A stretch of DNA of 49,909 nt. Source: Gemmatimonadota bacterium. GTDB lineage: Bacteria; Gemmatimonadota; Gemmatimonadetes; Gemmatimonadales; Gemmatimonadaceae. The stretch lies in contig DAIESF010000079.1 of NCBI GenBank assembly GCA_027346425.1, positions 1 through 49,909 on the forward strand, read 5' to 3'. The notes under the pieces are model-generated. The model was given only the letters and a program-made list of their open reading frames with translations, was not told where the DNA came from and ran no database searches. Each line of letters begins with the position of its first letter. The stretch's first letter is position 1. Below, one piece after another: positions 1 through 49,909 of the stretch. The position numbers and the translations under genes were made by a program.

Positions 1-2
1 TC

Positions 3-647
3 AACTGCTTCTACTGGTCGCTGGTCCATCTCCCGTTAGGTGACGCGACGCTCATCCAGTACACCAACCCCATCTTCGCGACGGTCCTGGCAGCGCTGTG
101 GGTGGGGGAGCGCGTGCGCACCGGCGAGATGTTGTGCCTGGCGGCGGCGATGGTCGGCGTGATCCTCATTACCCGCCCCGGCTTCCTGTTCGGGAGCGCG
201 GCGTCCACCTACGCGTCTCGCGACGTCGCGATCGCGCTCTTCGGGGCCGTGTGCAGCGGCGCCGCCTACGCCGCGGTGCGCAAGATGGGAACGAGCGAGC
301 ACCCCAGCGTCGTCGTCTTCTATCTCCCGCTCGTCACCTTCCCCATCGCCATCCCTTTCGCCACTTCAAACTGGCTATTGCCGACGTCCGCCGAATGGCT
401 CCTCCTGCTTGGCGTCGGGGCGGCCACCCAGTTGGCACAGGTCTTCATGACGCGGGGGCTGCAGGCGGAGACGGCGGTGCGCGCCACCACCACCGGTTAC
501 CTGCAGATCGTCTTCGCCGGCGCGTGGGGGGCGCTGCTGCTGGGAGAGCGCCCATCGCCGTGGACGCTCGCCGGGGCCTCGGTCATCGTCGGGAGTGCCC
601 TCGTCCTGGCCTTCGGGAAGAGCCGCGCGGGGGTGGGCGACGAGTAG
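3..647 (+). CDS. EamA/DMT-family permease, C-terminal portion (5' end outside the window)
   Basis: The frame of ORF 102..647 stays open back to base 3 (..YWSLVHLPLGDATLIQYTNPIFATVLAALWVGER..). It is followed by several hydrophobic helices typical of an EamA repeat. High GC3. Confidence 0.7.
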   Translation, partial: NCFYWSLVHLPLGDATLIQYTNPIFATVLAALWVGERVRTGEMLCLAAAMVGVILITRPGFLFGSAASTYASRDVAIALFGAVCSGAAYAAVRKMGTSEHPSVVVFYLPLVTFPIAIPFATSNWLLPTSAEWLLLLGVGAATQLAQVFMTRGLQAETAVRATTTGYLQIVFAGAWGALLLGERPSPWTLAGASVIVGSALVLAFGKSRAGVGDE

Positions 648-688
648 TAACGCCGGGGTGGCTCGCAGGGGCTTAGTGGTATCTGCGC

Positions 689-1468
689 CTACATGTGCCA
701 GCGCGCCGTGTAAGCCGAGCAGGTGCGCTGGATCATCGTCTCGTATTCCACATCTACGTCCACACCGAGTTCGTTCGGCCGTGGTAGCACGGGCGGATGG
801 ACATTGTCGATGTATACAGGAACGAGCACGACGGAATCGTAGGCCACGAGGTGCGTCTGAGCACTTCCACGAATCGGAAGCGATCGGAAGATCTGGAGTG
901 TCTTGCCCGGAGCCGAGCCGCTGTTCTCGCTGATCGCGAAGGAGAAGTCGGTGAGGAGTGATTCGTCTCCGGACGACAGTCGCGGCAGGACGTCGCGTTC
1001 AAATTCGACTTCCTTGTCCCGGTAGAACTTGTGCACCTGATCCGGGATGTTGAGAACCCGCTGAGCCGTGCCGATCAGCACAGTTGCGATGAGCAGTGCC
1101 TCAGGCCTCACACCTTGCACGGCAGCGACGACTTTCTTGAGGTCATCGAAGCGATTGGTCGCGTTGCGATGTGCCGTGATGACCGACTTGTTCTCGACTG
1201 CGATGCGCACCTTCGCAACGTCGGGTCTTCCCTCGGAGTCGGGTTCGCCTACGAACAGGTCTACTTTGCGTTCCCGATCGCCAGGCGAGGAAACGTTCTT
1301 CCATACGTGCACCACGCCGGTTTCGAGGTCCTGTCGAATAGCTGGGCATCGCTCCCGCAGATCCTTGAGGATGCCTTCACTTACGATGTCGGAGTGAGTC
1401 TCCAGCCGGTGGTTGTGGTATCTTGCTCGCGCGATGAACTCGATCGCGTCATCGAAGGGAGTCTTCAT
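689..1468 (-). CDS. Putative type II restriction endonuclease (PD-(D/E)xK-like), partner of the adjacent methyltransferase
   Basis: 259-aa ORF whose ATG overlaps the methyltransferase stop (ATGA at 1465-1468). Candidate catalytic pattern D-x22-E-N-K in 'KVDLFVGEPD...VRIAVENKSV'. No other family recognised. Lower G+C than neighbours (35/60 on two sampled lines). Confidence 0.55.
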   Translation of the reverse strand: MKTPFDDAIEFIARARYHNHRLETHSDIVSEGILKDLRERCPAIRQDLETGVVHVWKNVSSPGDRERKVDLFVGEPDSEGRPDVAKVRIAVENKSVITAHRNATNRFDDLKKVVAAVQGVRPEALLIATVLIGTAQRVLNIPDQVHKFYRDKEVEFERDVLPRLSSGDESLLTDFSFAISENSGSAPGKTLQIFRSLPIRGSAQTHLVAYDSVVLVPVYIDNVHPPVLPRPNELGVDVDVEYETMIQRTCSAYTARWHM

Positions 1469-3000
1469 GCGCAGCTCACCGCCGAGCCGGCCAAGTCCTC
1501 AACGTCGACGTGAGATGGTGGCACGAACTCGCTCGGGAGCGGTAGCCGCTTCAGCACCTGACTCTGTAGTCGAAGGAATCCCCCTGCGGCGCGCTGGCAG
1601 TTCCTTGCCATCCACACGCGAGCCTCGCGAGAGTTAAGGTACGAGGCCAGCGACACCAGGTGGTCCGGGACTGTCGGCACGATGTAATAGACGGAGTGGC
1701 GCGGTACGATCGATCCGCGCCAGTCGACAAAAAAGTGCGGGGATGCCGTTATGTCCTTACAGAGGAGCTTGGGCCTCAAGATCTCAGACAGCGCGCAGCT
1801 GTCGTGAAATGCATACCAGGGCTTTCGAGCGTTGCACGTGCGCGCCTCGAGGCGCGCACGACGGTGCGGCACGCCGAGGTACGATCCGAGCGCGCTCAGC
1901 GCGTGCTCGGGAAGCAGCTGACCGGTCGCGTCGTATGGTACCAGCATCCTCGACCGGGTCTTCTCGATCATTGAGTCGGATAGCTCCCGACCCGAGATCG
2001 TAGGGTGCGCGAGTGCGGCGATGTCCTTGGGCACCTCCTCCGAGCGAACCACGAAGATCGAGTCCGCGCCAGTCGCGACTCCGCAACTCACTCGCCGGGC
2101 AACATCAGCTAATCGCACGCCAACATGCTCCCCTCCGTCGTCGTCGAGAAGTGGAAGCCATGAGTTCGCGGTGTGAAGCGATGCGGATCGGAGACTCCCG
2201 TTTCGTGCGCGCACCGTCGTGCGCTCGGTCGACGCGCCCGCTCGCACGGTGGTGACCAGAGGATAGGTGACCAGTTCCCCGAAGGTCGCCTCGTCGAGGA
2301 AGTGCAGCTCCTCGATGTGGTACTTGCTGAGGAGGTCGCGCAGCGCACGCGCGGTCTCGACGTAGAGGAACTTCTCGGGAGTGATGAACACGAGCCGACC
2401 CCGCGCGCGCAACATACGCAGCGCCTGCTCGAAGAACAGCAGGTACAGGTCGAACCGACCGCGCGCAGTCACGAACGCGCCTCGGTACTCCCCGCGTTCC
2501 TCCAGGCTCAGCTGTCCGATCGAAACGTAGGGCGGATTCCCGATGATGTAGTCGTACTCTTCGACTAACGACCGGAGGAAGTCGTCGTGCCGGATCTCAA
2601 CGAAGTCGAGCCCGGCGAACCGCCGGGCGGACGTCTCGGCACGAATCGGATCCAGTTCAACGCCAACGATTCGCGGTGGTCTCCATCCACGGGCGTCGCA
2701 GTAGCGAAGGACTCCTTCGATGAAGACCCCTTCCCCGCATCCTGGGTCCAGCAGGGAGCTGGACGGGTGGGGGGGGGTCTGGCCGAAGAGCTTCGCAACC
2801 ATCAGGTCGACAGTTGTCGCGGGAGTCGGGACGAAGCCTTTCACGACGATCGCCGCCGGAGTGAGGAATGAGGCAGTGATGCCAGTAGCCGAACGGAGCC
2901 CGAAATATCTCCTCTCGGCAATTCGAAGCGCAATCGACACCGTCCCATGAGGCTCGCTGCCGCCTGCGGACCGAGGAATGAAATCTCGGAGAGACTCCAC
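1465..3000 (-). CDS. N6-adenine DNA methyltransferase, gamma class (Eco57I/TaqI-like) with C-terminal target-recognition region
   Basis: AdoMet motif I 'LLDPGCGEGVF' lies upstream of catalytic motif IV 'IIGNPPYV', the gamma-class order. About 250 aa follow as a C-terminal region. The first codon is GTG (2998-3000), only 4 nt after the stop of the upstream M20 gene, so the exact start is uncertain. Confidence 0.85.
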   Translation of the reverse strand: MESLRDFIPRSAGGSEPHGTVSIALRIAERRYFGLRSATGITASFLTPAAIVVKGFVPTPATTVDLMVAKLFGQTPPHPSSSLLDPGCGEGVFIEGVLRYCDARGWRPPRIVGVELDPIRAETSARRFAGLDFVEIRHDDFLRSLVEEYDYIIGNPPYVSIGQLSLEERGEYRGAFVTARGRFDLYLLFFEQALRMLRARGRLVFITPEKFLYVETARALRDLLSKYHIEELHFLDEATFGELVTYPLVTTVRAGASTERTTVRARNGSLRSASLHTANSWLPLLDDDGGEHVGVRLADVARRVSCGVATGADSIFVVRSEEVPKDIAALAHPTISGRELSDSMIEKTRSRMLVPYDATGQLLPEHALSALGSYLGVPHRRARLEARTCNARKPWYAFHDSCALSEILRPKLLCKDITASPHFFVDWRGSIVPRHSVYYIVPTVPDHLVSLASYLNSREARVWMARNCQRAAGGFLRLQSQVLKRLPLPSEFVPPSHVDVEDLAGSAVSCA

Positions 3001-3004
3001 CTCA

Positions 3005-4621
3005 TCAGGGGACGACCGGCGCCCACTCCTTCCCCAGCCGGCTCATCAACCCCGCGTACAGCTCGATCGCATTCCACAGATTCTGCACCCGCAGGTTTTC
3101 GTTGGCGGCGTGCTGGTTGTTGTCGTAGTTGGCGATCGGCAGCGTGACCACGGGGACGCCCATCACCTCGGTGAAGAGGTAGCTCGGTCCGCTCCCGCCC
3201 AGCGTCGGAACCAGGAGCGGCGCCTTCTCGGCGCCGTCACTGATCGACGACACCAAAGCCCGCGCGAAGGCGTCGTCCATGCGGGCGCGCTGCGCGGGGT
3301 AGCCGCTCTCCCACTGCAGGCGCACGATGCGCGGGTACTTGAGCCGGTCGCCCAGCGACGGCGTATCGCTCACAATGTGCCACCCCTTGGTGCGCAGGTG
3401 GTGCTCCACGAGTTCACGCACCCGTTCGGGCGTCTGGTTGGGCACCAGCCGGAAGTCGATGGAGGCGTATGCCTCGGTCGAGATGGTGTTCGACCCCAGC
3501 TCCTGTACCCCGCCCACCCGGATCCCCCGGAGGTTGAGCGCGGGACGCATGATGCGCTCGGCCAGCAGGGCGTTGTTCCCCTCCGTGCGCGCCAGCCCTA
3601 ACGAGTGGCGAAGCGACGAGTCGACGGCCGGGAGCCCGGCGATCGCCCGGCGCTCGGCCGCCGAGATGGGGCGCACGTCGTTGTAGAAATTGGGGATGAG
3701 AATCTCGCCGTCGTCGTTGCGCAGGCTCGCCACGAGGTGCGTGAGGAGCATCCCCGGATTCGGGGCCCAGTTGCCGTAGTGCCCGCTGTGCAACGGGCGG
3801 TTGGGGCCGAACACCGTGAGTTCCAGCCCCGTCACGCCGCGCAACCCGAAGACGACCTGCTGCGCCCCGCTCTGATGCACCGGCCCGTCGCAGAAGAGCC
3901 AGGCGTCGCCCTTGAGGAGCGCCTTGTATTTCTCGAGGATCGACTTGAGGTGCCCGGAGCGCGCCTCCTCCTCGCCCTCGAAGAAGAACTTGATGTTGAG
4001 CGACGGGGCGGCGCCGCGCGACTTGAGCGCATCGAGCGCGGTGAGCATGGCGACAATCGATCCCTTGTCGTCGCTTGCCGAGCGCGCGTAGACGCGTGCC
4101 TCGCCGTCGACGCGTTGACCATCGGCCGGGAACGCGATGTCGCGCCCTCCCTGGTAGAGCGCCTTGTCGCGCAGCACCGGGGTGAAGGGTCCTCCGCCGG
4201 TCCACTGCTTCGGGTCGACCGGCTGCCCGTCGTAGTGCGCGTAGAGAACGATCGTGCGCGTTGCCCCGGGGACGGCCAGCTCACCGTACACCGACGGCGG
4301 CCCCCCGGCAACCTCGAGCAGTTGCGTCGTCGCCCCGCGCCGGCGCAGCATCTCCATCAGCGCTGCAGCGTTGCGCCGAATGTTGACACTGTCGCTCGCC
4401 ACGTTAGGCAGCGACAGGAGCGCGGTGTACTCGCGCAGGATCGCCGCCTCGTTCGCCTCGCGATAGCTGCGCGCCGCCTCGCGCGCCCCCCGCCCGCCGA
4501 GGTCCTGTGCGCGCGCAGGCATGGCCAGCGTCGCGATGCCCGCCAGCACCAACACGGCGCCGCGCGCCCCCCACATCTTCATGCTCGTCCAGTCCCGCAT
4601 GTGCATCTCCTCATGTGACAA
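3005..4621 (-). CDS. Secreted M20-family metallopeptidase (dipeptidase/carboxypeptidase-like)
   Basis: Signal peptide 'GAVLVLAGIATLAMPARAQ'. M20 motifs 'VLYAHYDGQPVD', 'RSASDDKGSIVA' and 'FFFEGEEEARSGH'. The start may be a downstream Met (e.g. 4582). Confidence 0.85.
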   Translation of the reverse strand: MSHEEMHMRDWTSMKMWGARGAVLVLAGIATLAMPARAQDLGGRGAREAARSYREANEAAILREYTALLSLPNVASDSVNIRRNAAALMEMLRRRGATTQLLEVAGGPPSVYGELAVPGATRTIVLYAHYDGQPVDPKQWTGGGPFTPVLRDKALYQGGRDIAFPADGQRVDGEARVYARSASDDKGSIVAMLTALDALKSRGAAPSLNIKFFFEGEEEARSGHLKSILEKYKALLKGDAWLFCDGPVHQSGAQQVVFGLRGVTGLELTVFGPNRPLHSGHYGNWAPNPGMLLTHLVASLRNDDGEILIPNFYNDVRPISAAERRAIAGLPAVDSSLRHSLGLARTEGNNALLAERIMRPALNLRGIRVGGVQELGSNTISTEAYASIDFRLVPNQTPERVRELVEHHLRTKGWHIVSDTPSLGDRLKYPRIVRLQWESGYPAQRARMDDAFARALVSSISDGAEKAPLLVPTLGGSGPSYLFTEVMGVPVVTLPIANYDNNQHAANENLRVQNLWNAIELYAGLMSRLGKEWAPVVP

Positions 4622-4628
4622 TGAAACA

Positions 4629-4654
4629 GGCCGCCCGAAGCTGTCCGGGCGGCC
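4629..4654 (-). terminator. Candidate intrinsic terminator after the DUF4097 gene
   Basis: Stem GGCCGCCCG / CGGGCGGCC (9 bp) with an 8-nt loop, followed on the minus strand by TGTTTCAT. Lies 40 nt after the stop at 4694. Confidence 0.5.
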
Positions 4655-4693
4655 CGCATGAAGGAAGGGGCGCGGGTGCTCCGCGCGCGAGAC

Positions 4694-5641
4694 TTACGCC
4701 TTCTTCCTGATCTCCATCTCGCCGTTACCGGTGTGCATCCGGAGCAGGCGCCCCCCGTTCCCGATCGTCCCGCGCAGTCGCGACGGCGTCAGGCGTCCCT
4801 TGATGGTGATCGGGAAGTCGGTCGAGACGCGGCCATTCCCGGAGTTGGCTTCGACCTCGGCCGAGAAGTCGGAGGGGACCACGACTTCGATGCGCCCGTT
4901 GCCGGAGGAGAACTCGAGGTCGTCGTTCCCCGTCAGGCGATCCATCGAGACGCGAATGTCGCCGTTCCCCGACGATGCGTTCACCGGGCCGTTCACCGTC
5001 CCGATCGTCACGTCGCCGTTGCCGGAGCGGGCCCGCACGGGGCCGCTGGCACCGTCGACCGACACCTCGCCGTTGCCTGACGAGGCCTCGACGCGCCCAT
5101 TCACCCCGGTCACCTTCACGCGCCCGTTGCCGCTGGTGACTCGCGCCTCGGCGAGCGCCGCCGTCACGGCGACGTCGCCATTCCCGCTCGACGTACGCAG
5201 CCTGGTCCCACGCGGGAGCGTGACGGTGATCGCGAGCTTGATCGACCGGTCGCGCCCCCAGTTCCAGCGCTTCCCCGTTTCCCGGTGGATGCCGTCGGTG
5301 TCGCACTCGTCCGACTCCGACATCACGGCGCAGATCGTCACCCCGTCACTTCCACGGAGCACCACGAAGCCGATGTCCTCCAGCTTCCCGCGGCGAACGT
5401 CCTTCTCGGCGCGGAACTCGACCGTGTTCCCCGTCCCCTCGGTGATCGTGATGTCGCCGATGCTGGCGTAGATGTTGACCGCCCCTCCGCTGGCGACGCG
5501 CTCGGTGGCGGAGAAGGTGCGCTCGCTCTGCCCCTGGAGCTGCTGGGCGAGGAGCGTTGCGGGGGTGCCGGCGAGGAGTGCGGCGGCGAACGTGGATACC
5601 GAGAGAGTGCGGCGCATGGCGTGAGGGAAAGGTGTCGCCAA
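4694..5641 (-). CDS. DUF4097 (toast-rack/putative adhesin) repeat protein, exported
   Basis: N-terminal signal 'TFAAALLAGTPATLLAQQ'. Many repeats of 'SGNG(D/E/R)(V/I)' beta-strand units, typical of DUF4097. Confidence 0.75.
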   Translation of the reverse strand: MATPFPHAMRRTLSVSTFAAALLAGTPATLLAQQLQGQSERTFSATERVASGGAVNIYASIGDITITEGTGNTVEFRAEKDVRRGKLEDIGFVVLRGSDGVTICAVMSESDECDTDGIHRETGKRWNWGRDRSIKLAITVTLPRGTRLRTSSGNGDVAVTAALAEARVTSGNGRVKVTGVNGRVEASSGNGEVSVDGASGPVRARSGNGDVTIGTVNGPVNASSGNGDIRVSMDRLTGNDDLEFSSGNGRIEVVVPSDFSAEVEANSGNGRVSTDFPITIKGRLTPSRLRGTIGNGGRLLRMHTGNGEMEIRKKA

Positions 5642-5702
5642 GTGGGACAGCGCCGTCCCCCGAACGGTTTATAGGCGCGGTGCAGCGATCCGGGGGCAAG
5701 GG

Positions 5703-5738
5703 AAAACGCCGGGTGGCCCTCTGAGGCCACCCGGCGTT
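5703..5738 (-). terminator. Candidate intrinsic terminator after hsp20
   Basis: 14-bp stem AACGCCGGGTGGCC / GGCCACCCGGCGTT with a 6-nt loop. The minus strand continues with a T4 run (GGCGTTTTCC). Lies 34 nt after the stop at 5772. Confidence 0.65.
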
Positions 5739-5771
5739 CTTCTCCCAGCACCGTAACCGGCTCCTACCCGG

Positions 5772-6254
5772 TTATCCGGCGACCTGCTTGGTGTCGGTTG
5801 GCGTCGTGATCTGGATCTTCCGCGGCTTGGCCGCCTCGGTCTTGGGGATGCGGACCGTCAGCACACCGGCGTCGAAGGTGGCGCTGATGTTGTCGCCGGC
5901 CACGTGCTGCGGGAAGCGAAGCGACCGGGTGAAGGTCCCCCAGTCACGCTCGGCGAAGAAGACTCGGAGCTCCCCCTTCTCGGGGGCGACGATCCCGCGC
6001 TCGCGCGCACCGCGGATCGACAGGGTGTTCTTCTCGAAGTTGATCTCCACCTGTGCCGGGTTGACCCCCGGGAGGTCGAGCTGGACGACGTACTCGCCCT
6101 CGGTCTCCCAGGCGTCGAGTTCCGGGACCCAGGCAGGTTGGGCGGCCGTCTTGCCGAGGGGTTCAGGGGCACCGTTGACGAAGGCCTGATCCATCGCCCG
6201 GCTGAGCGTGACCATGCGATCGAGCATCGTGTTGAGGGGCGTCATGGTAACCAT
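5772..6254 (-). CDS. Hsp20/alpha-crystallin small heat-shock protein
   Basis: Alpha-crystallin domain 'PELDAWETEGEYVVQLDLPGVNPAQVEINFEKNTLSIRGARE...FTRSLRFPQHV...ATFDAGVLTVRIPK'. Start moved to the ATG at 6254, which is preceded by GGAGGA at 6-nt spacing. Confidence 0.9.
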   Translation of the reverse strand: MVTMTPLNTMLDRMVTLSRAMDQAFVNGAPEPLGKTAAQPAWVPELDAWETEGEYVVQLDLPGVNPAQVEINFEKNTLSIRGARERGIVAPEKGELRVFFAERDWGTFTRSLRFPQHVAGDNISATFDAGVLTVRIPKTEAAKPRKIQITTPTDTKQVAG

Positions 6255-6452
6255 ACGAATTCCTCCGAAAGGGATTGGGGAGATGCGAGAGGGACTCGCG
6301 CTGCCCATCCAGAGGCATCCCATGTGCCGCCGTAAGTTGGTCAATTTGAACGAGTTAGGAGCGTACAGGCTGCAAGACTGACAGCACCTGTGCCACCGTG
6401 ACACGCCGAGTGCCCGGCCCCCCGGCGCCCCCGATGCGCCGACTCACTTCGC

Positions 6453-7178
6453 TCAGAACGTGACGCTCTGCTCCTTCGCGTCCTCGCGGACGAAGTACAG
6501 CGAGTAACGCTTTTCCCCGGGCATCTTCAACATCGTGACGATGTTCTTCTGGTCGGTGAAGTGCTCGAACATGAGCCCCACGCGCAGCGACAGCGTGGTG
6601 ATCGGGGCCGGGGCGGTGAGTTCGACCAGGTACCACCACATCTCCTGGTCGGTCACGTCCATGTCCTTTCCGGACTGGATTACGCGTCCCACGAGGCGAC
6701 GCCCGTTGGCGGTGACCGGGACCTGGGCGTTGAAGTACGCGGCGAACGCGGAGTCGGCGGCTGGGGAGGTGACGACCTTGAGCGCGGGATTGCGCGCGTA
6801 CACCTGCAACGCCTTCTCGAGGTCGTCGTGGAAGAGGCGGACGCGGAAGATCACGCTCGCCCCATCCACGACGACACGTGAATAGGTGAGGTGCACGTCG
6901 TGTAGCGGAGTGTTGGAGGCCACGACGGGGCGCGTGTGAGCTGCCGAGGCGGGGGGGAGCGCCTGTGCCCGTGCCGGGGAGAGGAGGGCGATGCCCAGCA
7001 GGAGGGCGATGCCCAGCAGTAGTCGCCCCACGGCGGCCGCGCGCCCGAGTGCCGCCGCGCGGTGCGGCGCGCTAGGATAGACCGCGAAAGAGTGGTCGTG
7101 GCTGTTCACGTCAGGACGAATGGAAGACAGTGAGACGATACCCCGTGGCGAAAGATAGGTTGTCCGATCGCTGCTCAT
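6453..7178 (-). CDS. Exported hypothetical protein, DUF6702-like
   Basis: Signal-like 'LLLGIALLLGIALLSPARAQA', then 'HDVHLTYSRVVVDGASVIFRVRLFHDDLEKAL', which resembles the DUF6702 N-terminus as I remember it. The start is uncertain (GTG at 7109 is possible) and the ORF start overlaps the divergent receptor ORF. Confidence 0.55.
   Translation of the reverse strand: MSSDRTTYLSPRGIVSLSSIRPDVNSHDHSFAVYPSAPHRAAALGRAAAVGRLLLGIALLLGIALLSPARAQALPPASAAHTRPVVASNTPLHDVHLTYSRVVVDGASVIFRVRLFHDDLEKALQVYARNPALKVVTSPAADSAFAAYFNAQVPVTANGRRLVGRVIQSGKDMDVTDQEMWWYLVELTAPAPITTLSLRVGLMFEHFTDQKNIVTMLKMPGEKRYSLYFVREDAKEQSVTF
6982..7017. repeat. Perfect 18-bp tandem duplication inside the signal-peptide coding region
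   Basis: AGGAGGGCGATGCCCAGC occurs twice back to back (6982-6999 and 7000-7017). It encodes LLGIAL twice on the minus strand. Confidence 0.9.
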
Positions 7179-9286
7179 GTCACTTGGCGATTCGCGTGTG
7201 GAACCCGAGAGCCGGCGCGCGGGCAGCGGCAGCGCTGCTGACGGTGGCCCTTCCGCTGTCCATCGGAGCCCAGGGGCGCGACTCGGTCGCTCGCCCGCTC
7301 CAGGCCGTTCGCGTCACGGTATCGCGTGAGGCGTCGCGCTCGGTGCTCGACCTGCCATTCGGTGTGTCGCGGGTGTCGGTGGATTCGTCGCGGGCCGGGA
7401 TCCGGCGCGCCTCGCTCACCGAACTTCTACTCGTCGTTCCCGGGGTGGTCGTTTCCAACCGCTACAACCCGACGCAGGATCCTCGGCTCGCGGTTCGTGG
7501 CTTCGGATCGCGGTCGGCGTTCGGGATTCGCGGGGTACGGGTGGTGCGCGACGGGGTTCCGCTCACCCTGGCCGACGGACAGGCGGCGGTCGACTTCGTG
7601 GATCTGGAGAGCGTAGGGAGCGCTGAGGTGATGCGGGGCGCGGCCGGCGCCCTTTATGGCAATGCGTCGGGCGGGGTGCTCGAGCTCAAGAGCCCCCCGT
7701 TTCCCGTGCGCCCGTTCGAGCCATCGCTGCGCTACGTGGCGAACGCCGACGCGAATCGCTGGTCGGCCGCCGGAGGGGGGAGTGCAGCGTCGTTAGGCTG
7801 GCGGGCGACGGCGACGGGGAACCGCAGCGACGGCCCGCGCGACTACTCGCGCTTCCGGTCCACCGCAGCCCTGGCGGATGCGGCGTGGCGCCGCGATGCG
7901 GGGAGCCTCCGCGCCCAGTTCACCTGGTACGATTCCCCCGAGGCCCAGAATCCCGGCGCCGTGACGGCCGCCGAGTTGCAGCTGGCGCCGACCGTGGCCG
8001 ATTCGCTGAACATGCGCAAGCGCGCCAGCAAGTCGGTGGGCCAGAAGCTCCTCTCCCTCACCGGCGAGCGCACGTGGGAGGCGGGCGGCGCCAGCGCCTC
8101 CGTCTTTTCCGGGTGGCGCGACCTCTATAATCCGCAGGCATTCGCCATCGTCGGCTTCGACCGGCGCACGTTAGGTGCGTCGGCCCGGGTCGAGCAGCGG
8201 GGGATGACGCGGAACCACCTGTGGCGCCTGACGCTGGGGAGCGACGTGCAATCGCAGCGCGACGACCGCCGCAACTTCGCCAATTGCGCGGGCCTTGCCG
8301 GCGCTGGGCGCCCGGCCGCCACCTGCCCCACCGCGGCCGACCGTGGCGCCGAGACGATCCACCAGCTCGAGAAGGTCGCGAGCGCCGGCGTCTTTGCGCG
8401 CGGCGAGGTGAACCGCGCCTTCCTCACCGTCACCGGGACACTGCGGGGCGACCAGACAGCCTTCAGCGTGCGCGACTACCGCGCCACCTACGCCGTGGGC
8501 GGCGCCGTGCAGTCGCGCACCATGTCGGCGGTAACCCCGATGCTCGGCGTGTCGCTGCGGGCCCGCCCTACCCTCGCGGTGTACGCCAACGTTGCCAGCT
8601 CGTTCGAGACACCGACCACCACCGAACTCGCCAACCGGCCCGACGGATCGGCGGGGCTCAACCGTGACCTCAAGCCGCAGCGCGGGCGCACGATCGAGGC
8701 GGGGGTGAAGGGGATCGTCGGGCGGCGCGTCTTCGTCGACGTCGCCCTGTTCGACATCGGGACGCGTGACGAGCTGATGGCCTTCGAGATTCCCAACAGC
8801 GGGGGGCGCCGCTACTTCCGCAACGCCGGCGAGACGCGGCGCCGAGGGGGCGAGCTTGGGCTGAGTGCGTCGTTAGGCATGGTGGACATGGGCGGGGCAC
8901 TCACCCGGCTGTCGTACACGTACGAGGATTACCTCGTCGGGACGACGCGTCTCGACGGGCGGAAGGTCCCGGGGGTGGCCCCGCTCTCGGCGTCGCTCTT
9001 TGCCACCGCGCGGCGCCGGCTGGGCTTCGCGACCATCGAGATGCAGCAGGCATCGCGCACTGCGGCCGACGATGCGAATGCGAACTACGCCCCGGGATGG
9101 GTGCTGTGGAACGCGCGCATCGGCCTCGCCCCGCACAATCGCCTGGGGATCGAGCCGGTGGTCGGCATCGATAACATCTTCGACCGGAACTACGCAGCCA
9201 ACATCGTCACCAATGCAACGCGTGGGCGCTACTTCGAGCCGGGCGCAGGGCGTCGGGTGTACGTGTCGGTGCGGGTGGGGAAATAG
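7130..9286 (+). CDS. TonB-dependent receptor (siderophore-receptor-like)
   Basis: Signal 'AAALLTVALPLSIGAQG'. Plug-like 'LLVVPGVVVSNRYNPTQDPRLAVRGFGSRSAFGIRGVRVVRDGVPLTLADGQ'. Long beta-barrel region ending '...NYAANIVTNATRGRYFEPGAGRRVYVSVRVGK'. The start may be GTG at 7196. Confidence 0.85.
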   Translation: MRRYPVAKDRLSDRCSCHLAIRVWNPRAGARAAAALLTVALPLSIGAQGRDSVARPLQAVRVTVSREASRSVLDLPFGVSRVSVDSSRAGIRRASLTELLLVVPGVVVSNRYNPTQDPRLAVRGFGSRSAFGIRGVRVVRDGVPLTLADGQAAVDFVDLESVGSAEVMRGAAGALYGNASGGVLELKSPPFPVRPFEPSLRYVANADANRWSAAGGGSAASLGWRATATGNRSDGPRDYSRFRSTAALADAAWRRDAGSLRAQFTWYDSPEAQNPGAVTAAELQLAPTVADSLNMRKRASKSVGQKLLSLTGERTWEAGGASASVFSGWRDLYNPQAFAIVGFDRRTLGASARVEQRGMTRNHLWRLTLGSDVQSQRDDRRNFANCAGLAGAGRPAATCPTAADRGAETIHQLEKVASAGVFARGEVNRAFLTVTGTLRGDQTAFSVRDYRATYAVGGAVQSRTMSAVTPMLGVSLRARPTLAVYANVASSFETPTTTELANRPDGSAGLNRDLKPQRGRTIEAGVKGIVGRRVFVDVALFDIGTRDELMAFEIPNSGGRRYFRNAGETRRRGGELGLSASLGMVDMGGALTRLSYTYEDYLVGTTRLDGRKVPGVAPLSASLFATARRRLGFATIEMQQASRTAADDANANYAPGWVLWNARIGLAPHNRLGIEPVVGIDNIFDRNYAANIVTNATRGRYFEPGAGRRVYVSVRVGK

Positions 9287-9308
9287 ACGTCAGACGAATG
9301 GTGGGAGT

Positions 9309-9332
9309 GCGGGGCGTCGTCAGGCGCCCCGC
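9309..9332. terminator. GC hairpin between convergent genes (possible bidirectional terminator)
   Basis: GCGGGGCG / CGCCCCGC stem with an 8-nt loop. The loop contains the stop codon of the oxidoreductase (9320-9322). Confidence 0.4.
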
Positions 9333-10168
9333 TTGGCCATTATGGCCATGTCGTCGTGGGCGTGGCCCGCGGCGATGAGGTCGTCCATGCGCTTCGCAAT
9401 CGCCCCAATCACCGGCATCGGTTCGCTCGCCGCCGATTCGAGCATCAACCGCGCATCCTTGCGCGCCACCTGCAGCTCGAACGAGGCGGTGTAGTCCTCG
9501 TCGAGGATCTTCTTGGCCCGGAAGGGGAAGCTGCCTTCGGGCTTGAAGCGGGAGAAGAGGCTCCAGGCTTCGCTGCGCTCCACCTCGAGCGCGTCGGCCA
9601 GGTGGAAGATGTCGGCCATGGTCGCCGACATCGACAGGATCATGAGGTTGCCAAACAGCTTGTAGCAGGCGGCGAGGTCGGGGCGTTCGCCGACATACCA
9701 GAGGTCGCCGGTCATCGGGGCCAGTACGTCGCGCACGGCGGTGAAGCGCCCCTCGGGACCGGCGACGAGCATGTGGCCGGCCGCGTTCCGTGCCGCCATC
9801 GGCGACATGAAGACCGGCGCGTGCAGATAGCGGATCCCCTCGTGTTCCATCCGTTCGGCGCGCGCCGCGACGAGGGCCGGGAGGTTCGTGGTGTGGTCGA
9901 TGACGATGGCTTCAGCGCTCAGTCCGTGCCGCATGGCATCGATGGTTTCATCGACCGTTGCGTCGTCGAGGAGGATGAGGTGCACGCGCCGGGCCCCGCG
10001 GACCGCCTCCTCCGGCGTATCCGCCACCTCGGCTCCCTTGGCCGCCAGCGCCTCGGCTTTCGCACGCGTGCGGTTCCAGACAGTGAGCTTCACCCCTCCA
10101 CGCGCGAGCAATCCCTCGGCGAATCCGGTGCCTAACAACCCGGTCCCGAGCAATGCAATGGATTCCAC
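9320..10168 (-). CDS. NAD(P)-dependent oxidoreductase, beta-hydroxyacid dehydrogenase / 6PGDH-NAD-binding family
   Basis: Rossmann N-terminus 'IALLGTGLLGTGFAEGLLARGG..LTVWNRT', followed by the family-typical C-terminal helical domain. Start set to GTG at 10168 (GTG at 10177 is also possible). The upstream part of the ORF only translates the repeat array (REDEKTRR). Confidence 0.8.
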   Translation of the reverse strand: MESIALLGTGLLGTGFAEGLLARGGVKLTVWNRTRAKAEALAAKGAEVADTPEEAVRGARRVHLILLDDATVDETIDAMRHGLSAEAIVIDHTTNLPALVAARAERMEHEGIRYLHAPVFMSPMAARNAAGHMLVAGPEGRFTAVRDVLAPMTGDLWYVGERPDLAACYKLFGNLMILSMSATMADIFHLADALEVERSEAWSLFSRFKPEGSFPFRAKKILDEDYTASFELQVARKDARLMLESAASEPMPVIGAIAKRMDDLIAAGHAHDDMAIMAKRGA

Positions 10169-10286
10169 AGTCGACACCTCAATAGCGGAGTTCAAGGCCA
10201 GCGAGAAAGATAAGGGGAGACACGCACCAGTGATGGTGCGGATCGATGTCCCCGTCAAAAAACTGGCGCCGCCAACGGCGGCGCCA

Positions 10287-10331
10287 TTCTCGTCTTCTCG
10301 TCTTCTCGTCTTCTCGTCTTCTCGTCTTCTC
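10287..10331 (+). repeat. Octamer tandem array A, (TTCTCGTC) x5.6
   Basis: Five perfect units plus TTCTC, read directly from the sequence. The last 2 nt overlap the TGA stop (10330-10332) of the M1 peptidase gene. Lies about 120-160 nt upstream of the oxidoreductase start. Confidence 0.95.
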
Positions 10332-12402
10332 AAGAGATGGTGTTCGGCTTCACCCACGTGTTGTTCGTCCGATCCACGTCCGCCAGCACCTCCTTCGGGT
10401 CGAGCACCACCTGCGTCACGGTCTTCTTCGTGAAGAATCCATAGTTGAAGACAAGCTCATTCCTGCGCCAGACGTCGGCGGGGAGCTTCACCAATTCCTT
10501 GCTCCCGTCGTCGTAGGTGAGCTCGATCTGCAGCGGAAGGACGAGTCCGCCCTTGTTCTCGATCTTGATGCGGTAGTAGGTCTCGCCCGCGCGGCTCGCC
10601 CCTAACAATGAATCGCCGGGCTGCGTTTCCACGCTGGCGATCCCCTGGTCGTTGGCGTAGGTGGTGTAGAACCAGCCGCGCCAGAAGTGATTGAGCTGCT
10701 CGCCGGCGCCGTCCTCGATCGAGCGGAAGAAGTCGGCCGGCTGCGGGTGCTTGAACATCCACTTGTGCGAATACTCGCGGAACGCCTCGTCGAACAGCGA
10801 GTCGCCCAGCACCTGCTCGCGCAGCATGACGAGCCCGGCCGCCGGCTTGGAGTAGCCGTTGTTCCCGAACTGCGTCTGGATGTCGTTCGACTCCGTCATG
10901 AGCGGGACCTGCGCGTCCTGCTTCATGTAGCCGACGATGTTCTTCGCCGGCCCGCGTTGCGACGGATAGGCGGGGTCCCAGTCCTTCTCGGCGTAGTACT
11001 GCAGGAACGAGTTGATCCACTCGTCCATCCATGTCCACTTTCGCTCGTCCGAGGCCACGACCATCGGGAACCAGTTGTGCCCCACCTCGTGGATGGTGAC
11101 CGAGACGAGGGCACGGGCCAGCCCCGGCGAGACCTGGCCGTCGGGGGTCGGGCGCGCGCCGCAGAAGGCGATCATCGGGTACTCCATCCCGAAGACCGGG
11201 CCGTGGACGTTCACCGCCTTCGGATATGGTTACTCGAACGACATGCGCACGTAGGTCTTCATCGTCTGGGCGATCGCCTTGGTGGAGACCGAGTCCCAGA
11301 GCGGCATGGCATCGCGCGGATAGAGCGAGTGCAGCTCGATCGGCTTCTCGGTGGGGCGATAGCGAAAGCCCATCGCATCCCACACGTACGTCTTGCTCGA
11401 CACCCAGGCGAAGTCGCGCACGTTCTCGGCCTTGAAGCGCCAGGTGAGCGGCCCCGTGCCGGCCGGGCGCGATTCGGGCTTCATGACCTCGTCAGGCGCA
11501 ACGATGAAGACGGGCTTGTCGCTCGTCCACGCCTTCGCCAGGCGCTGCTGCTGCGTGGCGGTGAGCACCTGAGGCGCGTTGGTGAGGACGCCGGTGGCGT
11601 TGACGATGTGGTTGCGCGGGACGGTGAGCTCGACGTCGTAGTTGCCGAAGTTGAGATAGAACTCCCCCTGCCCGAGGAACTGGTCGGTGGCCCACCCGTT
11701 CACGTCGTCGTACACCGAGGCCCGCGGGAACCACTGGGCAAGCTCGTACAGCCACCCGTCCTTCACCAGCTCCTTGGCGCCGCGCCCGTTGCGCCCTCCC
11801 TCGGGGATGAGGTTGTGCCAGTCGATCTCGATGATGGCCTGCTGCCCGGTGGTGATAGGGGTCGCCAGGTGCACCTTCATCACCGTCCCGTTGATCACGT
11901 AGCGCGCATCCTTCCGTACCCCCTTGGCGTCCACCACCTGCACCCGCGAGAGCGTGTAGCCGCCGTCGAAGGCCTCGGGGGCGAGGAAACGCCGCGCCTG
12001 CTCGGGAATGCGTGACGGGAGCGCCTGCTGCACCAGCGCCGCGCGCGAATCGGGGCGGTCGATATTCTGGTCGAGCTGGAACCAGACGTAGGAGAGCTGG
12101 TCGGGCGAGTTGTTGTGGTAGGTCACGCGCTCCGACCCCGTCACCGACTGCCTGACCGTATCGAGCGTTGCCTTGATGGAGTAGTCCACGCGCTGCTGCC
12201 AGTATTTGGGGCCAGGCGACCCGGCGGCGTTGCGGTACTCGTTGGGGTCTGGCCACTCCTCGATGGCGCGGAACGACGACTGGTTGGTCTTCTTGTCCTT
12301 GGCGTTCACCCAGTTCTGGGCGCCAGCGACGTTGGTGGCGAGCGCCAACGACAAGAGGACGAGAAGACGAGAAGCCGAGAAGACGAGACTTCGGGGGGGC
12401 AT
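10330..12402 (-). pseudogene. M1-family zinc metallopeptidase with signal peptide, interrupted by one in-frame TAA (11230-11232)
   Basis: ORFs 11230..12411 and 10330..11214 share one frame: '...KTYVRMSFE*PYPKAVNVHGPVFGMEYPMIAF...'. The downstream part carries HEVGH-x18-E. The upstream part carries the signal peptide MPPRSLVFSASRLLVLLSLALATNVAGAQ. The ATG at 12402 is preferred over GTG at 12411. Confidence 0.8.
12350..12389 (-). repeat. Octamer array B (5 slightly degenerate units), coding
   Basis: The plus strand reads gacaagag gacgagaa gacgagaa gccgagaa gacgagac. On the gene's sense strand this encodes SLVFSASRLLVLL of the M1 signal peptide. Confidence 0.9.
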
Positions 12403-12491
12403 GGTGTGCACGGCTGAGGATGATGGGACTGCTACTTCAGTCTACCGCTCTGCTGCTGCGCTCTCCTGCTCCAACCTGCTCATTCCCCGAC

Positions 12492-13100
12492 TCACCCCTT
12501 GGGGAAGCGTTCGACGATCATCTTGAGGCCGGCGAGGACGATCACGATCGACAGCGCGGTCGCCCAGCGCCGGCGGGCCAGGCCGGCGACCTCGCATGCC
12601 AGCGTCCCGACCAGCAGGACACAGGCGACGATCGCCAGTTGCCCAATTTCCAGCCCCACGTTGAAAGCGAAGAGCGGGATCACGATGCTCTCTTCGGCGC
12701 CGAGTATCGCCCGCAGGAAGTTGGAGAATCCGAGCCCGTGGATAAGCCCGAAACACCCGGCAAGGATGTAAAGGAGTACATGGCGCTCCGGAGCGTACCC
12801 CTCGCCGGTTCGTTCGGAGCGGGCCCGCGCAATCATTGAATAGCCGGCCGTCACCACGATCGTGACCGGGATCAGGAACTCGATGGTCTGGGCATGGACC
12901 CGCACCAGCTGCAGCGTCGCCAGCGCCAGGGTGACCGAATGGCCGACCGTGAAGGCGGTGACGAGCCAGAGCAGGCGTCGCCAGTCGCGGAGCGCGTAGC
13001 CCGCGGTGAGCGCGACGATGAACAGGATATGGTCGTAGCCCCGGAGGTCGGCGATGTGTCCGATGCCGAGCCGGAAGTAGGTGACGAATTCGGAATTCAT
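12492..13100 (-). CDS. HupE/UreJ-family membrane protein (Ni/Co permease family)
   Basis: 'MNSEFVTYFRLGIGHIADLRGYDHILFIVALTAGY...TVGHSVTLALA...GLIHGLGFS' and six hydrophobic segments. Start set to the ATG at 13100. Confidence 0.75.
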   Translation of the reverse strand: MNSEFVTYFRLGIGHIADLRGYDHILFIVALTAGYALRDWRRLLWLVTAFTVGHSVTLALATLQLVRVHAQTIEFLIPVTIVVTAGYSMIARARSERTGEGYAPERHVLLYILAGCFGLIHGLGFSNFLRAILGAEESIVIPLFAFNVGLEIGQLAIVACVLLVGTLACEVAGLARRRWATALSIVIVLAGLKMIVERFPKG

Positions 13101-13329
13101 GGAGTGGTGCGACGCCGCGCCAAGTCGCTGCGGGTGCAACGTTGGTTGGGAGAAAGCTGCCCAAAGTGGACGCCGGGGACGACCCCTCGCGCGCAGTCCG
13201 CTGCTGGGGCGTGACGTGACGGCGGCGGGGGATGGCGAGTCGTCGGCGACCAATAAAGAAGCGTTAACACTCGCCGCACCCGATAGTCCAACGACCGTCC
13301 CCAGAGACGTGCCACCAGAGGTTCAACTC

Positions 13330-16300
13330 GTGCTTACGCGTAGAGGCTCTTCGGTCGCGAGGTTCGTGCGCCGGGCCCTGCTCGCCATCGCTATCGTCGC
13401 CCCAATCGTCCGCCCAAGCGCCGCCGGTGCCCAGATGGGTGCGACGACGGACATCATCACCGGAACGGTCACCCGCGCCGAGGCCAACGTCCCGATCGAA
13501 GCGGCCAACATCGAGGTCACGTCGATCGAATCGAACGTGACACGGCGGGCCCGGACAAATTCGCAGGGGCGTTTCACCGTCCTTTTCCCAGACGGAGGGG
13601 GACAGTATCGCATCACTGCAAGAGCACTAGGTCTCGCACCAACGACAGTGACTGTCGCACGGCAGACTGACGAAGACCGGCTCGTGGTCAACATCAAGAT
13701 GTCGACCAACCCGACCGTCCTGGCCGGCGTGACGATTCAGGCGCGACAGAACGTACCGCGCGAGGGCGACCGTCCGGCCCCCGGATCGGTCGAACGAGTG
13801 ATGAACACCGACCAGGCGGCGCGACTCCCGATCGACGCCTCCGACCTCACCCAGCTCGCCCTCACCGCGCCGGGAGTCGTGAGCATCACGGGGAGCGATA
13901 CCACGGCCGCCGGTTTCTCGGTGGCCGGGCAGGCGCCGAGTGCCAACAACATCACCCTGGACGGGCTCTCCTTCGGATCCTCGCAGGTCCCGCAGGAGGC
14001 GGTGCGCAACTCGCGCGTCATCACCTCGGGGTACGACGTCGCGCGCGGACAGTTCTCGGGGGGGCAAATCGCCTCGACCACCCGCAGCGGGACCAACGTC
14101 GCGCAGGGGAACTTCACCTACTCGCTTCGCGACCGGAATCTTGCCGTCGAGGGGGAGGATACCTCGCCCGCCTCGCAGGGTTTCAACCAGAACCAACTCT
14201 CTGCCGGCCTCGGCGGCCCGATCATCAAGGACAAGCTCTTCGTCTTCGGTGCGCTCCAACTTCGCCGTCGAGAGGACATCATCCCGAACCTTGGCAACGC
14301 CGACGCCACGACGTTGTCGCGCTTTGGCGTCGCTCCCGACTCGGTGGCCCGCTTCTTCGACCTCGCCTCGGCGGCGGGGATCGCCCCGCGGGGGATCCTC
14401 GCCAACGACCGGACGGGTGACAACGTCTCAGGGATCGTCCGCTTCGACTACCTCACCGAGGGAGGGCAATCGCTCTCCATCCGCGGCGACTACAACTACA
14501 GCAATTCCGACCCCACGCGCATCGGGACGCTCTCGCTCCCGCAGACGGGTGGCGACTCGCGCAACTGGGGGGGCGGTATGGCGGCGACGCTCACGTCGAA
14601 CATCGGCGGTCGCTTCCTCAACGAACTCAAGCTCTACGGGTCGGTGAACAAGAACGCCGGCGACCCGTTCATCACCCTCCCGTTCGGCCGAGTGCAGGTG
14701 ACGTCGGACCTGGGGAGCGGCGAGACCGGCGTGTCGTCGCTGACCTTCGGCGGCAACACCGGGCTCCCGCAGGCGGGGAAGACCAACACCTTCGAGGCGA
14801 CGAACGAGACGTCGTGGCTGTCGGAGGGGGGGGCGCATCGCTTCAAGCTCGGTGGGCTCTTCAACCTCCAGTCGTTCGAGCGTGACGTGACCACCAACCG
14901 GTGGGGGACGTTCTCGTTCAACTCGCTTGCCGACTTCGAGGCGGGGACGCCGGCGACGTACACCCGCACGCTCACCCCGCGCCTGCGCGAGGGGGCTGGG
15001 GCCAACGCCGCCGTCTACCTCGGCGATACCTGGCGTGTGAGCCGCGCATTGCAGCTCACGGTCGGCGCGCGCGCCGAGGGGTCGTATTTCGGGTCGACTC
15101 CCACGTACAACCCGGCGGTCGAGACCGCCTTCGGCTACCGCACCGACGAGGTGCCCACCGAGTTCCGCCTCAGCCCGCGCATCGGCTTCACCTACTCGTT
15201 AGGGATGCCGGAGCAGGGGCGCTTTGCACCGCCCACCTGGATCATCCGCGGCGGGATCGGCGAATTCCGCTCGGCCCCGTCGATCGGCCTCGTCGCCTCG
15301 GCGGCTGGCGCCACCGGCCTTCCCGACAACGAGTCGCAGCTGGTCTGCATCGGGGCAGGAGTGCCGGTTCCCAACTGGAACCTGTACGCGCAGGATGGGG
15401 CGTCGATCCCGACGCAGTGCGCGACCGGGGGGAACCAGTACCTCCCGACCTCGCTCCCGAACGTGACGGTGTTTGCCGACAACTTCTCGGCGGCGCGCTC
15501 GGTCCGGTCGTCGCTCGGCGTGCAGCATCGCTTCAGGCAGCGCTACAACTTCAATGTCGACGTCCAGTACGCGCGCGGCGTGGCGCTCACCGGCTACACC
15601 GACGTGAATCTGCGCACCACGCCGCAGTTCACGCTGGGGTCCGAGGGGGGGCGCCCGGTGTATGTCGACCCGGCGACCATCGTCCCCACCACTGGCGCCA
15701 CGTCGGTCCTCGGGTCGCGCCTGAACGGGAGCTTCGGACAAGTGCTCGCCACCGGCTCCGACCTGTCGAGCGACTCCAGGCAGGTGACCATGTCGTTAGG
15801 CGGCATTACCACGAAGGGGGCGATCCTCAACGTCTCCTACACGTGGGGGCAGACCGAGGACCAGGGGGCCAATGGCGGGGGCGGCGGGGGGCCGTTCGGC
15901 GGGATGTTCGGTGGCGGCTTCGGCGGAAGCGGAAGCTTTGGGAGCCCGACCACCGCCGGGAACCCCAACGTGCGCGAGTGGGCGCCGAGCGACTTCGATC
16001 GCCGGCACACCATCGTCGGGACGGTCACCTATCCGTTCAGCCAGGCCCTCGAGGTCACCGCCTTCGGTCGGGTGAGTTCGGGGTCGCCCTTCACCCCGAT
16101 CGTGGGGAGCGACATCAACGGTGACGGCGCGCGCAACGACCGCGCCTTCCTGTTCGATCCGGCGACCACCGCCGACGCTGACGTTGCCGCCGGGATGCAG
16201 CACCTGCTGGCCAACGCTCCCGACGCGGTGAAGTCGTGCCTCAGCACCCAGCTGGGGAGCGCCGCCGGCCGCAACTCGTGCCGCGGGCCGTGGCAGCCGT

Positions 16301-17124
16301 CGCTCGACCTGCAGCTCAACTGGCGCCCGAACGTCCTCGGCCTCAACCGCCGCCTGGCCGTGTCGGTGATGACGGTCAACACGTTAGGCGGGCTCGACCA
16401 GCTGCTACATGGGAGCGACAACCTGCGCGGATGGGGGCAGTTCCGGGGCACCGACAACACGCTCCTCTACGTCCGCGGCTTCGACCCGGTGAGCAAGGCC
16501 TACAAGTACGAAGTCAACGAACGCTTCGGTGCCAACCGCGCCGGGCAGAACGGGATCACCGTCCCGTTCCAACTCGGCATCCAGGCTCGCTACACCTTGG
16601 GACCCGACCGCTTCCGCGACATGATTCGCGGGATGATTGGGGGTGGTGGTCCCGGCGGGGCCGGTGGCTTTCGCGGTCCGGGGGGCTTTGGTGCCCCGGG
16701 CGGTCAGGGGCAGCAGGGCGCTCCTGGCGCGCAGGGAGGGGGAGGAGGCGGTGGATTCGGGATGGGAGGGATGAACGCGAACCCCGTTCAGGCGATCATC
16801 GCACTCAAGGACTCGATTGCCCTGACCGCCGAGCAGTTGGCCAAGCTGCAGCCGCTGAGCGACAGCGTCGCGGTGCGGAACAAGTCGTTAGGCGAGGAGT
16901 TCCAGAAGCTGCTGAAGGACGCCGGTGCCAACCCCGACATGGGGGCGCTCTTCGGGAAGATCCGCCCGAAGATGGAGGCATCGCAAAAGGCGCGTGCGGC
17001 GACGCTCAAGGAAGTGCAGGCGATCCTCACTCCCGAACAGTGGGCGAAGGTCCCCGAGCGCGTCCGCAACCCGCAGCAGTTCCCGGCCGGACCGGGGGGA
17101 CAGCGACGGCCGGGGAGCGAGTAA
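13330..17124 (+). CDS. Giant TonB-dependent-receptor-like outer-membrane protein: CarboxypepD_reg domain + plug + barrel + C-terminal Gly-rich linker + LTxxQ (Spy/CpxP-like) module
   Basis: 'ITGTVTRAEANVPIEAANIEVTS...NSQGRFTVLFPDGGGQYRITARALG' (CarboxypepD_reg). 'FSVAGQAPSANNITLDGLSF' (plug-like). Long barrel. The tail has GGGPGGAGGFRGPGGFGAPGG..., then 'LTAEQLAKL' and 'LTPEQWAKV'. GTG at 13330 is taken as the start because the ORF's upstream part overlaps hupE. Confidence 0.75.
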   Translation: MLTRRGSSVARFVRRALLAIAIVAPIVRPSAAGAQMGATTDIITGTVTRAEANVPIEAANIEVTSIESNVTRRARTNSQGRFTVLFPDGGGQYRITARALGLAPTTVTVARQTDEDRLVVNIKMSTNPTVLAGVTIQARQNVPREGDRPAPGSVERVMNTDQAARLPIDASDLTQLALTAPGVVSITGSDTTAAGFSVAGQAPSANNITLDGLSFGSSQVPQEAVRNSRVITSGYDVARGQFSGGQIASTTRSGTNVAQGNFTYSLRDRNLAVEGEDTSPASQGFNQNQLSAGLGGPIIKDKLFVFGALQLRRREDIIPNLGNADATTLSRFGVAPDSVARFFDLASAAGIAPRGILANDRTGDNVSGIVRFDYLTEGGQSLSIRGDYNYSNSDPTRIGTLSLPQTGGDSRNWGGGMAATLTSNIGGRFLNELKLYGSVNKNAGDPFITLPFGRVQVTSDLGSGETGVSSLTFGGNTGLPQAGKTNTFEATNETSWLSEGGAHRFKLGGLFNLQSFERDVTTNRWGTFSFNSLADFEAGTPATYTRTLTPRLREGAGANAAVYLGDTWRVSRALQLTVGARAEGSYFGSTPTYNPAVETAFGYRTDEVPTEFRLSPRIGFTYSLGMPEQGRFAPPTWIIRGGIGEFRSAPSIGLVASAAGATGLPDNESQLVCIGAGVPVPNWNLYAQDGASIPTQCATGGNQYLPTSLPNVTVFADNFSAARSVRSSLGVQHRFRQRYNFNVDVQYARGVALTGYTDVNLRTTPQFTLGSEGGRPVYVDPATIVPTTGATSVLGSRLNGSFGQVLATGSDLSSDSRQVTMSLGGITTKGAILNVSYTWGQTEDQGANGGGGGGPFGGMFGGGFGGSGSFGSPTTAGNPNVREWAPSDFDRRHTIVGTVTYPFSQALEVTAFGRVSSGSPFTPIVGSDINGDGARNDRAFLFDPATTADADVAAGMQHLLANAPDAVKSCLSTQLGSAAGRNSCRGPWQPSLDLQLNWRPNVLGLNRRLAVSVMTVNTLGGLDQLLHGSDNLRGWGQFRGTDNTLLYVRGFDPVSKAYKYEVNERFGANRAGQNGITVPFQLGIQARYTLGPDRFRDMIRGMIGGGGPGGAGGFRGPGGFGAPGGQGQQGAPGAQGGGGGGGFGMGGMNANPVQAIIALKDSIALTAEQLAKLQPLSDSVAVRNKSLGEEFQKLLKDAGANPDMGALFGKIRPKMEASQKARAATLKEVQAILTPEQWAKVPERVRNPQQFPAGPGGQRRPGSE

Positions 17125-17134
17125 GCGGGTCGCC

Positions 17135-18424
17135 CTACCGGGCGACCCACGGATTGGAGAAGCGGGTGTCGCGCACCAGCGCCGAATCGCTCAGGCTCCG
17201 GAGGAAGGCGACGAGGTCGCCCTTGTCCTGCGCCGAGAGCGCGAGCGGGGCGATGCGCGGGTCCTTGATCGGGCTGCGACTGCCGTCACCTGCAAGGGGG
17301 CCGGTCGTGATCGCCCGCCCGCCGCGTGCGTAGTGCTCGACGACGTCCTCGAGCGTGCTGATGCTCCCGTCGTGCATGTACGGAAAGGTGAACTCGAGGT
17401 TGCGCAGCGACGGGATGCGGAACTTCCCCACGTCCTGAGGCTCTCCCGTGTGCTCGTAGACACCTTGGTTGCCGATGGGATAGCTCCCGTCGCCGCCGAT
17501 GTTGTAGAGTCCGTCGTTGGCGAAGGGCGACTGGCTTCCGTCGTTCGTTTCGAGGGTGGACGCGACCGTGAAGAGCGTGCCGCGATGGCACTCGGCGCAC
17601 TTGAGGGTTGGGGAGAAGAAGAGGGTCGCTCCGCGTACCGCGGCGGCGCTCAGCGCCCCGGTCTCGCCGCGCTTGTATCGGTCGTACGGCGCGTTGACGG
17701 CAATGACCGTGCGCTGGAAGGTGGCGAGGGCGCGCGTGACGTTGGCGACGGTGAACGGATCGGCGTCGGCAGGGAAAGCGGTGGGGAAGAGTTGGCGATA
17801 GATGGCCACGGCGCGGAGCCGGTCCAGCATCTCGATTTCGCGCCCCTTGAGCCCGAGCTCCACCGGTCGGTCCCCGAACATCGGGACGAGCGCCTGCGTC
17901 TCGAGCGAGATGGTGAGCGGGTCGGCCCACGTGAAAACGCGCAGGTAGGCACTGTTGGCGATCCCGGGGCTGTTGCGTGGGTGAGGCTCGCCGGTGCTGC
18001 CTAACGGGATGTTCCGGGCGTCGGCGAAACCGAACTCCTGGCGATGGCACGAGCTGCAGGCAAAGGCGCCATTGCCCGACAGGCGCGTGTCGTAGAACAG
18101 GCGGCGCCCGAGCTCGACCTTTGCGGGTGACATCGGGTTGTCGGCCGGAACCATCGGCGCCGCCCACCCCGGGGGGAGCACCCAGCGAAAAGCGGAAGGG
18201 TCGCCCGAGAGCGGGGCGACCACATCGTGACCGTCGCCGGCGCATGCTGTGGCGACCGCGGCGAGCCCCGCGGCTGCGCCGCGCAGGAGCGCGCGTCGCG
18301 CGGAGCGTGACACGCCCGGCACGGACGAATGCGCCCCGATCCCCCACGCTGTACGTATCGGGAGGTCCCTCACCAGCTGCGTCTCCTGCGTTTCGCCCCG
18401 GGGCACTGTAGCGGTGTCGGCCAT
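17135..18424 (-). CDS. Di-haem cytochrome c peroxidase family enzyme (MauG/MbnH-like)
   Basis: Two haem motifs, CSSCH and CAECH. 'DNPMSPAKVELGRRLFYDTRLSGNGAFACSSCH' is typical of the family. RR-containing signal with 'AVATACAG'. Start set to the ATG at 18424. Confidence 0.85.
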   Translation of the reverse strand: MADTATVPRGETQETQLVRDLPIRTAWGIGAHSSVPGVSRSARRALLRGAAAGLAAVATACAGDGHDVVAPLSGDPSAFRWVLPPGWAAPMVPADNPMSPAKVELGRRLFYDTRLSGNGAFACSSCHRQEFGFADARNIPLGSTGEPHPRNSPGIANSAYLRVFTWADPLTISLETQALVPMFGDRPVELGLKGREIEMLDRLRAVAIYRQLFPTAFPADADPFTVANVTRALATFQRTVIAVNAPYDRYKRGETGALSAAAVRGATLFFSPTLKCAECHRGTLFTVASTLETNDGSQSPFANDGLYNIGGDGSYPIGNQGVYEHTGEPQDVGKFRIPSLRNLEFTFPYMHDGSISTLEDVVEHYARGGRAITTGPLAGDGSRSPIKDPRIAPLALSAQDKGDLVAFLRSLSDSALVRDTRFSNPWVAR

Positions 18425-18626
18425 CCGCGGTCGCCCCCGCGTTGGGGGCGTGCCTCCGGTACAAGCTCGCCAGGCGCGCCGCAACGTCAAGCGCGGCGGG
18501 GTGGTGTGCTGGTCAGAGTGCTGTCCCGCGGCGATACTTCGCCGGTTGGCGAACGCCGTTCGCCGACGCGCTCGGAGAACGATCCCCCTGCGGCACGCGC
18601 GTAGCGCCACCCTCCTGTCCACACTC

Positions 18627-19601
18627 ATGCCCCGGTGTCGTTTGCCTCACCGTGCTCTCCTGGCTGCCGCACTCGTGGCGATGCAGGGGTGTGATCGGAA
18701 GGGAGTGACGCCCGATGGAGATGCCGACGCGGTCGCCGCCGATTCGTTGCGTCTCGCGCCGGTGGTCGATGCGTTCCAGCTCACCGAGAGTTCCGGGGCG
18801 GCGGTGAGCGTAACGCACCCCGGGGTACTGTATACGTTCAACGATTCGGGGAACGACCCGGTCCTGTACGCCTTCGATACCACGGGGATGTCCCGCGGGC
18901 GCTGGATCGTGAACCGTATCAGGAACCACGATTGGGAGGCGGCCGCGGTGGGGCGGTGCGTCGGGCATGCGGCAACCGCCGCGAGCTGTGTGTACCTGGG
19001 CGATGTGGGCGATAACGGGCTCGAGCGCCGCGCGGTCATCATCTATCGAGTCCCCGAGCCTGAGTTGCTGGCGCCGGGGGCTGTGGGCGAGGCGGTCGCC
19101 GACTCGATTGTCGTGCGCTACGAGGATGGCCAGCACAACGTGGAGGCGATGTACATCGCGCCTGACGGGTCCACGATCCTCATCGCCAAGGAGCGGCGTC
19201 GCACGGCGTCGGGGGCGGTGCGCCCCACACTCATCTATCGCGTCGCTCCCTCGGCGTGGGATTCGGCGCAGGTCGCCGAGGCGAAGCTTGTGGATTCGCT
19301 CCCGATCGTTCCGCGGGCCGCGACCTCGCACCAGGTGACGGACGCGTCGCTGTCGATCGATGGGCGCACGCTCGCGGTGCGCACCTATGCGCAGATCTTC
19401 CTGTTTGCCGTCGATCCAGCCACCGGGCTCCCCCGCCCCGGGGTCGCCCACATGGTGTGCGACGTCCGAAAGCTCGCCGAACCACAGGGTGAAGGGGTGG
19501 GGATCGTGGCTCGGCGAGGGGAGCGCGCCCGGCTCGTCCTCACCACCGAGGGTGAAGGGGAGCCGCTGCGCCTCGTGACCTGCCCGACGCCGCCCCGTTA
19601 G
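18627..19601 (+). CDS. Putative lipoprotein, unknown function (beta-propeller-like sequence pattern)
   Basis: Start 'MPRCRLPHRALLAAALVAMQGC' carries a lipobox-like signal. 'ESSGAAVSVTHPGVLYTFNDSGNDPVLYAFD...NHDWEAAAVG...VYLGDVGDNG'. High GC3. No family confidently recognised. Confidence 0.6.
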   Translation: MPRCRLPHRALLAAALVAMQGCDRKGVTPDGDADAVAADSLRLAPVVDAFQLTESSGAAVSVTHPGVLYTFNDSGNDPVLYAFDTTGMSRGRWIVNRIRNHDWEAAAVGRCVGHAATAASCVYLGDVGDNGLERRAVIIYRVPEPELLAPGAVGEAVADSIVVRYEDGQHNVEAMYIAPDGSTILIAKERRRTASGAVRPTLIYRVAPSAWDSAQVAEAKLVDSLPIVPRAATSHQVTDASLSIDGRTLAVRTYAQIFLFAVDPATGLPRPGVAHMVCDVRKLAEPQGEGVGIVARRGERARLVLTTEGEGEPLRLVTCPTPPR

Positions 19602-19604
19602 GCG

Positions 19605-20801
19605 TCAGGCGTAGAGAAGCGCATCGCCCACCGCTGACGCCCAATTGCCGGTCGACGTCCACTCGTGCACGAGTGCCGACGTCACCGGCGCGGAGGTGTC
19701 GAGGAGACGCGGGGCGATGGTGCGGACGCCGACGAGGCGCGCGAAGTGATCACTCCCCCCGGGATTGGCGGCGGTGCGATACGGCGCCCACGCGAACTTG
19801 CGCGGGTGGACGCGGATGATGGCGGCCATGAGCGCGAGCCCGACGGCGACTGGGCGCACGCGCGCGGGAGCGAGCGCTTCGAGCCGCACCGCCTGGCACA
19901 ACTCACCTGCATAGGGCCCCTGTGCCGGTGTGGCGGCGTCGGCGTGCAGCTGCACTCCCCACTCCGGTGGGAGTTGCAGCTGACTGAGCACGCGCCCGGC
20001 GTCGAGCCAGGGAGCGGCGACACACTGGAAGGGGGCGTCGGTCCCGCGCCCCACGCTCAGGTTCGTCCCCTCGAACAGGCACGTTCCCGGGTAGAAGAGG
20101 GCGGAGGCGAATGACGGCATGGCCGGGGACGTCGGGATCCAGGGGAGGGAAAGGGCTGGCCATTGCCACTCGCGTCGCCACCCCTCGCACGGGATCACCG
20201 AGAGCTGCACCTGGCGGACGCGGGTTGCTGCCCAGTGGCGCGCCATCTCGCCGAGGGTGAGCGAGTGCCGCACCGGGATGGACCACCGCCCGATGAACGA
20301 CGCGCACTGCGCCTCGTCGAGGAGCGGCCCCTCGGCAGCCTCCAGCAGGCCGCCTAACGGGTTGGGGCGGTCGAGGATGGCCAGCGGCGTGGCGGTCCGG
20401 GCGCACGACTCCAGCACGTGCGAGAGCGTCCAGGCATAGGTGTAGAAGCGCGCCCCCACATCGGGGATGTCGAACAGGACCAGGTCGAGGTCGGCGAGCG
20501 ATTCGTCGGGCGGGGCGAAACGGTCGCCGTACAGCGAGACGACCGGGAGGCCGGTGGCGGCATCGATTCCGTCGCGCATCGGCGCCCCGTCGTCACCAAC
20601 GGCGCTCAATCCGTGCTCGGGGGAGAAGAGCCGGACGAGCGGGACCCCGGCGTCGAGGAGCGCCACGCGAGCGCGGCGACTGGCGTCGTTCGCGAGCCGC
20701 GCCGCGTCGTTGGTCACCAGTGCGATACGTGCCGCTGGCGGGAGAAGGGCTGGAGCGCCGACGACGCGGTCGACACCGAATCGCACGACGGGATGGTTCA
20801 T
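19605..20801 (-). CDS. DUF1343 family protein (NamZ-like exo-beta-N-acetylmuramidase family)
   Basis: 'RFGVDRVV...IALVTNDAARL...LFSPEHGL...TGLPVVSLYG...DLVLFDIPDVGARFYTYAWTLSHVLESC...LAILDRPNPLGG'. The ATG at 20801 overlaps the cydB stop by 4 nt. Confidence 0.8.
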   Translation of the reverse strand: MNHPVVRFGVDRVVGAPALLPPAARIALVTNDAARLANDASRRARVALLDAGVPLVRLFSPEHGLSAVGDDGAPMRDGIDAATGLPVVSLYGDRFAPPDESLADLDLVLFDIPDVGARFYTYAWTLSHVLESCARTATPLAILDRPNPLGGLLEAAEGPLLDEAQCASFIGRWSIPVRHSLTLGEMARHWAATRVRQVQLSVIPCEGWRREWQWPALSLPWIPTSPAMPSFASALFYPGTCLFEGTNLSVGRGTDAPFQCVAAPWLDAGRVLSQLQLPPEWGVQLHADAATPAQGPYAGELCQAVRLEALAPARVRPVAVGLALMAAIIRVHPRKFAWAPYRTAANPGGSDHFARLVGVRTIAPRLLDTSAPVTSALVHEWTSTGNWASAVGDALLYA

Positions 20802-21853
20802 CCCGAGGATTCGTCCAGCGAGGCGAACGCCGACCGGCGTGACTTGAACACGCGGAAGAGATACACGAGCGAGGGGATGAGGACGACGGCGCCCAGCACC
20901 AGCGCCCCCAGCGTGAGGCGGAGCGTGATCTCCGGCGCTGCCGCGTCGTGGATGGTCAGCGTCGGGGGGATGACATAGGGATACTGCGACAGTCCCCATC
21001 CCCACAGGATGAGCGACACCTGCCCCCCCGCAGCGAGGCGGGCCGACCGGAAGCGCCCGATGACGAGGGCGCCGAAGGCGAGGAGGGCCATTGCCGCTGT
21101 CGCCAGCTGCAAGGGCAACGCCGCCGGCGAGCGGGTGACCCCCTCCACGATGCGCGGGGCGTGCGTGCGCGCCAGGACGAGCGTTCCGGCGGCGCAGACG
21201 AAGACCGCCACCCCTGCCGCGATGGCCCGCCGCTGGAAGTCGCGCTGCAGCCCCACGTCACCCTCGGCCTCCACCGTGAGGTAGACCGCCGCCAGGAAGG
21301 CGAAGAGGACCAGGGTGAATGCACCGACCGCCAGCACGAAGGGGTTGGCCCACGGCAGGATGAATCGTTCGCTGAACGGCGCCCCCGCCTGCGCCGAGGC
21401 CGCTCCCACCGCCCCCGCCGCTATCGCCCCCACGCAGGTGCCGAGCGCTGCCGGGGTGAGGATGCTGGAGAGCGAGAAGACGAGCCCCCAGCGTCGCTGC
21501 ACGTCGTCGGCCTGCGAGTCGTAGGTGCGGAAGGTGAACGCCGAGCCGCGCAGGACGATCCCCACCAGCATGATGGTGAGCGGAATGTGCAGCTCGGTGA
21601 CGATGACGGAGAAGGCTGACGGGAAGCAAGTGAAGAGGAGGACGACCACCAGGATGAGCCAGACGTGATTCGCCTCCCAGATGGGGCCGATAGCGTGCTC
21701 GATGAGTGCGCGCTGCCTCTCTTTACGAGGGCCGCTGGCCAGCAGATCCCAGACGCCGCCACCGTAGTCGGCGCCGCCCAACAGGACGTATGCGTTGAGC
21801 GAGACGAGGACGAGTGCGGCGAGGAGCCCAGGAAGGGATGCGATTTGATCCAT
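20798..21853 (-). CDS. cydB: Cytochrome bd ubiquinol oxidase subunit II
   Basis: 'LNAYVLLGGADYGGGVWDLL' N-terminus and about 8 hydrophobic helices. Sits directly downstream of cydA. Confidence 0.9.
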   Translation of the reverse strand: MDQIASLPGLLAALVLVSLNAYVLLGGADYGGGVWDLLASGPRKERQRALIEHAIGPIWEANHVWLILVVVLLFTCFPSAFSVIVTELHIPLTIMLVGIVLRGSAFTFRTYDSQADDVQRRWGLVFSLSSILTPAALGTCVGAIAAGAVGAASAQAGAPFSERFILPWANPFVLAVGAFTLVLFAFLAAVYLTVEAEGDVGLQRDFQRRAIAAGVAVFVCAAGTLVLARTHAPRIVEGVTRSPAALPLQLATAAMALLAFGALVIGRFRSARLAAGGQVSLILWGWGLSQYPYVIPPTLTIHDAAAPEITLRLTLGALVLGAVVLIPSLVYLFRVFKSRRSAFASLDESSG

Positions 21854-21860
21854 GGCGCTC

Positions 21861-23198
21861 CTAGTCGCCGGCCGGCGCCGGGGCGATCGCGTGCCTGTGC
21901 GCCGTGCCGGGTGCTGTGGCGATCTGGCGCTTCAGGAGGTAGACCACGATGACGCCGAGGAAGAGATACAGCAGCGTGAAGAGGAGAAAGGGGACGATGA
22001 GCCCCGGCATCGGCGTCACCGCGTCGGCGGTGCGCAGCACTCCCTGCACGACCCACGGCTGTCGCCCCACCTCGGTCACGACCCATCCGGCTTCGGTGGC
22101 GATGAAACCCATCGGTGAGGCGAGGACGATCGCCCCCAGCAGCGTCCGTTGCAGCGCCAGCTCGCGCCGCCGCCAGCGGCACCAGAGCACCCCAAGCGCC
22201 ACCAGCGCCATGTACGACCCCAGGCCGACCATCACCTGGAAGCCGACGTGCACGATGGCCACCGGCGGCCAGTCGCTGCGCGGGACGCGGTCGAGCCCCT
22301 GCACTTCGGCGTTTGGGTCGGCGAAGGCGAGGATCGACAGCGCCTTCGGGACCTCGATCGCCCAGCGCGTCTCGGCCGCCGCCTCGTCGGGCCACCCCCC
22401 GACGCGTAGCGGCGCCCCGCGTTCGGTCGTGAACTGCCCTTCCATGGCCGCCAGCTTGGCCGGTTGCAGCCGCGCCACCGCCTTGGCGGCGATATCGCCC
22501 GACAGCGGCTGCAGCAGCGACGCCGGCACCGCGACCAGGAGGGCGATGCCTAACGCCTTGCGGTGGAAGGTGGCGTGCGGGGTGCGGCGCAGCAGCCAGG
22601 CGTGGATCCCGGCCACCGCGAACCCGGTCGCGGCGTAGGCAGCCAACGTCATGTGCAGCGTCTGCGGGAAGGCGGCGGGGGTCGTCATCGCCAGCAGGGG
22701 GTCGATGTCGGCAGGAACGCCATCTTTGAGCACGAAGCCCCGCGGCGCGTTCATCCACGCGTTGGCGATGACCACGAAGATCCCCGAGACGGCCCCGCTC
22801 AACGCCACCAGCACGCCCGCCCACAGGTGCGCACGCGGCGAGATCCGGTTCCACCCGTACAGGTAGACGCCGAGGAAGATCGCCTCGGTGAAGAAGGCGA
22901 ACCCCTCGAGCGAGAACGGCATCCCGATGATGGCGCCGGCAAACTTCATGAAGCCGGGCCACAGGAGCCCCAGTTCCAGCGACAGGACCGTCCCCGACAC
23001 CGCGCCAACCGCGAAGAGGATTGCCGTCCCCTTGGCCCAACGCTTGGCCAGGTCGAGGTAGATCGGCTCACCCGTGCGCAGGTGCCGCCACTCGGCCACC
23101 ACCATGAGTAACGGCATCCCGATCCCCACCATCGCGAAGATGATGTGGAAGGCGAGCGACATCGCCATCTGTGATCGGGCCGCCAACAAGTCGGGCAT
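21861..23198 (-). CDS. cydA: Cytochrome bd ubiquinol oxidase subunit I
   Basis: '[34 protein letters not shown]...[25 protein letters not shown]' are conserved CydA helices. 445 aa, so a short Q-loop type. Confidence 0.92.
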
Positions 23199-23203
23199 GG
23201 TGG

Positions 23204-23239
23204 TTCTCGTCTTCTCGTCTTCTCGTCTTCTCGTCTTCT
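23204..23239 (+). repeat. Octamer tandem array C, (TTCTCGTC) x4.5
   Basis: A perfect array fills most of the 47-bp gap between the amidohydrolase stop (23246) and the cydA ATG (23198). It ends 5 nt from that ATG. Confidence 0.95.
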
Positions 23240-23245
23240 AAGGAT

Positions 23246-24709
23246 CTACTTTCGATAGTCCAGCGCCGGTCCCGCCCGGTTAAGACGCGTGCGGTACACG
23301 AAGTCGGTGCCGCGCCGCTGGTCGAACTCGGCGCGCGCCTTGGGGAGGATCGTGGCGTCGGTGAAGAGATCGATCGCCGTGAGCGACATCGTCTTGGCCG
23401 CGACCATCATCCCCTTGGCACCGATCGGCGTGCCGCCAGCCGCAACTGCCTGCCACGAGTGCGCCGGTGTCCCCGGGACCCAGGTCGCCGCGCTGAGCGC
23501 CACCGTGGGGACCGCCCACGAGACGTCGCCCATGTCGGTCGAGGCGGGGTCGACCCCACCCTTCTCGAACGGGTGCACCCTGGCCGCGTCGTCGATGGGT
23601 GGGACGGGACGATCGAGCGACTTCTGCAGCTCGGTCGCGAAGGTCCGGTCTTCTGCCGAGTAGGTCACGCCGCCCACGCGCTCGAGGTTGCGCTGCTGCA
23701 GGCGCGCCAGGACTTCGTTGGGGAGGATGTTGTACACGGCGCCGATCGTCTCGTGGTCGACCGTCGTCCCCGTCCCCATGGCCGCTCCCTGCGCCGCCGC
23801 GAGGATCCGCTCCCAGATCTGGTCCAGCACGCGCATGTCGCCCTGACGGGCGTACATGAAGACCTCGGCGAAGTCGGGGACGACGTTAGGCGCCCGCCCC
23901 CCGTTGGTGATGACGTAGTGGATGCGCGTGTCCTGCGGGACGTGCTCGCGCATCATGTTCACCATGTGCGTCATCGCCTCGACGCCGTCGAGCGCCGAGC
24001 GCCCCTTGTCGGGGGCGGCGGCCGCATGGGCCGACTTGCCGTGGAAGCGGAATTTGGCAGAGATGTTGGCCAGCGTACTGTTGGCGTCGGCCACATTGCG
24101 GTCGCCCGGGTGCCAGGAGACCACTGCATCGACATCCTTGAAGAGCCCCGCGCGCACCATGAAGACCTTGCCGGAGCCCCCCTCTTCCGCCGGCGTTCCA
24201 TAGAAACGCAGCGTGCCGGGGATCTTGTTGGCCGCCATCCATTCCTTCACGGCGATGGCAGCGGCGGTGGAGGCTGTGCCAAAGAGGTGATGCCCGCATC
24301 CATGCCCGGCTCCGCTCTCGGCGACCGCCTTTTTGAACGGCGACGCCTCCTGCGAGAGCCCGGGAAGGGCGTCGAACTCGCCGATGATCGCGATTACCGG
24401 CTTGCCGCTCCCGTATGTCGCGGTGAAGGCGGTGGGGGCCCCGGCCACGCCGACGTCGAGGGTGAAGCCCGCCTGCGACAACTCCTGCTGGAGGAGCGCG
24501 CTCGACTTCACCTCCTGATAGCCGACTTCGGCAAAGCCCCAGATCTGTTTGGCGACGCCGGCGTAGTGATCGAAGCGCGCGTCGAGCGCGGCGAGAACGG
24601 CCTTGGACGGGTCACCCTGCTTGCCCTGGGCGCTCGACGAGGCGGGGAGGGCGACTACGCAGGCGCCGGCCAGCGCGAGCGAGAGGTGGGAACGACGAAA
24701 TGCGCGCAT
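23246..24709 (-). CDS. Secreted M20D-family amidohydrolase (AbgB/aminobenzoyl-glutamate-hydrolase-like)
   Basis: Signal '[18 protein letters not shown]'. '[21 protein letters not shown]...[17 protein letters not shown]...VVSWHPG' are M20D motifs. Confidence 0.85.
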
Positions 24710-24904
24710 CGCAGACGAGGGGTGTGGGATGAGGCGAACATACCCCGAGTCCCCGAAGCGTCAATCGGAGGAATTGCGCGGCAGCGCGAGCACGCGGCGC
24801 TACTCGTGTCACACGTTCCATTCGGATCCGCTCCGCCCCATCGCCCCCCTGGCGCCACGAACGGCATCTCGCGAGATGGCGTGGCGGGGCGCCAATTTCC
24901 CGGC

Positions 24905-26311
24905 ATGCGCACTCACCTCGAACGCGCGGCCGTCGCCGCGACCCTGTTCGCTGCCGTCGCGATGTCCGTGGCGATGGCCCCCGCCATCGCCCTCGCCCAG
25001 ACCGATGCCCCCCTGCGCCGCACCGTCCCCGTGCGTCGTGACCCGGTGGCGACGGCGCTCCCCTCGTGGAGCGAGCAGATCCGCATCCGCGAAGGATGGC
25101 TCGAGAAGCGACACCAGATGCTCCTCGGCATGATGCGCCGGCACGACGTGCAGATGTGGATCGTTGCCAACGAGGAGTTCCACGACGACCCGCTCGCCGA
25201 GTTCATCGCCCCGCCCCGCCCGTACACCGGGAACCGCGACTTCTTCATCTTCGTCGACACCGGCGGCCCGCAGCTCAAGAAGGTCGCCGTCACCGGCTAC
25301 AGCGAGGACAACCTCAAGCGCTTTTTCGAGTCGCCCGACGAGCCGAAGCCGATCAACGTCGTCCTCCCCGAGTTGTTCGCCCGCTTCCAGCCGCAACATG
25401 TCGCGTTAGGCATCGGCGGCAAGCGCGGCGTCACCCGTTCGCTCACCCACGACACCTACGTCGAGCTTTACAACCTGCTGGGCCCCGTGGGGCAGCCGCG
25501 CATCACCAGCGCCGCCGACCTCATCGAGGAGTACCTCGACACGCGCATTCCCGAGGAGATGCCGTACTATACCCGCGCCGTGCAGCTGACGGAGTCGCTG
25601 GCGCGGCGCGCCCTGTCCAACGAGGTGATCGTCCCGGGAACAACCACGGTGGGTGACGTGCGGAACTGGCTGTACGACGCGATGTGGGCGGCCGGGGTGC
25701 GCACCTGGTTCCAGCCCGACCTGCGCGTGCAGCGGCGCGGGATGTCCCGCGCGTCGTCGCGCGGCTTCCTCGCCGTCGCCCCAGAGAGCACCGTCATCCG
25801 GCGTGGCGACGTGGTGCACCTCGACTTCGGCATCTCGGTGATGGGGTTCGACACCGACTGGCAGAAGATGGCCTACGTCCTCAAGCCCGGGGAGCGCGAC
25901 GTCCCGGCGGGGCTCAAGGCGGCGATGACGAACAGCCATACGCTGCAGGACGCGCTCATGAAGACCTGGTCGCGCCCCGGCGCCCTCGTGTCGGACGTCT
26001 ACGATTCGACGATGGCCGACATGCAGCGCCGGGGGATCAACGCGATGATCTACTCCCACCCCATCGGGAACCAGGGTCACGGACTCGGCGCCGCCATCGA
26101 CTTCCGCTCCGCGCAACGCCCCGAACTCGGCGCCACCGGCAAGCGGCTGCGCAGGGGATCGTACATCTCGATCGAACTCAACACCCGCACGCCGGTGCCG
26201 GAGTGGGATGGGCAGGACGTCTTCGTGATGTTCGAGGACGACGCCCATCTCACGGATGCGGGATGGGAGTTCTTCAGGCCGCGTCAGGAGGCGTGGTACG
26301 TGATTCGTTAG
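24905..26311 (+). CDS. Secreted M24-family metallopeptidase (Xaa-Pro peptidase/creatinase-fold)
   Basis: Start '[32 protein letters not shown]'. Pita-bread-fold motifs '[25 protein letters not shown]', '[11 protein letters not shown]' and 'GSYISIELN'. The upstream part of the 1046-aa ORF was rejected as an antisense shadow. Confidence 0.8.
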
Positions 26312-26320
26312 GCGGTGCCA

Positions 26321-26341
26321 GACGGGGGACGGGAGTCGGGA
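26321..26341 (+). repeat. Heptamer array (GACGGGG GACGGGA GTCGGGA) between convergent genes
   Basis: 7-bp periodicity read directly from the sequence. It contains the 16-mer GGACGGGAGTCGGGAG (26327-26342), which recurs exactly at 38989-39004. Confidence 0.7.
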
Positions 26342-26360
26342 GGGCGGTGCGTGTGGCGCG

Positions 26361-27983
26361 CTATTGCTCGCGCCAGGGGATGTCCCGGGAGCGGTGGAAG
26401 TTGATGCCCACCGCCGACAGGCGAGGGGCGTTGGAGCCCAGGCGGTCGCGGAAGTTCTTCCAGTTCCCTGCCGACTGTGGGGACCAGCCCACTTCGGCGA
26501 GGGCGATCAGGCGCGGGAAGGCGAGGTACTCGAAGTCGGTGCGCCGCTCGAGCGTCTCCGACCAGAGGGGAGCCTCGATCCCCAGGAGTGAGCGGCCGCT
26601 CACCCCCGGGGTGACGGTCTCGGGGTCCCATTCATAGGCGTACCGAACGTCGAAGAGCCCGGCCCACCCGAGGCAGAGCGTGGTGCTGCTGTCGTACTTC
26701 ATGTCGATGTAGGTGCGGTTGCCCGGGGAGAGGATCACCTGGCCGCCGCGTGCCGCATGGACGTGCGACGAGTCGCTCGGCTTGCCATTGCGCGCGGGGC
26801 GCCAGTGCTGGACCACGCTGCTCGGGTCGAGCCGTGCAGCTGCAATCTCTCCCCACCCGATGGCCCGCTTCCCGTGGGCGCGCACGATCCCCTCTACGCG
26901 CTCCACGAAGCGGAGGTATTCCTCGTGCCCGAGCTTTTCCACTTCGTCGCCACCCATGTGGAAGTACGCGCCAGGGGTGAGCGCCGAAATCTCGCGCACC
27001 ACGTCGTCGATGAAGCGGTAGACCGTGTCGCGCGAGGCGCAAAGTGCGCTGAAGCCGACCTTGATCCCGGTGTAGAGCGGAGGGGCGACGTCGTCGCAGT
27101 TCAGCTCCGGGTACGAGGCGAGCGCAGCGTTGGTGTGCCCCGGCATGTCGATCTCCGGGACGACGGTGATGAAGCGCTCGGCGGCGTAGGCGACGAGGTC
27201 GGCGTATTGCGCCTGCGTGTAATAGCCGCCGGCCATCCCGCCCACCTGCGTTCTTCCCCCGGTGCGCGCGAGATTCGGCCACGAGGTGATCTCGATGCGC
27301 CACCCCTGGTCGTCGGAGAGGTGCAGGTGCAAGCGGTTGAGCTTGAAGAGCGCCATGGCGTCGATGTAGCGCTTGACGTCATCGGCCGGGAGGAAGTGGC
27401 GCGCCACGTCGAGCATCGCCCCCCGCCATGCATAACGAGGGCGATCGGTGACCTGCACCGCGGGGACGACGAGGACGCGCCGCACGGCGGCCCGGTGCTC
27501 GACCGAGACCGGGAGGAGCTGCCGCAAGGTCTGTGTCCCGTTGAACAGCCCGTGGGTCGCGCCGGCCCGGATCACCACGCCGTTCCCGTCGGCCGAGAGG
27601 GTGTATCCCTCGTCGCCCAACGTGTCGGGGGCCACCTGCAGCGAGATGCTGCGCGGCGGGGGGGCCTCGCCAGGCGCAAGGCGGCTCACCCCGCCCACCG
27701 ACGTCGCCGGTGCCAGCATCGCCGACAGCTGGCCCGCCAGTCGCTCGACATCGGGCGCCGCATCGGCAGCGATCACGATGCGCGTGCTGTCGGTGATGAT
27801 GAACGAGTCGCTGGACACGACGCGAAGGCCGAGCGGGGCCGGGATGAGCGCCTGGGTGCTGGGGAGCGGGCGCGGCGCGAGGCGCCCCCTGGGGGCTCGG
27901 TGGCACGCCGCAACGGCGAGGACGAGGCCGGCGAACAGGGGCAGGCGCAGCGCGCGCGGCGAAACGATGGAGCGAAGACGCAT
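26361..27983 (-). CDS. Secreted beta-N-acetylhexosaminidase, glycoside hydrolase family 20
   Basis: 'RGAMLDVARHFLP...LNRLHLHLSDDQGWRIEI' and 'EIDMPGHTNAAL...HMGGDEV' are GH20 catalytic-domain motifs. N-terminal signal peptide present. Confidence 0.9.
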   Translation of the reverse strand: MRLRSIVSPRALRLPLFAGLVLAVAACHRAPRGRLAPRPLPSTQALIPAPLGLRVVSSDSFIITDSTRIVIAADAAPDVERLAGQLSAMLAPATSVGGVSRLAPGEAPPPRSISLQVAPDTLGDEGYTLSADGNGVVIRAGATHGLFNGTQTLRQLLPVSVEHRAAVRRVLVVPAVQVTDRPRYAWRGAMLDVARHFLPADDVKRYIDAMALFKLNRLHLHLSDDQGWRIEITSWPNLARTGGRTQVGGMAGGYYTQAQYADLVAYAAERFITVVPEIDMPGHTNAALASYPELNCDDVAPPLYTGIKVGFSALCASRDTVYRFIDDVVREISALTPGAYFHMGGDEVEKLGHEEYLRFVERVEGIVRAHGKRAIGWGEIAAARLDPSSVVQHWRPARNGKPSDSSHVHAARGGQVILSPGNRTYIDMKYDSSTTLCLGWAGLFDVRYAYEWDPETVTPGVSGRSLLGIEAPLWSETLERRTDFEYLAFPRLIALAEVGWSPQSAGNWKNFRDRLGSNAPRLSAVGINFHRSRDIPWREQ

Positions 27984-28050
27984 CGGTTGAGCGTGTGAAA
28001 GGTGGAGGCAATACTATCTCCCGGCGCCCCGTGCGTCACCGCTGCCCATC

Positions 28051-28569
28051 ATGCCGCCCATGCCCGCATCGCTGCAGTTGCGCCTCAAGAAGGGGAGCGA
28101 CGGACGCATCGCCTCGTTCGCGCTGCATCGCGCCGACGGGAGCGTCACGGTGATGCGCAACCCGCACGCCTTCTTCCCCATCCACGACCTCACGCACTAC
28201 GCCGTGGAGACGACCCTCCACCACCGGCGCGGCTTCTACGGTCTGGTGTGCGAAGGGTGGAACTTCGAGGACTTCGGTTCGCCGTGGCCCCGCGGGCGCC
28301 TTCCGGCCGACATCGCCCCCGCCGAGTCGATCGTGGGGCTCTTCGACCTGGAGCGGGCGACCGGCTTCCCGATGTCGCTGGACGAGCTCAACCGGTCGTT
28401 GCGCGAGAAGCTGGCCGAGCGCCCGGGGGCAGCCGTCCGCCCCATATCCCTAGCCGAACTCGACACTATCCGCCGCCGGATCAGCGACTATGCCGCCCGC
28501 TGGAGGGCCCTCCCCCCCGGCGAAACGCTCACCCTGGACTTCACCCCCGGCGAAGACGGTCCGGAGTAG
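28051..28569 (+). CDS. Hypothetical protein (172 aa), no family recognised
   Basis: High GC3 and balanced composition. Starts MPPMPASL. His-rich segment 'FFPIHDLTHYAVETTLHHRRGFYG'. Confidence 0.6.
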   Translation: MPPMPASLQLRLKKGSDGRIASFALHRADGSVTVMRNPHAFFPIHDLTHYAVETTLHHRRGFYGLVCEGWNFEDFGSPWPRGRLPADIAPAESIVGLFDLERATGFPMSLDELNRSLREKLAERPGAAVRPISLAELDTIRRRISDYAARWRALPPGETLTLDFTPGEDGPE

Positions 28570-28688
28570 CTCCGGCCCCCTGCCCCCCCGTCCGCACTCC
28601 CCCAGCGAAATCCCGCCCCCGGGTAAACGCATTTCCAGTGCAGGGTGTCTGAAATACGACAGCAGTAAGCATCCGACGAACAGCCGTT

Positions 28689-28720
28689 GTCTCGTCTTCT
28701 CGTCTTCTCGTCCTCTCGGA
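28689..28720 (+). repeat. Octamer array D (gtctcgtc ttctcgtc ttctcgtc ctctcgga)
   Basis: Read directly from the sequence. It ends 4 nt before the blaI-like ATG (28725). Its edge variants match those of coding array B. Confidence 0.9.
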
Positions 28721-28724
28721 AACA

Positions 28725-29120
28725 ATGCCCGTACCCACCCATCTCACCGACCTCCAGCTCGCCATCGTGCGCGTGCTCTGGACGCGCGGCCCGAGCACCG
28801 TGGTCGAGGTGCAGGAGTCGCTCCTCCCCGATCGCCCGCTTGCCCAGACGACGGTCGCGACGCTCCTCACGCGCCTCGAGAAGCGCGGCGTGGTGAGTCA
28901 TAGCACTGAGGGGAGGCAGTACCAGTACCGTGCGCTCGTGACCGAGCCCGAGGTGCGGCGCTCGATGGTATCGGAGCTCACCGACATGCTCTTCGCCGGG
29001 CGCCCTGCGGCGCTCATCTCGCATCTGATCGGGGAGCGCGAAATCGCCCCCGGTGATCTGGTCGAGGTGAAGCGCCTGATTGCCGCCGCCGAGCGGCGGA
29101 CCGGGACCAATGGACGTTAG
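28725..29120 (+). CDS. BlaI/MecI/CopY-family transcriptional repressor
   Basis: Winged-helix 'LTDLQLAIVRVLWTRGPSTVVEVQESL...LAQTTVATLLTRLEKRGVVSH...YQYRALV'. 131 aa. Followed by an overlapping M56 gene. Confidence 0.88.
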   Translation: MPVPTHLTDLQLAIVRVLWTRGPSTVVEVQESLLPDRPLAQTTVATLLTRLEKRGVVSHSTEGRQYQYRALVTEPEVRRSMVSELTDMLFAGRPAALISHLIGEREIAPGDLVEVKRLIAAAERRTGTNGR

Positions 29121-30360
29121 GCTCCTCTTTTCGCTCGTTGCCCTCCTGGGACGGGGGGCAGACCTGGTGGGGGGATGGCTCCTGACGTACGCGGTGCACA
29201 GCACCGTCCTCCTGGGCGCGGCATGGCTGCTCGTCTCGCGTCGGCACCTGCGCTGGTCGCCGGCGGCGCGACACGCCATCTGGAGCGTGGCACTGGTCGC
29301 GGGATTCGTCACGGCAACGCTGCAGCTGGCGACCCCATGGACCCCGGTGGGGGGGGCGATGCAGCTCCCGCTGGCGCGCAGCGCCGTGACGGCGCTGCAG
29401 GTGATGCAGCACGACGTTGGGCTCCCGGCCGCCGGCGCCGGTGACGCTGGCGGCGCTGGCGGCGCTGTGTCGACGCGAGTGCTCGTCGTGGGTGTGTCGG
29501 CCAGCACCATGGCGGTCGCCGCCTGGGCGCTCGTGACGCTCGTCCTGGTGGGGAGGCTCGCCCTTGCCCACCGCCGGTTGCGGCTGGCGCTGGCCGATCG
29601 CCGCGACGTTGGACCCTCGCTGGTCGCTGGCGCCCTGCGTCACCTGCTGGCGGAAGGGGGGGTGCGGCGCGCGGTGTCGCTCAGCACCAGCGACGCCTTG
29701 CAGGCCCCGGCCGCCATCCCCGGCGACGAGATCGTCCTCCCCACCCGTGCCCTGCGCGAGCTGTCGCTCGCCGAGCAGGAGGGGGTGCTGGCCCACGAGC
29801 TCGCCCATGTGGTGCGCCGCGACACCCTGTGGCTGCAGCTGGCGGCGTGGATCGAGCGCCTCGCCTGGTTCCAGCCGCTCAACCGGGTCGCTCGCCGCCA
29901 GTTGCAATATTCGGCCGAGTTCGCCGCCGACGCCTGGGCGGTTGCGGTCACGCGGCAGCCGTTGCGGCTGGCGCAGGCACTGGCCCGCGTCGCCGAGTGG
30001 GTTGCGCCCGACGGTGCGTCGCACGCCTCCCTCGCCCCGGGTGCGGACGGGTCGCCGCTCATCGAGCGCGTGCGCCGCCTGACATCGCCGCGTGGCGAGC
30101 GCGAGTGGAGTGGCCATCGCGCGGCGCGCATCGCCATGCTCGCCGCCGCCGTCGTCGCCATGGGATTCCTTCCACGTATCCAGCTCTCGGGGGGGCACGA
30201 GGAGGGGATGAAGCGGGTCGAGCGGTTCGAGCTCGACACCGGTGCATCACAGACGGCAATCAACCACTTCCGAGTGATGCGCACGGCATGGCTCGGCTCC
30301 AGCGCCGCCGCCAACCGCCCGCTGCAGCGCGTGGTGATCGCGAGGCGGGTGACGTCGTAG
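29110..30360 (+). CDS. BlaR1-like M56-family membrane metalloprotease (signal transducer/anti-repressor)
   Basis: N-terminal TM helices and the zinc motif 'HELAHVVRRD'. The ATG at 29110 overlaps the blaI-like gene by 11 nt. Confidence 0.85.
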   Translation: MDVRLLFSLVALLGRGADLVGGWLLTYAVHSTVLLGAAWLLVSRRHLRWSPAARHAIWSVALVAGFVTATLQLATPWTPVGGAMQLPLARSAVTALQVMQHDVGLPAAGAGDAGGAGGAVSTRVLVVGVSASTMAVAAWALVTLVLVGRLALAHRRLRLALADRRDVGPSLVAGALRHLLAEGGVRRAVSLSTSDALQAPAAIPGDEIVLPTRALRELSLAEQEGVLAHELAHVVRRDTLWLQLAAWIERLAWFQPLNRVARRQLQYSAEFAADAWAVAVTRQPLRLAQALARVAEWVAPDGASHASLAPGADGSPLIERVRRLTSPRGEREWSGHRAARIAMLAAAVVAMGFLPRIQLSGGHEEGMKRVERFELDTGASQTAINHFRVMRTAWLGSSAAANRPLQRVVIARRVTS

Positions 30361-30400
30361 CTCGCGGGGGCTCGGTCGGGCGCGGTCGGGCGCGGTCGGG
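30361..30400 (+). repeat. 10-bp tandem array (CkCGGTCGGG x3, plus one degenerate unit) directly after the blaR1-like stop
   Basis: ctcgcggggg ctcggtcggg cgcggtcggg cgcggtcggg, read directly from the sequence. Confidence 0.8.
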
Positions 30401-30498
30401 GGCGCGCCGGCAATCCAGGGCGCGCGCGCGCCGCTGCGTCGCGCGCTCAGGTGGCGGGGGATAGCTTCCGTCACCCCCACCCCACACGCTGCCATCGC

Positions 30499-31830
30499 AT
30501 GTTCGTCTGGCCCGTCGTCGCCCTCGTCGTCATCCTGGCCACCGTGTGGTGGGCGGCCGGGGTGCGTACGGCCACGCTGCGGAGCGCTGACGAGGCGCGC
30601 GATGTTCTGGCGGTCGAGCATCCCGAGTGGCGGGCCGGGGAGATGATTGGCGCTGTCGACGGGAGATGCGCCCTGGTGGCGGGGGTGCCGCCCGACGAGA
30701 CGGTCGGCGTCGTCTTCGCCCATGGCGACACGCTGACCTCGCGTCTCATTCACCGAGGCGACCTGGCCCGCCTCGAGGAGGGGCCCGTGGACGGCGCCGT
30801 GCGCGCGCGCCTGCACCTGCACGACCTGGGGTGCCCGCGCATCGACGTGCAGCTGCCGAACGACGCGTGGGGAGCGTGGCGCCTTCGGCTGCAGCGGCTG
30901 TCGTCGGGGGCGCTCGCGGTGATGGCGTGCGCGCTGGTCGCATTGGCGACGATGCGCGCCCGCCCGCTGCAGGCGCAAGGGGCCGCCGGCGCCTGCGCCA
31001 CCCCGTTGCACGCCACCACGACGCCGTCCCGCCCGCGCCCCGGGTCGCTGTTCACGGTGCAGCTGACGGACTATCCGGACGCTTCACCCCCGGGAGGGCG
31101 TGTGGCCGGGGAGCCGCTGCACTTCAGCACGGAGGGCACCGGCCGCTGGCACGCGCTCGCCGCCGCCCCCATCGACTCGATGACGTCGTTAGGTATCCGC
31201 CTCGCCTGCCCGGGCGCCCCGACTGACTCCGCGGTGTTCGACGTTCCGCTCGCCAGCGCCTCCTACCCCCTCGAACGGCTCCGCGTCGCCCCGCCGTTCT
31301 CCGCCCCGCCCGACTCGGCACTCCAGGCGCGCATGCGCCGCGAAGCGGAACGCGCCGCCGCCGTCTCCGACGCGTCGCATGCGACGCCGCGCCTCTGGAC
31401 CGCGCCGTTCCGCGCCCCCCGCGCGAGCCGGATCACCAGCAGCTTTGGGCGCGGGCGCGAGTTCAACGGGACGGTCACGTCGCGCCACATGGGGACCGAC
31501 TACGCCGGCGCCGTCGGGGCCCCGATCCGCGCCGCCAACCGTGGCGTGGTCCGCCTCGTCGATCGCTTCTACCTCGGCGGCAACGTGGTGTACATCGACC
31601 ACGGCGAGGGAGTCGTCACCGCGTACCTGCACCTCAGCCGCCATCGCGTAGCCGAAGGCGATACCGTGGCGCGCGGCGACGTCATCGGGCTGGTGGGGGC
31701 GACCGGGCGCGTGACCGGGCCGCACCTGCACTGGATCGCGCGCTACGGACGGGTGACCGTCGATCCGCAGTCGCTGCTGCGGGTCACGTCGGGAGAGGGA
31801 AGAGGGGCGAAAGGGGCGACGCCCCGCTAA
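30499..31830 (+). CDS. M23-family (LytM-type) metallopeptidase with an extra N-terminal membrane-anchored module
   Basis: C-terminal 'HMGTDYAGAVGAPIRAANRGVV...VYIDHGEGVVTAYLHLS...GATGRVTGPHLHW'. Two hydrophobic segments: MFVWPVVALVVILATVWW at 30499, and MACALVALATMRARPLQAQG from the ATG at 30922. Start ambiguous (30451, 30499 or 30922). Confidence 0.8.
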   Translation: MFVWPVVALVVILATVWWAAGVRTATLRSADEARDVLAVEHPEWRAGEMIGAVDGRCALVAGVPPDETVGVVFAHGDTLTSRLIHRGDLARLEEGPVDGAVRARLHLHDLGCPRIDVQLPNDAWGAWRLRLQRLSSGALAVMACALVALATMRARPLQAQGAAGACATPLHATTTPSRPRPGSLFTVQLTDYPDASPPGGRVAGEPLHFSTEGTGRWHALAAAPIDSMTSLGIRLACPGAPTDSAVFDVPLASASYPLERLRVAPPFSAPPDSALQARMRREAERAAAVSDASHATPRLWTAPFRAPRASRITSSFGRGREFNGTVTSRHMGTDYAGAVGAPIRAANRGVVRLVDRFYLGGNVVYIDHGEGVVTAYLHLSRHRVAEGDTVARGDVIGLVGATGRVTGPHLHWIARYGRVTVDPQSLLRVTSGEGRGAKGATPR

Positions 31831-31840
31831 CCGCTCGCGC

Positions 31841-32794
31841 ATGCTCGAGACCCTCGCCGCCGCCCTTCCCAGCCCGGTCGCCTTCGCGATCCCGGTCTTC
31901 ATGCTCCTCATCGTCGCCGAGGTGCTGTGGAGCCGGCGACACCTACCGACAAACTACGAGTTGCGTGACACGGCGGCGTCGATCCTCATGGGGTTCGGCA
32001 ACCTGTCGATCGGTATCGCCTACGGCGGAGTGATCTACGCGGCGACCAACTGGGTCTACCAGCATCGCCTCGTGAGCCTCCCCGAGGCGTGGTGGGTCTT
32101 CGTCGTGATCCTCTTCGCCGAGGACTTCTGCTATTACTGGTTCCACCGGTGGTCGCACGAGTACCGCGTCTGGTGGGCAGCGCACGTCAACCACCACTCG
32201 TCGCAGCACCTCAACCTCTCCACCGCCCTCCGCCAGAGCTGGACCGGCAATCTCGCGTTTGTCTGGGTCCTCTGGCTCCCGTTGGCGCTCGTCGGTTTCC
32301 CCCCGGCGCTCATCGCCTTCCAGCAGGGGGTGAGCCTCGTCTACCAGTTCTGGATCCACACCGAGTCGGTGCGCCGCCTCCCGCGATGGGCCGAGTTCAT
32401 CTTCAACACACCGTCGCACCATCGCGTCCACCACGCCAGCAATGCCCGCTACCTCGACCGGAACTACGCCGGGATCTTCATCATCTGGGACCGCATGTTC
32501 GGGACGCTGGTCCTGGAAGACGATCGCGAGCCGTGCCGCTATGGGGTCACGACCAACCTCGGGACCTTCAACCCGCTGCGGATCGCCTTCCACGAGTGGG
32601 CGGCGATCGCACGCGACGTGGTGCGCGCCGCAAGCTGGCGCGAGCGCTTCGGTTACGTCTTCGGCCCCCCGGGTTGGAGCCTCGACGGGTCGCGGCGGAC
32701 GTCGGCGCAGATCCGTCGCGAGTGGCGCGAGCGTCAGGGGATGCAGGGCTCGGCGGGCGACGGAGATTCCAGTCAGCACATGGACGCTGGCTGA
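31841..32794 (+). CDS. Fatty acid hydroxylase / sterol desaturase family membrane protein
   Basis: Histidine boxes 'HRWSHE', 'HVNHHSS' and 'HHRVHH', plus 4 or more TM segments. Confidence 0.85.
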   Translation: MLETLAAALPSPVAFAIPVFMLLIVAEVLWSRRHLPTNYELRDTAASILMGFGNLSIGIAYGGVIYAATNWVYQHRLVSLPEAWWVFVVILFAEDFCYYWFHRWSHEYRVWWAAHVNHHSSQHLNLSTALRQSWTGNLAFVWVLWLPLALVGFPPALIAFQQGVSLVYQFWIHTESVRRLPRWAEFIFNTPSHHRVHHASNARYLDRNYAGIFIIWDRMFGTLVLEDDREPCRYGVTTNLGTFNPLRIAFHEWAAIARDVVRAASWRERFGYVFGPPGWSLDGSRRTSAQIRREWRERQGMQGSAGDGDSSQHMDAG

Positions 32795-32892
32795 TCGGGG
32801 AATATGTGGATCGGCTAATGCGACAAGCGCGGAGTGGTCGATCGCTCCCCGGCGCCGCATCTTAGGTGGACATCCCCCGAGCCCCTTCTCAC

Positions 32893-34221
32893 ATGCGGCG
32901 TCGCGACTTCACCAAGGCCTCCCTCTCTGCCCTCGGCGCCCTCTCGGTGGGGCGAGCGGGGGGCTTCGCGCTTCCGCATCTTGGCGTCTCGCCGACGCTG
33001 GTGAACGGGGAGCGTCTCAACGCCCACATCGCCGAGCTGTCGCAGTTCGGGAAGAACGACTTCGGCGGCGTCTCGCGCGTGGCGTATTCGGACTTCGACA
33101 AGCAGGGGCGCGCGTACGCGATGGGGCTGATGCGTGCCGCCGGTCTCACCGTCACGATTGACGCTGGCGGGAACATCTGGGGGCGGCGCGCCGGCTCCGA
33201 CCCGTCGCGCAAGCCGATCGTCTTCGGTTCGCACATCGACTCCGTCCCCGAAGGGGGGAATTTCGACGGCCCCGTCGGCTCGCTCGGCGCCATCGAGGTA
33301 GCGCAGACGTTAGGCGAGAAGGGGATCACGACCAAGCACCCCCTGGAGGTCGTCATCTTCCAGAACGAGGAGGGGGGGACGGTGGGGAGCCGGGTGCTGA
33401 CCGGTGAGGTGAGCGCCGACGACCTCACGCTCTCCACGAAGAGCGGGAAGACGATCGGCGAGGGGATCACCTTCATCGGTGGCGACGTGAACCAGCTGGC
33501 CGCGGCGCGTCGAGCCCCGGGGAGCATCGCCGGCTACGTGGAGCTGCACATCGAGCAGGGGGGGAACCTCGAGGCAGAGAAGCTGGACATCGGCGTCGTG
33601 GAAGGGATCGTGGGGATCGGCTGGTGGGACGTGACGATCGAGGGGTTCCCCAACCATGCCGGGACGACGGCGATGAACAACCGTCGCGACGCGATGCTCG
33701 CCGCGGCTCGCTTCACCGACATGGTGAATCGGGTCGTGACCAGCGTCCCGGGGCGGCAGGTGGGGACGGTGGGGCGCATCCAGGCCTTCCCCGGGGCGCC
33801 GAACGTGATCCCCGGCAAGGTCATCTGCTCACTGGAGCTGCGCGAACTCGATGCCGCGAAGCAGGCCATGCTCTTCGAGCGGATCAAGGGCGAGGCCGAG
33901 CATATCGGAACGGCGACCGGGACGACGTTCAGCTACAAGCCCACGCACGAATCGGCCCCCGCACTGTGCGACACGCGGGTGCAGAAGTTCGTGGAGCAAT
34001 CCGCGCGCGGCCTTGGACTAACTACCAAGTACATGCCGAGCGGGGCGGGGCACGACGCGCAGCACATGGCGCGGCTCGGGCCGGCGGGGATGATCTTCGT
34101 CCCCAGTGTCGGGGGGATCTCGCATTCCCCGAAGGAGTTCTCGCACGCGAAGGACGTCGCCAACGGCGCGAACGTCCTGTTGTCGACCGTCCTTGCCATC
34201 GACGCCGCGCCGTGGAGCTGA
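32893..34221 (+). CDS. M20-family Zn-dependent hydrolase (allantoate amidohydrolase / N-carbamoyl-amino-acid hydrolase family) with Tat-like signal
   Basis: 'MRRRDFTKASLSALGALSVG' is a twin-arginine-type signal. 'GNIWGRRAGSDPSRKPIVFGSHIDSVPEGGNFDGPVGSLGAIE' is typical of the family. Confidence 0.8.
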   Translation: MRRRDFTKASLSALGALSVGRAGGFALPHLGVSPTLVNGERLNAHIAELSQFGKNDFGGVSRVAYSDFDKQGRAYAMGLMRAAGLTVTIDAGGNIWGRRAGSDPSRKPIVFGSHIDSVPEGGNFDGPVGSLGAIEVAQTLGEKGITTKHPLEVVIFQNEEGGTVGSRVLTGEVSADDLTLSTKSGKTIGEGITFIGGDVNQLAAARRAPGSIAGYVELHIEQGGNLEAEKLDIGVVEGIVGIGWWDVTIEGFPNHAGTTAMNNRRDAMLAAARFTDMVNRVVTSVPGRQVGTVGRIQAFPGAPNVIPGKVICSLELRELDAAKQAMLFERIKGEAEHIGTATGTTFSYKPTHESAPALCDTRVQKFVEQSARGLGLTTKYMPSGAGHDAQHMARLGPAGMIFVPSVGGISHSPKEFSHAKDVANGANVLLSTVLAIDAAPWS

Positions 34222-34225
34222 CCCC

Positions 34226-34705
34226 GTGACCCCCGACCGCAGGTCGCTGCAGGACGAACTGCACCAGAGTCGTCCGTTCCGCTCGAAGCGCGAGGAGTGC
34301 CTCATCGCCATCCTCCGCACCGGCGCCGTCGTGCGGCGCCCGGTGGTGAGGGTGGTGGAGGATCGCGGCCTGTCGTTGGCGCAATACAACGTGCTGCGCA
34401 TCCTGCGCGGCGCCGGCGATGCGGGGCTCCCGACGCTGGCGATCCGCGAGCGGATGATCGAGGAGGCGGCGGGGATCACGCGCCTCATCGACAAGCTCGA
34501 GGCGTCGGGGCATGTACGGCGCGAGCGCGATGCGACCGACCGGCGCCAGGTCTTCTGCCGGATCACCGAGGCGGGGCTACGGCTCCTTGCTGAGCTCACC
34601 CCTGCCGTGGAGGCCGCGACCGATGCCGGCCTCGCGCATCTCGACGACGAACACGTCGATGCGTTGCTGGCGCTGCTGGCCGACGTCCGGGAGGGGGTGC
34701 GCTAA
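34226..34705 (+). CDS. MarR-family transcriptional regulator
   Basis: 'LSLAQYNVLRILRGAGDAGLPTLAIRERMIEEAAGITRLIDKLEASGHVRRERDATDRRQVFCRITEAG'. GTG start at 34226, 4 nt after the upstream stop. Confidence 0.85.
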   Translation: MTPDRRSLQDELHQSRPFRSKREECLIAILRTGAVVRRPVVRVVEDRGLSLAQYNVLRILRGAGDAGLPTLAIRERMIEEAAGITRLIDKLEASGHVRRERDATDRRQVFCRITEAGLRLLAELTPAVEAATDAGLAHLDDEHVDALLALLADVREGVR

Positions 34706-34814
34706 GGCAGGGTGAGGGGGAGTGCCGTCGCGGAACGAATCCCGGCGACTCCACGTAGGAGGGGGGCGCAGCCGACGTCCAGCGGCGCTCCGTTCGTTCG
34801 ACCTCCCCCCAACG

Positions 34815-37421
34815 ATGTCCTGCTTCGTGCCGCTTCGCGCCGCCGCACTCCGTATCACCCTTCTGGGGACGCTCGCCATCGCGCTCTGCGCCGCGCCCGC
34901 CCGCGCGCAGGGGCCCAGCGTCGCACGCACCGAACATCTGGCGCCCCGCGCCGCAGCCGCGACAGCCGCCGCGACAGCCGCCGCGATACCTGGCGCGACC
35001 ACCATGAGCGCCCGGGCGGTCCGTGCCACCGTCCCCCCCGTGATTGACGGGCATGACGACGACCCTGCCTGGCAGGTAGCTCCTCCCATCGACGACTTCA
35101 AGCAATTCACCCCGGTCGAGGACGGTGACCCGTCGTTTCGCACCGAGGTGCGCGCCACCTACGACGACCGCAACCTCTACGTGGTCGTGAGGGCCTTCGA
35201 CCCGCATCCTGACAGCATCGTCTCGCTCCTGAGCCGGCGCGACGTGCGCACGAACTCCGACCAGCTCAAGATCATCATCGACGGTTATCTCGACCGGCGC
35301 ACGGCGATCCAGCTCATGCTCAACCCGGCCGGGGTCAAGCGCGACGCCTCGATCTACAGCGATTACGTCGAGGACATGAGCTGGGACGGGGTGTGGGATG
35401 GGGCGGCGGCGGTCGATTCGTTAGGGTGGGTGGCCGAGTTCCGCCTCCCATTCTCGCAGCTCCGCTTCAACGGGAGCACACCGACGTTTGGTTTCGGGGT
35501 CTGGCGCGACATCGCCAGGCGCAACGAGCGCGCGGCGTGGCCCGCCTTCCGCCAGTCGCGACAGGGGCTCGTCTCGCAGCTCGGAACGCTGGAGGGGATT
35601 ACCGGGATCCAGCGCGGGAGCCGCCTCGAGCTCCTCCCGTACACCGTCACCAAGAACGTGACCGAGGCAAACGCCGACGGGTGGCGCCACCCGCAGAAGG
35701 TGACGGCCGGGGTGGATCTGAAGTACGGAGTGACCCCCAACCTGACGCTCGACGCCACGGTCAATCCCGACTTCGGCCAGGTCGAGGTCGACCCGGCGAT
35801 CCTCAACCTGTCGGCGTTCGAGGTCCGCTTCGAGGAGCGGCGCCCCTTCTTTCAGGAGGGGGTCGGGCTCTTCAAGTGCGGCGGTCCGTGCGAGGGGGTT
35901 TTCTACACGCGCCGCATCGGGCGCACCCCGCAGCTGCGCACGTCGGAGCTTGACCCGTCGGGGACGACGATCCTTGGCGCCACCAAGCTCACCGGGCGCC
36001 TGCACAACGGGCTGGCCGTGGGACTCGTCGAGGCGATGACCGGGCGTGAAGTCGGGGTCGATGGCCAGACGGTGGAGCCGCAGACGAACTACCTCGTCGG
36101 GCGACTGGTGAAGGAGATGCGACAGGGGCGGTCGCAGCTGGGGACGATGGTCACCGCGACCAACCGCAACCTCGACGACTACTCGGCCAACTACCTGCGG
36201 CGCGATGCGTACAACCTCCTGTTGCAGGGGCTGCATCGCTTCGGGCGCGACCGGTGGGAGCTGATGGCGTACTCGGGGTTCAACCGCGTGAGCGGGTCGG
36301 AGCAGGCCATCGCCCTCACCCAGCTCAACAGCGTCCACTTTTACCAGCGCCCCGACCACGAGGAGCACTTCGACAGCACGCGCACGTCGTTAGGTGGCAA
36401 CGTCGTCGCCGCCTCGATCAGCAAGATCGGGGGCGCGGTGCGGTGGAACACCTATGTCCGTCGCGCCTCGGCCGGGCTCGAGCTCAACGACCTGGGGTTC
36501 GTTCCCACGGTGAACGACATCTCGGTCCGCAACGAGGCGTCGTGGCAGGCGCTGCGACCCGGGGCGTTCTACCGACGCTCGTTCAGCTTCATCTCCACCG
36601 AGAACCACTGGACCACCGGCGGGCTGCCGAGCGGGACGCGGGTCACCGCGCACAGCTCGTTCGAGCTCCTCAACAGCTGGGGGGTGGCGCTCACGTACAA
36701 CGTGAACGATTGGGGGGTGTCGCACTGCGTCGCCTGCGCCCGTGGGGGGCCGGCGGTGCGCCAGGGGCCCAAGCAGGAGCTGGGCTTGAACGTGAGCGGC
36801 GATCCGCGAAACGTGCTGGTCCCCAAGCTCGCGTTCTACGGGGGCGTGGGCGACGGGGGACGCTCGTATTCCCGCGGCGCTACCGCGGGGGGCGAGTTGC
36901 GAATCGCCTCCCGCTTCTCGATGGCGGTCGAGGCCGCGTACTCGGGGATCAACAACGACCAGCAGTGGATCGGGAACTATGGTGCGCTGCTCAGCGACAC
37001 CACGCACTTCACCTTCGCCCACCTCGACCAGACCACGTTAGGCATCACCACCCGCCTCAACTGGACCGCCTCGCCCAGGTTGTCGTTGCAGCTCTATGCG
37101 TCGCCGTTCGTCAGCACGGGCGACTTCCGCAACTGGCGCGAGCTGGGCGACCCGCGCGCCGAGCGCTACGAGGACCGCTACCGCCCGTATGGCGGGCAGT
37201 CCAACCCCGACGGCTTCAGCTACAAGCAGTTCAACTCCAATGCCGTGTTGCGCTGGGAGTATCGTCCGGGCTCGACGTTGTTCCTGGTCTGGCAGCAGGG
37301 GCGGTTGCAGAGCGACGTGAGCCGCGGGGCGTTCGACTTCTCCCGTGACTACCGCGACCTCTTCAGGGCGCATCCGGACAATACGTTGCTGGTGAAGGTG
37401 TCGTACTGGCTGAATCCGTAG
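34815..37421 (+). CDS. DUF5916 / CBM9-like domain outer-membrane protein
   Basis: Signal 'LLGTLAIALCAAPARAQG'. 'VIDGHDDDPAWQVAPPIDDFKQFTPVEDGDPSFRTEVRATYDDRNLYVVVRAFD' is the N-terminus of the CBM9-like/DUF5916 family. Long beta-rich C-terminus ending 'LLVKVSYWLNP'. Confidence 0.75.
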   Translation: MSCFVPLRAAALRITLLGTLAIALCAAPARAQGPSVARTEHLAPRAAAATAAATAAAIPGATTMSARAVRATVPPVIDGHDDDPAWQVAPPIDDFKQFTPVEDGDPSFRTEVRATYDDRNLYVVVRAFDPHPDSIVSLLSRRDVRTNSDQLKIIIDGYLDRRTAIQLMLNPAGVKRDASIYSDYVEDMSWDGVWDGAAAVDSLGWVAEFRLPFSQLRFNGSTPTFGFGVWRDIARRNERAAWPAFRQSRQGLVSQLGTLEGITGIQRGSRLELLPYTVTKNVTEANADGWRHPQKVTAGVDLKYGVTPNLTLDATVNPDFGQVEVDPAILNLSAFEVRFEERRPFFQEGVGLFKCGGPCEGVFYTRRIGRTPQLRTSELDPSGTTILGATKLTGRLHNGLAVGLVEAMTGREVGVDGQTVEPQTNYLVGRLVKEMRQGRSQLGTMVTATNRNLDDYSANYLRRDAYNLLLQGLHRFGRDRWELMAYSGFNRVSGSEQAIALTQLNSVHFYQRPDHEEHFDSTRTSLGGNVVAASISKIGGAVRWNTYVRRASAGLELNDLGFVPTVNDISVRNEASWQALRPGAFYRRSFSFISTENHWTTGGLPSGTRVTAHSSFELLNSWGVALTYNVNDWGVSHCVACARGGPAVRQGPKQELGLNVSGDPRNVLVPKLAFYGGVGDGGRSYSRGATAGGELRIASRFSMAVEAAYSGINNDQQWIGNYGALLSDTTHFTFAHLDQTTLGITTRLNWTASPRLSLQLYASPFVSTGDFRNWRELGDPRAERYEDRYRPYGGQSNPDGFSYKQFNSNAVLRWEYRPGSTLFLVWQQGRLQSDVSRGAFDFSRDYRDLFRAHPDNTLLVKVSYWLNP

Positions 37422-37430
37422 GTTCTAGAA

Positions 37431-37478
37431 GACGAGAAGACGAGAAGACGAGAGGACGAGAGGACGAGAGGACGAGGC
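37431..37478 (-). repeat. Octamer array E: GACGAGAA x2, GACGAGAG x3, GACGAGGC (plus-strand reading)
   Basis: Fills most of the 67-bp gap between convergent stops (37421 and 37489). Preceded by the palindrome TTCTAGAA (37423-37430). Confidence 0.95.
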
Positions 37479-37488
37479 GAACCCTTCG

Positions 37489-38973
37489 TCAGCTGCGCTC
37501 GGCTATGCCGGGCCACTTGTCCGTCCACGGTCTGGCGCGCTCCAACTGGCCGGCAATCCTGAACAGCGTGCCGTCGTCGCCGAATCTCGCCGCCAGCTGC
37601 ACGCCGATGGGGAGGTTGTCGCGGTTCCAGTGCAGCGGGACACTCATGGCGGGTTGGCCGGTGGCGTTGAAGAGTGGGGGGTAGGGGATGAAGTCGAAGA
37701 CGGTCGCGGCGGCCTGGGCGACGGCGCCGAGGCGGCGCATCAACCCCCCGGCTCGCAGGGCGCCCATGACCTTCAGGATGCGCGCCTCGGCAGGCTTGGG
37801 TTGCAGCGCGCCGTGCTTCACCGGCGGGGCGCCGAGGGTAGGGGTGAGGAAGAGGTCGCACTCCTGGAAGAAGGCGCCGAGGGTGCGCCCGCTGCGCTGG
37901 AGGTAGCGCTGGGCGCTGGCGTAGTCCCCCGCGCTCAGCGAGCCGCCGAGCATCGAGAGCCCCCATGTGGCCAACTCCACGTCGCGCCGCGTCGCTGCGC
38001 GCCCCAGTCGTCGTTCGGCGTCGCGGAGGTCGGCGACCACCTCGCCGCAGACGATGGTGACGAAGGCCCGGTTGAACTCCTCGCGGTCGATCACCGGGGC
38101 GCGCTCCTGCACGTGGTGGCCTAACGATTCGAGGAGCCTGGCGGCGTCGCGCACGGCCTCCGAGCAGTCCGGGTGCGTCCCGTGTCCCAGCATCGGTGCA
38201 TCGGTGAAGGCAATGCGGAGCTTGCCGGGGTCGGCGGTGACCTCGTCGAGGAAGGGGCGGAGGCGATGCGGTGCGGCGTAGGGGGCGCCGGCGTCCTCGC
38301 CGCTGATGGCGTCGAGCATCGCTGCCGAGTCACGCACCGAGCGCGTGAGGACCCCCTCGGTCGCCGCCCCTCCCCAGTGCTCGCCGTCGTCGGGCCCGGT
38401 GGGGACGAGACCGCGTGACGGCTTGAAGCCGAAGAGCCCGCAACACGACGCCGGGATGCGGATCGACCCCCCACCGTCGCCGCCGGCGGCGACCGTCACC
38501 ATCCCGCTCGCCACAGCCTCGGCCGAGCCACCGCTCGACCCACCGACCGTGCGTTCGAGATTCCACGGGTTGCAGGTGATCCCCTTGGCCTTGGGTTCGG
38601 TGTACGGGACGAGCCCAAACTCGGGAGTGTTGGTCTTGCCGAGCGTGATGAGGCCGGCGCGCCGATAGCGCTGCATCAGTTCGGAGTCGTGGTCCGGCCT
38701 CCATCCGGCGTAGAGCGCCGATCCCGATTCCAGCGGCTCAGCGGCGTAGCAGGTGAGCAGATCCTTGATGAGGAAGGGGACGCCGGCGAAGGGGGCGTTG
38801 GGATCGGCGAGCGGGGCGTCGGCGAGGCGGCGCGCCTGCTCGAACATGGGGTAGATGACGGCGTTGAGCTTCGGGTTGAGGCGCTCGATGCGGGCGATGG
38901 CGGCGTCGACGGCCTCCCGCGCGGAGATCTGACGGGAATGGATCTGCTGCGCGAGTTCCAGGGAGTCGGACAT
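37489..38973 (-). CDS. Amidase (amidase-signature family)
   Basis: '[16 protein letters not shown]' AS-signature and a Ser-cisSer-Lys family layout. 494 aa. Confidence 0.9.
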
Positions 38974-38989
38974 GGATACTCAGGGTCTG

Positions 38990-39017
38990 GACGGGAGTCG
39001 GGAGACGGGCGTCAGGA
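38990..39017 (+). repeat. Heptamer array (GACGGGA GTCGGGA GACGGGC GTCAGGA) in the divergent promoter gap
   Basis: 7-bp periodicity. Shares the exact 16-mer GGACGGGAGTCGGGAG with 26327-26342. GGGAGTCGG also recurs at 38961-38969, just inside the amidase gene. Confidence 0.7.
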
Positions 39018-39107
39018 ACGGTCGCTGGCGGGTGGTGGTATTCCTCTGCAATCTCCTGATGTTCTGAGCTGTCGGTAAGACGGGGGGACTCTCTCCGGAG
39101 GACTTCG

Positions 39108-40328
39108 ATGCACGAGCGAAACGTTGCCAGGGCGAAGCGGTCGACAGCGCGCGGGGTGTTGGCGCTCGCGATGCTCATATTCCCGCTGCTGCCGCTGTCG
39201 TCCCAGGCACTGACCGCCACGGCGGCCGCCCCACCGGCGGCGCCCAAGGACTGGGGGGCGGTGGCGGGGATGATCGTGGAGCGGATGCAGCTCATTACGG
39301 GAGAGAAGGTGGTCCTCGTGGTCGTCCCGGGTGTGGCCGATGATCTCGTGGAGGAAATGCTGCGCGCCGTGCGACGCGGTGGGGGCGACATGATCGGGTT
39401 GATCCCGGCCCGCGGAGTGGCGCCGCAGAAGTGGCGGAGCGACTTCACCCGCGCCACCGAGCAGAAGCCGATGCAGCAACTCATCGAAATGCTGCGCGAC
39501 GTAGATGTCGGCGTCATGCTCCCCGGAGCCACCGTCGGCGACGAGGCATACGACGCCTTTCAGTGGCTCCTGCAGCACCCGGTGGGGCGCGGGGTGCGGA
39601 CGATTCACTTTCACTGGGCGGGGGCGTACTCGATCGATGGCGAGCCGATTCCGGTCGACCCGGACGTCGCCGACTTCTACGAGCGCGCCCTGCTCGACAC
39701 CGACTACTCGGCGCTCGCGCAGTCGGAGCTGAATTTCGAGCGTGCCATGCGCAAGGCGTCGGTGCACGTGACGACCCCCGCCGGGACAGACGTCACGTTC
39801 CGCATTGGCAACCGCGTGGTGACCAGGCAGGACGGGGACGCCTCGCAGGGGCGCGCCCGTGAGGGGCGCACGCTCATCGACCGCGAAGTCGAACTCCCGG
39901 CCGGCGCCATTCGCGTGGCCCCAATCGAGGAGAGCGTGGAGGGGAAGATCGCGTTCCTGGACGGGGTGTGGGGGGGCGTCATGGTGCGGGGGCTGGTGAT
40001 GCATTTCGCCAAGGGGCGACTGACGCACTTCGCCGCCACCAGCGGGAGCGAGGGGGTGGAGAAGGAACTCGCCGCCGGTGGCCAGGCGGCCCGCGCATTC
40101 CGCGAGTTCGCCCTCGGCTTCAACCCGTTGCTGGCGATCCCCACCACGGGGCACCGCTGGATTCCGTACTATGGCTATGGCGCTGGGGTGGTGCGGTTGT
40201 CGTTAGGCGACAACACGGAACTGGGCGGGAAGGTGAAGGGGAAGTACGTGCGGTGGAACTTCTTCACGGATGCGACCGTGGAGGTGGGGGGGGATGTGTG
40301 GGTGCGGGATGGGATGATGGGGCGATAG
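39108..40328 (+). CDS. Exported aminopeptidase-like protein (M29/AmpS-like; family call tentative)
   Basis: Signal 'GVLALAMLIFPLLPLSSQA'. C-terminal pattern 'EFALGFNP...RLSLGDNTELGG...TDATVEVGGDVWVRDG' resembles M29 aminopeptidases as I remember them. The antisense ORF 39012..40154 was rejected. Confidence 0.55.
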   Translation: MHERNVARAKRSTARGVLALAMLIFPLLPLSSQALTATAAAPPAAPKDWGAVAGMIVERMQLITGEKVVLVVVPGVADDLVEEMLRAVRRGGGDMIGLIPARGVAPQKWRSDFTRATEQKPMQQLIEMLRDVDVGVMLPGATVGDEAYDAFQWLLQHPVGRGVRTIHFHWAGAYSIDGEPIPVDPDVADFYERALLDTDYSALAQSELNFERAMRKASVHVTTPAGTDVTFRIGNRVVTRQDGDASQGRAREGRTLIDREVELPAGAIRVAPIEESVEGKIAFLDGVWGGVMVRGLVMHFAKGRLTHFAATSGSEGVEKELAAGGQAARAFREFALGFNPLLAIPTTGHRWIPYYGYGAGVVRLSLGDNTELGGKVKGKYVRWNFFTDATVEVGGDVWVRDGMMGR

Positions 40329-40417
40329 GCATGCGCCCCAAGTTCCATCGGTAACCAGCACTCGCCGGCGGCGCGCGCGGCATCTCCCCTCATGCCGCGA
40401 GGAGCAACGGGCCGCGT

Positions 40418-40473
40418 GGTCCCCGCGGGGCAGCCGCGGACCGACTGGAGATTATGTCCGATCTGACATAATC
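40418..40473 (+). other. Two adjacent stem-loops in a 317-bp non-coding gap
   Basis: GC stem GGT(CC)CCGCGG / CCGCGGACC (40418-40442, loop GGCAG). Then an AT-rich perfect 9-bp stem GATTATGTC / GACATAATC with a 6-nt loop (40450-40473), flanked by CCGCGG on both sides. Confidence 0.6.
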
Positions 40474-40535
40474 CGCGGTTCATCTCGCGCACTGCTTCCA
40501 CTGCCCCCCATTCCCCCCACGGCTCCTCGCTGCTG

Positions 40536-40634
40536 TCACTGCCGCCACGGTCCCCACGGTCCCCACGGTCCCCACTGTCCCAACTGTCCCAACTGTCCCA
40601 ACTGTCTCCGCTGCCCCCGCTGCCCCCGCTGCTC
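40536..40634 (-). repeat. Compound 9-bp tandem array (about 11 units in three blocks)
   Basis: Plus strand: tcactgccg, ccacggtcc x3, ccactgtcc, caactgtcc x2, caactgtct, ccgctgccc x2, ccgctgctc. The minus strand carries G3-G5 runs every 9 nt. The array starts 11 nt after the M20 stop (40646). Confidence 0.9.
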
Positions 40635-40645
40635 TGGACGACCCT

Positions 40646-42118
40646 CTATTGCGCCACCGTCGACGACGCCAGCGCCTTGGTCAGCCGGTAGAGAAACTCT
40701 TGCCCCTCGAAGTACGAGCGTACGCCCATCCGCTCGTCCCGCCCGTGTGCTCGGGCGTCGACGGACGGGTCGCTGAACAGCCCTGAGACGCCGTAGGCCG
40801 GGATCCCTAACGCGCGGAAGAAGCGAGAGTCCGTCGCTCCGGTGCTCATTGTCGGGATCACCGGGATGTTTCCCCACAGCTCCCTGGTGATCCGCTCGAC
40901 CGGTCCCATGACTTCGCGGGCGAGCGCGGTGGCCGGGGTCGACGGACGCTGCGTGCGGATCACGACGTGCACCGTCGTGTCGGCGATCACCTTCTCGAAG
41001 GTCGCCTTCACTTCCTCGGCGTTCGACGTCGGGTAGATGCGGCAGTTGATGTTGGCCTCGGCGAGCTGCGGGAGGGCATTGCTGGCGTGGCCGCCGCTGA
41101 GCCCGGTCGCCACGCAGCTGGTGCGGAGCATCGAGTTGTAGCGCGGATCCCTGGTCACCACCGCGATCGCCGCCGCATCGTTCGAGTTCGCGACCAGCGC
41201 CTTCATCGCCTTCCCCATCTCCGGCGTTTCGAGGTTGGCGGTCTGGGCAAAGAAGGCGCGCGTCACCTCGTTCAGCTGTACCGGGAACTTGAAGCGTCCC
41301 ACCTTCGACAGCGCGTCGGCGAGCGAGGTGATGGCGTTGTCGTCGCGCGGGACCGAGGAGTGGCCACCACGGTTGGTGACGCGCAGCGTGAAGTTGGTGG
41401 TGATCTTCTCCGCCGCCTGCACGGAATTGAAGAGATGCTTCCCGTCACGCAGTGTTCCGCCGCCCCCCTCGTTCACCACCAGCGCCGCGTCCACAAGGTC
41501 GCGGTGGCTCTTGGTAAGCCAATCGACGCCGTTGAACGGTCCGCTCTCCTCGTCGGCGGTGAGCGCGATGATGATGTCGCGATCGGGGACGAACCCCTCC
41601 TGCTTCATGCGGAAGACGTTGGCGACGAAGATCGAGGCCATCGCCTTGTCGTCGGCAGTTCCGCGCCCGTAGTAGTAGCCGTCGCGCTCGGTAAAGACGA
41701 ACGGGTCGAGGTCGGGAGACCAGTCGGCCTTGAGCGCCTCGACCACGTCGATGTGCGCGAGGAGGAGCAGGGGCTTGCCCGCGTTAGGTCCGCCCTTGCC
41801 CCGGATGCGGGCGACGACGTTGTGCTTCTTGGGCTGCGGGCCGCCCACGAAGATGTCGGACTCGGGGATCCCCGCCTCGCGGAAGCGCTTCGCCATTGCC
41901 TGCGCGGCGGCGGTGATGTCGCCGGTCTCGACCCCGGTGTTGATCTCGACCAGCTCCTTGTAGATGTCGCGGGCGAGCTGCTGGTTGGGCGTCAGCTGGC
42001 CGGGAGTGTAGATGGGAGACTTCTGCTGAGCGCCGGCGGGGAGCGCCACTCCCGACGTCGCGGCGAGCGCGGTGCTCGCCGCGAGCGCCGCGAAGGAGAG
42101 ACGATTCATTGGGGGCAT
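40646..42118 (-). CDS. Secreted M20/M25/M40-family metallopeptidase
   Basis: Start 'MPPMNRLSFAALAASTALAATSGVALPAGAQQ'. 'LLLLAHIDVVEA...GRGTADDKAMASIFVA...ALTADEESG' are M20 metal-ligand motifs. The upstream 240 codons of the ORF only translate the repeat and the kinase 3' region. Confidence 0.85.
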   Translation of the reverse strand: MPPMNRLSFAALAASTALAATSGVALPAGAQQKSPIYTPGQLTPNQQLARDIYKELVEINTGVETGDITAAAQAMAKRFREAGIPESDIFVGGPQPKKHNVVARIRGKGGPNAGKPLLLLAHIDVVEALKADWSPDLDPFVFTERDGYYYGRGTADDKAMASIFVANVFRMKQEGFVPDRDIIIALTADEESGPFNGVDWLTKSHRDLVDAALVVNEGGGGTLRDGKHLFNSVQAAEKITTNFTLRVTNRGGHSSVPRDDNAITSLADALSKVGRFKFPVQLNEVTRAFFAQTANLETPEMGKAMKALVANSNDAAAIAVVTRDPRYNSMLRTSCVATGLSGGHASNALPQLAEANINCRIYPTSNAEEVKATFEKVIADTTVHVVIRTQRPSTPATALAREVMGPVERITRELWGNIPVIPTMSTGATDSRFFRALGIPAYGVSGLFSDPSVDARAHGRDERMGVRSYFEGQEFLYRLTKALASSTVAQ

Positions 42119-42127
42119 GGTGCGGAG

Positions 42128-42200
42128 GTGGTTCTGCAGTGGTTCTGCGGTGGTCCTGCGGTGGTTCTGCGGTGGTTCTGCGGTGGTTCGGATGTGGTGG
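42128..42200 (-). repeat. 11-bp tandem array (GTGGTTCTGCG on the plus strand, 6.6 units)
   Basis: gtggttctgca gtggttctgcg gtggtcctgcg gtggttctgcg gtggttctgcg gtggttcggat gtggtgg. Begins 10 nt upstream of the M20 ATG (42118), within the 145-bp gap after the kinase stop. Confidence 0.95.
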
Positions 42201-42263
42201 ACGCGTATGCCGGATCGGGCGATCGCGCGGAACGTCGAGGGCACGGTGGGGGAGCGGCGCCGA

Positions 42264-45200
42264 TCACCCCTTGCCACGCCGCAGCTCGGCGATTCGCTCT
42301 CGCGCCTTGCGTACCTTGGGCTGCAGCTCGGGCTCGGCATCCTTCCACAGGTCGACGAAGCGCTGGTAATAGTGCTCGGCCTTCGCCGTGTCGCCCTTGG
42401 CGTCGTAGAGTTCGCCGATGCGCTTGAAGGTCCCGGCGATGATGTTCGACTCGGTTTCCAGGTCGGACAGGGGGTGCTCGGCGAATCGCTCGTAGTACAC
42501 GAGAGCGGAGTCCGCCTGCCCGTCGAGATCGAAGGCGTCGCCGATGACGTAATTCGTGTAGCGCTCGCTCCGGTAGTATGCGCGTCGCGACTGCTGATAC
42601 TCGGCGATGGCGTCCTTGTATCGTCCCTCGGTGCGAGCGATGAGCGCGCGGAACCATGCATCGCGCCCCGCCGGATGGCCGGCGGCCGCCGAGTCACGCC
42701 GCGCCCCCGCCAACGCCGCGCGGGCCATCGATGCGTCTCCGAGGTGCATCGCGACTTCGCCGATGTAGTCCCACGGTCGTTCCGACGGGTCCAGCGACTC
42801 GAGCGGGATGCGGGCGATGGCGCGGTCGTAGAGCACACGCGCGCGCTTGCGGTCTTCGTGAAACAGCGCGGTCACGAACGTCGAGTCGAGTCCGGCCATG
42901 AGCTCGGGGGTCTTCGGGCCTCCGCCCTGGAGCGCCGCCTGGTTGCCCAGCGCGAGCCAGCGCAGCCCCTCCATGGGCTTCCCCCTCGTGAAGGCGATGG
43001 TACCGGCGTAGTACGAACTCTGGTCACGTTGCGCACCGCTGCGCGCGTCCCGATAGGCTCGCTCGGCGATGGCACTCGCGCTGTCGAGCTCTCCCTTCGC
43101 AGCGGCGATAGCGGCCTCGCCGGCCCAGTGAGTCGCGTTGGAGGGAAGTCGCCGCTTGAATTCCTGCTGCGTGCGCCTCGCGCCGGTTGTGTCTCCGATG
43201 GACACGTACGCTTGCACGAGATTCGTGAACGCCCCGCCGAACGGGCGAGGGACTCGCGTGGCCCGTTCCAGTGTGGCGATCCCCTTCTTGGTGTCGCCGA
43301 CCCTCCCGTACAGCGTCGACACGTTGTTGAGCGCCGCCTGGTTGGAGGAATCGCGCGCCACCAGCGCCTCGTAGGCGGCGATGGCGCGATTCACGTCTGG
43401 GTCGGGGCCGTACGTCCAGTAGCTCCCCTCCGTGAGGAGTCGCTCGTTCTCGCTCAGCCGGTCGCGATGTGCATACGCGTTCATGATCGCCCGCAACTGT
43501 TCTTCGCGTCCGCGCCCGGACCCCACCCACGACGAAGCCAGCCGGCGCCAGGCCATCGCGAAGGTGGAGTCGAGCGCCACCGCCTCGCGCAGGAGTCCCT
43601 GCCCGCGCTCGGCATCGCCGAGTGAGGAGAGCACGTCGGATGCCTCGACGTACTTGCGAAGCGCGGGGAGCGACGACGTGGTCACGCGCTCCAGCGATTG
43701 CGCCTGGCGGATGTCGCGCAGCGATTCGCCGACCTTCTGGCGCACGTCGTGCGACAGTCGCCCGAGGGCGGCGATCAGCTCGGCGTCGTCCTTTGCCGTC
43801 TCGCGGAACGTGGCCAGTTCACTTCCATCGAGCGAGGCCACGAGGCGCGCCGAGACGACGTAGCTGGGGCCGAGCTTGTCGATCGCGCCATCGAGGACCG
43901 CCTTGGCCCCCTCGCGGGTGGCGATCTCTCGCGCGGCGTCAAACTCTACCGCCTGCGCCTCGCTCCGTCCCATCAGCCGCAACGCCTCGCGCAGCGCCGC
44001 GCGCGTCATCACGCTCAGGTTCTTCGACTGCGCCAAGTCGGTCCGGATCGCCTCGGCGACGGTGGCGCCGAGGGTCGAGTCGCCGTTCGGGGGACGGAAG
44101 TCGGCCACGACCAGCGTCTCGCGATCGCCGAACGCGCCAGCGCCACGCAGCGACCCCATCGGCCCGATCCCGAGGGCGCGCAGGACCATGAAAGCGACGA
44201 TGAACGTGGCGAAACTCCCCGCAGCGATCGCGCCGCCCATCCAGGTGCGCCGCCAGGACACGTGCGGCGCCGCCTTGACCGCGATAGTCGCCAGCGTCCC
44301 CTGCGGCACAATGCTCCCGCCGGGCGTGAGCGTCGGGGTGCTGACCAGCACCCGATGCGAAGTGCGCTGCACGTACCAGGTTCCGAGCACGGCCGGAAGT
44401 CCCGCGAGCATCACCCCGATTGCGCCGGGAAAGGCCCAGTCGGGGAGCCCGATGGTCCGCGTCGCCGCCCACGCGGTGACGCCAACCAGCGCGGTCGCCC
44501 CGCCCCAGACGGCGAGGGCGCGTCCGAGCCGCATCTGCGGTCCACGCAGCGCCTCGGGGACGACTCCACCCCCGGTCGAACTGACAGAATCAAGGACGCG
44601 CACCAGTTCGCTCGCCCCCGCCGGGCGATCGACCGCTTCCTTGGCCAGGCAGCGCATGATGACGTCGGCGAGGGCCGGCGGCGTGTCGGGGCGAAGCTCG
44701 CGCACGTCACGCGGCGTCTCGCTGAAGTGTGCGGCGATGAGGCGTGCCTGCGAGTCGGCGACGAACGGCGGACGCCCCGCCAGCAGCTCGTACGCCATCG
44801 CCGCGAAGGCGTACAGGTCGGCCCGATGATCGAGCGCCTGGTCTCCGGCTGCCTGCTCTGGCGCCATGTACGCCGGGGTCCCGATCGCCGTCCCGGCAAC
44901 CGTCAACGTCGCCCCGCCGGGGGCCATCGTGCGGGCGGCGGTGAGCGCCTTGGCGATCCCGAAATCGGTGACCGTCGCGCTCGATCCGGCCAGGAGGACG
45001 TTGTCCGGCTTGATGTCGCGGTGCACCACCCCGTGCGCATGCGCGAACTCGAGCGCGCGCGCCACATCGCGGAGGATCGCCGTGATCTCTCCCAGCGAGA
45101 GCGGACCGCGCGACAGTCGCTGGCGGAGCGAATCGCCCTCGACGTAGGGCATGGTGAACCACGGGAGCCCGTTGGCGTCGCCGGTAGAGAGCACAGGGAC

Positions 45201-45425
45201 GACGTGCGGATGCTGGAGCGCCGCGGCGAGGAGGACCTCGCGCTTGAACCGCTCGACGGAGATCCCGGCGAGCAACTCGGGCGCCAGCACCTTGACCACC
45301 ACTCGGCGGTTGAGCGCGCGTTCGGTCGCGACGAAGGTCCGCGACATCCCGCCGCCCCCCAGCTCGCGCTCCAGCGTGTAGGCGCTCCCGAGCGCCGCCT
45401 GCAGTTCGGTCTGCAACTCGCTCAC
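42264..45425 (-). CDS. Ser/Thr protein kinase with transmembrane segments and a long periplasmic/TPR C-terminal region
   Basis: 'HRDIKPDNVLL', 'DFGIAK' and 'GTPAYMAPEQ' are Hanks-type motifs. Two or more hydrophobic helices follow. TPR-like repeats run to the C-terminus. GTG start at 45425. Confidence 0.9.
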   Translation of the reverse strand: MSELQTELQAALGSAYTLERELGGGGMSRTFVATERALNRRVVVKVLAPELLAGISVERFKREVLLAAALQHPHVVPVLSTGDANGLPWFTMPYVEGDSLRQRLSRGPLSLGEITAILRDVARALEFAHAHGVVHRDIKPDNVLLAGSSATVTDFGIAKALTAARTMAPGGATLTVAGTAIGTPAYMAPEQAAGDQALDHRADLYAFAAMAYELLAGRPPFVADSQARLIAAHFSETPRDVRELRPDTPPALADVIMRCLAKEAVDRPAGASELVRVLDSVSSTGGGVVPEALRGPQMRLGRALAVWGGATALVGVTAWAATRTIGLPDWAFPGAIGVMLAGLPAVLGTWYVQRTSHRVLVSTPTLTPGGSIVPQGTLATIAVKAAPHVSWRRTWMGGAIAAGSFATFIVAFMVLRALGIGPMGSLRGAGAFGDRETLVVADFRPPNGDSTLGATVAEAIRTDLAQSKNLSVMTRAALREALRLMGRSEAQAVEFDAAREIATREGAKAVLDGAIDKLGPSYVVSARLVASLDGSELATFRETAKDDAELIAALGRLSHDVRQKVGESLRDIRQAQSLERVTTSSLPALRKYVEASDVLSSLGDAERGQGLLREAVALDSTFAMAWRRLASSWVGSGRGREEQLRAIMNAYAHRDRLSENERLLTEGSYWTYGPDPDVNRAIAAYEALVARDSSNQAALNNVSTLYGRVGDTKKGIATLERATRVPRPFGGAFTNLVQAYVSIGDTTGARRTQQEFKRRLPSNATHWAGEAAIAAAKGELDSASAIAERAYRDARSGAQRDQSSYYAGTIAFTRGKPMEGLRWLALGNQAALQGGGPKTPELMAGLDSTFVTALFHEDRKRARVLYDRAIARIPLESLDPSERPWDYIGEVAMHLGDASMARAALAGARRDSAAAGHPAGRDAWFRALIARTEGRYKDAIAEYQQSRRAYYRSERYTNYVIGDAFDLDGQADSALVYYERFAEHPLSDLETESNIIAGTFKRIGELYDAKGDTAKAEHYYQRFVDLWKDAEPELQPKVRKARERIAELRRGKG

Positions 45426-45625
45426 GTCGGACCGGCTCCCCCGTTCAGGCCGGCGGAACGTAGGGGGCGGACACGCGGGACGCCAGCACGCGCGTCACCC
45501 CCATCCCCCCGACACGCCCCCCTGCGCCGCCCCGCGCCCCGCCCCGCTTCCCCCTGCCGATTCCAACCCGTAGCCTCCAGCACCAACGCACCGCTGCCCC
45601 ACGCTCTCCCCCCACCCGGGCGCCC

Positions 45626-48079
45626 ATGCCCCCACGTCTTCTCTTCTTCTCGTCTTCTCGTCTTCTGACCCTGTCGCTCGCGCTGCTAGCCGCGACGCCA
45701 GCGACGCCCAAGGCGCAGCAATTCCTGCGACCGAGCGACATCAACGCCCTCCCCAGCAAGCCGGCCGACGCCCGCATCCCCTACGGCCCCGACTCGCTCC
45801 AGTTCGGAGACCTCCGCCTGCCTAACGGGAAGGGACCGTTCGCCGTCGCCATCGTGATCCATGGCGGCTGCTGGGTGCACGCCTATGCCGCGGCCCAGAA
45901 CTCGGCCGCGCTCGCCGATGCGCTGCGCGACGCCGGCATCGCCACCTGGAACATCGAGTACCGCCGGCGCGACAACCCGGGGGGCGGGTGGCCCGGAACC
46001 TTCCTCGACGTCGCCGCCGCCGCCGACTCGCTGCGTTCGCTCGCCAAGCGCTACCCACTCGACCTCACCCGCGTGGTGGCGGTCGGTCACTCCGCGGGAG
46101 GACAGCTTGGGCTCTGGCTCGCCGCCCGTCGCAAGATCCCCTCCAGCTCCCCACTCGCCGCGAACGATCCGCTCCCCCTCGCCGGCGTCGTCGCACTCGG
46201 CGCCCCCGGCGACCTGCGCGACTTCAACAGCTATGGCGACGCGATGTGCGGCGAGGGGACGATCCCCAAGCTCCTCGGCGGAAGCTACGACCAGGTCCCC
46301 GATCGCTGGCGCGACGCCTCCCCGAGTTCGTTTCTCCCGTTAGGCGTTCCGCAGGTGATGCTGGCCGGCGACGCCGATCGCATCATGCCCCGCAAGAACC
46401 TCGAGGCGTGGGCCACTGCCGCTCGCGCCACAGGTGACAGGGTGGACGTGGTCGTCGTCCCCAATGCCGCCCACCACGAGGTAATGTCACCACGGAGCGT
46501 CACCTGGCCCTACGTGCGGGATGCGGTGTTGCGCACCGCGCAGGTGACGTTGCCGAGCGCACAATCCAGTGAGCGCTGGTGGAACGATGTCCAGCGTCTC
46601 AGCGCCGACTCCATGAAAGGGCGCCAGACCGGAAGTCGCGAACACCGCCAGGCCGCCGAGTACACCGCCGCCGCTTTCAAGGATGCCGGGCTCAAGCCGG
46701 CCGGGACGAAGGGGTACTTCCAGCCGGTGCACTTCATCTCGCGCACCATCGACGAGTCGAAGTCGTCGCTCACCCTCATTCGCGACGGCAGGGAGGAGAC
46801 GCTGGTATTGGGCGAGGACGCCAGCTTCATCCTGCGCGCCCCGCTTGCCGAGTCGGTCGAGGCCCCGGTGGTCTTCGCGGGCTACGGCTTGCACCTGCCG
46901 GAGTACGGGGTGGACGACCTGGCCGGGATCGATGTGAAGGGAAAGATCGTCGCCTACATTACCACTATGCCCAAGGGGGTCCCCGGCCCCGTCGTCTCGC
47001 ACTCGCGCGCCCAGGCGTGGGAAACGCTGCGTGCCGCCGGGGCGGTGGGGGTGATCACCTTCGCCGGGTCGCCGGCGAACGACGGCGCCTTCATCAGGGG
47101 GAGCGCCAACCGGCTTGCACCGCAGATGACGCTGGAGGAACCATCGCTCGATTCGCAGCGCGGTAACCGTCTCGCCGTCAGCTTCAACGTGGCCAGAGCC
47201 GCCAAGCTCTTCGCCGGCGCCGCCGAACAATTCGCCGCCATCGCCGCCCGCGCCGACTCGGGGCTCCCGCTCCCGCACTTCGCCCTTCCGGTTCGCCTGC
47301 GCTCGCATGTCTCCCTCGTCACCAGCACGGTCACTTCCGACAACGTCGTCGGACTCCTCCCCGGAAGCGATCCCACACTGCGCAACGAGTATGTCGTCAT
47401 CTCCGCCCACCTCGACCACGTCGGGATCGGTCGCGTGGTGAACGGCGACAGCATCTACAACGGCGCAATGGACAATGCTTCCGGGACCGCCCTCCTCATG
47501 GAGGTCGCCCGCCGGCTGCACGAAGGGAAGGTGAAGCCGCGCCGCTCCCTCCTCTTTACTGCGGTCACCGCCGAGGAGAAGGGGCTGCTTGGCTCTCGCT
47601 ACTTCGCCAATCACCCCACCGTCCCGGCGTCTCGCATCGTCGCCGACCTCAATACCGACATGTTCATGCCCATCGTCCCCTTCACGATGGTGATGGTGAA
47701 CGGGCTCGAGGAGTCGAACCTGGCCGACGACGCGCGCAAGGCCGGGGAGATGATCGGGGTGAAGGTCGTGAGCGACCCCGAGCCCGAGGAGAACCGCTTC
47801 ATCCGCAGCGACCAATACTCGTTCATCCTGCGCGGCATCCCGTCGCTCTCCTTCAAGGTGGGCTTCGCCCTCAACACGCCGGAGCACGAGGCGGTGAAGG
47901 AGTTCAGGGCGAAGCGCTATCACTTCCCGCGGGACGACGTGAGCCAGCATGTGGACCAGGCGACTGCCGAGGGATTCACGCGGTACTATGTCGAGGTGGT
48001 GAAGCGGGTCGCCGACCGCGACGTGAGAGCGCGCTGGAACGACGACTCGTTCTTCAAGCGACTGGCTCGCAAACGGTAA
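45626..48079 (+). CDS. Secreted fusion protein: alpha/beta-hydrolase (esterase-like) + PA domain + M28 aminopeptidase
   Basis: Signal MPPRLLFFSSSRLLTLSLALLAATPATPKAQQ. 'IVIHGGCW...VVAVGHSAGGQLGLW' is a Ser-hydrolase nucleophile elbow. 'VISAHLDHVG...NGAMDNASGTALLMEVA...FTAVTAEEKGLLGSRYF' are M28 zinc ligands. Confidence 0.85.
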   Translation: MPPRLLFFSSSRLLTLSLALLAATPATPKAQQFLRPSDINALPSKPADARIPYGPDSLQFGDLRLPNGKGPFAVAIVIHGGCWVHAYAAAQNSAALADALRDAGIATWNIEYRRRDNPGGGWPGTFLDVAAAADSLRSLAKRYPLDLTRVVAVGHSAGGQLGLWLAARRKIPSSSPLAANDPLPLAGVVALGAPGDLRDFNSYGDAMCGEGTIPKLLGGSYDQVPDRWRDASPSSFLPLGVPQVMLAGDADRIMPRKNLEAWATAARATGDRVDVVVVPNAAHHEVMSPRSVTWPYVRDAVLRTAQVTLPSAQSSERWWNDVQRLSADSMKGRQTGSREHRQAAEYTAAAFKDAGLKPAGTKGYFQPVHFISRTIDESKSSLTLIRDGREETLVLGEDASFILRAPLAESVEAPVVFAGYGLHLPEYGVDDLAGIDVKGKIVAYITTMPKGVPGPVVSHSRAQAWETLRAAGAVGVITFAGSPANDGAFIRGSANRLAPQMTLEEPSLDSQRGNRLAVSFNVARAAKLFAGAAEQFAAIAARADSGLPLPHFALPVRLRSHVSLVTSTVTSDNVVGLLPGSDPTLRNEYVVISAHLDHVGIGRVVNGDSIYNGAMDNASGTALLMEVARRLHEGKVKPRRSLLFTAVTAEEKGLLGSRYFANHPTVPASRIVADLNTDMFMPIVPFTMVMVNGLEESNLADDARKAGEMIGVKVVSDPEPEENRFIRSDQYSFILRGIPSLSFKVGFALNTPEHEAVKEFRAKRYHFPRDDVSQHVDQATAEGFTRYYVEVVKRVADRDVRARWNDDSFFKRLARKR
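45631..45670 (+). repeat. Octamer array F (cccacgtc ttctcttc ttctcgtc ttctcgtc ttctgacc), coding
   Basis: Lies in codons 3-15 of the hydrolase-M28 gene and encodes RLLFFSSSRLLT. Confidence 0.9.
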
Positions 48080-48115
48080 CCGCAGGCGCTAACCACAGGC
48101 GGCAACCGCGCGTAT
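48077..48115 (+). repeat. 13-bp imperfect tandem array starting at the stop codon
   Basis: taaccgcaggcgc taaccacaggcgg caaccgcgcgtat. The first unit begins with the TAA stop of the hydrolase-M28 gene. Confidence 0.55.
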
Positions 48116-48233
48116 GCGACGCCCGTTGCAGGTGACCGCGCGCACGGCGCATTCGCTGGTGTACGACCGCTAATCTTCCGCCTTCCCGCTGCCGAGACTC
48201 ACCCGTGCACTCGGCGACTGCGGGGAGACGGAG

Positions 48234-49670
48234 ATGGCCAGCGAAGACCGGATCGAATACGCGCGCGCCCTCTCGCGCCTCATCGAGGCGTGCGCGGGGG
48301 CATTGCCCGGCTCCACTGCCGTCGATGCGGCGGCGCGCGACGCCGAGAACCGGTCACGCCGCCAGGCGCTTGCGCTGGAGATCGACGGTGACACGCTGCG
48401 CGTCGACGGCGACGCCCCGATTCCGTTCGAGACGATGGGGACGGAGGCGCTGGTGGCCACGCTCCTCGCCCACGACGTCGGACGCCTGTCGATCCGGCAG
48501 CTCACCCCGGCGCGCGAACTCATCGAGGTCGCCCGCCTGATGATCGCGGCGCCTGTCGACGCGATGCAAGGGCGTGCGATCGAGGAGGCGGCCACGCACC
48601 TTGGCCTCTGGAACGTCGAGTTCGTCGGGGTGGCGAGCCTCGACGCCGAGCCCGTCACTGCCTCGCTCCCTCCCGACCTGGTCGCCTCGCTGCGCGATGA
48701 CGCGGAGTACGCCGTGGCCGAGGCCGCGCTCGCCAGGCTGGCCACGCGTGGAGAGCAGGCCATCGAGCAAGGCGACGCGCGCACCGTCGCCGCCGTCCTG
48801 GTGGCGATGGACAGCTTCGAGCGCAGCAGCCGGCACGACGACCTGCGCCACACCAGTGCGCTGGCGATGAAGCGCCTCATCTCCCCCATGGCCTTGCGGC
48901 TGACGGCACAGCTCCTCCCTTCCGCGCGTCGCCGCGAGTCGATCGTCGCCGTACTGTCGCGGGCGGAGGATGTGGGCGCCGAGGCGCTCTTCGCGCACCT
49001 CGCGGCGGCGCAGGAGATGCGCGAGCGGCGCGCATACTTCGACGCCATGGTAGCCCTGGGCGCCGGCGTGGCGATGCTTCGCGCCGCACTCGACGACGAA
49101 CAGTGGTACGTGGCACGCAACGCCGCCGAGTTGCTGGGCGAGATGCGCGTAGACGGGGTGGAGGGGGCGCTGGCCGTCATGCTCAAGGCGCCCGACGAGC
49201 GCCGGCGCATCGCCGCCGCCTCGGCGCTGGCCCGGCTCCGCACCCCTGATGCGCTCGAGGCTCTGCACGAGGCGGTGAACGACCCTTCGGCGCAGGTGCG
49301 CTACTTTGCCACCACCGCCCTCATCGCGCGCATGGACGGGGCCTCGGCGAGCCAGCTCAGCGCGCAGCTGGAGGCGGAGGGGGACTTCGAAGTGAAGTTG
49401 CAGATCATCGCCGCCCTCGGGCGCCTGGGAACTCCCGACGCGGTGCAGAAGCTCATCCGGACGTTGTCGCCGAGCCAAACCGTGCGCAGCAGCGTCCCGA
49501 TGACGAGCGAGTTTCGTTGCGCGGCCATCGAGGCCGTAGCCGAGGCGCGGGGGGCGGCGGCGCTCACCTTCATCTCGGCGCTGCGGAAGGACCGCGACGC
49601 GCGGGTGGCGGAGACGGCGCGACGGGTCTACGCGAAGCTGGCGAGCGGGGGGACGCGGGCGGCGTCCTAG
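48234..49670 (+). CDS. HEAT-repeat domain protein
   Basis: Repeated 'A..ALG.LG.P.A...L...L.D....VR..A..AL' helices, e.g. 'PDALEALHEAVNDPSAQVRYFATTAL' and 'ALGRLGTPDAVQKLIRTL'. The antisense S/A/R-rich ORF was rejected. Confidence 0.75.
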   Translation: MASEDRIEYARALSRLIEACAGALPGSTAVDAAARDAENRSRRQALALEIDGDTLRVDGDAPIPFETMGTEALVATLLAHDVGRLSIRQLTPARELIEVARLMIAAPVDAMQGRAIEEAATHLGLWNVEFVGVASLDAEPVTASLPPDLVASLRDDAEYAVAEAALARLATRGEQAIEQGDARTVAAVLVAMDSFERSSRHDDLRHTSALAMKRLISPMALRLTAQLLPSARRRESIVAVLSRAEDVGAEALFAHLAAAQEMRERRAYFDAMVALGAGVAMLRAALDDEQWYVARNAAELLGEMRVDGVEGALAVMLKAPDERRRIAAASALARLRTPDALEALHEAVNDPSAQVRYFATTALIARMDGASASQLSAQLEAEGDFEVKLQIIAALGRLGTPDAVQKLIRTLSPSQTVRSSVPMTSEFRCAAIEAVAEARGAAALTFISALRKDRDARVAETARRVYAKLASGGTRAAS

Positions 49671-49909
49671 GAGGTGAGGGCCGGCACGGGGGTGATGGGC
49701 AGGCTCACCACCAGGTCACCGGACTGCGTCTCGACCCGTCCGCCGTGGGCGCGGACCACGCGCACGGCCAGGGTGGTGGCCTCGCCAGGCTGGGGCGCGG
49801 GCGCCCCTCGCACCGCCAGCTGCACACCGTGCCGGTCATGCGTCGCGGCGATCGCGATCGTTCCGCCGTGTGGCGCCTGGCGCACGGCGTCGAAGAGGAG
49901 GACGGAGAT
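49667..49909 (-). CDS. C-terminal end of a sensor-histidine-kinase-like protein (ATPase-domain tail); 5' end outside the window
   Basis: The frame is open to the window edge. '...APHGGTIAIAATHDRHGVQLAVRG...VRVVRAHGGRVETQSGDLVVSLPI' resembles the end of an HATPase_c domain. G-boxes are not clearly visible in the part available. Confidence 0.45.
   Translation of the reverse strand: MSVLLFDAVRQAPHGGTIAIAATHDRHGVQLAVRGAPAPQPGEATTLAVRVVRAHGGRVETQSGDLVVSLPITPVPALTS

Follow-up and report, generated by a model that had tools for sequence, protein, structure and literature searches.

REP, BIME and REPIN sequences and the Rickettsia palindromic elements (RPEs) are lineage-specific extragenic repeats that number hundreds per genome, concentrate at gene 3' ends and in convergent intergenic regions, and frequently occur as inverted, hairpin-forming pairs; RPEs are also found as in-frame insertions within genes. 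The pyrimidine-rich CTCTT repeat of Neisseria opa encodes the hydrophobic part of a signal peptide. Cyanobacterial STRRs, as described in the available excerpts of that literature, are able to form hairpins (for example between hupS and hupL), with proposed roles in transcript stability or translational coupling. According to the available parts of two reports, a tandem 7-bp repeat in the 5' UTR of H. influenzae hmw1A and hmw2A can grade expression by unit number (PMC8262952, PMC12721329). The heptamers GGGAATC and GGGGA(C/T)T, repeated in Xanthomonas and Nostoc, are spread over the whole genome and strongly favour non-coding DNA (Rehm et al. 2015, PMC4692102), and for the TAACTGA repeats of marine Beggiatoaceae, of which one genome holds 169 sets of 2–6 copies each, a translational role via S1, Csp or CsrA has been suggested (MacGregor 2015, PMC4679880).

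The family described here, built on the octamer TTCTCGTC, is a new example of this known bacterial repeat class. The earlier note's remark that no such element had been described stood for the unit itself, for which a literature sequence search returned no relevant paper, and failed for the class, of which the STRR, GGGAATC/GGGGAYT and TAACTGA repeats are already described. In the window, the whole 49,909-nucleotide stretch of DNA analysed, the six arrays of this 8-bp unit listed in that note were all found at the coordinates given, except that array E has its start about 4 nt earlier (37427) than the 37431 first given. A two-unit probe allowing up to 2 mismatches gave 19 matches, all 19 inside the six arrays, where 0.06 were expected from 100 shuffles, and the edge variants described previously (gTCTCGTC openings, CTCTYG and TTCT closings) were directly visible in the sequence. 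Array C was seen in 5 and array D in 8 independent assemblies, which disposes of an assembly artefact, a possibility raised earlier. The density in the window was one array per 8.3 kb, and the features were as follows, with TRF spans and unit numbers in brackets.

Array A: 10287–10331, minus strand; 3' trailer, class II, the mRNA having the purine strand (10287–10331, 5.6 units, 100% match)
Predicted intrinsic terminator: 10254–10286, minus strand; directly 3' of array A, TGGCGCCGCC-GTT-GGCGGCGCCA, then GTTTTTTGAC
Array B: 12350–12389, minus strand; within a CDS, pyrimidine strand in the mRNA (12350–12388, 4.9 units)
Array C: 23204–23239, minus strand; between the M20 peptidase stop (23246–23248) and cydA (23204–23239, 4.5 units)
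Array D: 28689–28720, plus strand; 5' leader, class I, pyrimidine strand in the mRNA (28690–28718, 3.6 units)
Array E: 37427–37478, minus strand; between convergent genes (37427–37476, 6.2 units)
Small hairpin: 37478–37488, minus strand; CGAAGGGTTCG, separating the amidase stop from array E at its 5' end, a weak 4-bp stem read from sequence
Array F: 45631–45670, plus strand; within a CDS, pyrimidine strand in the mRNA (45635–45666, 4.0 units)

At array A the minus-strand mRNA reads TGA-(GAAGACGA)5.6, the first base of the array lying inside the stop codon (10330–10332) of an M1 peptidase C-terminal ORF, and the array fills the gap between that codon and a hairpin that scores as a predicted terminator (10-bp stem, 9 GC pairs, T6 tail). 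The minus strand at array C reads TAG-ATCCTT-AGAA(GACGAGAA)4-CCACC-ATG, which places the array 5 nt from the first ATG of cydA (23198) and 35 nt from its conserved start ATGGCGATG (23168). Array D ends 4–6 nt 5' of the ATG (28725) of a BlaI/Penicillinase_R repressor, with no SD-like tetramer between the array and that ATG. Read on the plus strand, array E follows the stop codon of a DUF5916 protein (37419–37421) as TAG-GTTC-TAGAAGACGAG...; the minus strand has it as a pyrimidine array, preceded first by the amidase stop (37489–37491) and then by the small hairpin. The earlier statement that no array lies in the body of a gene was contradicted by arrays B and F, both located inside ORFs and translated into signal peptides. 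Array B covers approximately codons 5–18 of an M1-type peptidase, encoding the N-terminal part of the signal peptide MPPRSLVFSASRLLVLLSLALA... / MPPRSLVFSASRLLVLL...; it has the family-typical C-rich 5' flank, here ATGCCCCCCCGAAG, and occurs at the same site and in the same frame in the L104 ortholog (87% identity). Array F covers approximately codons 4–14 of an esterase/M28 peptidase fusion protein and encodes the N-terminal part of its signal peptide, MPPRLLFFSSSRLLTLSLALLAA... / MPPRLLFFSSSRLLTL... Adjacent to the arrays are genes of housekeeping or metabolism, among them cydA, blaI and those for an amidase and peptidases. Arrays of 9-mers and 11-mers were also present in the window, at the same kind of positions.

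The six arrays are part of a genome-wide short-tandem-repeat family in one group of uncultured Gemmatimonadaceae. A genome search with (TTCTCGTC)3 placed 83 of the 100 matches listed in Gemmatimonadota, spread over many loci in each of at least 11 MAGs; among the matches listed, arrays outside the Gemmatimonadota were sporadic only, and phage contigs gave none. This distribution bears out the proposal of a single dispersed family, copied to many sites, rather than six independent slippage events. A preferred register was kept at array boundaries, and the exclusion of a CRISPR also held. The loci fetched from relatives contained one extra array per 17 kb, giving an overall density of approximately one per 8–17 kb. 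The unit is strand-asymmetric (7 of 8 positions being pyrimidines), lacks start and stop codons in all six frames and has no ability to pair with itself, while the mode of array length was 32–36 nt, or about four units. Three loci from outside the Gemmatimonadota (L085, L095 and L098) are included in the counts of register, polarity, partner motifs, flank shuffles, SD sequences, UTR composition, folding, intergenic classes, inverted pairs and density, and CDS overlap, the polarity test alone having been recomputed without them and found unchanged. On this basis 92 of 113 arrays began at unit phases 0–2, and 87 of 113 finished ...CGTC-TTCT. Single unit copies outside arrays were not clearly enriched (17 rotations, mostly codon-like TCGTCTTC, compared with 6.7 expected from mononucleotide composition).

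The claimed association with gene boundaries was confirmed, 4 of 126 arrays lying in predicted CDS against 85% coding sequence (p ~ 1e-93; genes were called with a codon-bias caller of our own, start codons being approximate). It was the TTCT end that adjoined the CDS, at a median distance of 7 nt, the opposite end being a median of ~85 nt from the nearest gene; in 67 arrays the 3' end lay nearer to a gene, as against 12 in which the 5' end did (p = 2e-10). Of 107 array 3' ends, 79 were no more than 15 nt from a CDS boundary, 30 at starts in sense and 49 at stops in antisense, and overall the boundary beside the 3' end was a stop codon in 58 of the 107. The predicted mRNA carries (UUCUCGUC)n 5' of start codons and (GACGAGAA)n 3' of stop codons. 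Arrays occupied 31% of convergent, 15% of tandem and 12% of divergent intergenic regions (p = 0.004). Arrays survive in 5' leaders and 3' trailers, where genes for secreted proteins begin, and in variable protein loops.

An SD-like tetramer was present in none of 25 array-preceded genes, compared with 102 of 297 others. The initiation regions of array-preceded genes were also less structured (median folding energy -7.2 versus -22.5 kcal/mol; unpaired probability 0.675 versus 0.48, p = 1e-10), a difference that follows in part, by construction, from the composition of the array itself. Hairpins were not detected 5' of leader arrays (median z between about +0.4 and +1.0 over three flank contexts), so that the notion of the array as a terminator arm fails for class I and two functions must be assumed. 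Among the candidate roles originally listed, that of a pyrimidine-rich leader or trailer gave the best fit.

Post-stop arrays often extended to a predicted GC-rich terminator hairpin: judged by eye rather than formally counted, about half of 43 such arrays had a strong GC hairpin or inverted arm within 55 nt downstream, and a shuffle test on 45-nt flanks found significant hairpins in only 11–30%. Of 103 arrays, 31 had an inverted partner motif 5' of the array, and 1 had such a motif on its 3' side. Close inverted pairs of the TTCTCGTC unit were ordered purine arm-loop-pyrimidine arm in 13 cases and in the reverse order in none; with all units considered, 22 pairs were purine-first, 5 balanced and none pyrimidine-first. 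The supposed lack of dyad symmetry was not borne out: the arrays of relatives are often inverted pairs that fold into long hairpins, and a predicted terminator hairpin directly adjoins array A.

Comparison of assemblies showed a drift in unit number, through slippage, among diverged strains, and variation was recorded between these only. Of 9 assemblies from different samples, 8 had array D unchanged, the most diverged strain alone differing; differences of one unit were found in array C of L002 and array D of L190, and array F did not differ in length from its counterpart in the one further strain on record. Between species, arrays were kept at orthologous sites although the flanking non-coding DNA had diverged, with changes in unit number and T/C variants. 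Array edges decay through T-to-C changes, and an empty site D in L195 represents a single-site loss within the clade. The IleRS of two species carries a TTCTCGTC array in frame, in a protein loop. At one orthologous 3' site, sister lineages bear inverted arrays of different 7–8-mers, which indicates turnover of the unit and requires that it be copied from one locus to another; the IleRS arrays likewise speak for such copying.

The likeness to REP, BIME, REPIN and RPE sequences lies in lineage specificity, numbers of hundreds per genome, location at 3' ends and in convergent regions, inverted hairpin pairs and, for RPEs, in-frame occurrence within genes; by way of contrast, the Gemmatimonadaceae unit is not palindromic, and it forms tandem arrays that vary in length and have neither conserved flanks nor target duplications. 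With Neisseria opa the family shares a pyrimidine-rich repeat encoding part of a signal peptide, but the opa and hmw1A/hmw2A repeats are single-locus high-frequency switches on surface proteins, whereas this family is genome-wide, has housekeeping neighbours and varies little between assemblies. Cyanobacterial STRRs are, in the excerpts available, likewise short tandem units (7-bp in that case) at many intergenic sites in one lineage, differing in unit length, sequence and phylum. In common with the GGGNATC repeats, the arrays are genome-wide, biased to non-coding DNA and of about four units; the purine-rich strand is non-coding just 5' of ORFs and coding just after or overlapping stops; they are scarce between divergent genes, form some inverted pairs, vary in unit number between strains at conserved sites, and have no tie to mobile elements or surface genes (PMC4692102). 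They differ in host lineage, in having a unit of 8 rather than 7 nt, in lacking G-tracts and hence the G-quadruplex offered as a rationale for GGGNATC (PMC4692102), and in being documented as translated, both within signal peptides and in a loop of an aminoacyl-tRNA synthetase. The TAACTGA repeats are similarly mostly forward, a few nt 5' of start codons where SD sequences are rare, with downstream genes lacking a common function and no evident spreading mechanism (PMC4679880). However, TAACTGA contains stop codons, whereas the Gemmatimonadaceae unit has none and is translated in places, and TAACTGA is described mainly 5' of starts, whereas ~55% of the CDS boundaries beside the 3' ends of the present arrays (58/107) are stop codons, often with predicted terminator hairpins.

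On balance, the arrays probably constitute an STRR-type, lineage-specific repeat family acting in cis as a module of adjustable length at the level of RNA and transcription. With the pyrimidine strand in the mRNA, an array would form nearly the whole leader of SD-less genes; in a genome of 68% GC it may thereby hold the region of initiation free of structure and offer a standby or S1-type platform. Where the mRNA has the purine strand, the array would act as a spacer filling the gap between stop codon and terminator hairpin, and a pyrimidine arm past the hairpin would combine with it into a longer stem. Purine arm-loop-pyrimidine arm would be the sole order giving pyrimidine-rich nascent RNA 3' of the hairpin, resembling a bidirectional intrinsic terminator, and this rule, together with compact intergenic regions, would account for the TTCT end facing the neighbouring CDS. 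The unit would be copied from locus to locus. Any pyrimidine-rich spacer would do, however, so function alone leaves the genome-wide use of one exact 8-mer unexplained.

A possible, if rather doubtful, alternative is that the arrays are selfish or neutral repeat DNA arising by mutational copying, their positions and orientations being those that purifying selection tolerates, with SD-like purine runs, for example, kept out of leaders and no disruption of promoters or terminator stems. Array-free UTRs of the same genomes have an equal compositional polarity, weak and in the same direction (purines 44% before starts, 53% after stops), so that array orientation could be mere tolerance rather than function. 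Also consistent with neutrality are the arrays in permissive coding sites (signal peptides, the IleRS loop), a unit easily tolerated for want of start or stop codons in any frame, neighbouring genes that share no function, the T-to-C edge decay and single-site losses (site D, L195), and the published studies that found no function for analogous repeats. Against this must be set the persistence of arrays at orthologous sites despite diverged flanks, the 22 to 0 pair order across unrelated units, for which tolerance suffices only if the reverse order is strongly harmful, and the lack of SD sequences in array-preceded genes, which makes the arrays at least compatible with efficient initiation.

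It is unlikely that the arrays are binding sites for a lineage-specific RNA-binding regulator, or for a DNA-binding or nucleoid protein with which the unit co-evolves, the family then being a post-transcriptional or architectural network. Such sites would explain one exact 8-mer genome-wide where any pyrimidine-rich spacer is unstructured, the typical ~4 units per array, and the different units of sister lineages at the same site, which co-evolving specificity would predict; for TAACTGA repeats this idea has been published, the candidates being S1, Csp and CsrA (PMC4679880). However, no candidate protein was identified here, mRNAs carry either strand, the enrichment of single units is unclear, and the 9-mer and 11-mer arrays in the same positions point to composition rather than one sequence. 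Least probable are phase-variable contingency loci, in which gain or loss of units would act as a frameshift switch (B, F) or alter promoter/RBS spacing (C, D) to create population heterogeneity. In favour of this, an 8-bp unit is not a multiple of three, arrays B and F stand where the coding sequences of secreted proteins begin, much like CTCTT in Neisseria opa genes, and arrays C and D vary in unit number among strains. Yet 8-bp arrays of only 4–6 units are expected to slip rarely, and the hypermutable contingency tracts envisaged in the earlier note are at variance with array D being the same in 8 assemblies, array F unchanged in length in the other strain, in-CDS arrays remaining in frame across strains and species (array B at 87% identity), the housekeeping and metabolic neighbours, and the location of the majority of the family's arrays outside CDS.

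The six octamer arrays of the window (A to F), in which a unit appearing as GACGAGAA, UUCUCGUC, TTCTCGTC or GAAGACGA presents seven pyrimidines in eight bases on one strand and seven purines on the other, were confirmed as real by probing with two units (TTCTCGTC x2, no more than two mismatches): every one of the 19 matches fell inside an array, as against an expectation of 0.06 matches from 100 dinucleotide-preserving shuffles of the window. Tandem Repeats Finder returned the same six arrays (3.6-6.2 units, 87-100% matches), and the pyrimidine-rich octamer (50% GC) stands out because the window has a GC content of 63-74%. An origin as an assembly artefact was ruled out by the recovery of array C from five other assemblies and of array D from eight. 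The placement of each array, as read from the sequence with neighbouring genes named from Pfam, was as follows:

Array A, minus-strand mRNA: opens inside the TGA stop of the M1 peptidase C-terminal ORF and continues as (GAAGACGA)n up to a hairpin
Array B, same M1 peptidase gene as A: lies within the first 18 codons
Array C, minus strand: between the M20 peptidase stop and cydA, with the purine strand in the mRNA
Array D: 4-6 nt upstream of the ATG of a BlaI-type repressor, with the pyrimidine strand in the mRNA
Array E: occupies the 67-nt gap between two convergent genes
Array F: codons 4-14 of an esterase/M28 peptidase

The neighbouring genes thus named comprised M1, M20 and M28 peptidases, cydA, blaI/blaR, an amidase and a DUF5916 protein; for those beside A and E, a search for identical proteins returned no record. 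The cydA ORF has two candidate starts (window 23166-23198, minus strand), and the annotation of orthologs at 86-87% identity uses the second (ATGGCGATGTCG, MAMS...), on which reading array C may lie 35 nt, not 5 nt, upstream of the real cydA start. A palindrome, TGTCTGAAATACGACA, is located at window 28646-28661, at approximate distances of 30 nt from array D and 65 nt from the blaI ATG and upstream of both; it is plausible as a BlaI-type operator, in which case array D would stand between the operator/promoter and the blaI start codon. The M1 peptidase between arrays B and A is a single 690-aa ORF in four orthologs and two pieces in the window, where a TAA at 11230-11232 (minus strand) takes the place of a conserved Tyr codon (SFE*PYPKAV vs SFEYPYPKAV), the split gene being either a pseudogene or a sequencing error. 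Across the whole window, Rfam covariance models at gathering score gave no match, no tRNA or tmRNA gene was detected, and a sigma-70 promoter scan yielded no more hits than shuffled sequence. The loci fetched for comparison carried no rRNA.

The arrays belong to a lineage-specific, dispersed 8-mer repeat family. A scan for three perfect units conducted with one genome per GTDB species bore out the existence of such a family, in that 83 of the 100 matches listed came from 11 Gemmatimonadota MAGs, with at least 15 loci in single MAGs, while the remaining 17 listed were single loci in unrelated phyla. The window's own proteins matched those of Gemmatimonadaceae MAGs. An array density of one per 8.3 kb in the window, and of one additional array per 17 kb in the loci fetched from other genomes, extrapolates to a few hundred arrays per genome. 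Orthologous regions at 86-87% protein identity (L105 and L106) held no octamer arrays, so that the family is confined to a narrow clade. The phage contigs searched likewise contained none, and a phage vector is accordingly not indicated. Long single (TTCTCGTC)n arrays of 100-250 nt were encountered in unrelated bacteria (L008 28-274, L035 1532-1637, L039 3086-3208 and L045 4973-5209; the hosts were a Deltaproteobacteria MAG, Photobacterium damselae, Syntrophobacter and Prevotellaceae) as isolated loci rather than families, some of them flanked by other 7-mer arrays.

The polarity of the family relative to genes is strict. Statistics were compiled from 123-126 arrays in the window and MAG loci using our own codon-bias gene caller; three non-Gemmatimonadota loci were included in most of them, and their removal left the polarity result unchanged. 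Arrays in relatives have a modal length of 32-36 nt and reach about 80 nt. That the arrays gather at gene boundaries, as the earlier note had proposed, was upheld by the presence of just four of 126 in predicted coding sequence when 85% of the sequence is coding, although its further statement that none lies in a gene was contradicted by arrays B and F, both of which are translated. Arrays typically start with (TT)CTCGTC behind a C-rich flank (92/113) and end ...CGTC-TTCT (87/113). The median distance from this TTCT end, the 3' end of the pyrimidine strand, to a CDS boundary was 7 nt, as against 85-90 nt for the opposite end; the 3' end was the closer to a gene in 67 arrays and the 5' end in 12 (p = 2e-10), and 79 of 107 3' ends lay within 15 nt of a CDS boundary. 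In 30 cases that boundary was a same-strand start codon, the mRNA leader then being a pyrimidine array, and in 49 cases an other-strand stop codon, the mRNA trailer then being a purine array; the stop codon frequently consisted of a T and the array's first two bases. Flanks shared only the C-rich 5' bias and a weak RA(M) 3' bias, and no conserved flanks, element body or target duplications were found at the arrays.

The trailers appear to be associated with terminator-type hairpins. Array A is followed by a 10-bp GC hairpin and T6 tail, the GC-rich hairpin plus U-rich tract of an intrinsic terminator, which was also picked up by a terminator scan. Inspection by eye placed a strong GC hairpin or inverted arm within 55 nt of about half of the listed post-stop arrays, and in a shuffle test 11-30% of the 45-nt flanks of such arrays were significantly structured. 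The CGAG of an array often pairs with CTCG(TCTTC) beyond the hairpin, and an inverted partner motif was recorded within 120 nt for 31 of 103 arrays on their 5' side and for one on its 3' side. A lack of dyad symmetry, claimed previously, therefore holds for the unit itself, which has none, but not for the arrays, which form 13 close inverted pairs. All 13 are ordered purine arm-loop-pyrimidine arm, and when inverted tandem-array pairs of any unit were compiled from all 197 loci, 22 were purine-first, five compositionally balanced and none pyrimidine-first. Arrays were borne by 31% of regions between convergent genes, compared with 15% of tandem and 12% of divergent regions (p = 0.004).

Together with the compactness of intergenic regions, this purine-first rule would account for the orientation of arrays at both starts and stops. 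A composite in which the pyrimidine arm is always 3' of the hairpin reads identically on either strand, and in a short intergenic region leaves a purine trailer after the upstream stop and a pyrimidine leader before the downstream start; the same order would also suit an intrinsic terminator, by providing a weak pyrimidine-RNA:DNA hybrid after the hairpin. The notion that a leader array and a complementary trailer array of the same gene or operon form a cassette or circularise the mRNA was dropped as a general rule, such pairs accounting for six of 32 runs, a number not clearly above expectation from array density; the leader-trailer pairs recorded were window B to A and D to E, and those of L040, L049 and its ortholog L064, and L084.

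The array leaders are SD-less and unstructured. An SD-like tetramer was present upstream of none of 25 array-preceded genes as against 102 of 297 others, the median minimum free energy from -50 to +30 was -7.2 kcal/mol in array-preceded genes as against -22.5 kcal/mol, and the unpaired probability of the initiation region was 0.675 with an array as against 0.48 (p = 1e-10). This low structure is partly due to array composition, yet is a physical consequence of an array in a genome of 68% GC. The 5' flanks of leader arrays were C-rich, devoid of hairpins and less structured than shuffled controls, a result that excludes an explanation of leader arrays as terminator arms. A role in Rho loading was also considered, since C-rich unstructured pyrimidine arrays resemble rut sites. 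Their distribution speaks against it: these arrays occur in leaders, in which early termination would do harm, and less often behind stop codons, in which position it would do none; antisense silencing as a side effect of rut-like arrays is possible. The role inferred for the arrays is that of a leader or standby module, and also of terminator arms. A Bacteroidetes-like -7 promoter motif (TAnnTTT) was seen by eye 10-17 nt upstream of some leader arrays, at few loci only.

Arrays are occasionally translated. As three units of 8 nt span 24 nt, every frame encodes a cyclic permutation of FSSSRLLV, with DEKTRRRE encoded on the opposite strand, and the unit contains no start or stop codon in six frames. 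Judged from their translations, arrays B and F plausibly encode the N-terminal part of a signal peptide. In MAG_MBR_H125.88, four purine-strand units lie in frame within isoleucyl-tRNA synthetase (IleRS); the IleRS arrays (L068 1646-1684; L197 about 4640-4675), common to two species at 89% identity, occupy a loop preceding the LLVWTTTPWTL motif, and this loop is hypervariable across Gemmatimonadaceae. As the genome-wide unit cannot arise there by chance, the IleRS array was presumably copied in from another locus. Other Gemmatimonadaceae carry unrelated inserts in the same loop that resemble translated repeats (e.g. LAVGGGRLAVDGGRLAEGG). A second variable IleRS loop in L197 (5800-5830) contains a (GACGGGG)3 heptamer array, whose position coincides with a split of the IleRS gene call into 621 + 462 aa, and in the protein database many of this group's IleRS sequences are truncated or carry the flag 'partial'. 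In these MAGs, frameshift errors, contig breaks and truncated or split gene calls may be due to repeat arrays; in practice, octamer arrays may also break short-read assemblies.

At orthologous sites the arrays are long-lived, with slow drift in copy number by slippage and point mutation and replacement of the unit between lineages. Comparison of unit counts between related strains, as the earlier note had recommended, confirmed differences at conserved sites C and D. Site C provides a graded series spanning 100% to 86% CydA identity, from four purine units, through five units of which three are a GAGG variant (4 vs 5 units, L002), to four units overlapping the stop, then a purine arm-60-nt spacer-pyrimidine arm, and finally a pyrimidine arm alone. 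At site D eight assemblies share one and the same array, the most diverged strain (L190) has an extra unit, and L195 lacks the array. Species-level changes in unit number were recorded at sites A, B and C and between L037 and L054, and two species at 89% DNA identity had three arrays at the same sites with altered unit numbers and T/C variants. In the M1 peptidase ortholog of L104 (87% identity), array B is present in the same frame, and the stop is followed by a 45-bp hairpin whose 14-nt loop separates four purine units from seven pyrimidine units; in L105-L108 the signal peptides are ordinary and unrelated to the array-encoded one. Five other lineages have, directly 3' of the M1 peptidase stop, tandem arrays in inverted pairs about a short loop, with a different 7-8-mer in each of the five:

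L107 2932-3037 (unit also in L109), 3' site of M1 peptidase: arms TAGACGG / CCGTCCA
L111 4032-4106, 3' site of M1 peptidase: arms AGTACCG / GTACTCG
L113 3392-3516, 3' site of M1 peptidase: arms AGTGCTT / GCACTAA
L110 6134-6208, 3' site of M1 peptidase: arms AGTTCCG / GAACTCG
L134 4255-4336, 3' site of M1 peptidase: arms GAGAGCGC / CGTTCTCG

Some of these units are found again elsewhere on the contig or within the lineage. L110 combines three or more different unit families in 15 kb.

At the level of assemblies, the evidence goes against phase-variable contingency loci, in which changes in unit number would switch genes on or off. An 8-bp unit within coding sequence, as at B and F, is the placement such switching would need, but F has equal length in the only other strain on record (P0121), B remains in frame across species (L104) with no out-of-frame allele among the sequences compared, and D is invariant in eight assemblies; the suggestion of contingency tracts is likewise not supported by the neighbours, which are housekeeping genes with no surface, host-interaction or restriction-modification association. 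The exclusion of CRISPR was sound, the 8-nt units being directly adjacent without spacers, and none of ten neighbouring proteins scanned contained a cas-like domain. REP, BIME and REPIN elements were rejected on the grounds that the unit is no 20-40 nt palindrome and that the inverted pairs are tandem arrays around variable loops, and a MITE or insertion sequence remnant on the lack of a conserved body or target-site duplication. Membership of the G-quadruplex (GGGNATC) repeat class was set aside because GACGAGAA contains isolated G residues only, the polarity being held in common and the proposed structure not.

With respect to described elements, the octamer family shows all four properties by which the STRR, GGGNATC and TAACTGA type was defined here, namely a tandem unit of 5-11 nt, occurrence at many loci with lineage restriction, a non-coding ORF-end bias with a strand rule, and strain-variable unit number. 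The earlier opinion that no described element has this unit consequently stands for the unit itself, for which literature matches were confined to primers and siRNAs, but not for its class; a description of such repeats in Gemmatimonadota was not found in the literature. The GGGAATC/GGGGAYT repeats of Xanthomonas and Nostoc are dispersed, non-coding, typically of four units, strain-variable at conserved sites and under-represented between divergent genes, and G-quadruplexes have been invoked for them (Rehm et al. 2015, PMC4692102). The purine-rich strand of the octamer family obeys exactly the same ORF-relative rule as these repeats, but unlike them the Gemmatimonadota octamer cannot form a G-quadruplex, which points to a more general cause of the polarity; the purine arm-loop-pyrimidine arm order of inverted arrays, whatever the unit, suggests what that cause might be. 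TAACTGA of Beggiatoaceae comprises 169 sets, most of which lie a few nt ahead of start codons that lack an SD; for these repeats binding of S1, Csp or CsrA has been proposed and no spreading mechanism found (MacGregor 2015, PMC4679880). Cyanobacterial STRR heptamers give rise to intergenic hairpins and are of no known function, and in genome surveys 5-11-nt repeats, heptamers foremost, proved abundant in scattered lineages. In L176, a distant relative (55% identity anchor), GGGGGACT / CCCCCAGT arrays were observed at 2665-2703 and 5042-5090. Their unit is one base removed from CCCCAGT, the classical cyanobacterial STRR heptamer.

Dispersed 7-8-nt repeats have been reported for decades from cyanobacteria, Xanthomonas, Burkholderia and Beggiatoaceae with their function and mode of spread unexplained, and the phenomenon is now extended to Gemmatimonadota. 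The class will be recognisable to specialists; what is new is a unit unable to form a G4, the rule that hairpins are purine-first, the turnover of the unit at orthologous sites and the insertions in coding sequence, and these regularities make an old question more testable. In particular, turnover of the unit at one site and its entry into coding sequence render the question of repeat copying concrete. The unit appears to have been copied between loci. A distinctly improbable extension of this reading is that a dedicated sequence-templated activity writes or moves the arrays, using a 7-8-nt template particular to each Gemmatimonadota lineage; candidate writers would be a telomerase-like reverse transcriptase or a primase-polymerase adding template copies at DNA breaks or hairpins, and a candidate mover an HUH-type nuclease mobilising repeat hairpins. 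If true, such templated writing would explain why one exact unit is found at hundreds of permissive sites that are unrelated, one of them inside IleRS, why array boundaries have a fixed register, and why sister lineages differ in their unit at one orthologous site.

Two further repeat arrays were observed in the window. A compound 9-mer array at 40537-40640, (CACGGTCCC)3 (AACTGTCCC)3 (CGCTGCCCC)2.8, lies between convergent genes with the 3' end of its pyrimidine strand a few nt from the stop (40646) of a minus-strand gene, a polarity as in the octamer family, and has GGG(G) runs on the complementary strand. An 11-mer array at 42118-42198, GGTGGTTCTGC x5.7 on the plus strand and thus CGCAGAACCAC in the sense of a minus-strand gene, stops 9 nt upstream of the ATG (42118) that opens MPPMNRLSFAALA..., and so is a further leader array poor in G and built from another unit, with ATGCCCCC once more following it.

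Follow-up and report, generated by a model that had tools for sequence, protein, structure and literature searches.

The arrays and their distribution

Six period-8 arrays of TTCTCGTC were located by Tandem Repeats Finder in the window, the whole 49.9 kb stretch of DNA analysed here. They are at 10287-10331 (array A), 12350-12388 (B), 23204-23239 (C), 28690-28718 (D), 37427-37476 (E) and 45635-45666 (F), a density of about one per 8 kb, and a 16-mer allowing up to two mismatches has 20 matches in the window where shuffles give an expectation of 0.04. Arrays B and F lie within the first codons of genes for peptidases and the others are non-coding.

Array A (10287..10331, plus strand, 5.6 units) reads GACGAGAA on the mRNA of the M1 peptidase gene, where it begins at the TGA stop codon. 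Directly after it is an intrinsic-terminator-like hairpin (10264..10286, minus strand) with a 10-bp stem containing 9 GC pairs, a 3-nt loop and then GTTTTTTG. Array C (23204..23239, plus strand, 4.5 units) is between the stop codon of an M20 peptidase gene (23246) and the ATG of cydA (23198), both on the minus strand, and in the mRNA sense is also GACGAGAA. Array E (37427..37476, minus strand, 6.2 units) fills the gap between convergent DUF5916 and amidase genes (stops at 37421 and 37489, respectively). Array D (28690..28718, plus strand, 3.6 units) is in the 5′ leader of a BlaI/Penicillinase_R repressor gene, 6 nt before its ATG (28725), a position that is the common non-coding context. A sequence-only reading of this DNA had pointed out that array D has the edge variants of array B and lacks an upstream in-frame ATG, and this is borne out: GTCTCGTC and TCGTCCTCT are common to both and there is no in-frame start upstream of D.

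The repeat is not peculiar to this contig. Among the first 100 genome matches to three perfect units, 83 belong to 11 Gemmatimonadaceae/Gemmatimonadota MAGs in which loci are numerous, and each of several MAGs has dozens of array loci. Nearly all arrays (125 of 133) are outside long ORFs or at ORF edges. In other genomes 34 of 127 arrays have a start codon in the T sense within 35 nt past the TTCT end (mode 11 nt), the array in 25 of the 127 being in T sense 6–14 nt upstream of an ATG, and 41 of 127 sit 2–19 nt after a stop codon of the opposite sense. Arrays at orthologous sites have been kept in different species. Flank profiles from 123–130 arrays reveal only TTCT, a partial unit, on one side and a tendency to be rich in C on the opposite side; neither conserved flanks beyond TTCT nor terminal inverted or direct repeats are present among the 133 arrays. 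No Rfam family matched in the window, and the literature searched mentions neither the array string for bacteria nor Gemmatimonadetes repeats. The short tandem repeats of TTCTCGTC make up a dispersed family specific to the Gemmatimonadaceae, which are soil bacteria. Its members are mostly in short spacers beside start or stop codons, and the family is abundant in a poorly studied phylum and apparently undescribed. (Reading TTCTAGAAT at the ends of arrays as a sigma-70 promoter was considered and rejected, as there is no consistent −35 element and many arrays are in spacers within operons that would not accommodate a promoter.)

All six frames of the octamer are open. Because 8 and 3 have no common factor, each of the three frames of the T strand gives the same cyclic, stop-free octapeptide, FSSSRLLV, while the opposite strand gives DEKTRRRE. 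The earlier remark that the two coding arrays are used in the same frame relative to the unit is for this reason uninformative.

Translated arrays in two peptidase genes

The M1 family metallopeptidase ORF (10330..12402, minus strand, 690 codons) begins at 12402 with ATG CCC CCC CGA AGT CTC GTC TTC TCG GCT TCT CGT CTT CTC GTC CTC TTG, and its N-terminus is MPPRSLVFSASRLLVLL and then SLALATNVAGAQ. Array B (12350..12388, minus strand, about 5 units: GTCTCGTC TTCTCGGC TTCTCGTC TTCTCGTC CTCTTGTC) starts at nt 15 after the A of the ATG and is within codons 5–18. The predicted Sec signal peptide (12319..12402, minus strand, with its ATG at 12400-12402) is the 28-aa MPPRSLVFSASRLLVLLSLALATNVAGA, after which comes Q29. 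Its h-region, LLVLLSLALAT, has 11 uncharged residues with a maximum 9-residue Kyte-Doolittle mean of 3.11, and minus the array-coded part comes to 7 residues. The cleavage site was placed by alignment of 120 orthologues, ending A-x-A then Q(Q/N)W. A-G-A then Q-N-W of the window protein aligns with A-x-A then QQW of these 120, and a signal peptide of 20–35 aa ending A-x-A then QQW or QNW is present in 120 of the 120 best M1 orthologues.

The catalytic domain is recognizable, with Pfam PF01433 matching the C-terminal part (E = 2.1e-14) and HEVGH present. The window's ORF has a premature in-frame TAA at 11230-11232, giving FE*PYPKA where all orthologues and conspecific alleles have FEYPYPKA, and because of this nonsense codon the full enzyme is not expected from the window's own sequence. 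In conspecific assemblies (99–99.9% nucleotide identity), reached via the neighbouring BlaI and HupE genes, public gene calls give an intact 690-aa M1 protein from the identical ATG. The window carries strain-specific substitutions; exact look-up of the 390-aa M1 N-terminal fragment gave no match, and neither did that of the window's esterase-M28 protein.

The latter protein is the 817-aa product of a gene fusing a BD-FAE esterase with an M28 peptidase (45626..48079, plus strand), which begins MPPRLLFFSSSRLLTLSLALLAATPATPKAQQ. Array F (45635..45666, plus strand, 4 units) starts at nt 10 after the A of the ATG and is within codons 4–14 of the precursor. The predicted signal peptide (45626..45715, plus strand) is about 30 aa, the cleavage position being approximate; it has a 12-residue h-region, LLTLSLALLAAT, and a cleavage region P-K-A then Q-Q-F in which Pro at −3 is atypical. 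Orthologues end A-x-A-Q then F/Y-L-R-P. No other in-frame start occurs until 191 nt downstream, within the BD-FAE domain.

The claim that octamer arrays are translated just after the ATG in an M1 and an M28 gene therefore stands, with the codons and peptides as given and with orthologues in agreement. The array is in frame, there is no alternative start, and the arrangement is conserved in orthologues. In the M1 orthologue with 88% amino acid identity (L161) the array again comprises 5 units, is offset from the ATG by 16 nt as in the window's M1, and has no start downstream of it. In L101 decayed array remnants follow the M1 ATG, also with no start downstream, and HupE-M1 synteny is kept in L101-L104 and L111-L114. 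Esterase and M28 are separate adjacent genes in L121, L122 and L123, and it is these M28 genes that carry the array after the ATG, again with no downstream start. The N-terminal array motif is also present outside the window in M28 orthologues P0140, P0139, P0134, P0136 and P0132, and an array is at the equivalent place in M28 orthologues of at least three other species. The motif thus recurs, in the L161 M1 and in M28 orthologues, beyond the two genes in which it was first seen. As to whether orthologues lack the array, some do (L104, P0137) and some do not (L161, P0140).

L161 was found by a metagenome scan with ATGCC-N(1-28)-GTCTTCTCGTCTTC, most of whose matches were chance occurrences in unrelated organisms; real arrays were in nine high-GC contigs and a long ORF with a domain was in L161 only. 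Protein searches extended the case no further. An exhaustive phmmer search of 1.84 billion representatives, with the 30-aa M1 signal peptide as query, had no match at E ≤ 0.001, and a search with a synthetic 40-mer (MPPRSLV + 3x FSSSRLLV + FSLALLAAT) gave, from 178 candidates, one match, which was irrelevant. Array-coded N-termini were seen in just two gene lineages, M1 and esterase/M28.

T-ending codons (TCT, CGT, CTT) persist in the coding arrays despite a genome with about 90% GC3. Between the L111 and L161 arrays 9 of 11 codons are identical, compared to a third-position identity of 0.63 elsewhere; 11 comparable codons are too small a number to bear a claim. Persistence of the T-ending codons could reflect nucleotide-level constraint rather than mere tolerance.

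Copy number

Unit number is stable in the coding arrays and varies by whole units in non-coding ones. As counted in consensus assemblies, array B has the same number of units in six (window, L111-L114 and L117) and array F in two, the window and its conspecific L120, where one unit is perfect. Across species the M1 array has 5 units in two and the M28 array about 5 in three. Array A is polymorphic within the species, its length being 3 units in L114, 4 in both L111 and L112, and 5 in the window as in L113. The form of array D is identical among 8 conspecific contigs, and in L128, which is more divergent, it is one unit longer (4.6 against 3.6). Orthologous intergenic arrays elsewhere also differ, 8 versus 5 units in one case and 3 versus 2 versus 5 in another. 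A change of one or two units truncates both the M1 and the esterase-M28 protein, whereas three units stays in frame.

A repeat read as an export signal

Both precursors fit the layout of a Sec signal, a charged n-region and then an uncharged h-region of about 7–15 residues, and are predicted to carry signal peptides. Arg at positions 4 and 12 precedes the hydrophobic run in each, R12 being array-encoded. In addition to n-region residues, the array provides the first five residues of the h-region in M1 and the first two in esterase-M28. The proposal that the array encodes the signal-peptide core is accordingly right for the n-region and for these first two to five h-region residues, but not for the whole core. 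Similarly, its suggested role as an N-terminal export module holds insofar as the array is translated in two export signals, but that it is required is not supported, as close orthologues without an array (L104, the L121 and L123 esterases, and P0137) use ordinary signal peptides. Actual export of the two proteins, and cleavage at the sites named, are presumed from these features.

The best overall explanation, and probably the correct one, is that a dispersed, otherwise non-coding repeat is translated within two predicted export signals. Because the pyrimidine strand is stop-free and always gives FSSSRLLV, with one Arg and then Leu-Leu-Val-Phe, an array landing downstream of an ATG would be read as the beginning of a signal peptide, comprising an n-region and the first part of the hydrophobic core. 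Co-option of this kind would have occurred in the M1 peptidase and esterase/M28 genes, with the translated array becoming a part that today's Sec signal peptide needs and being kept in that role, by inheritance, in different species. An array that has become coding would be frozen in unit number, since gain or loss of one or two units shifts the frame. The array may either have been in the leader first and acquired an upstream ATG later, or have been inserted into an existing signal peptide, and a weakly structured, purine-poor start region may have been of benefit.

Other explanations

That the starts are mis-assigned, and arrays B and F are really 5′ leaders like array D, is hardly credible. 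A leader is the commonest context of T-sense arrays and there are in-frame TTG codons after array B. Yet initiation at these would leave 7 uncharged residues with no Arg, a post-array remainder too short and without charge, when every orthologue needs a signal peptide; in esterase-M28, and likewise in the L121 and L122 M28 genes, there is no start at all before the conserved mature sequence. Nor do orthologues place the true start downstream of the arrays, the point on which the sequence-only reading had itself wished to be checked. It had also raised a mobile 5′ cassette, and a mobile or duplicated cassette of ATG-Pro-Pro-Arg, array and SLAL copied between the two genes is very improbable. 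ATGCCCCCnCG before the array and (C/T)TGTCG(C/T)T(C/G)GCGCT, encoding LSLAL, after it are common to both genes, and the N-terminus of P0140, an M28 protein of another species, is very like that of the window M1. However, the first of these matches is short and a C-rich 5′ edge is general to the arrays, while Leu/Ala-rich likeness is typical of GC-rich h-regions. The two genes have unrelated sequence before their ATGs, the 133 arrays have no terminal repeats or, beyond TTCT, conserved flanks, and with HupE-M1 synteny kept, arrays were inherited vertically with the gene. A phase-variable contingency switch, in which slippage of the octamer by single units turns secreted peptidases on and off, has more to recommend it, though it too is improbable. 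The length of the unit is not divisible by 3, the tract is directly after the ATG, a change of one or two units would give truncated products of 8–71 aa or a 300-aa out-of-frame product, slippage does happen in the same species at array A, and opa of Neisseria is a precedent (PMC3745409). Against it, no count variation was seen at B (six assemblies) or F (two), where a consensus could hide minority OFF variants, orthologous coding arrays keep their unit count across species, and the tracts are short (4–5 units) and interrupted by substitutions.

A different possibility, rather unlikely as the main explanation, is that an RNA-level reason keeps the array near starts and that translation as signal peptide is a by-product. 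The array could provide an initiation region with few purines and little structure, in a genome where Shine-Dalgarno sites are rarely used, or be the target, in cis or trans, of complementary GACGAGAA arrays in 3′ UTRs. Leaders of this genome are C-rich with few GGAG, T-sense arrays cluster just before ATG as counted above, and the three genes with T-arrays at their start have the weakest predicted folding of 19 over −30 to +45 (−5.0, −6.8 and −11.8 kcal/mol versus a median near −14), but low structure is automatic for purine-poor sequence. The M1 mRNA has a 5′ T-array and a complementary array right after its stop codon, with a predicted duplex of −76.8 kcal/mol, and this pair is also in L161 and decayed in L101. 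Array A followed by the terminator hairpin has the layout of a 3′-UTR-derived small RNA, and analogous proposals have been made for TAACTGA repeats (PMC4679880). The M28 and esterase-M28 genes, however, have no array in the 3′ UTR, and a terminator-like hairpin with a T-run is found after only 10 of 44 arrays that follow stops. An RNA-level role and translation within export signals can coexist. An extended form, again improbable and a model only, is a genome-wide RNA code in which pyrimidine arrays in start regions would pair with purine arrays located after stops, frequently before a terminator hairpin. Pairing would be in cis, or in trans by 3′-UTR-derived RNAs, and would co-regulate a gene set that includes secreted peptidases. 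If this were true, the signal-peptide reading would be a tolerated consequence of a start-adjacent array.

Relationship to known systems

Gln at +1 of Sec/SPase I signal peptides is reportedly the ‘Q-rule’ of Bacteroidetes, set out by Bochtler and colleagues in 2018. The n/h/c layout, A-x-A and mature Q-(Q/N)-W of all the M1 orthologues resemble such peptides; unlike ordinary Sec signal peptides, part of the n- and h-regions here is encoded by a genome-wide repeat and not by unique sequence. Cyanobacterial heptamer tandem repeats are said to have been originally described, as STRR, by Mazel and colleagues in 1990. The octamer shares with them its lineage specificity, dispersed tandem short units, and intergenic location near starts, but it is in a different phylum with another unit length and sequence, and STRR translation into export signals is not reported. 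Nostoc PCC 7120 has such repeats close to promoters and start codons, and they are suspected of regulation, a role that is unproven (bioRxiv 10.1101/2022.06.06.494920).

TAACTGA heptamer direct repeats are present in marine Beggiatoaceae and some Cyanobacteria and Bacteroidetes, with 2–6 repeats at well over 100 dispersed sites, no predicted self-structure, and an unexplained origin and spread (MacGregor 2015, PMC4679880). They are mostly a few nt before starts that have no canonical ribosome-binding site, and a few overlap the beginning or end of an ORF (PMC4679880). The octamer is likewise a dispersed tandem unit that is often a few nt upstream of starts, and it too is without predicted self-structure and occasionally extends over an ORF's first codons. 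It differs in that TAACTGA in forward orientation has stops in all frames, precluding read-through, in that the octamer is found equally often beside opposite-sense stop codons and beside starts, which is not described for TAACTGA, and in being translated into a conserved, functional-looking signal peptide of real enzymes and not of hypothetical ORFs. It is an analogue, not a member, of the heptamer families (TAACTGA, CCCCAGT and others).

The closest likeness in translation is to the CTCTT pentamer of Neisseria opa, a coding repeat in the leader-peptide coding sequence whose tracts are long and whose changes in repeat number, about 1e-3 per generation, are its function, phase variation (PMC3745409). 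In each, short pyrimidine-rich units whose length is not divisible by 3 are repeated in tandem right after the ATG, are translated in a signal peptide, and, as translation of CTCTT in this analysis indicates, are stop-free and Leu/Phe/Ser-rich in every frame. Unlike opa, octamer tracts have 4–5 units with no count variation among strains or species, and the repeat is mostly intergenic. The reading of the repeat within predicted export signals is real and conserved, yet a variant of things already known.

What it provides is a conserved case of a genome-wide non-coding repeat taken into protein-coding sequence, which the repeat could enter because its translation happens to fit the loose rules for signal peptides. 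For gene callers and signal-peptide predictors, the low-complexity N-termini of such genes are not to be dismissed as artefacts. The octamer family also bears on the question of the origin and function of the comparable heptamer repeats in Beggiatoaceae and cyanobacteria.

Octamer arrays and their reading frames

The window has a G+C content of 68.6% and contains the octamer TTCTCGTC in six tandem arrays, A to F. A 16-mer of the repeat, at up to two mismatches, has 20 matches there against 0.04 expected. Array A (10287-10331) starts at the TGA of the M1 metallopeptidase gene, and after it come a 10-bp GC hairpin and a T-run, an intrinsic-terminator-like site. Array C (23204-23239), of purine sense relative to cydA, is 5 nt upstream of the cydA ATG and just after an M20 peptidase stop codon. 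A BlaI-type repressor gene has its ATG 6 nt after the last base of array D (28690-28718), and array E (37427-37476, reverse orientation) occupies the whole gap of two convergent genes. The other two arrays are within genes: B (12350-12388, reverse orientation) forms codons 5-18 of the 690-codon M1 ORF on the minus strand, and F (45635-45666) forms codons 4-14 of a gene for an 817-aa protein in which a BD-FAE esterase is fused to an M28 peptidase (Pfam). At 40537-40632 and 42118-42198 the window has further tandem repeats, with units of 9/18 nt (GTCCCAACT-like) and of 11/22/33 nt (GGTGGTTCTGC), at the edge of and inside a long minus-strand ORF (40646-42838); they have no relation to the octamer.

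Whichever of its three frames is read, the T strand yields the same stop-free cyclic peptide, FSSSRLLV, because 8 and 3 are coprime; the opposite strand, giving DEKTRRRE, is likewise stop-free. The sequence-only reading had pointed out that arrays B and F share a frame relative to the unit. Since every frame gives the identical peptide, the shared frame is no evidence of relatedness. The same property explains how an ORF can take up an array whatever the register.

Translation of arrays B and F

The transcription and translation of both N-termini in that reading, which proposed the array as the n/h-region of two export signals, are exact. All 120 of the 120 best M1 homologues (~690 aa) have a 20-35 aa signal peptide ending in A-x-A, then Q(Q/N)W(L/V)N. 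From the ATG at 12402 the window protein reads MPPRSLVFSASRLLVLLSLALATNVAGA and then QNW, with two Arg, an uncharged stretch of 11 residues and A-G-A ahead of the conserved Gln. Array B supplies R12 and five of the 11 h-region residues; array F supplies R4, R12 and two of 12 in the esterase-M28 signal peptide. The M1 gene is intact in five independent assemblies of the window's species (nucleotide identity to the window is 99.2-99.4% for the four long conspecific contigs), and it is called from the same ATG with an equal number of units in the four conspecific assemblies that span it. For esterase-M28, one conspecific assembly has the same start and unit number.

The window copy of M1 has an in-frame TAA (11230-11232, minus strand) at a position that is Tyr (FEYPYPKA) in every orthologue and conspecific allele. 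Further differences are at codons 2, 10, 290, 385, 423, 433 and 462, and the non-conservative changes G385V and G462W are in none of the four conspecific assemblies. This points either to a pseudogene or to a low-quality consensus at this place. In the HupE-M1 spacer, five conspecific contigs (L112-L114 at about 3678-3759, L115 and L116 at the corresponding site) have an 82-nt palindromic element with ends GCCATCTCATAAATGGTCG ... CGACCATTTATGAGATGGC and a GC-rich centre. It is absent from two further conspecific contigs, L111 and L117, and from the window (empty site about 12430-12436), and resembles a miniature inverted-repeat element that may have a TAG duplication.

Inheritance in two gene lineages

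An M1 orthologue found by metagenome scan, L161 (88% amino acid identity, fourfold-site identity 0.63), starts with ATGCCCCGCCGTTCCC and then five octamer units, its signal peptide being followed by QNW; the offset of the array from the ATG, 16 nt, is identical to that in the window's species. The orthologue at L101 (88-90%) has decayed array remnants upstream of and inside its N-terminus, L102 looks more decayed still, and the signal peptide of L104 is an ordinary one.

Relatives encode the esterase and the M28 peptidase in two adjacent genes. In at least three species (L121, L122, L123) the M28 gene starts with ATG, 10-16 nt and about five octamer units (the L122 N-terminus is MPPLVFPSSRLLVFLLAA), and at the protein level the homologues P0132 and P0136 likewise have an array-coded N-terminus. 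These M28 copies and the L161 M1 rule out a simple local duplication. As judged from these genes, the putative array-coded signal peptides have been inherited along with the genes between species, in two lineages. Alignment of orthologues gives arrays at the N-terminus of some M1 and M28 proteins and ordinary signal peptides in others. Since orthologues in both lineages manage with the latter, the array is not a required 'module'; of the proposed exaptation, co-option into predicted export signals stands, the required export module does not.

The window fusion (45626-48079) corresponds to separate genes at L121 495-3111, L123 488-3096 and L122 1-2529, with one signal peptide for each protein; the M28 part of the fusion has lost its own array-coded one. 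Fused forms also occur at 71-77% identity (P0122-P0127). In L122 (1-120, CAZLLP MAG) the esterase begins with MPSRLRSPVSRFSSLL..., which a heptamer-like variant (repeats of TCTCCCG) encodes, and its signal peptide may hold a decayed or variant array. A JBDTUA MAG contig (L017, ~77% nucleotide identity) is syntenic over window 5.8-14.3 kb, with M1 absent between HupE and NAD_binding_2 and a single octamer array at the spot (L017 1860-2151 vs window 10081-12508); HupE-M1 synteny is otherwise kept in L101-L104.

The octamer family at large

A scan of a species-representative genome collection for three perfect units gave at least 100 stretches. Among the first 100 matches listed, 83 are from 11 Gemmatimonadaceae/Gemmatimonadales/Gemmatimonadota MAGs, with many loci per genome, and the remaining 17 are isolated arrays in unrelated organisms. 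Long single arrays (104-248 nt) occur in a deltaproteobacterial MAG, Photobacterium damselae and Syntrophobacter (L005 29-276; L032 1529-1632; L036 4794-4913 in minus-strand numbering, plus-strand 3088-3207). Two of the three adjoin heptamer arrays, and they look like isolated VNTRs, not a dispersed family.

The neighbourhood of 127 arrays beyond the window shows a start codon of the same sense, mostly ATG, no more than 35 nt past the TTCT end in 34 cases (mode 11 nt); 41 of these arrays lie 2-19 nt after an opposite-sense stop codon, often as TGAGAAGACG or TAGAAGACG. An array is ahead of an opposite-sense start in 14 cases and after a same-sense stop in 16; several occupy the entire spacer between co-directional genes. 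Inverted pairs between genes, with 8-14 nt GC-rich loops (L014, L062, L076, L087, L091, L097, L161), would form long hairpins and could act as (bidirectional) terminators.

Unit number also distinguishes non-coding from coding copies. Array A has 3, 4 or 5 units among five assemblies of the window's species. Arrays C, D and E do not vary among the handful of near-identical contigs compared, and D has one extra unit in the more divergent L128. Orthologous intergenic arrays are kept between species at 80-94% flank identity with 8 vs 5, or 3 vs 2 vs 5, units. In the coding arrays, however, no change was found among strains or species, as far as consensus assemblies, which hide minority variants, report it. 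Simulated gain or loss of one or two units truncates both proteins; three units keep the frame. Such a contrast is what one would expect of a slippage-evolving sequence under frame constraint.

Alternative explanations

This constancy also bears on phase variation by the coding arrays, for which opa is the obvious analogy (PMC3745409). It is mechanistically possible, but the coding tracts are short as well as uniform. That the start codons are mis-assigned and the arrays are leaders is contradicted by what follows them: no suitable start is present after B or F. M1 started at the in-frame TTG codons after array B retains 7 uncharged residues and no charge, the next in-frame start of esterase-M28 is 191 nt downstream, within the esterase domain, and the M28 genes of L121-L123 have no alternative start codon ahead of the conserved mature sequence. 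A mobile 5′ cassette or MITE-like element is contradicted too, the flanks of 133 arrays from the loci of the genome scan having nothing conserved apart from a partial unit, TTCT, at one end and a tendency to C-richness at the other.

A possible role at the RNA level, as an unstructured initiation region or through pairing of 5′ pyrimidine arrays with 3′ UTR purine arrays, would fit the data. The M1 transcript would have a pyrimidine array close to the 5′ end and, directly after the stop codon, a purine array perfectly complementary to it (predicted duplex -76.8 kcal/mol), a layout also present in L161 (about 2250-2400), where an inverted array pair follows the stop, and decayed in L101 (6119-6230). 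The M28 genes, however, do not show this layout.

A probable route into export signals

The octamer is normally non-coding and lies beside gene boundaries. No frame of its pyrimidine strand contains a stop, and the encoded peptide (Arg, then Leu-Leu-Val-Phe, then Ser-rich) suits a signal peptide at the point where n- and h-regions meet. An array placed after an ATG and ahead of the remainder of a secreted protein would therefore be tolerated and join the export signal. Either a leader array gained an upstream ATG or the repeat expanded within an existing signal peptide. A weakly structured start region may be an extra benefit, and predicted structure around the start codon is weakest, of 19 genes, in the three with a T array at the start. 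The leaders of this genome tend to be C-rich and to have few Shine-Dalgarno motifs. At gene starts of the window's species (L124, L111, L120) upstream regions are C-rich and purine-poor, with a GGAG-like motif in ~2-3 of 19 genes, which suggests that initiation is largely Shine-Dalgarno-independent in this organism.

Relation to known repeats

No paper describing this octamer repeat was found among the open-access texts searched. The family has its closest analogues in the TAACTGA heptamers found in marine Beggiatoaceae, in some cyanobacteria and in Bacteroidetes (169 sets, each of 2-6 copies, of unknown origin and mostly placed a few nt ahead of a start codon where canonical ribosome-binding sites are few, with a few copies at ORF edges; PMC4679880) and in the heptamers near start codons in Nostoc (bioRxiv 10.1101/2022.06.06.494920). 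The octamer differs in unit and host phylum, in being open in all six frames, in adjoining stop codons as often as starts and in being read as a conserved, predicted signal peptide in bona fide enzymes. Among known systems the coding copies come closest to the CTCTT leader repeat of opa; unlike it, they appear stable. The more interesting problem is the function and spread of the octamer family itself.
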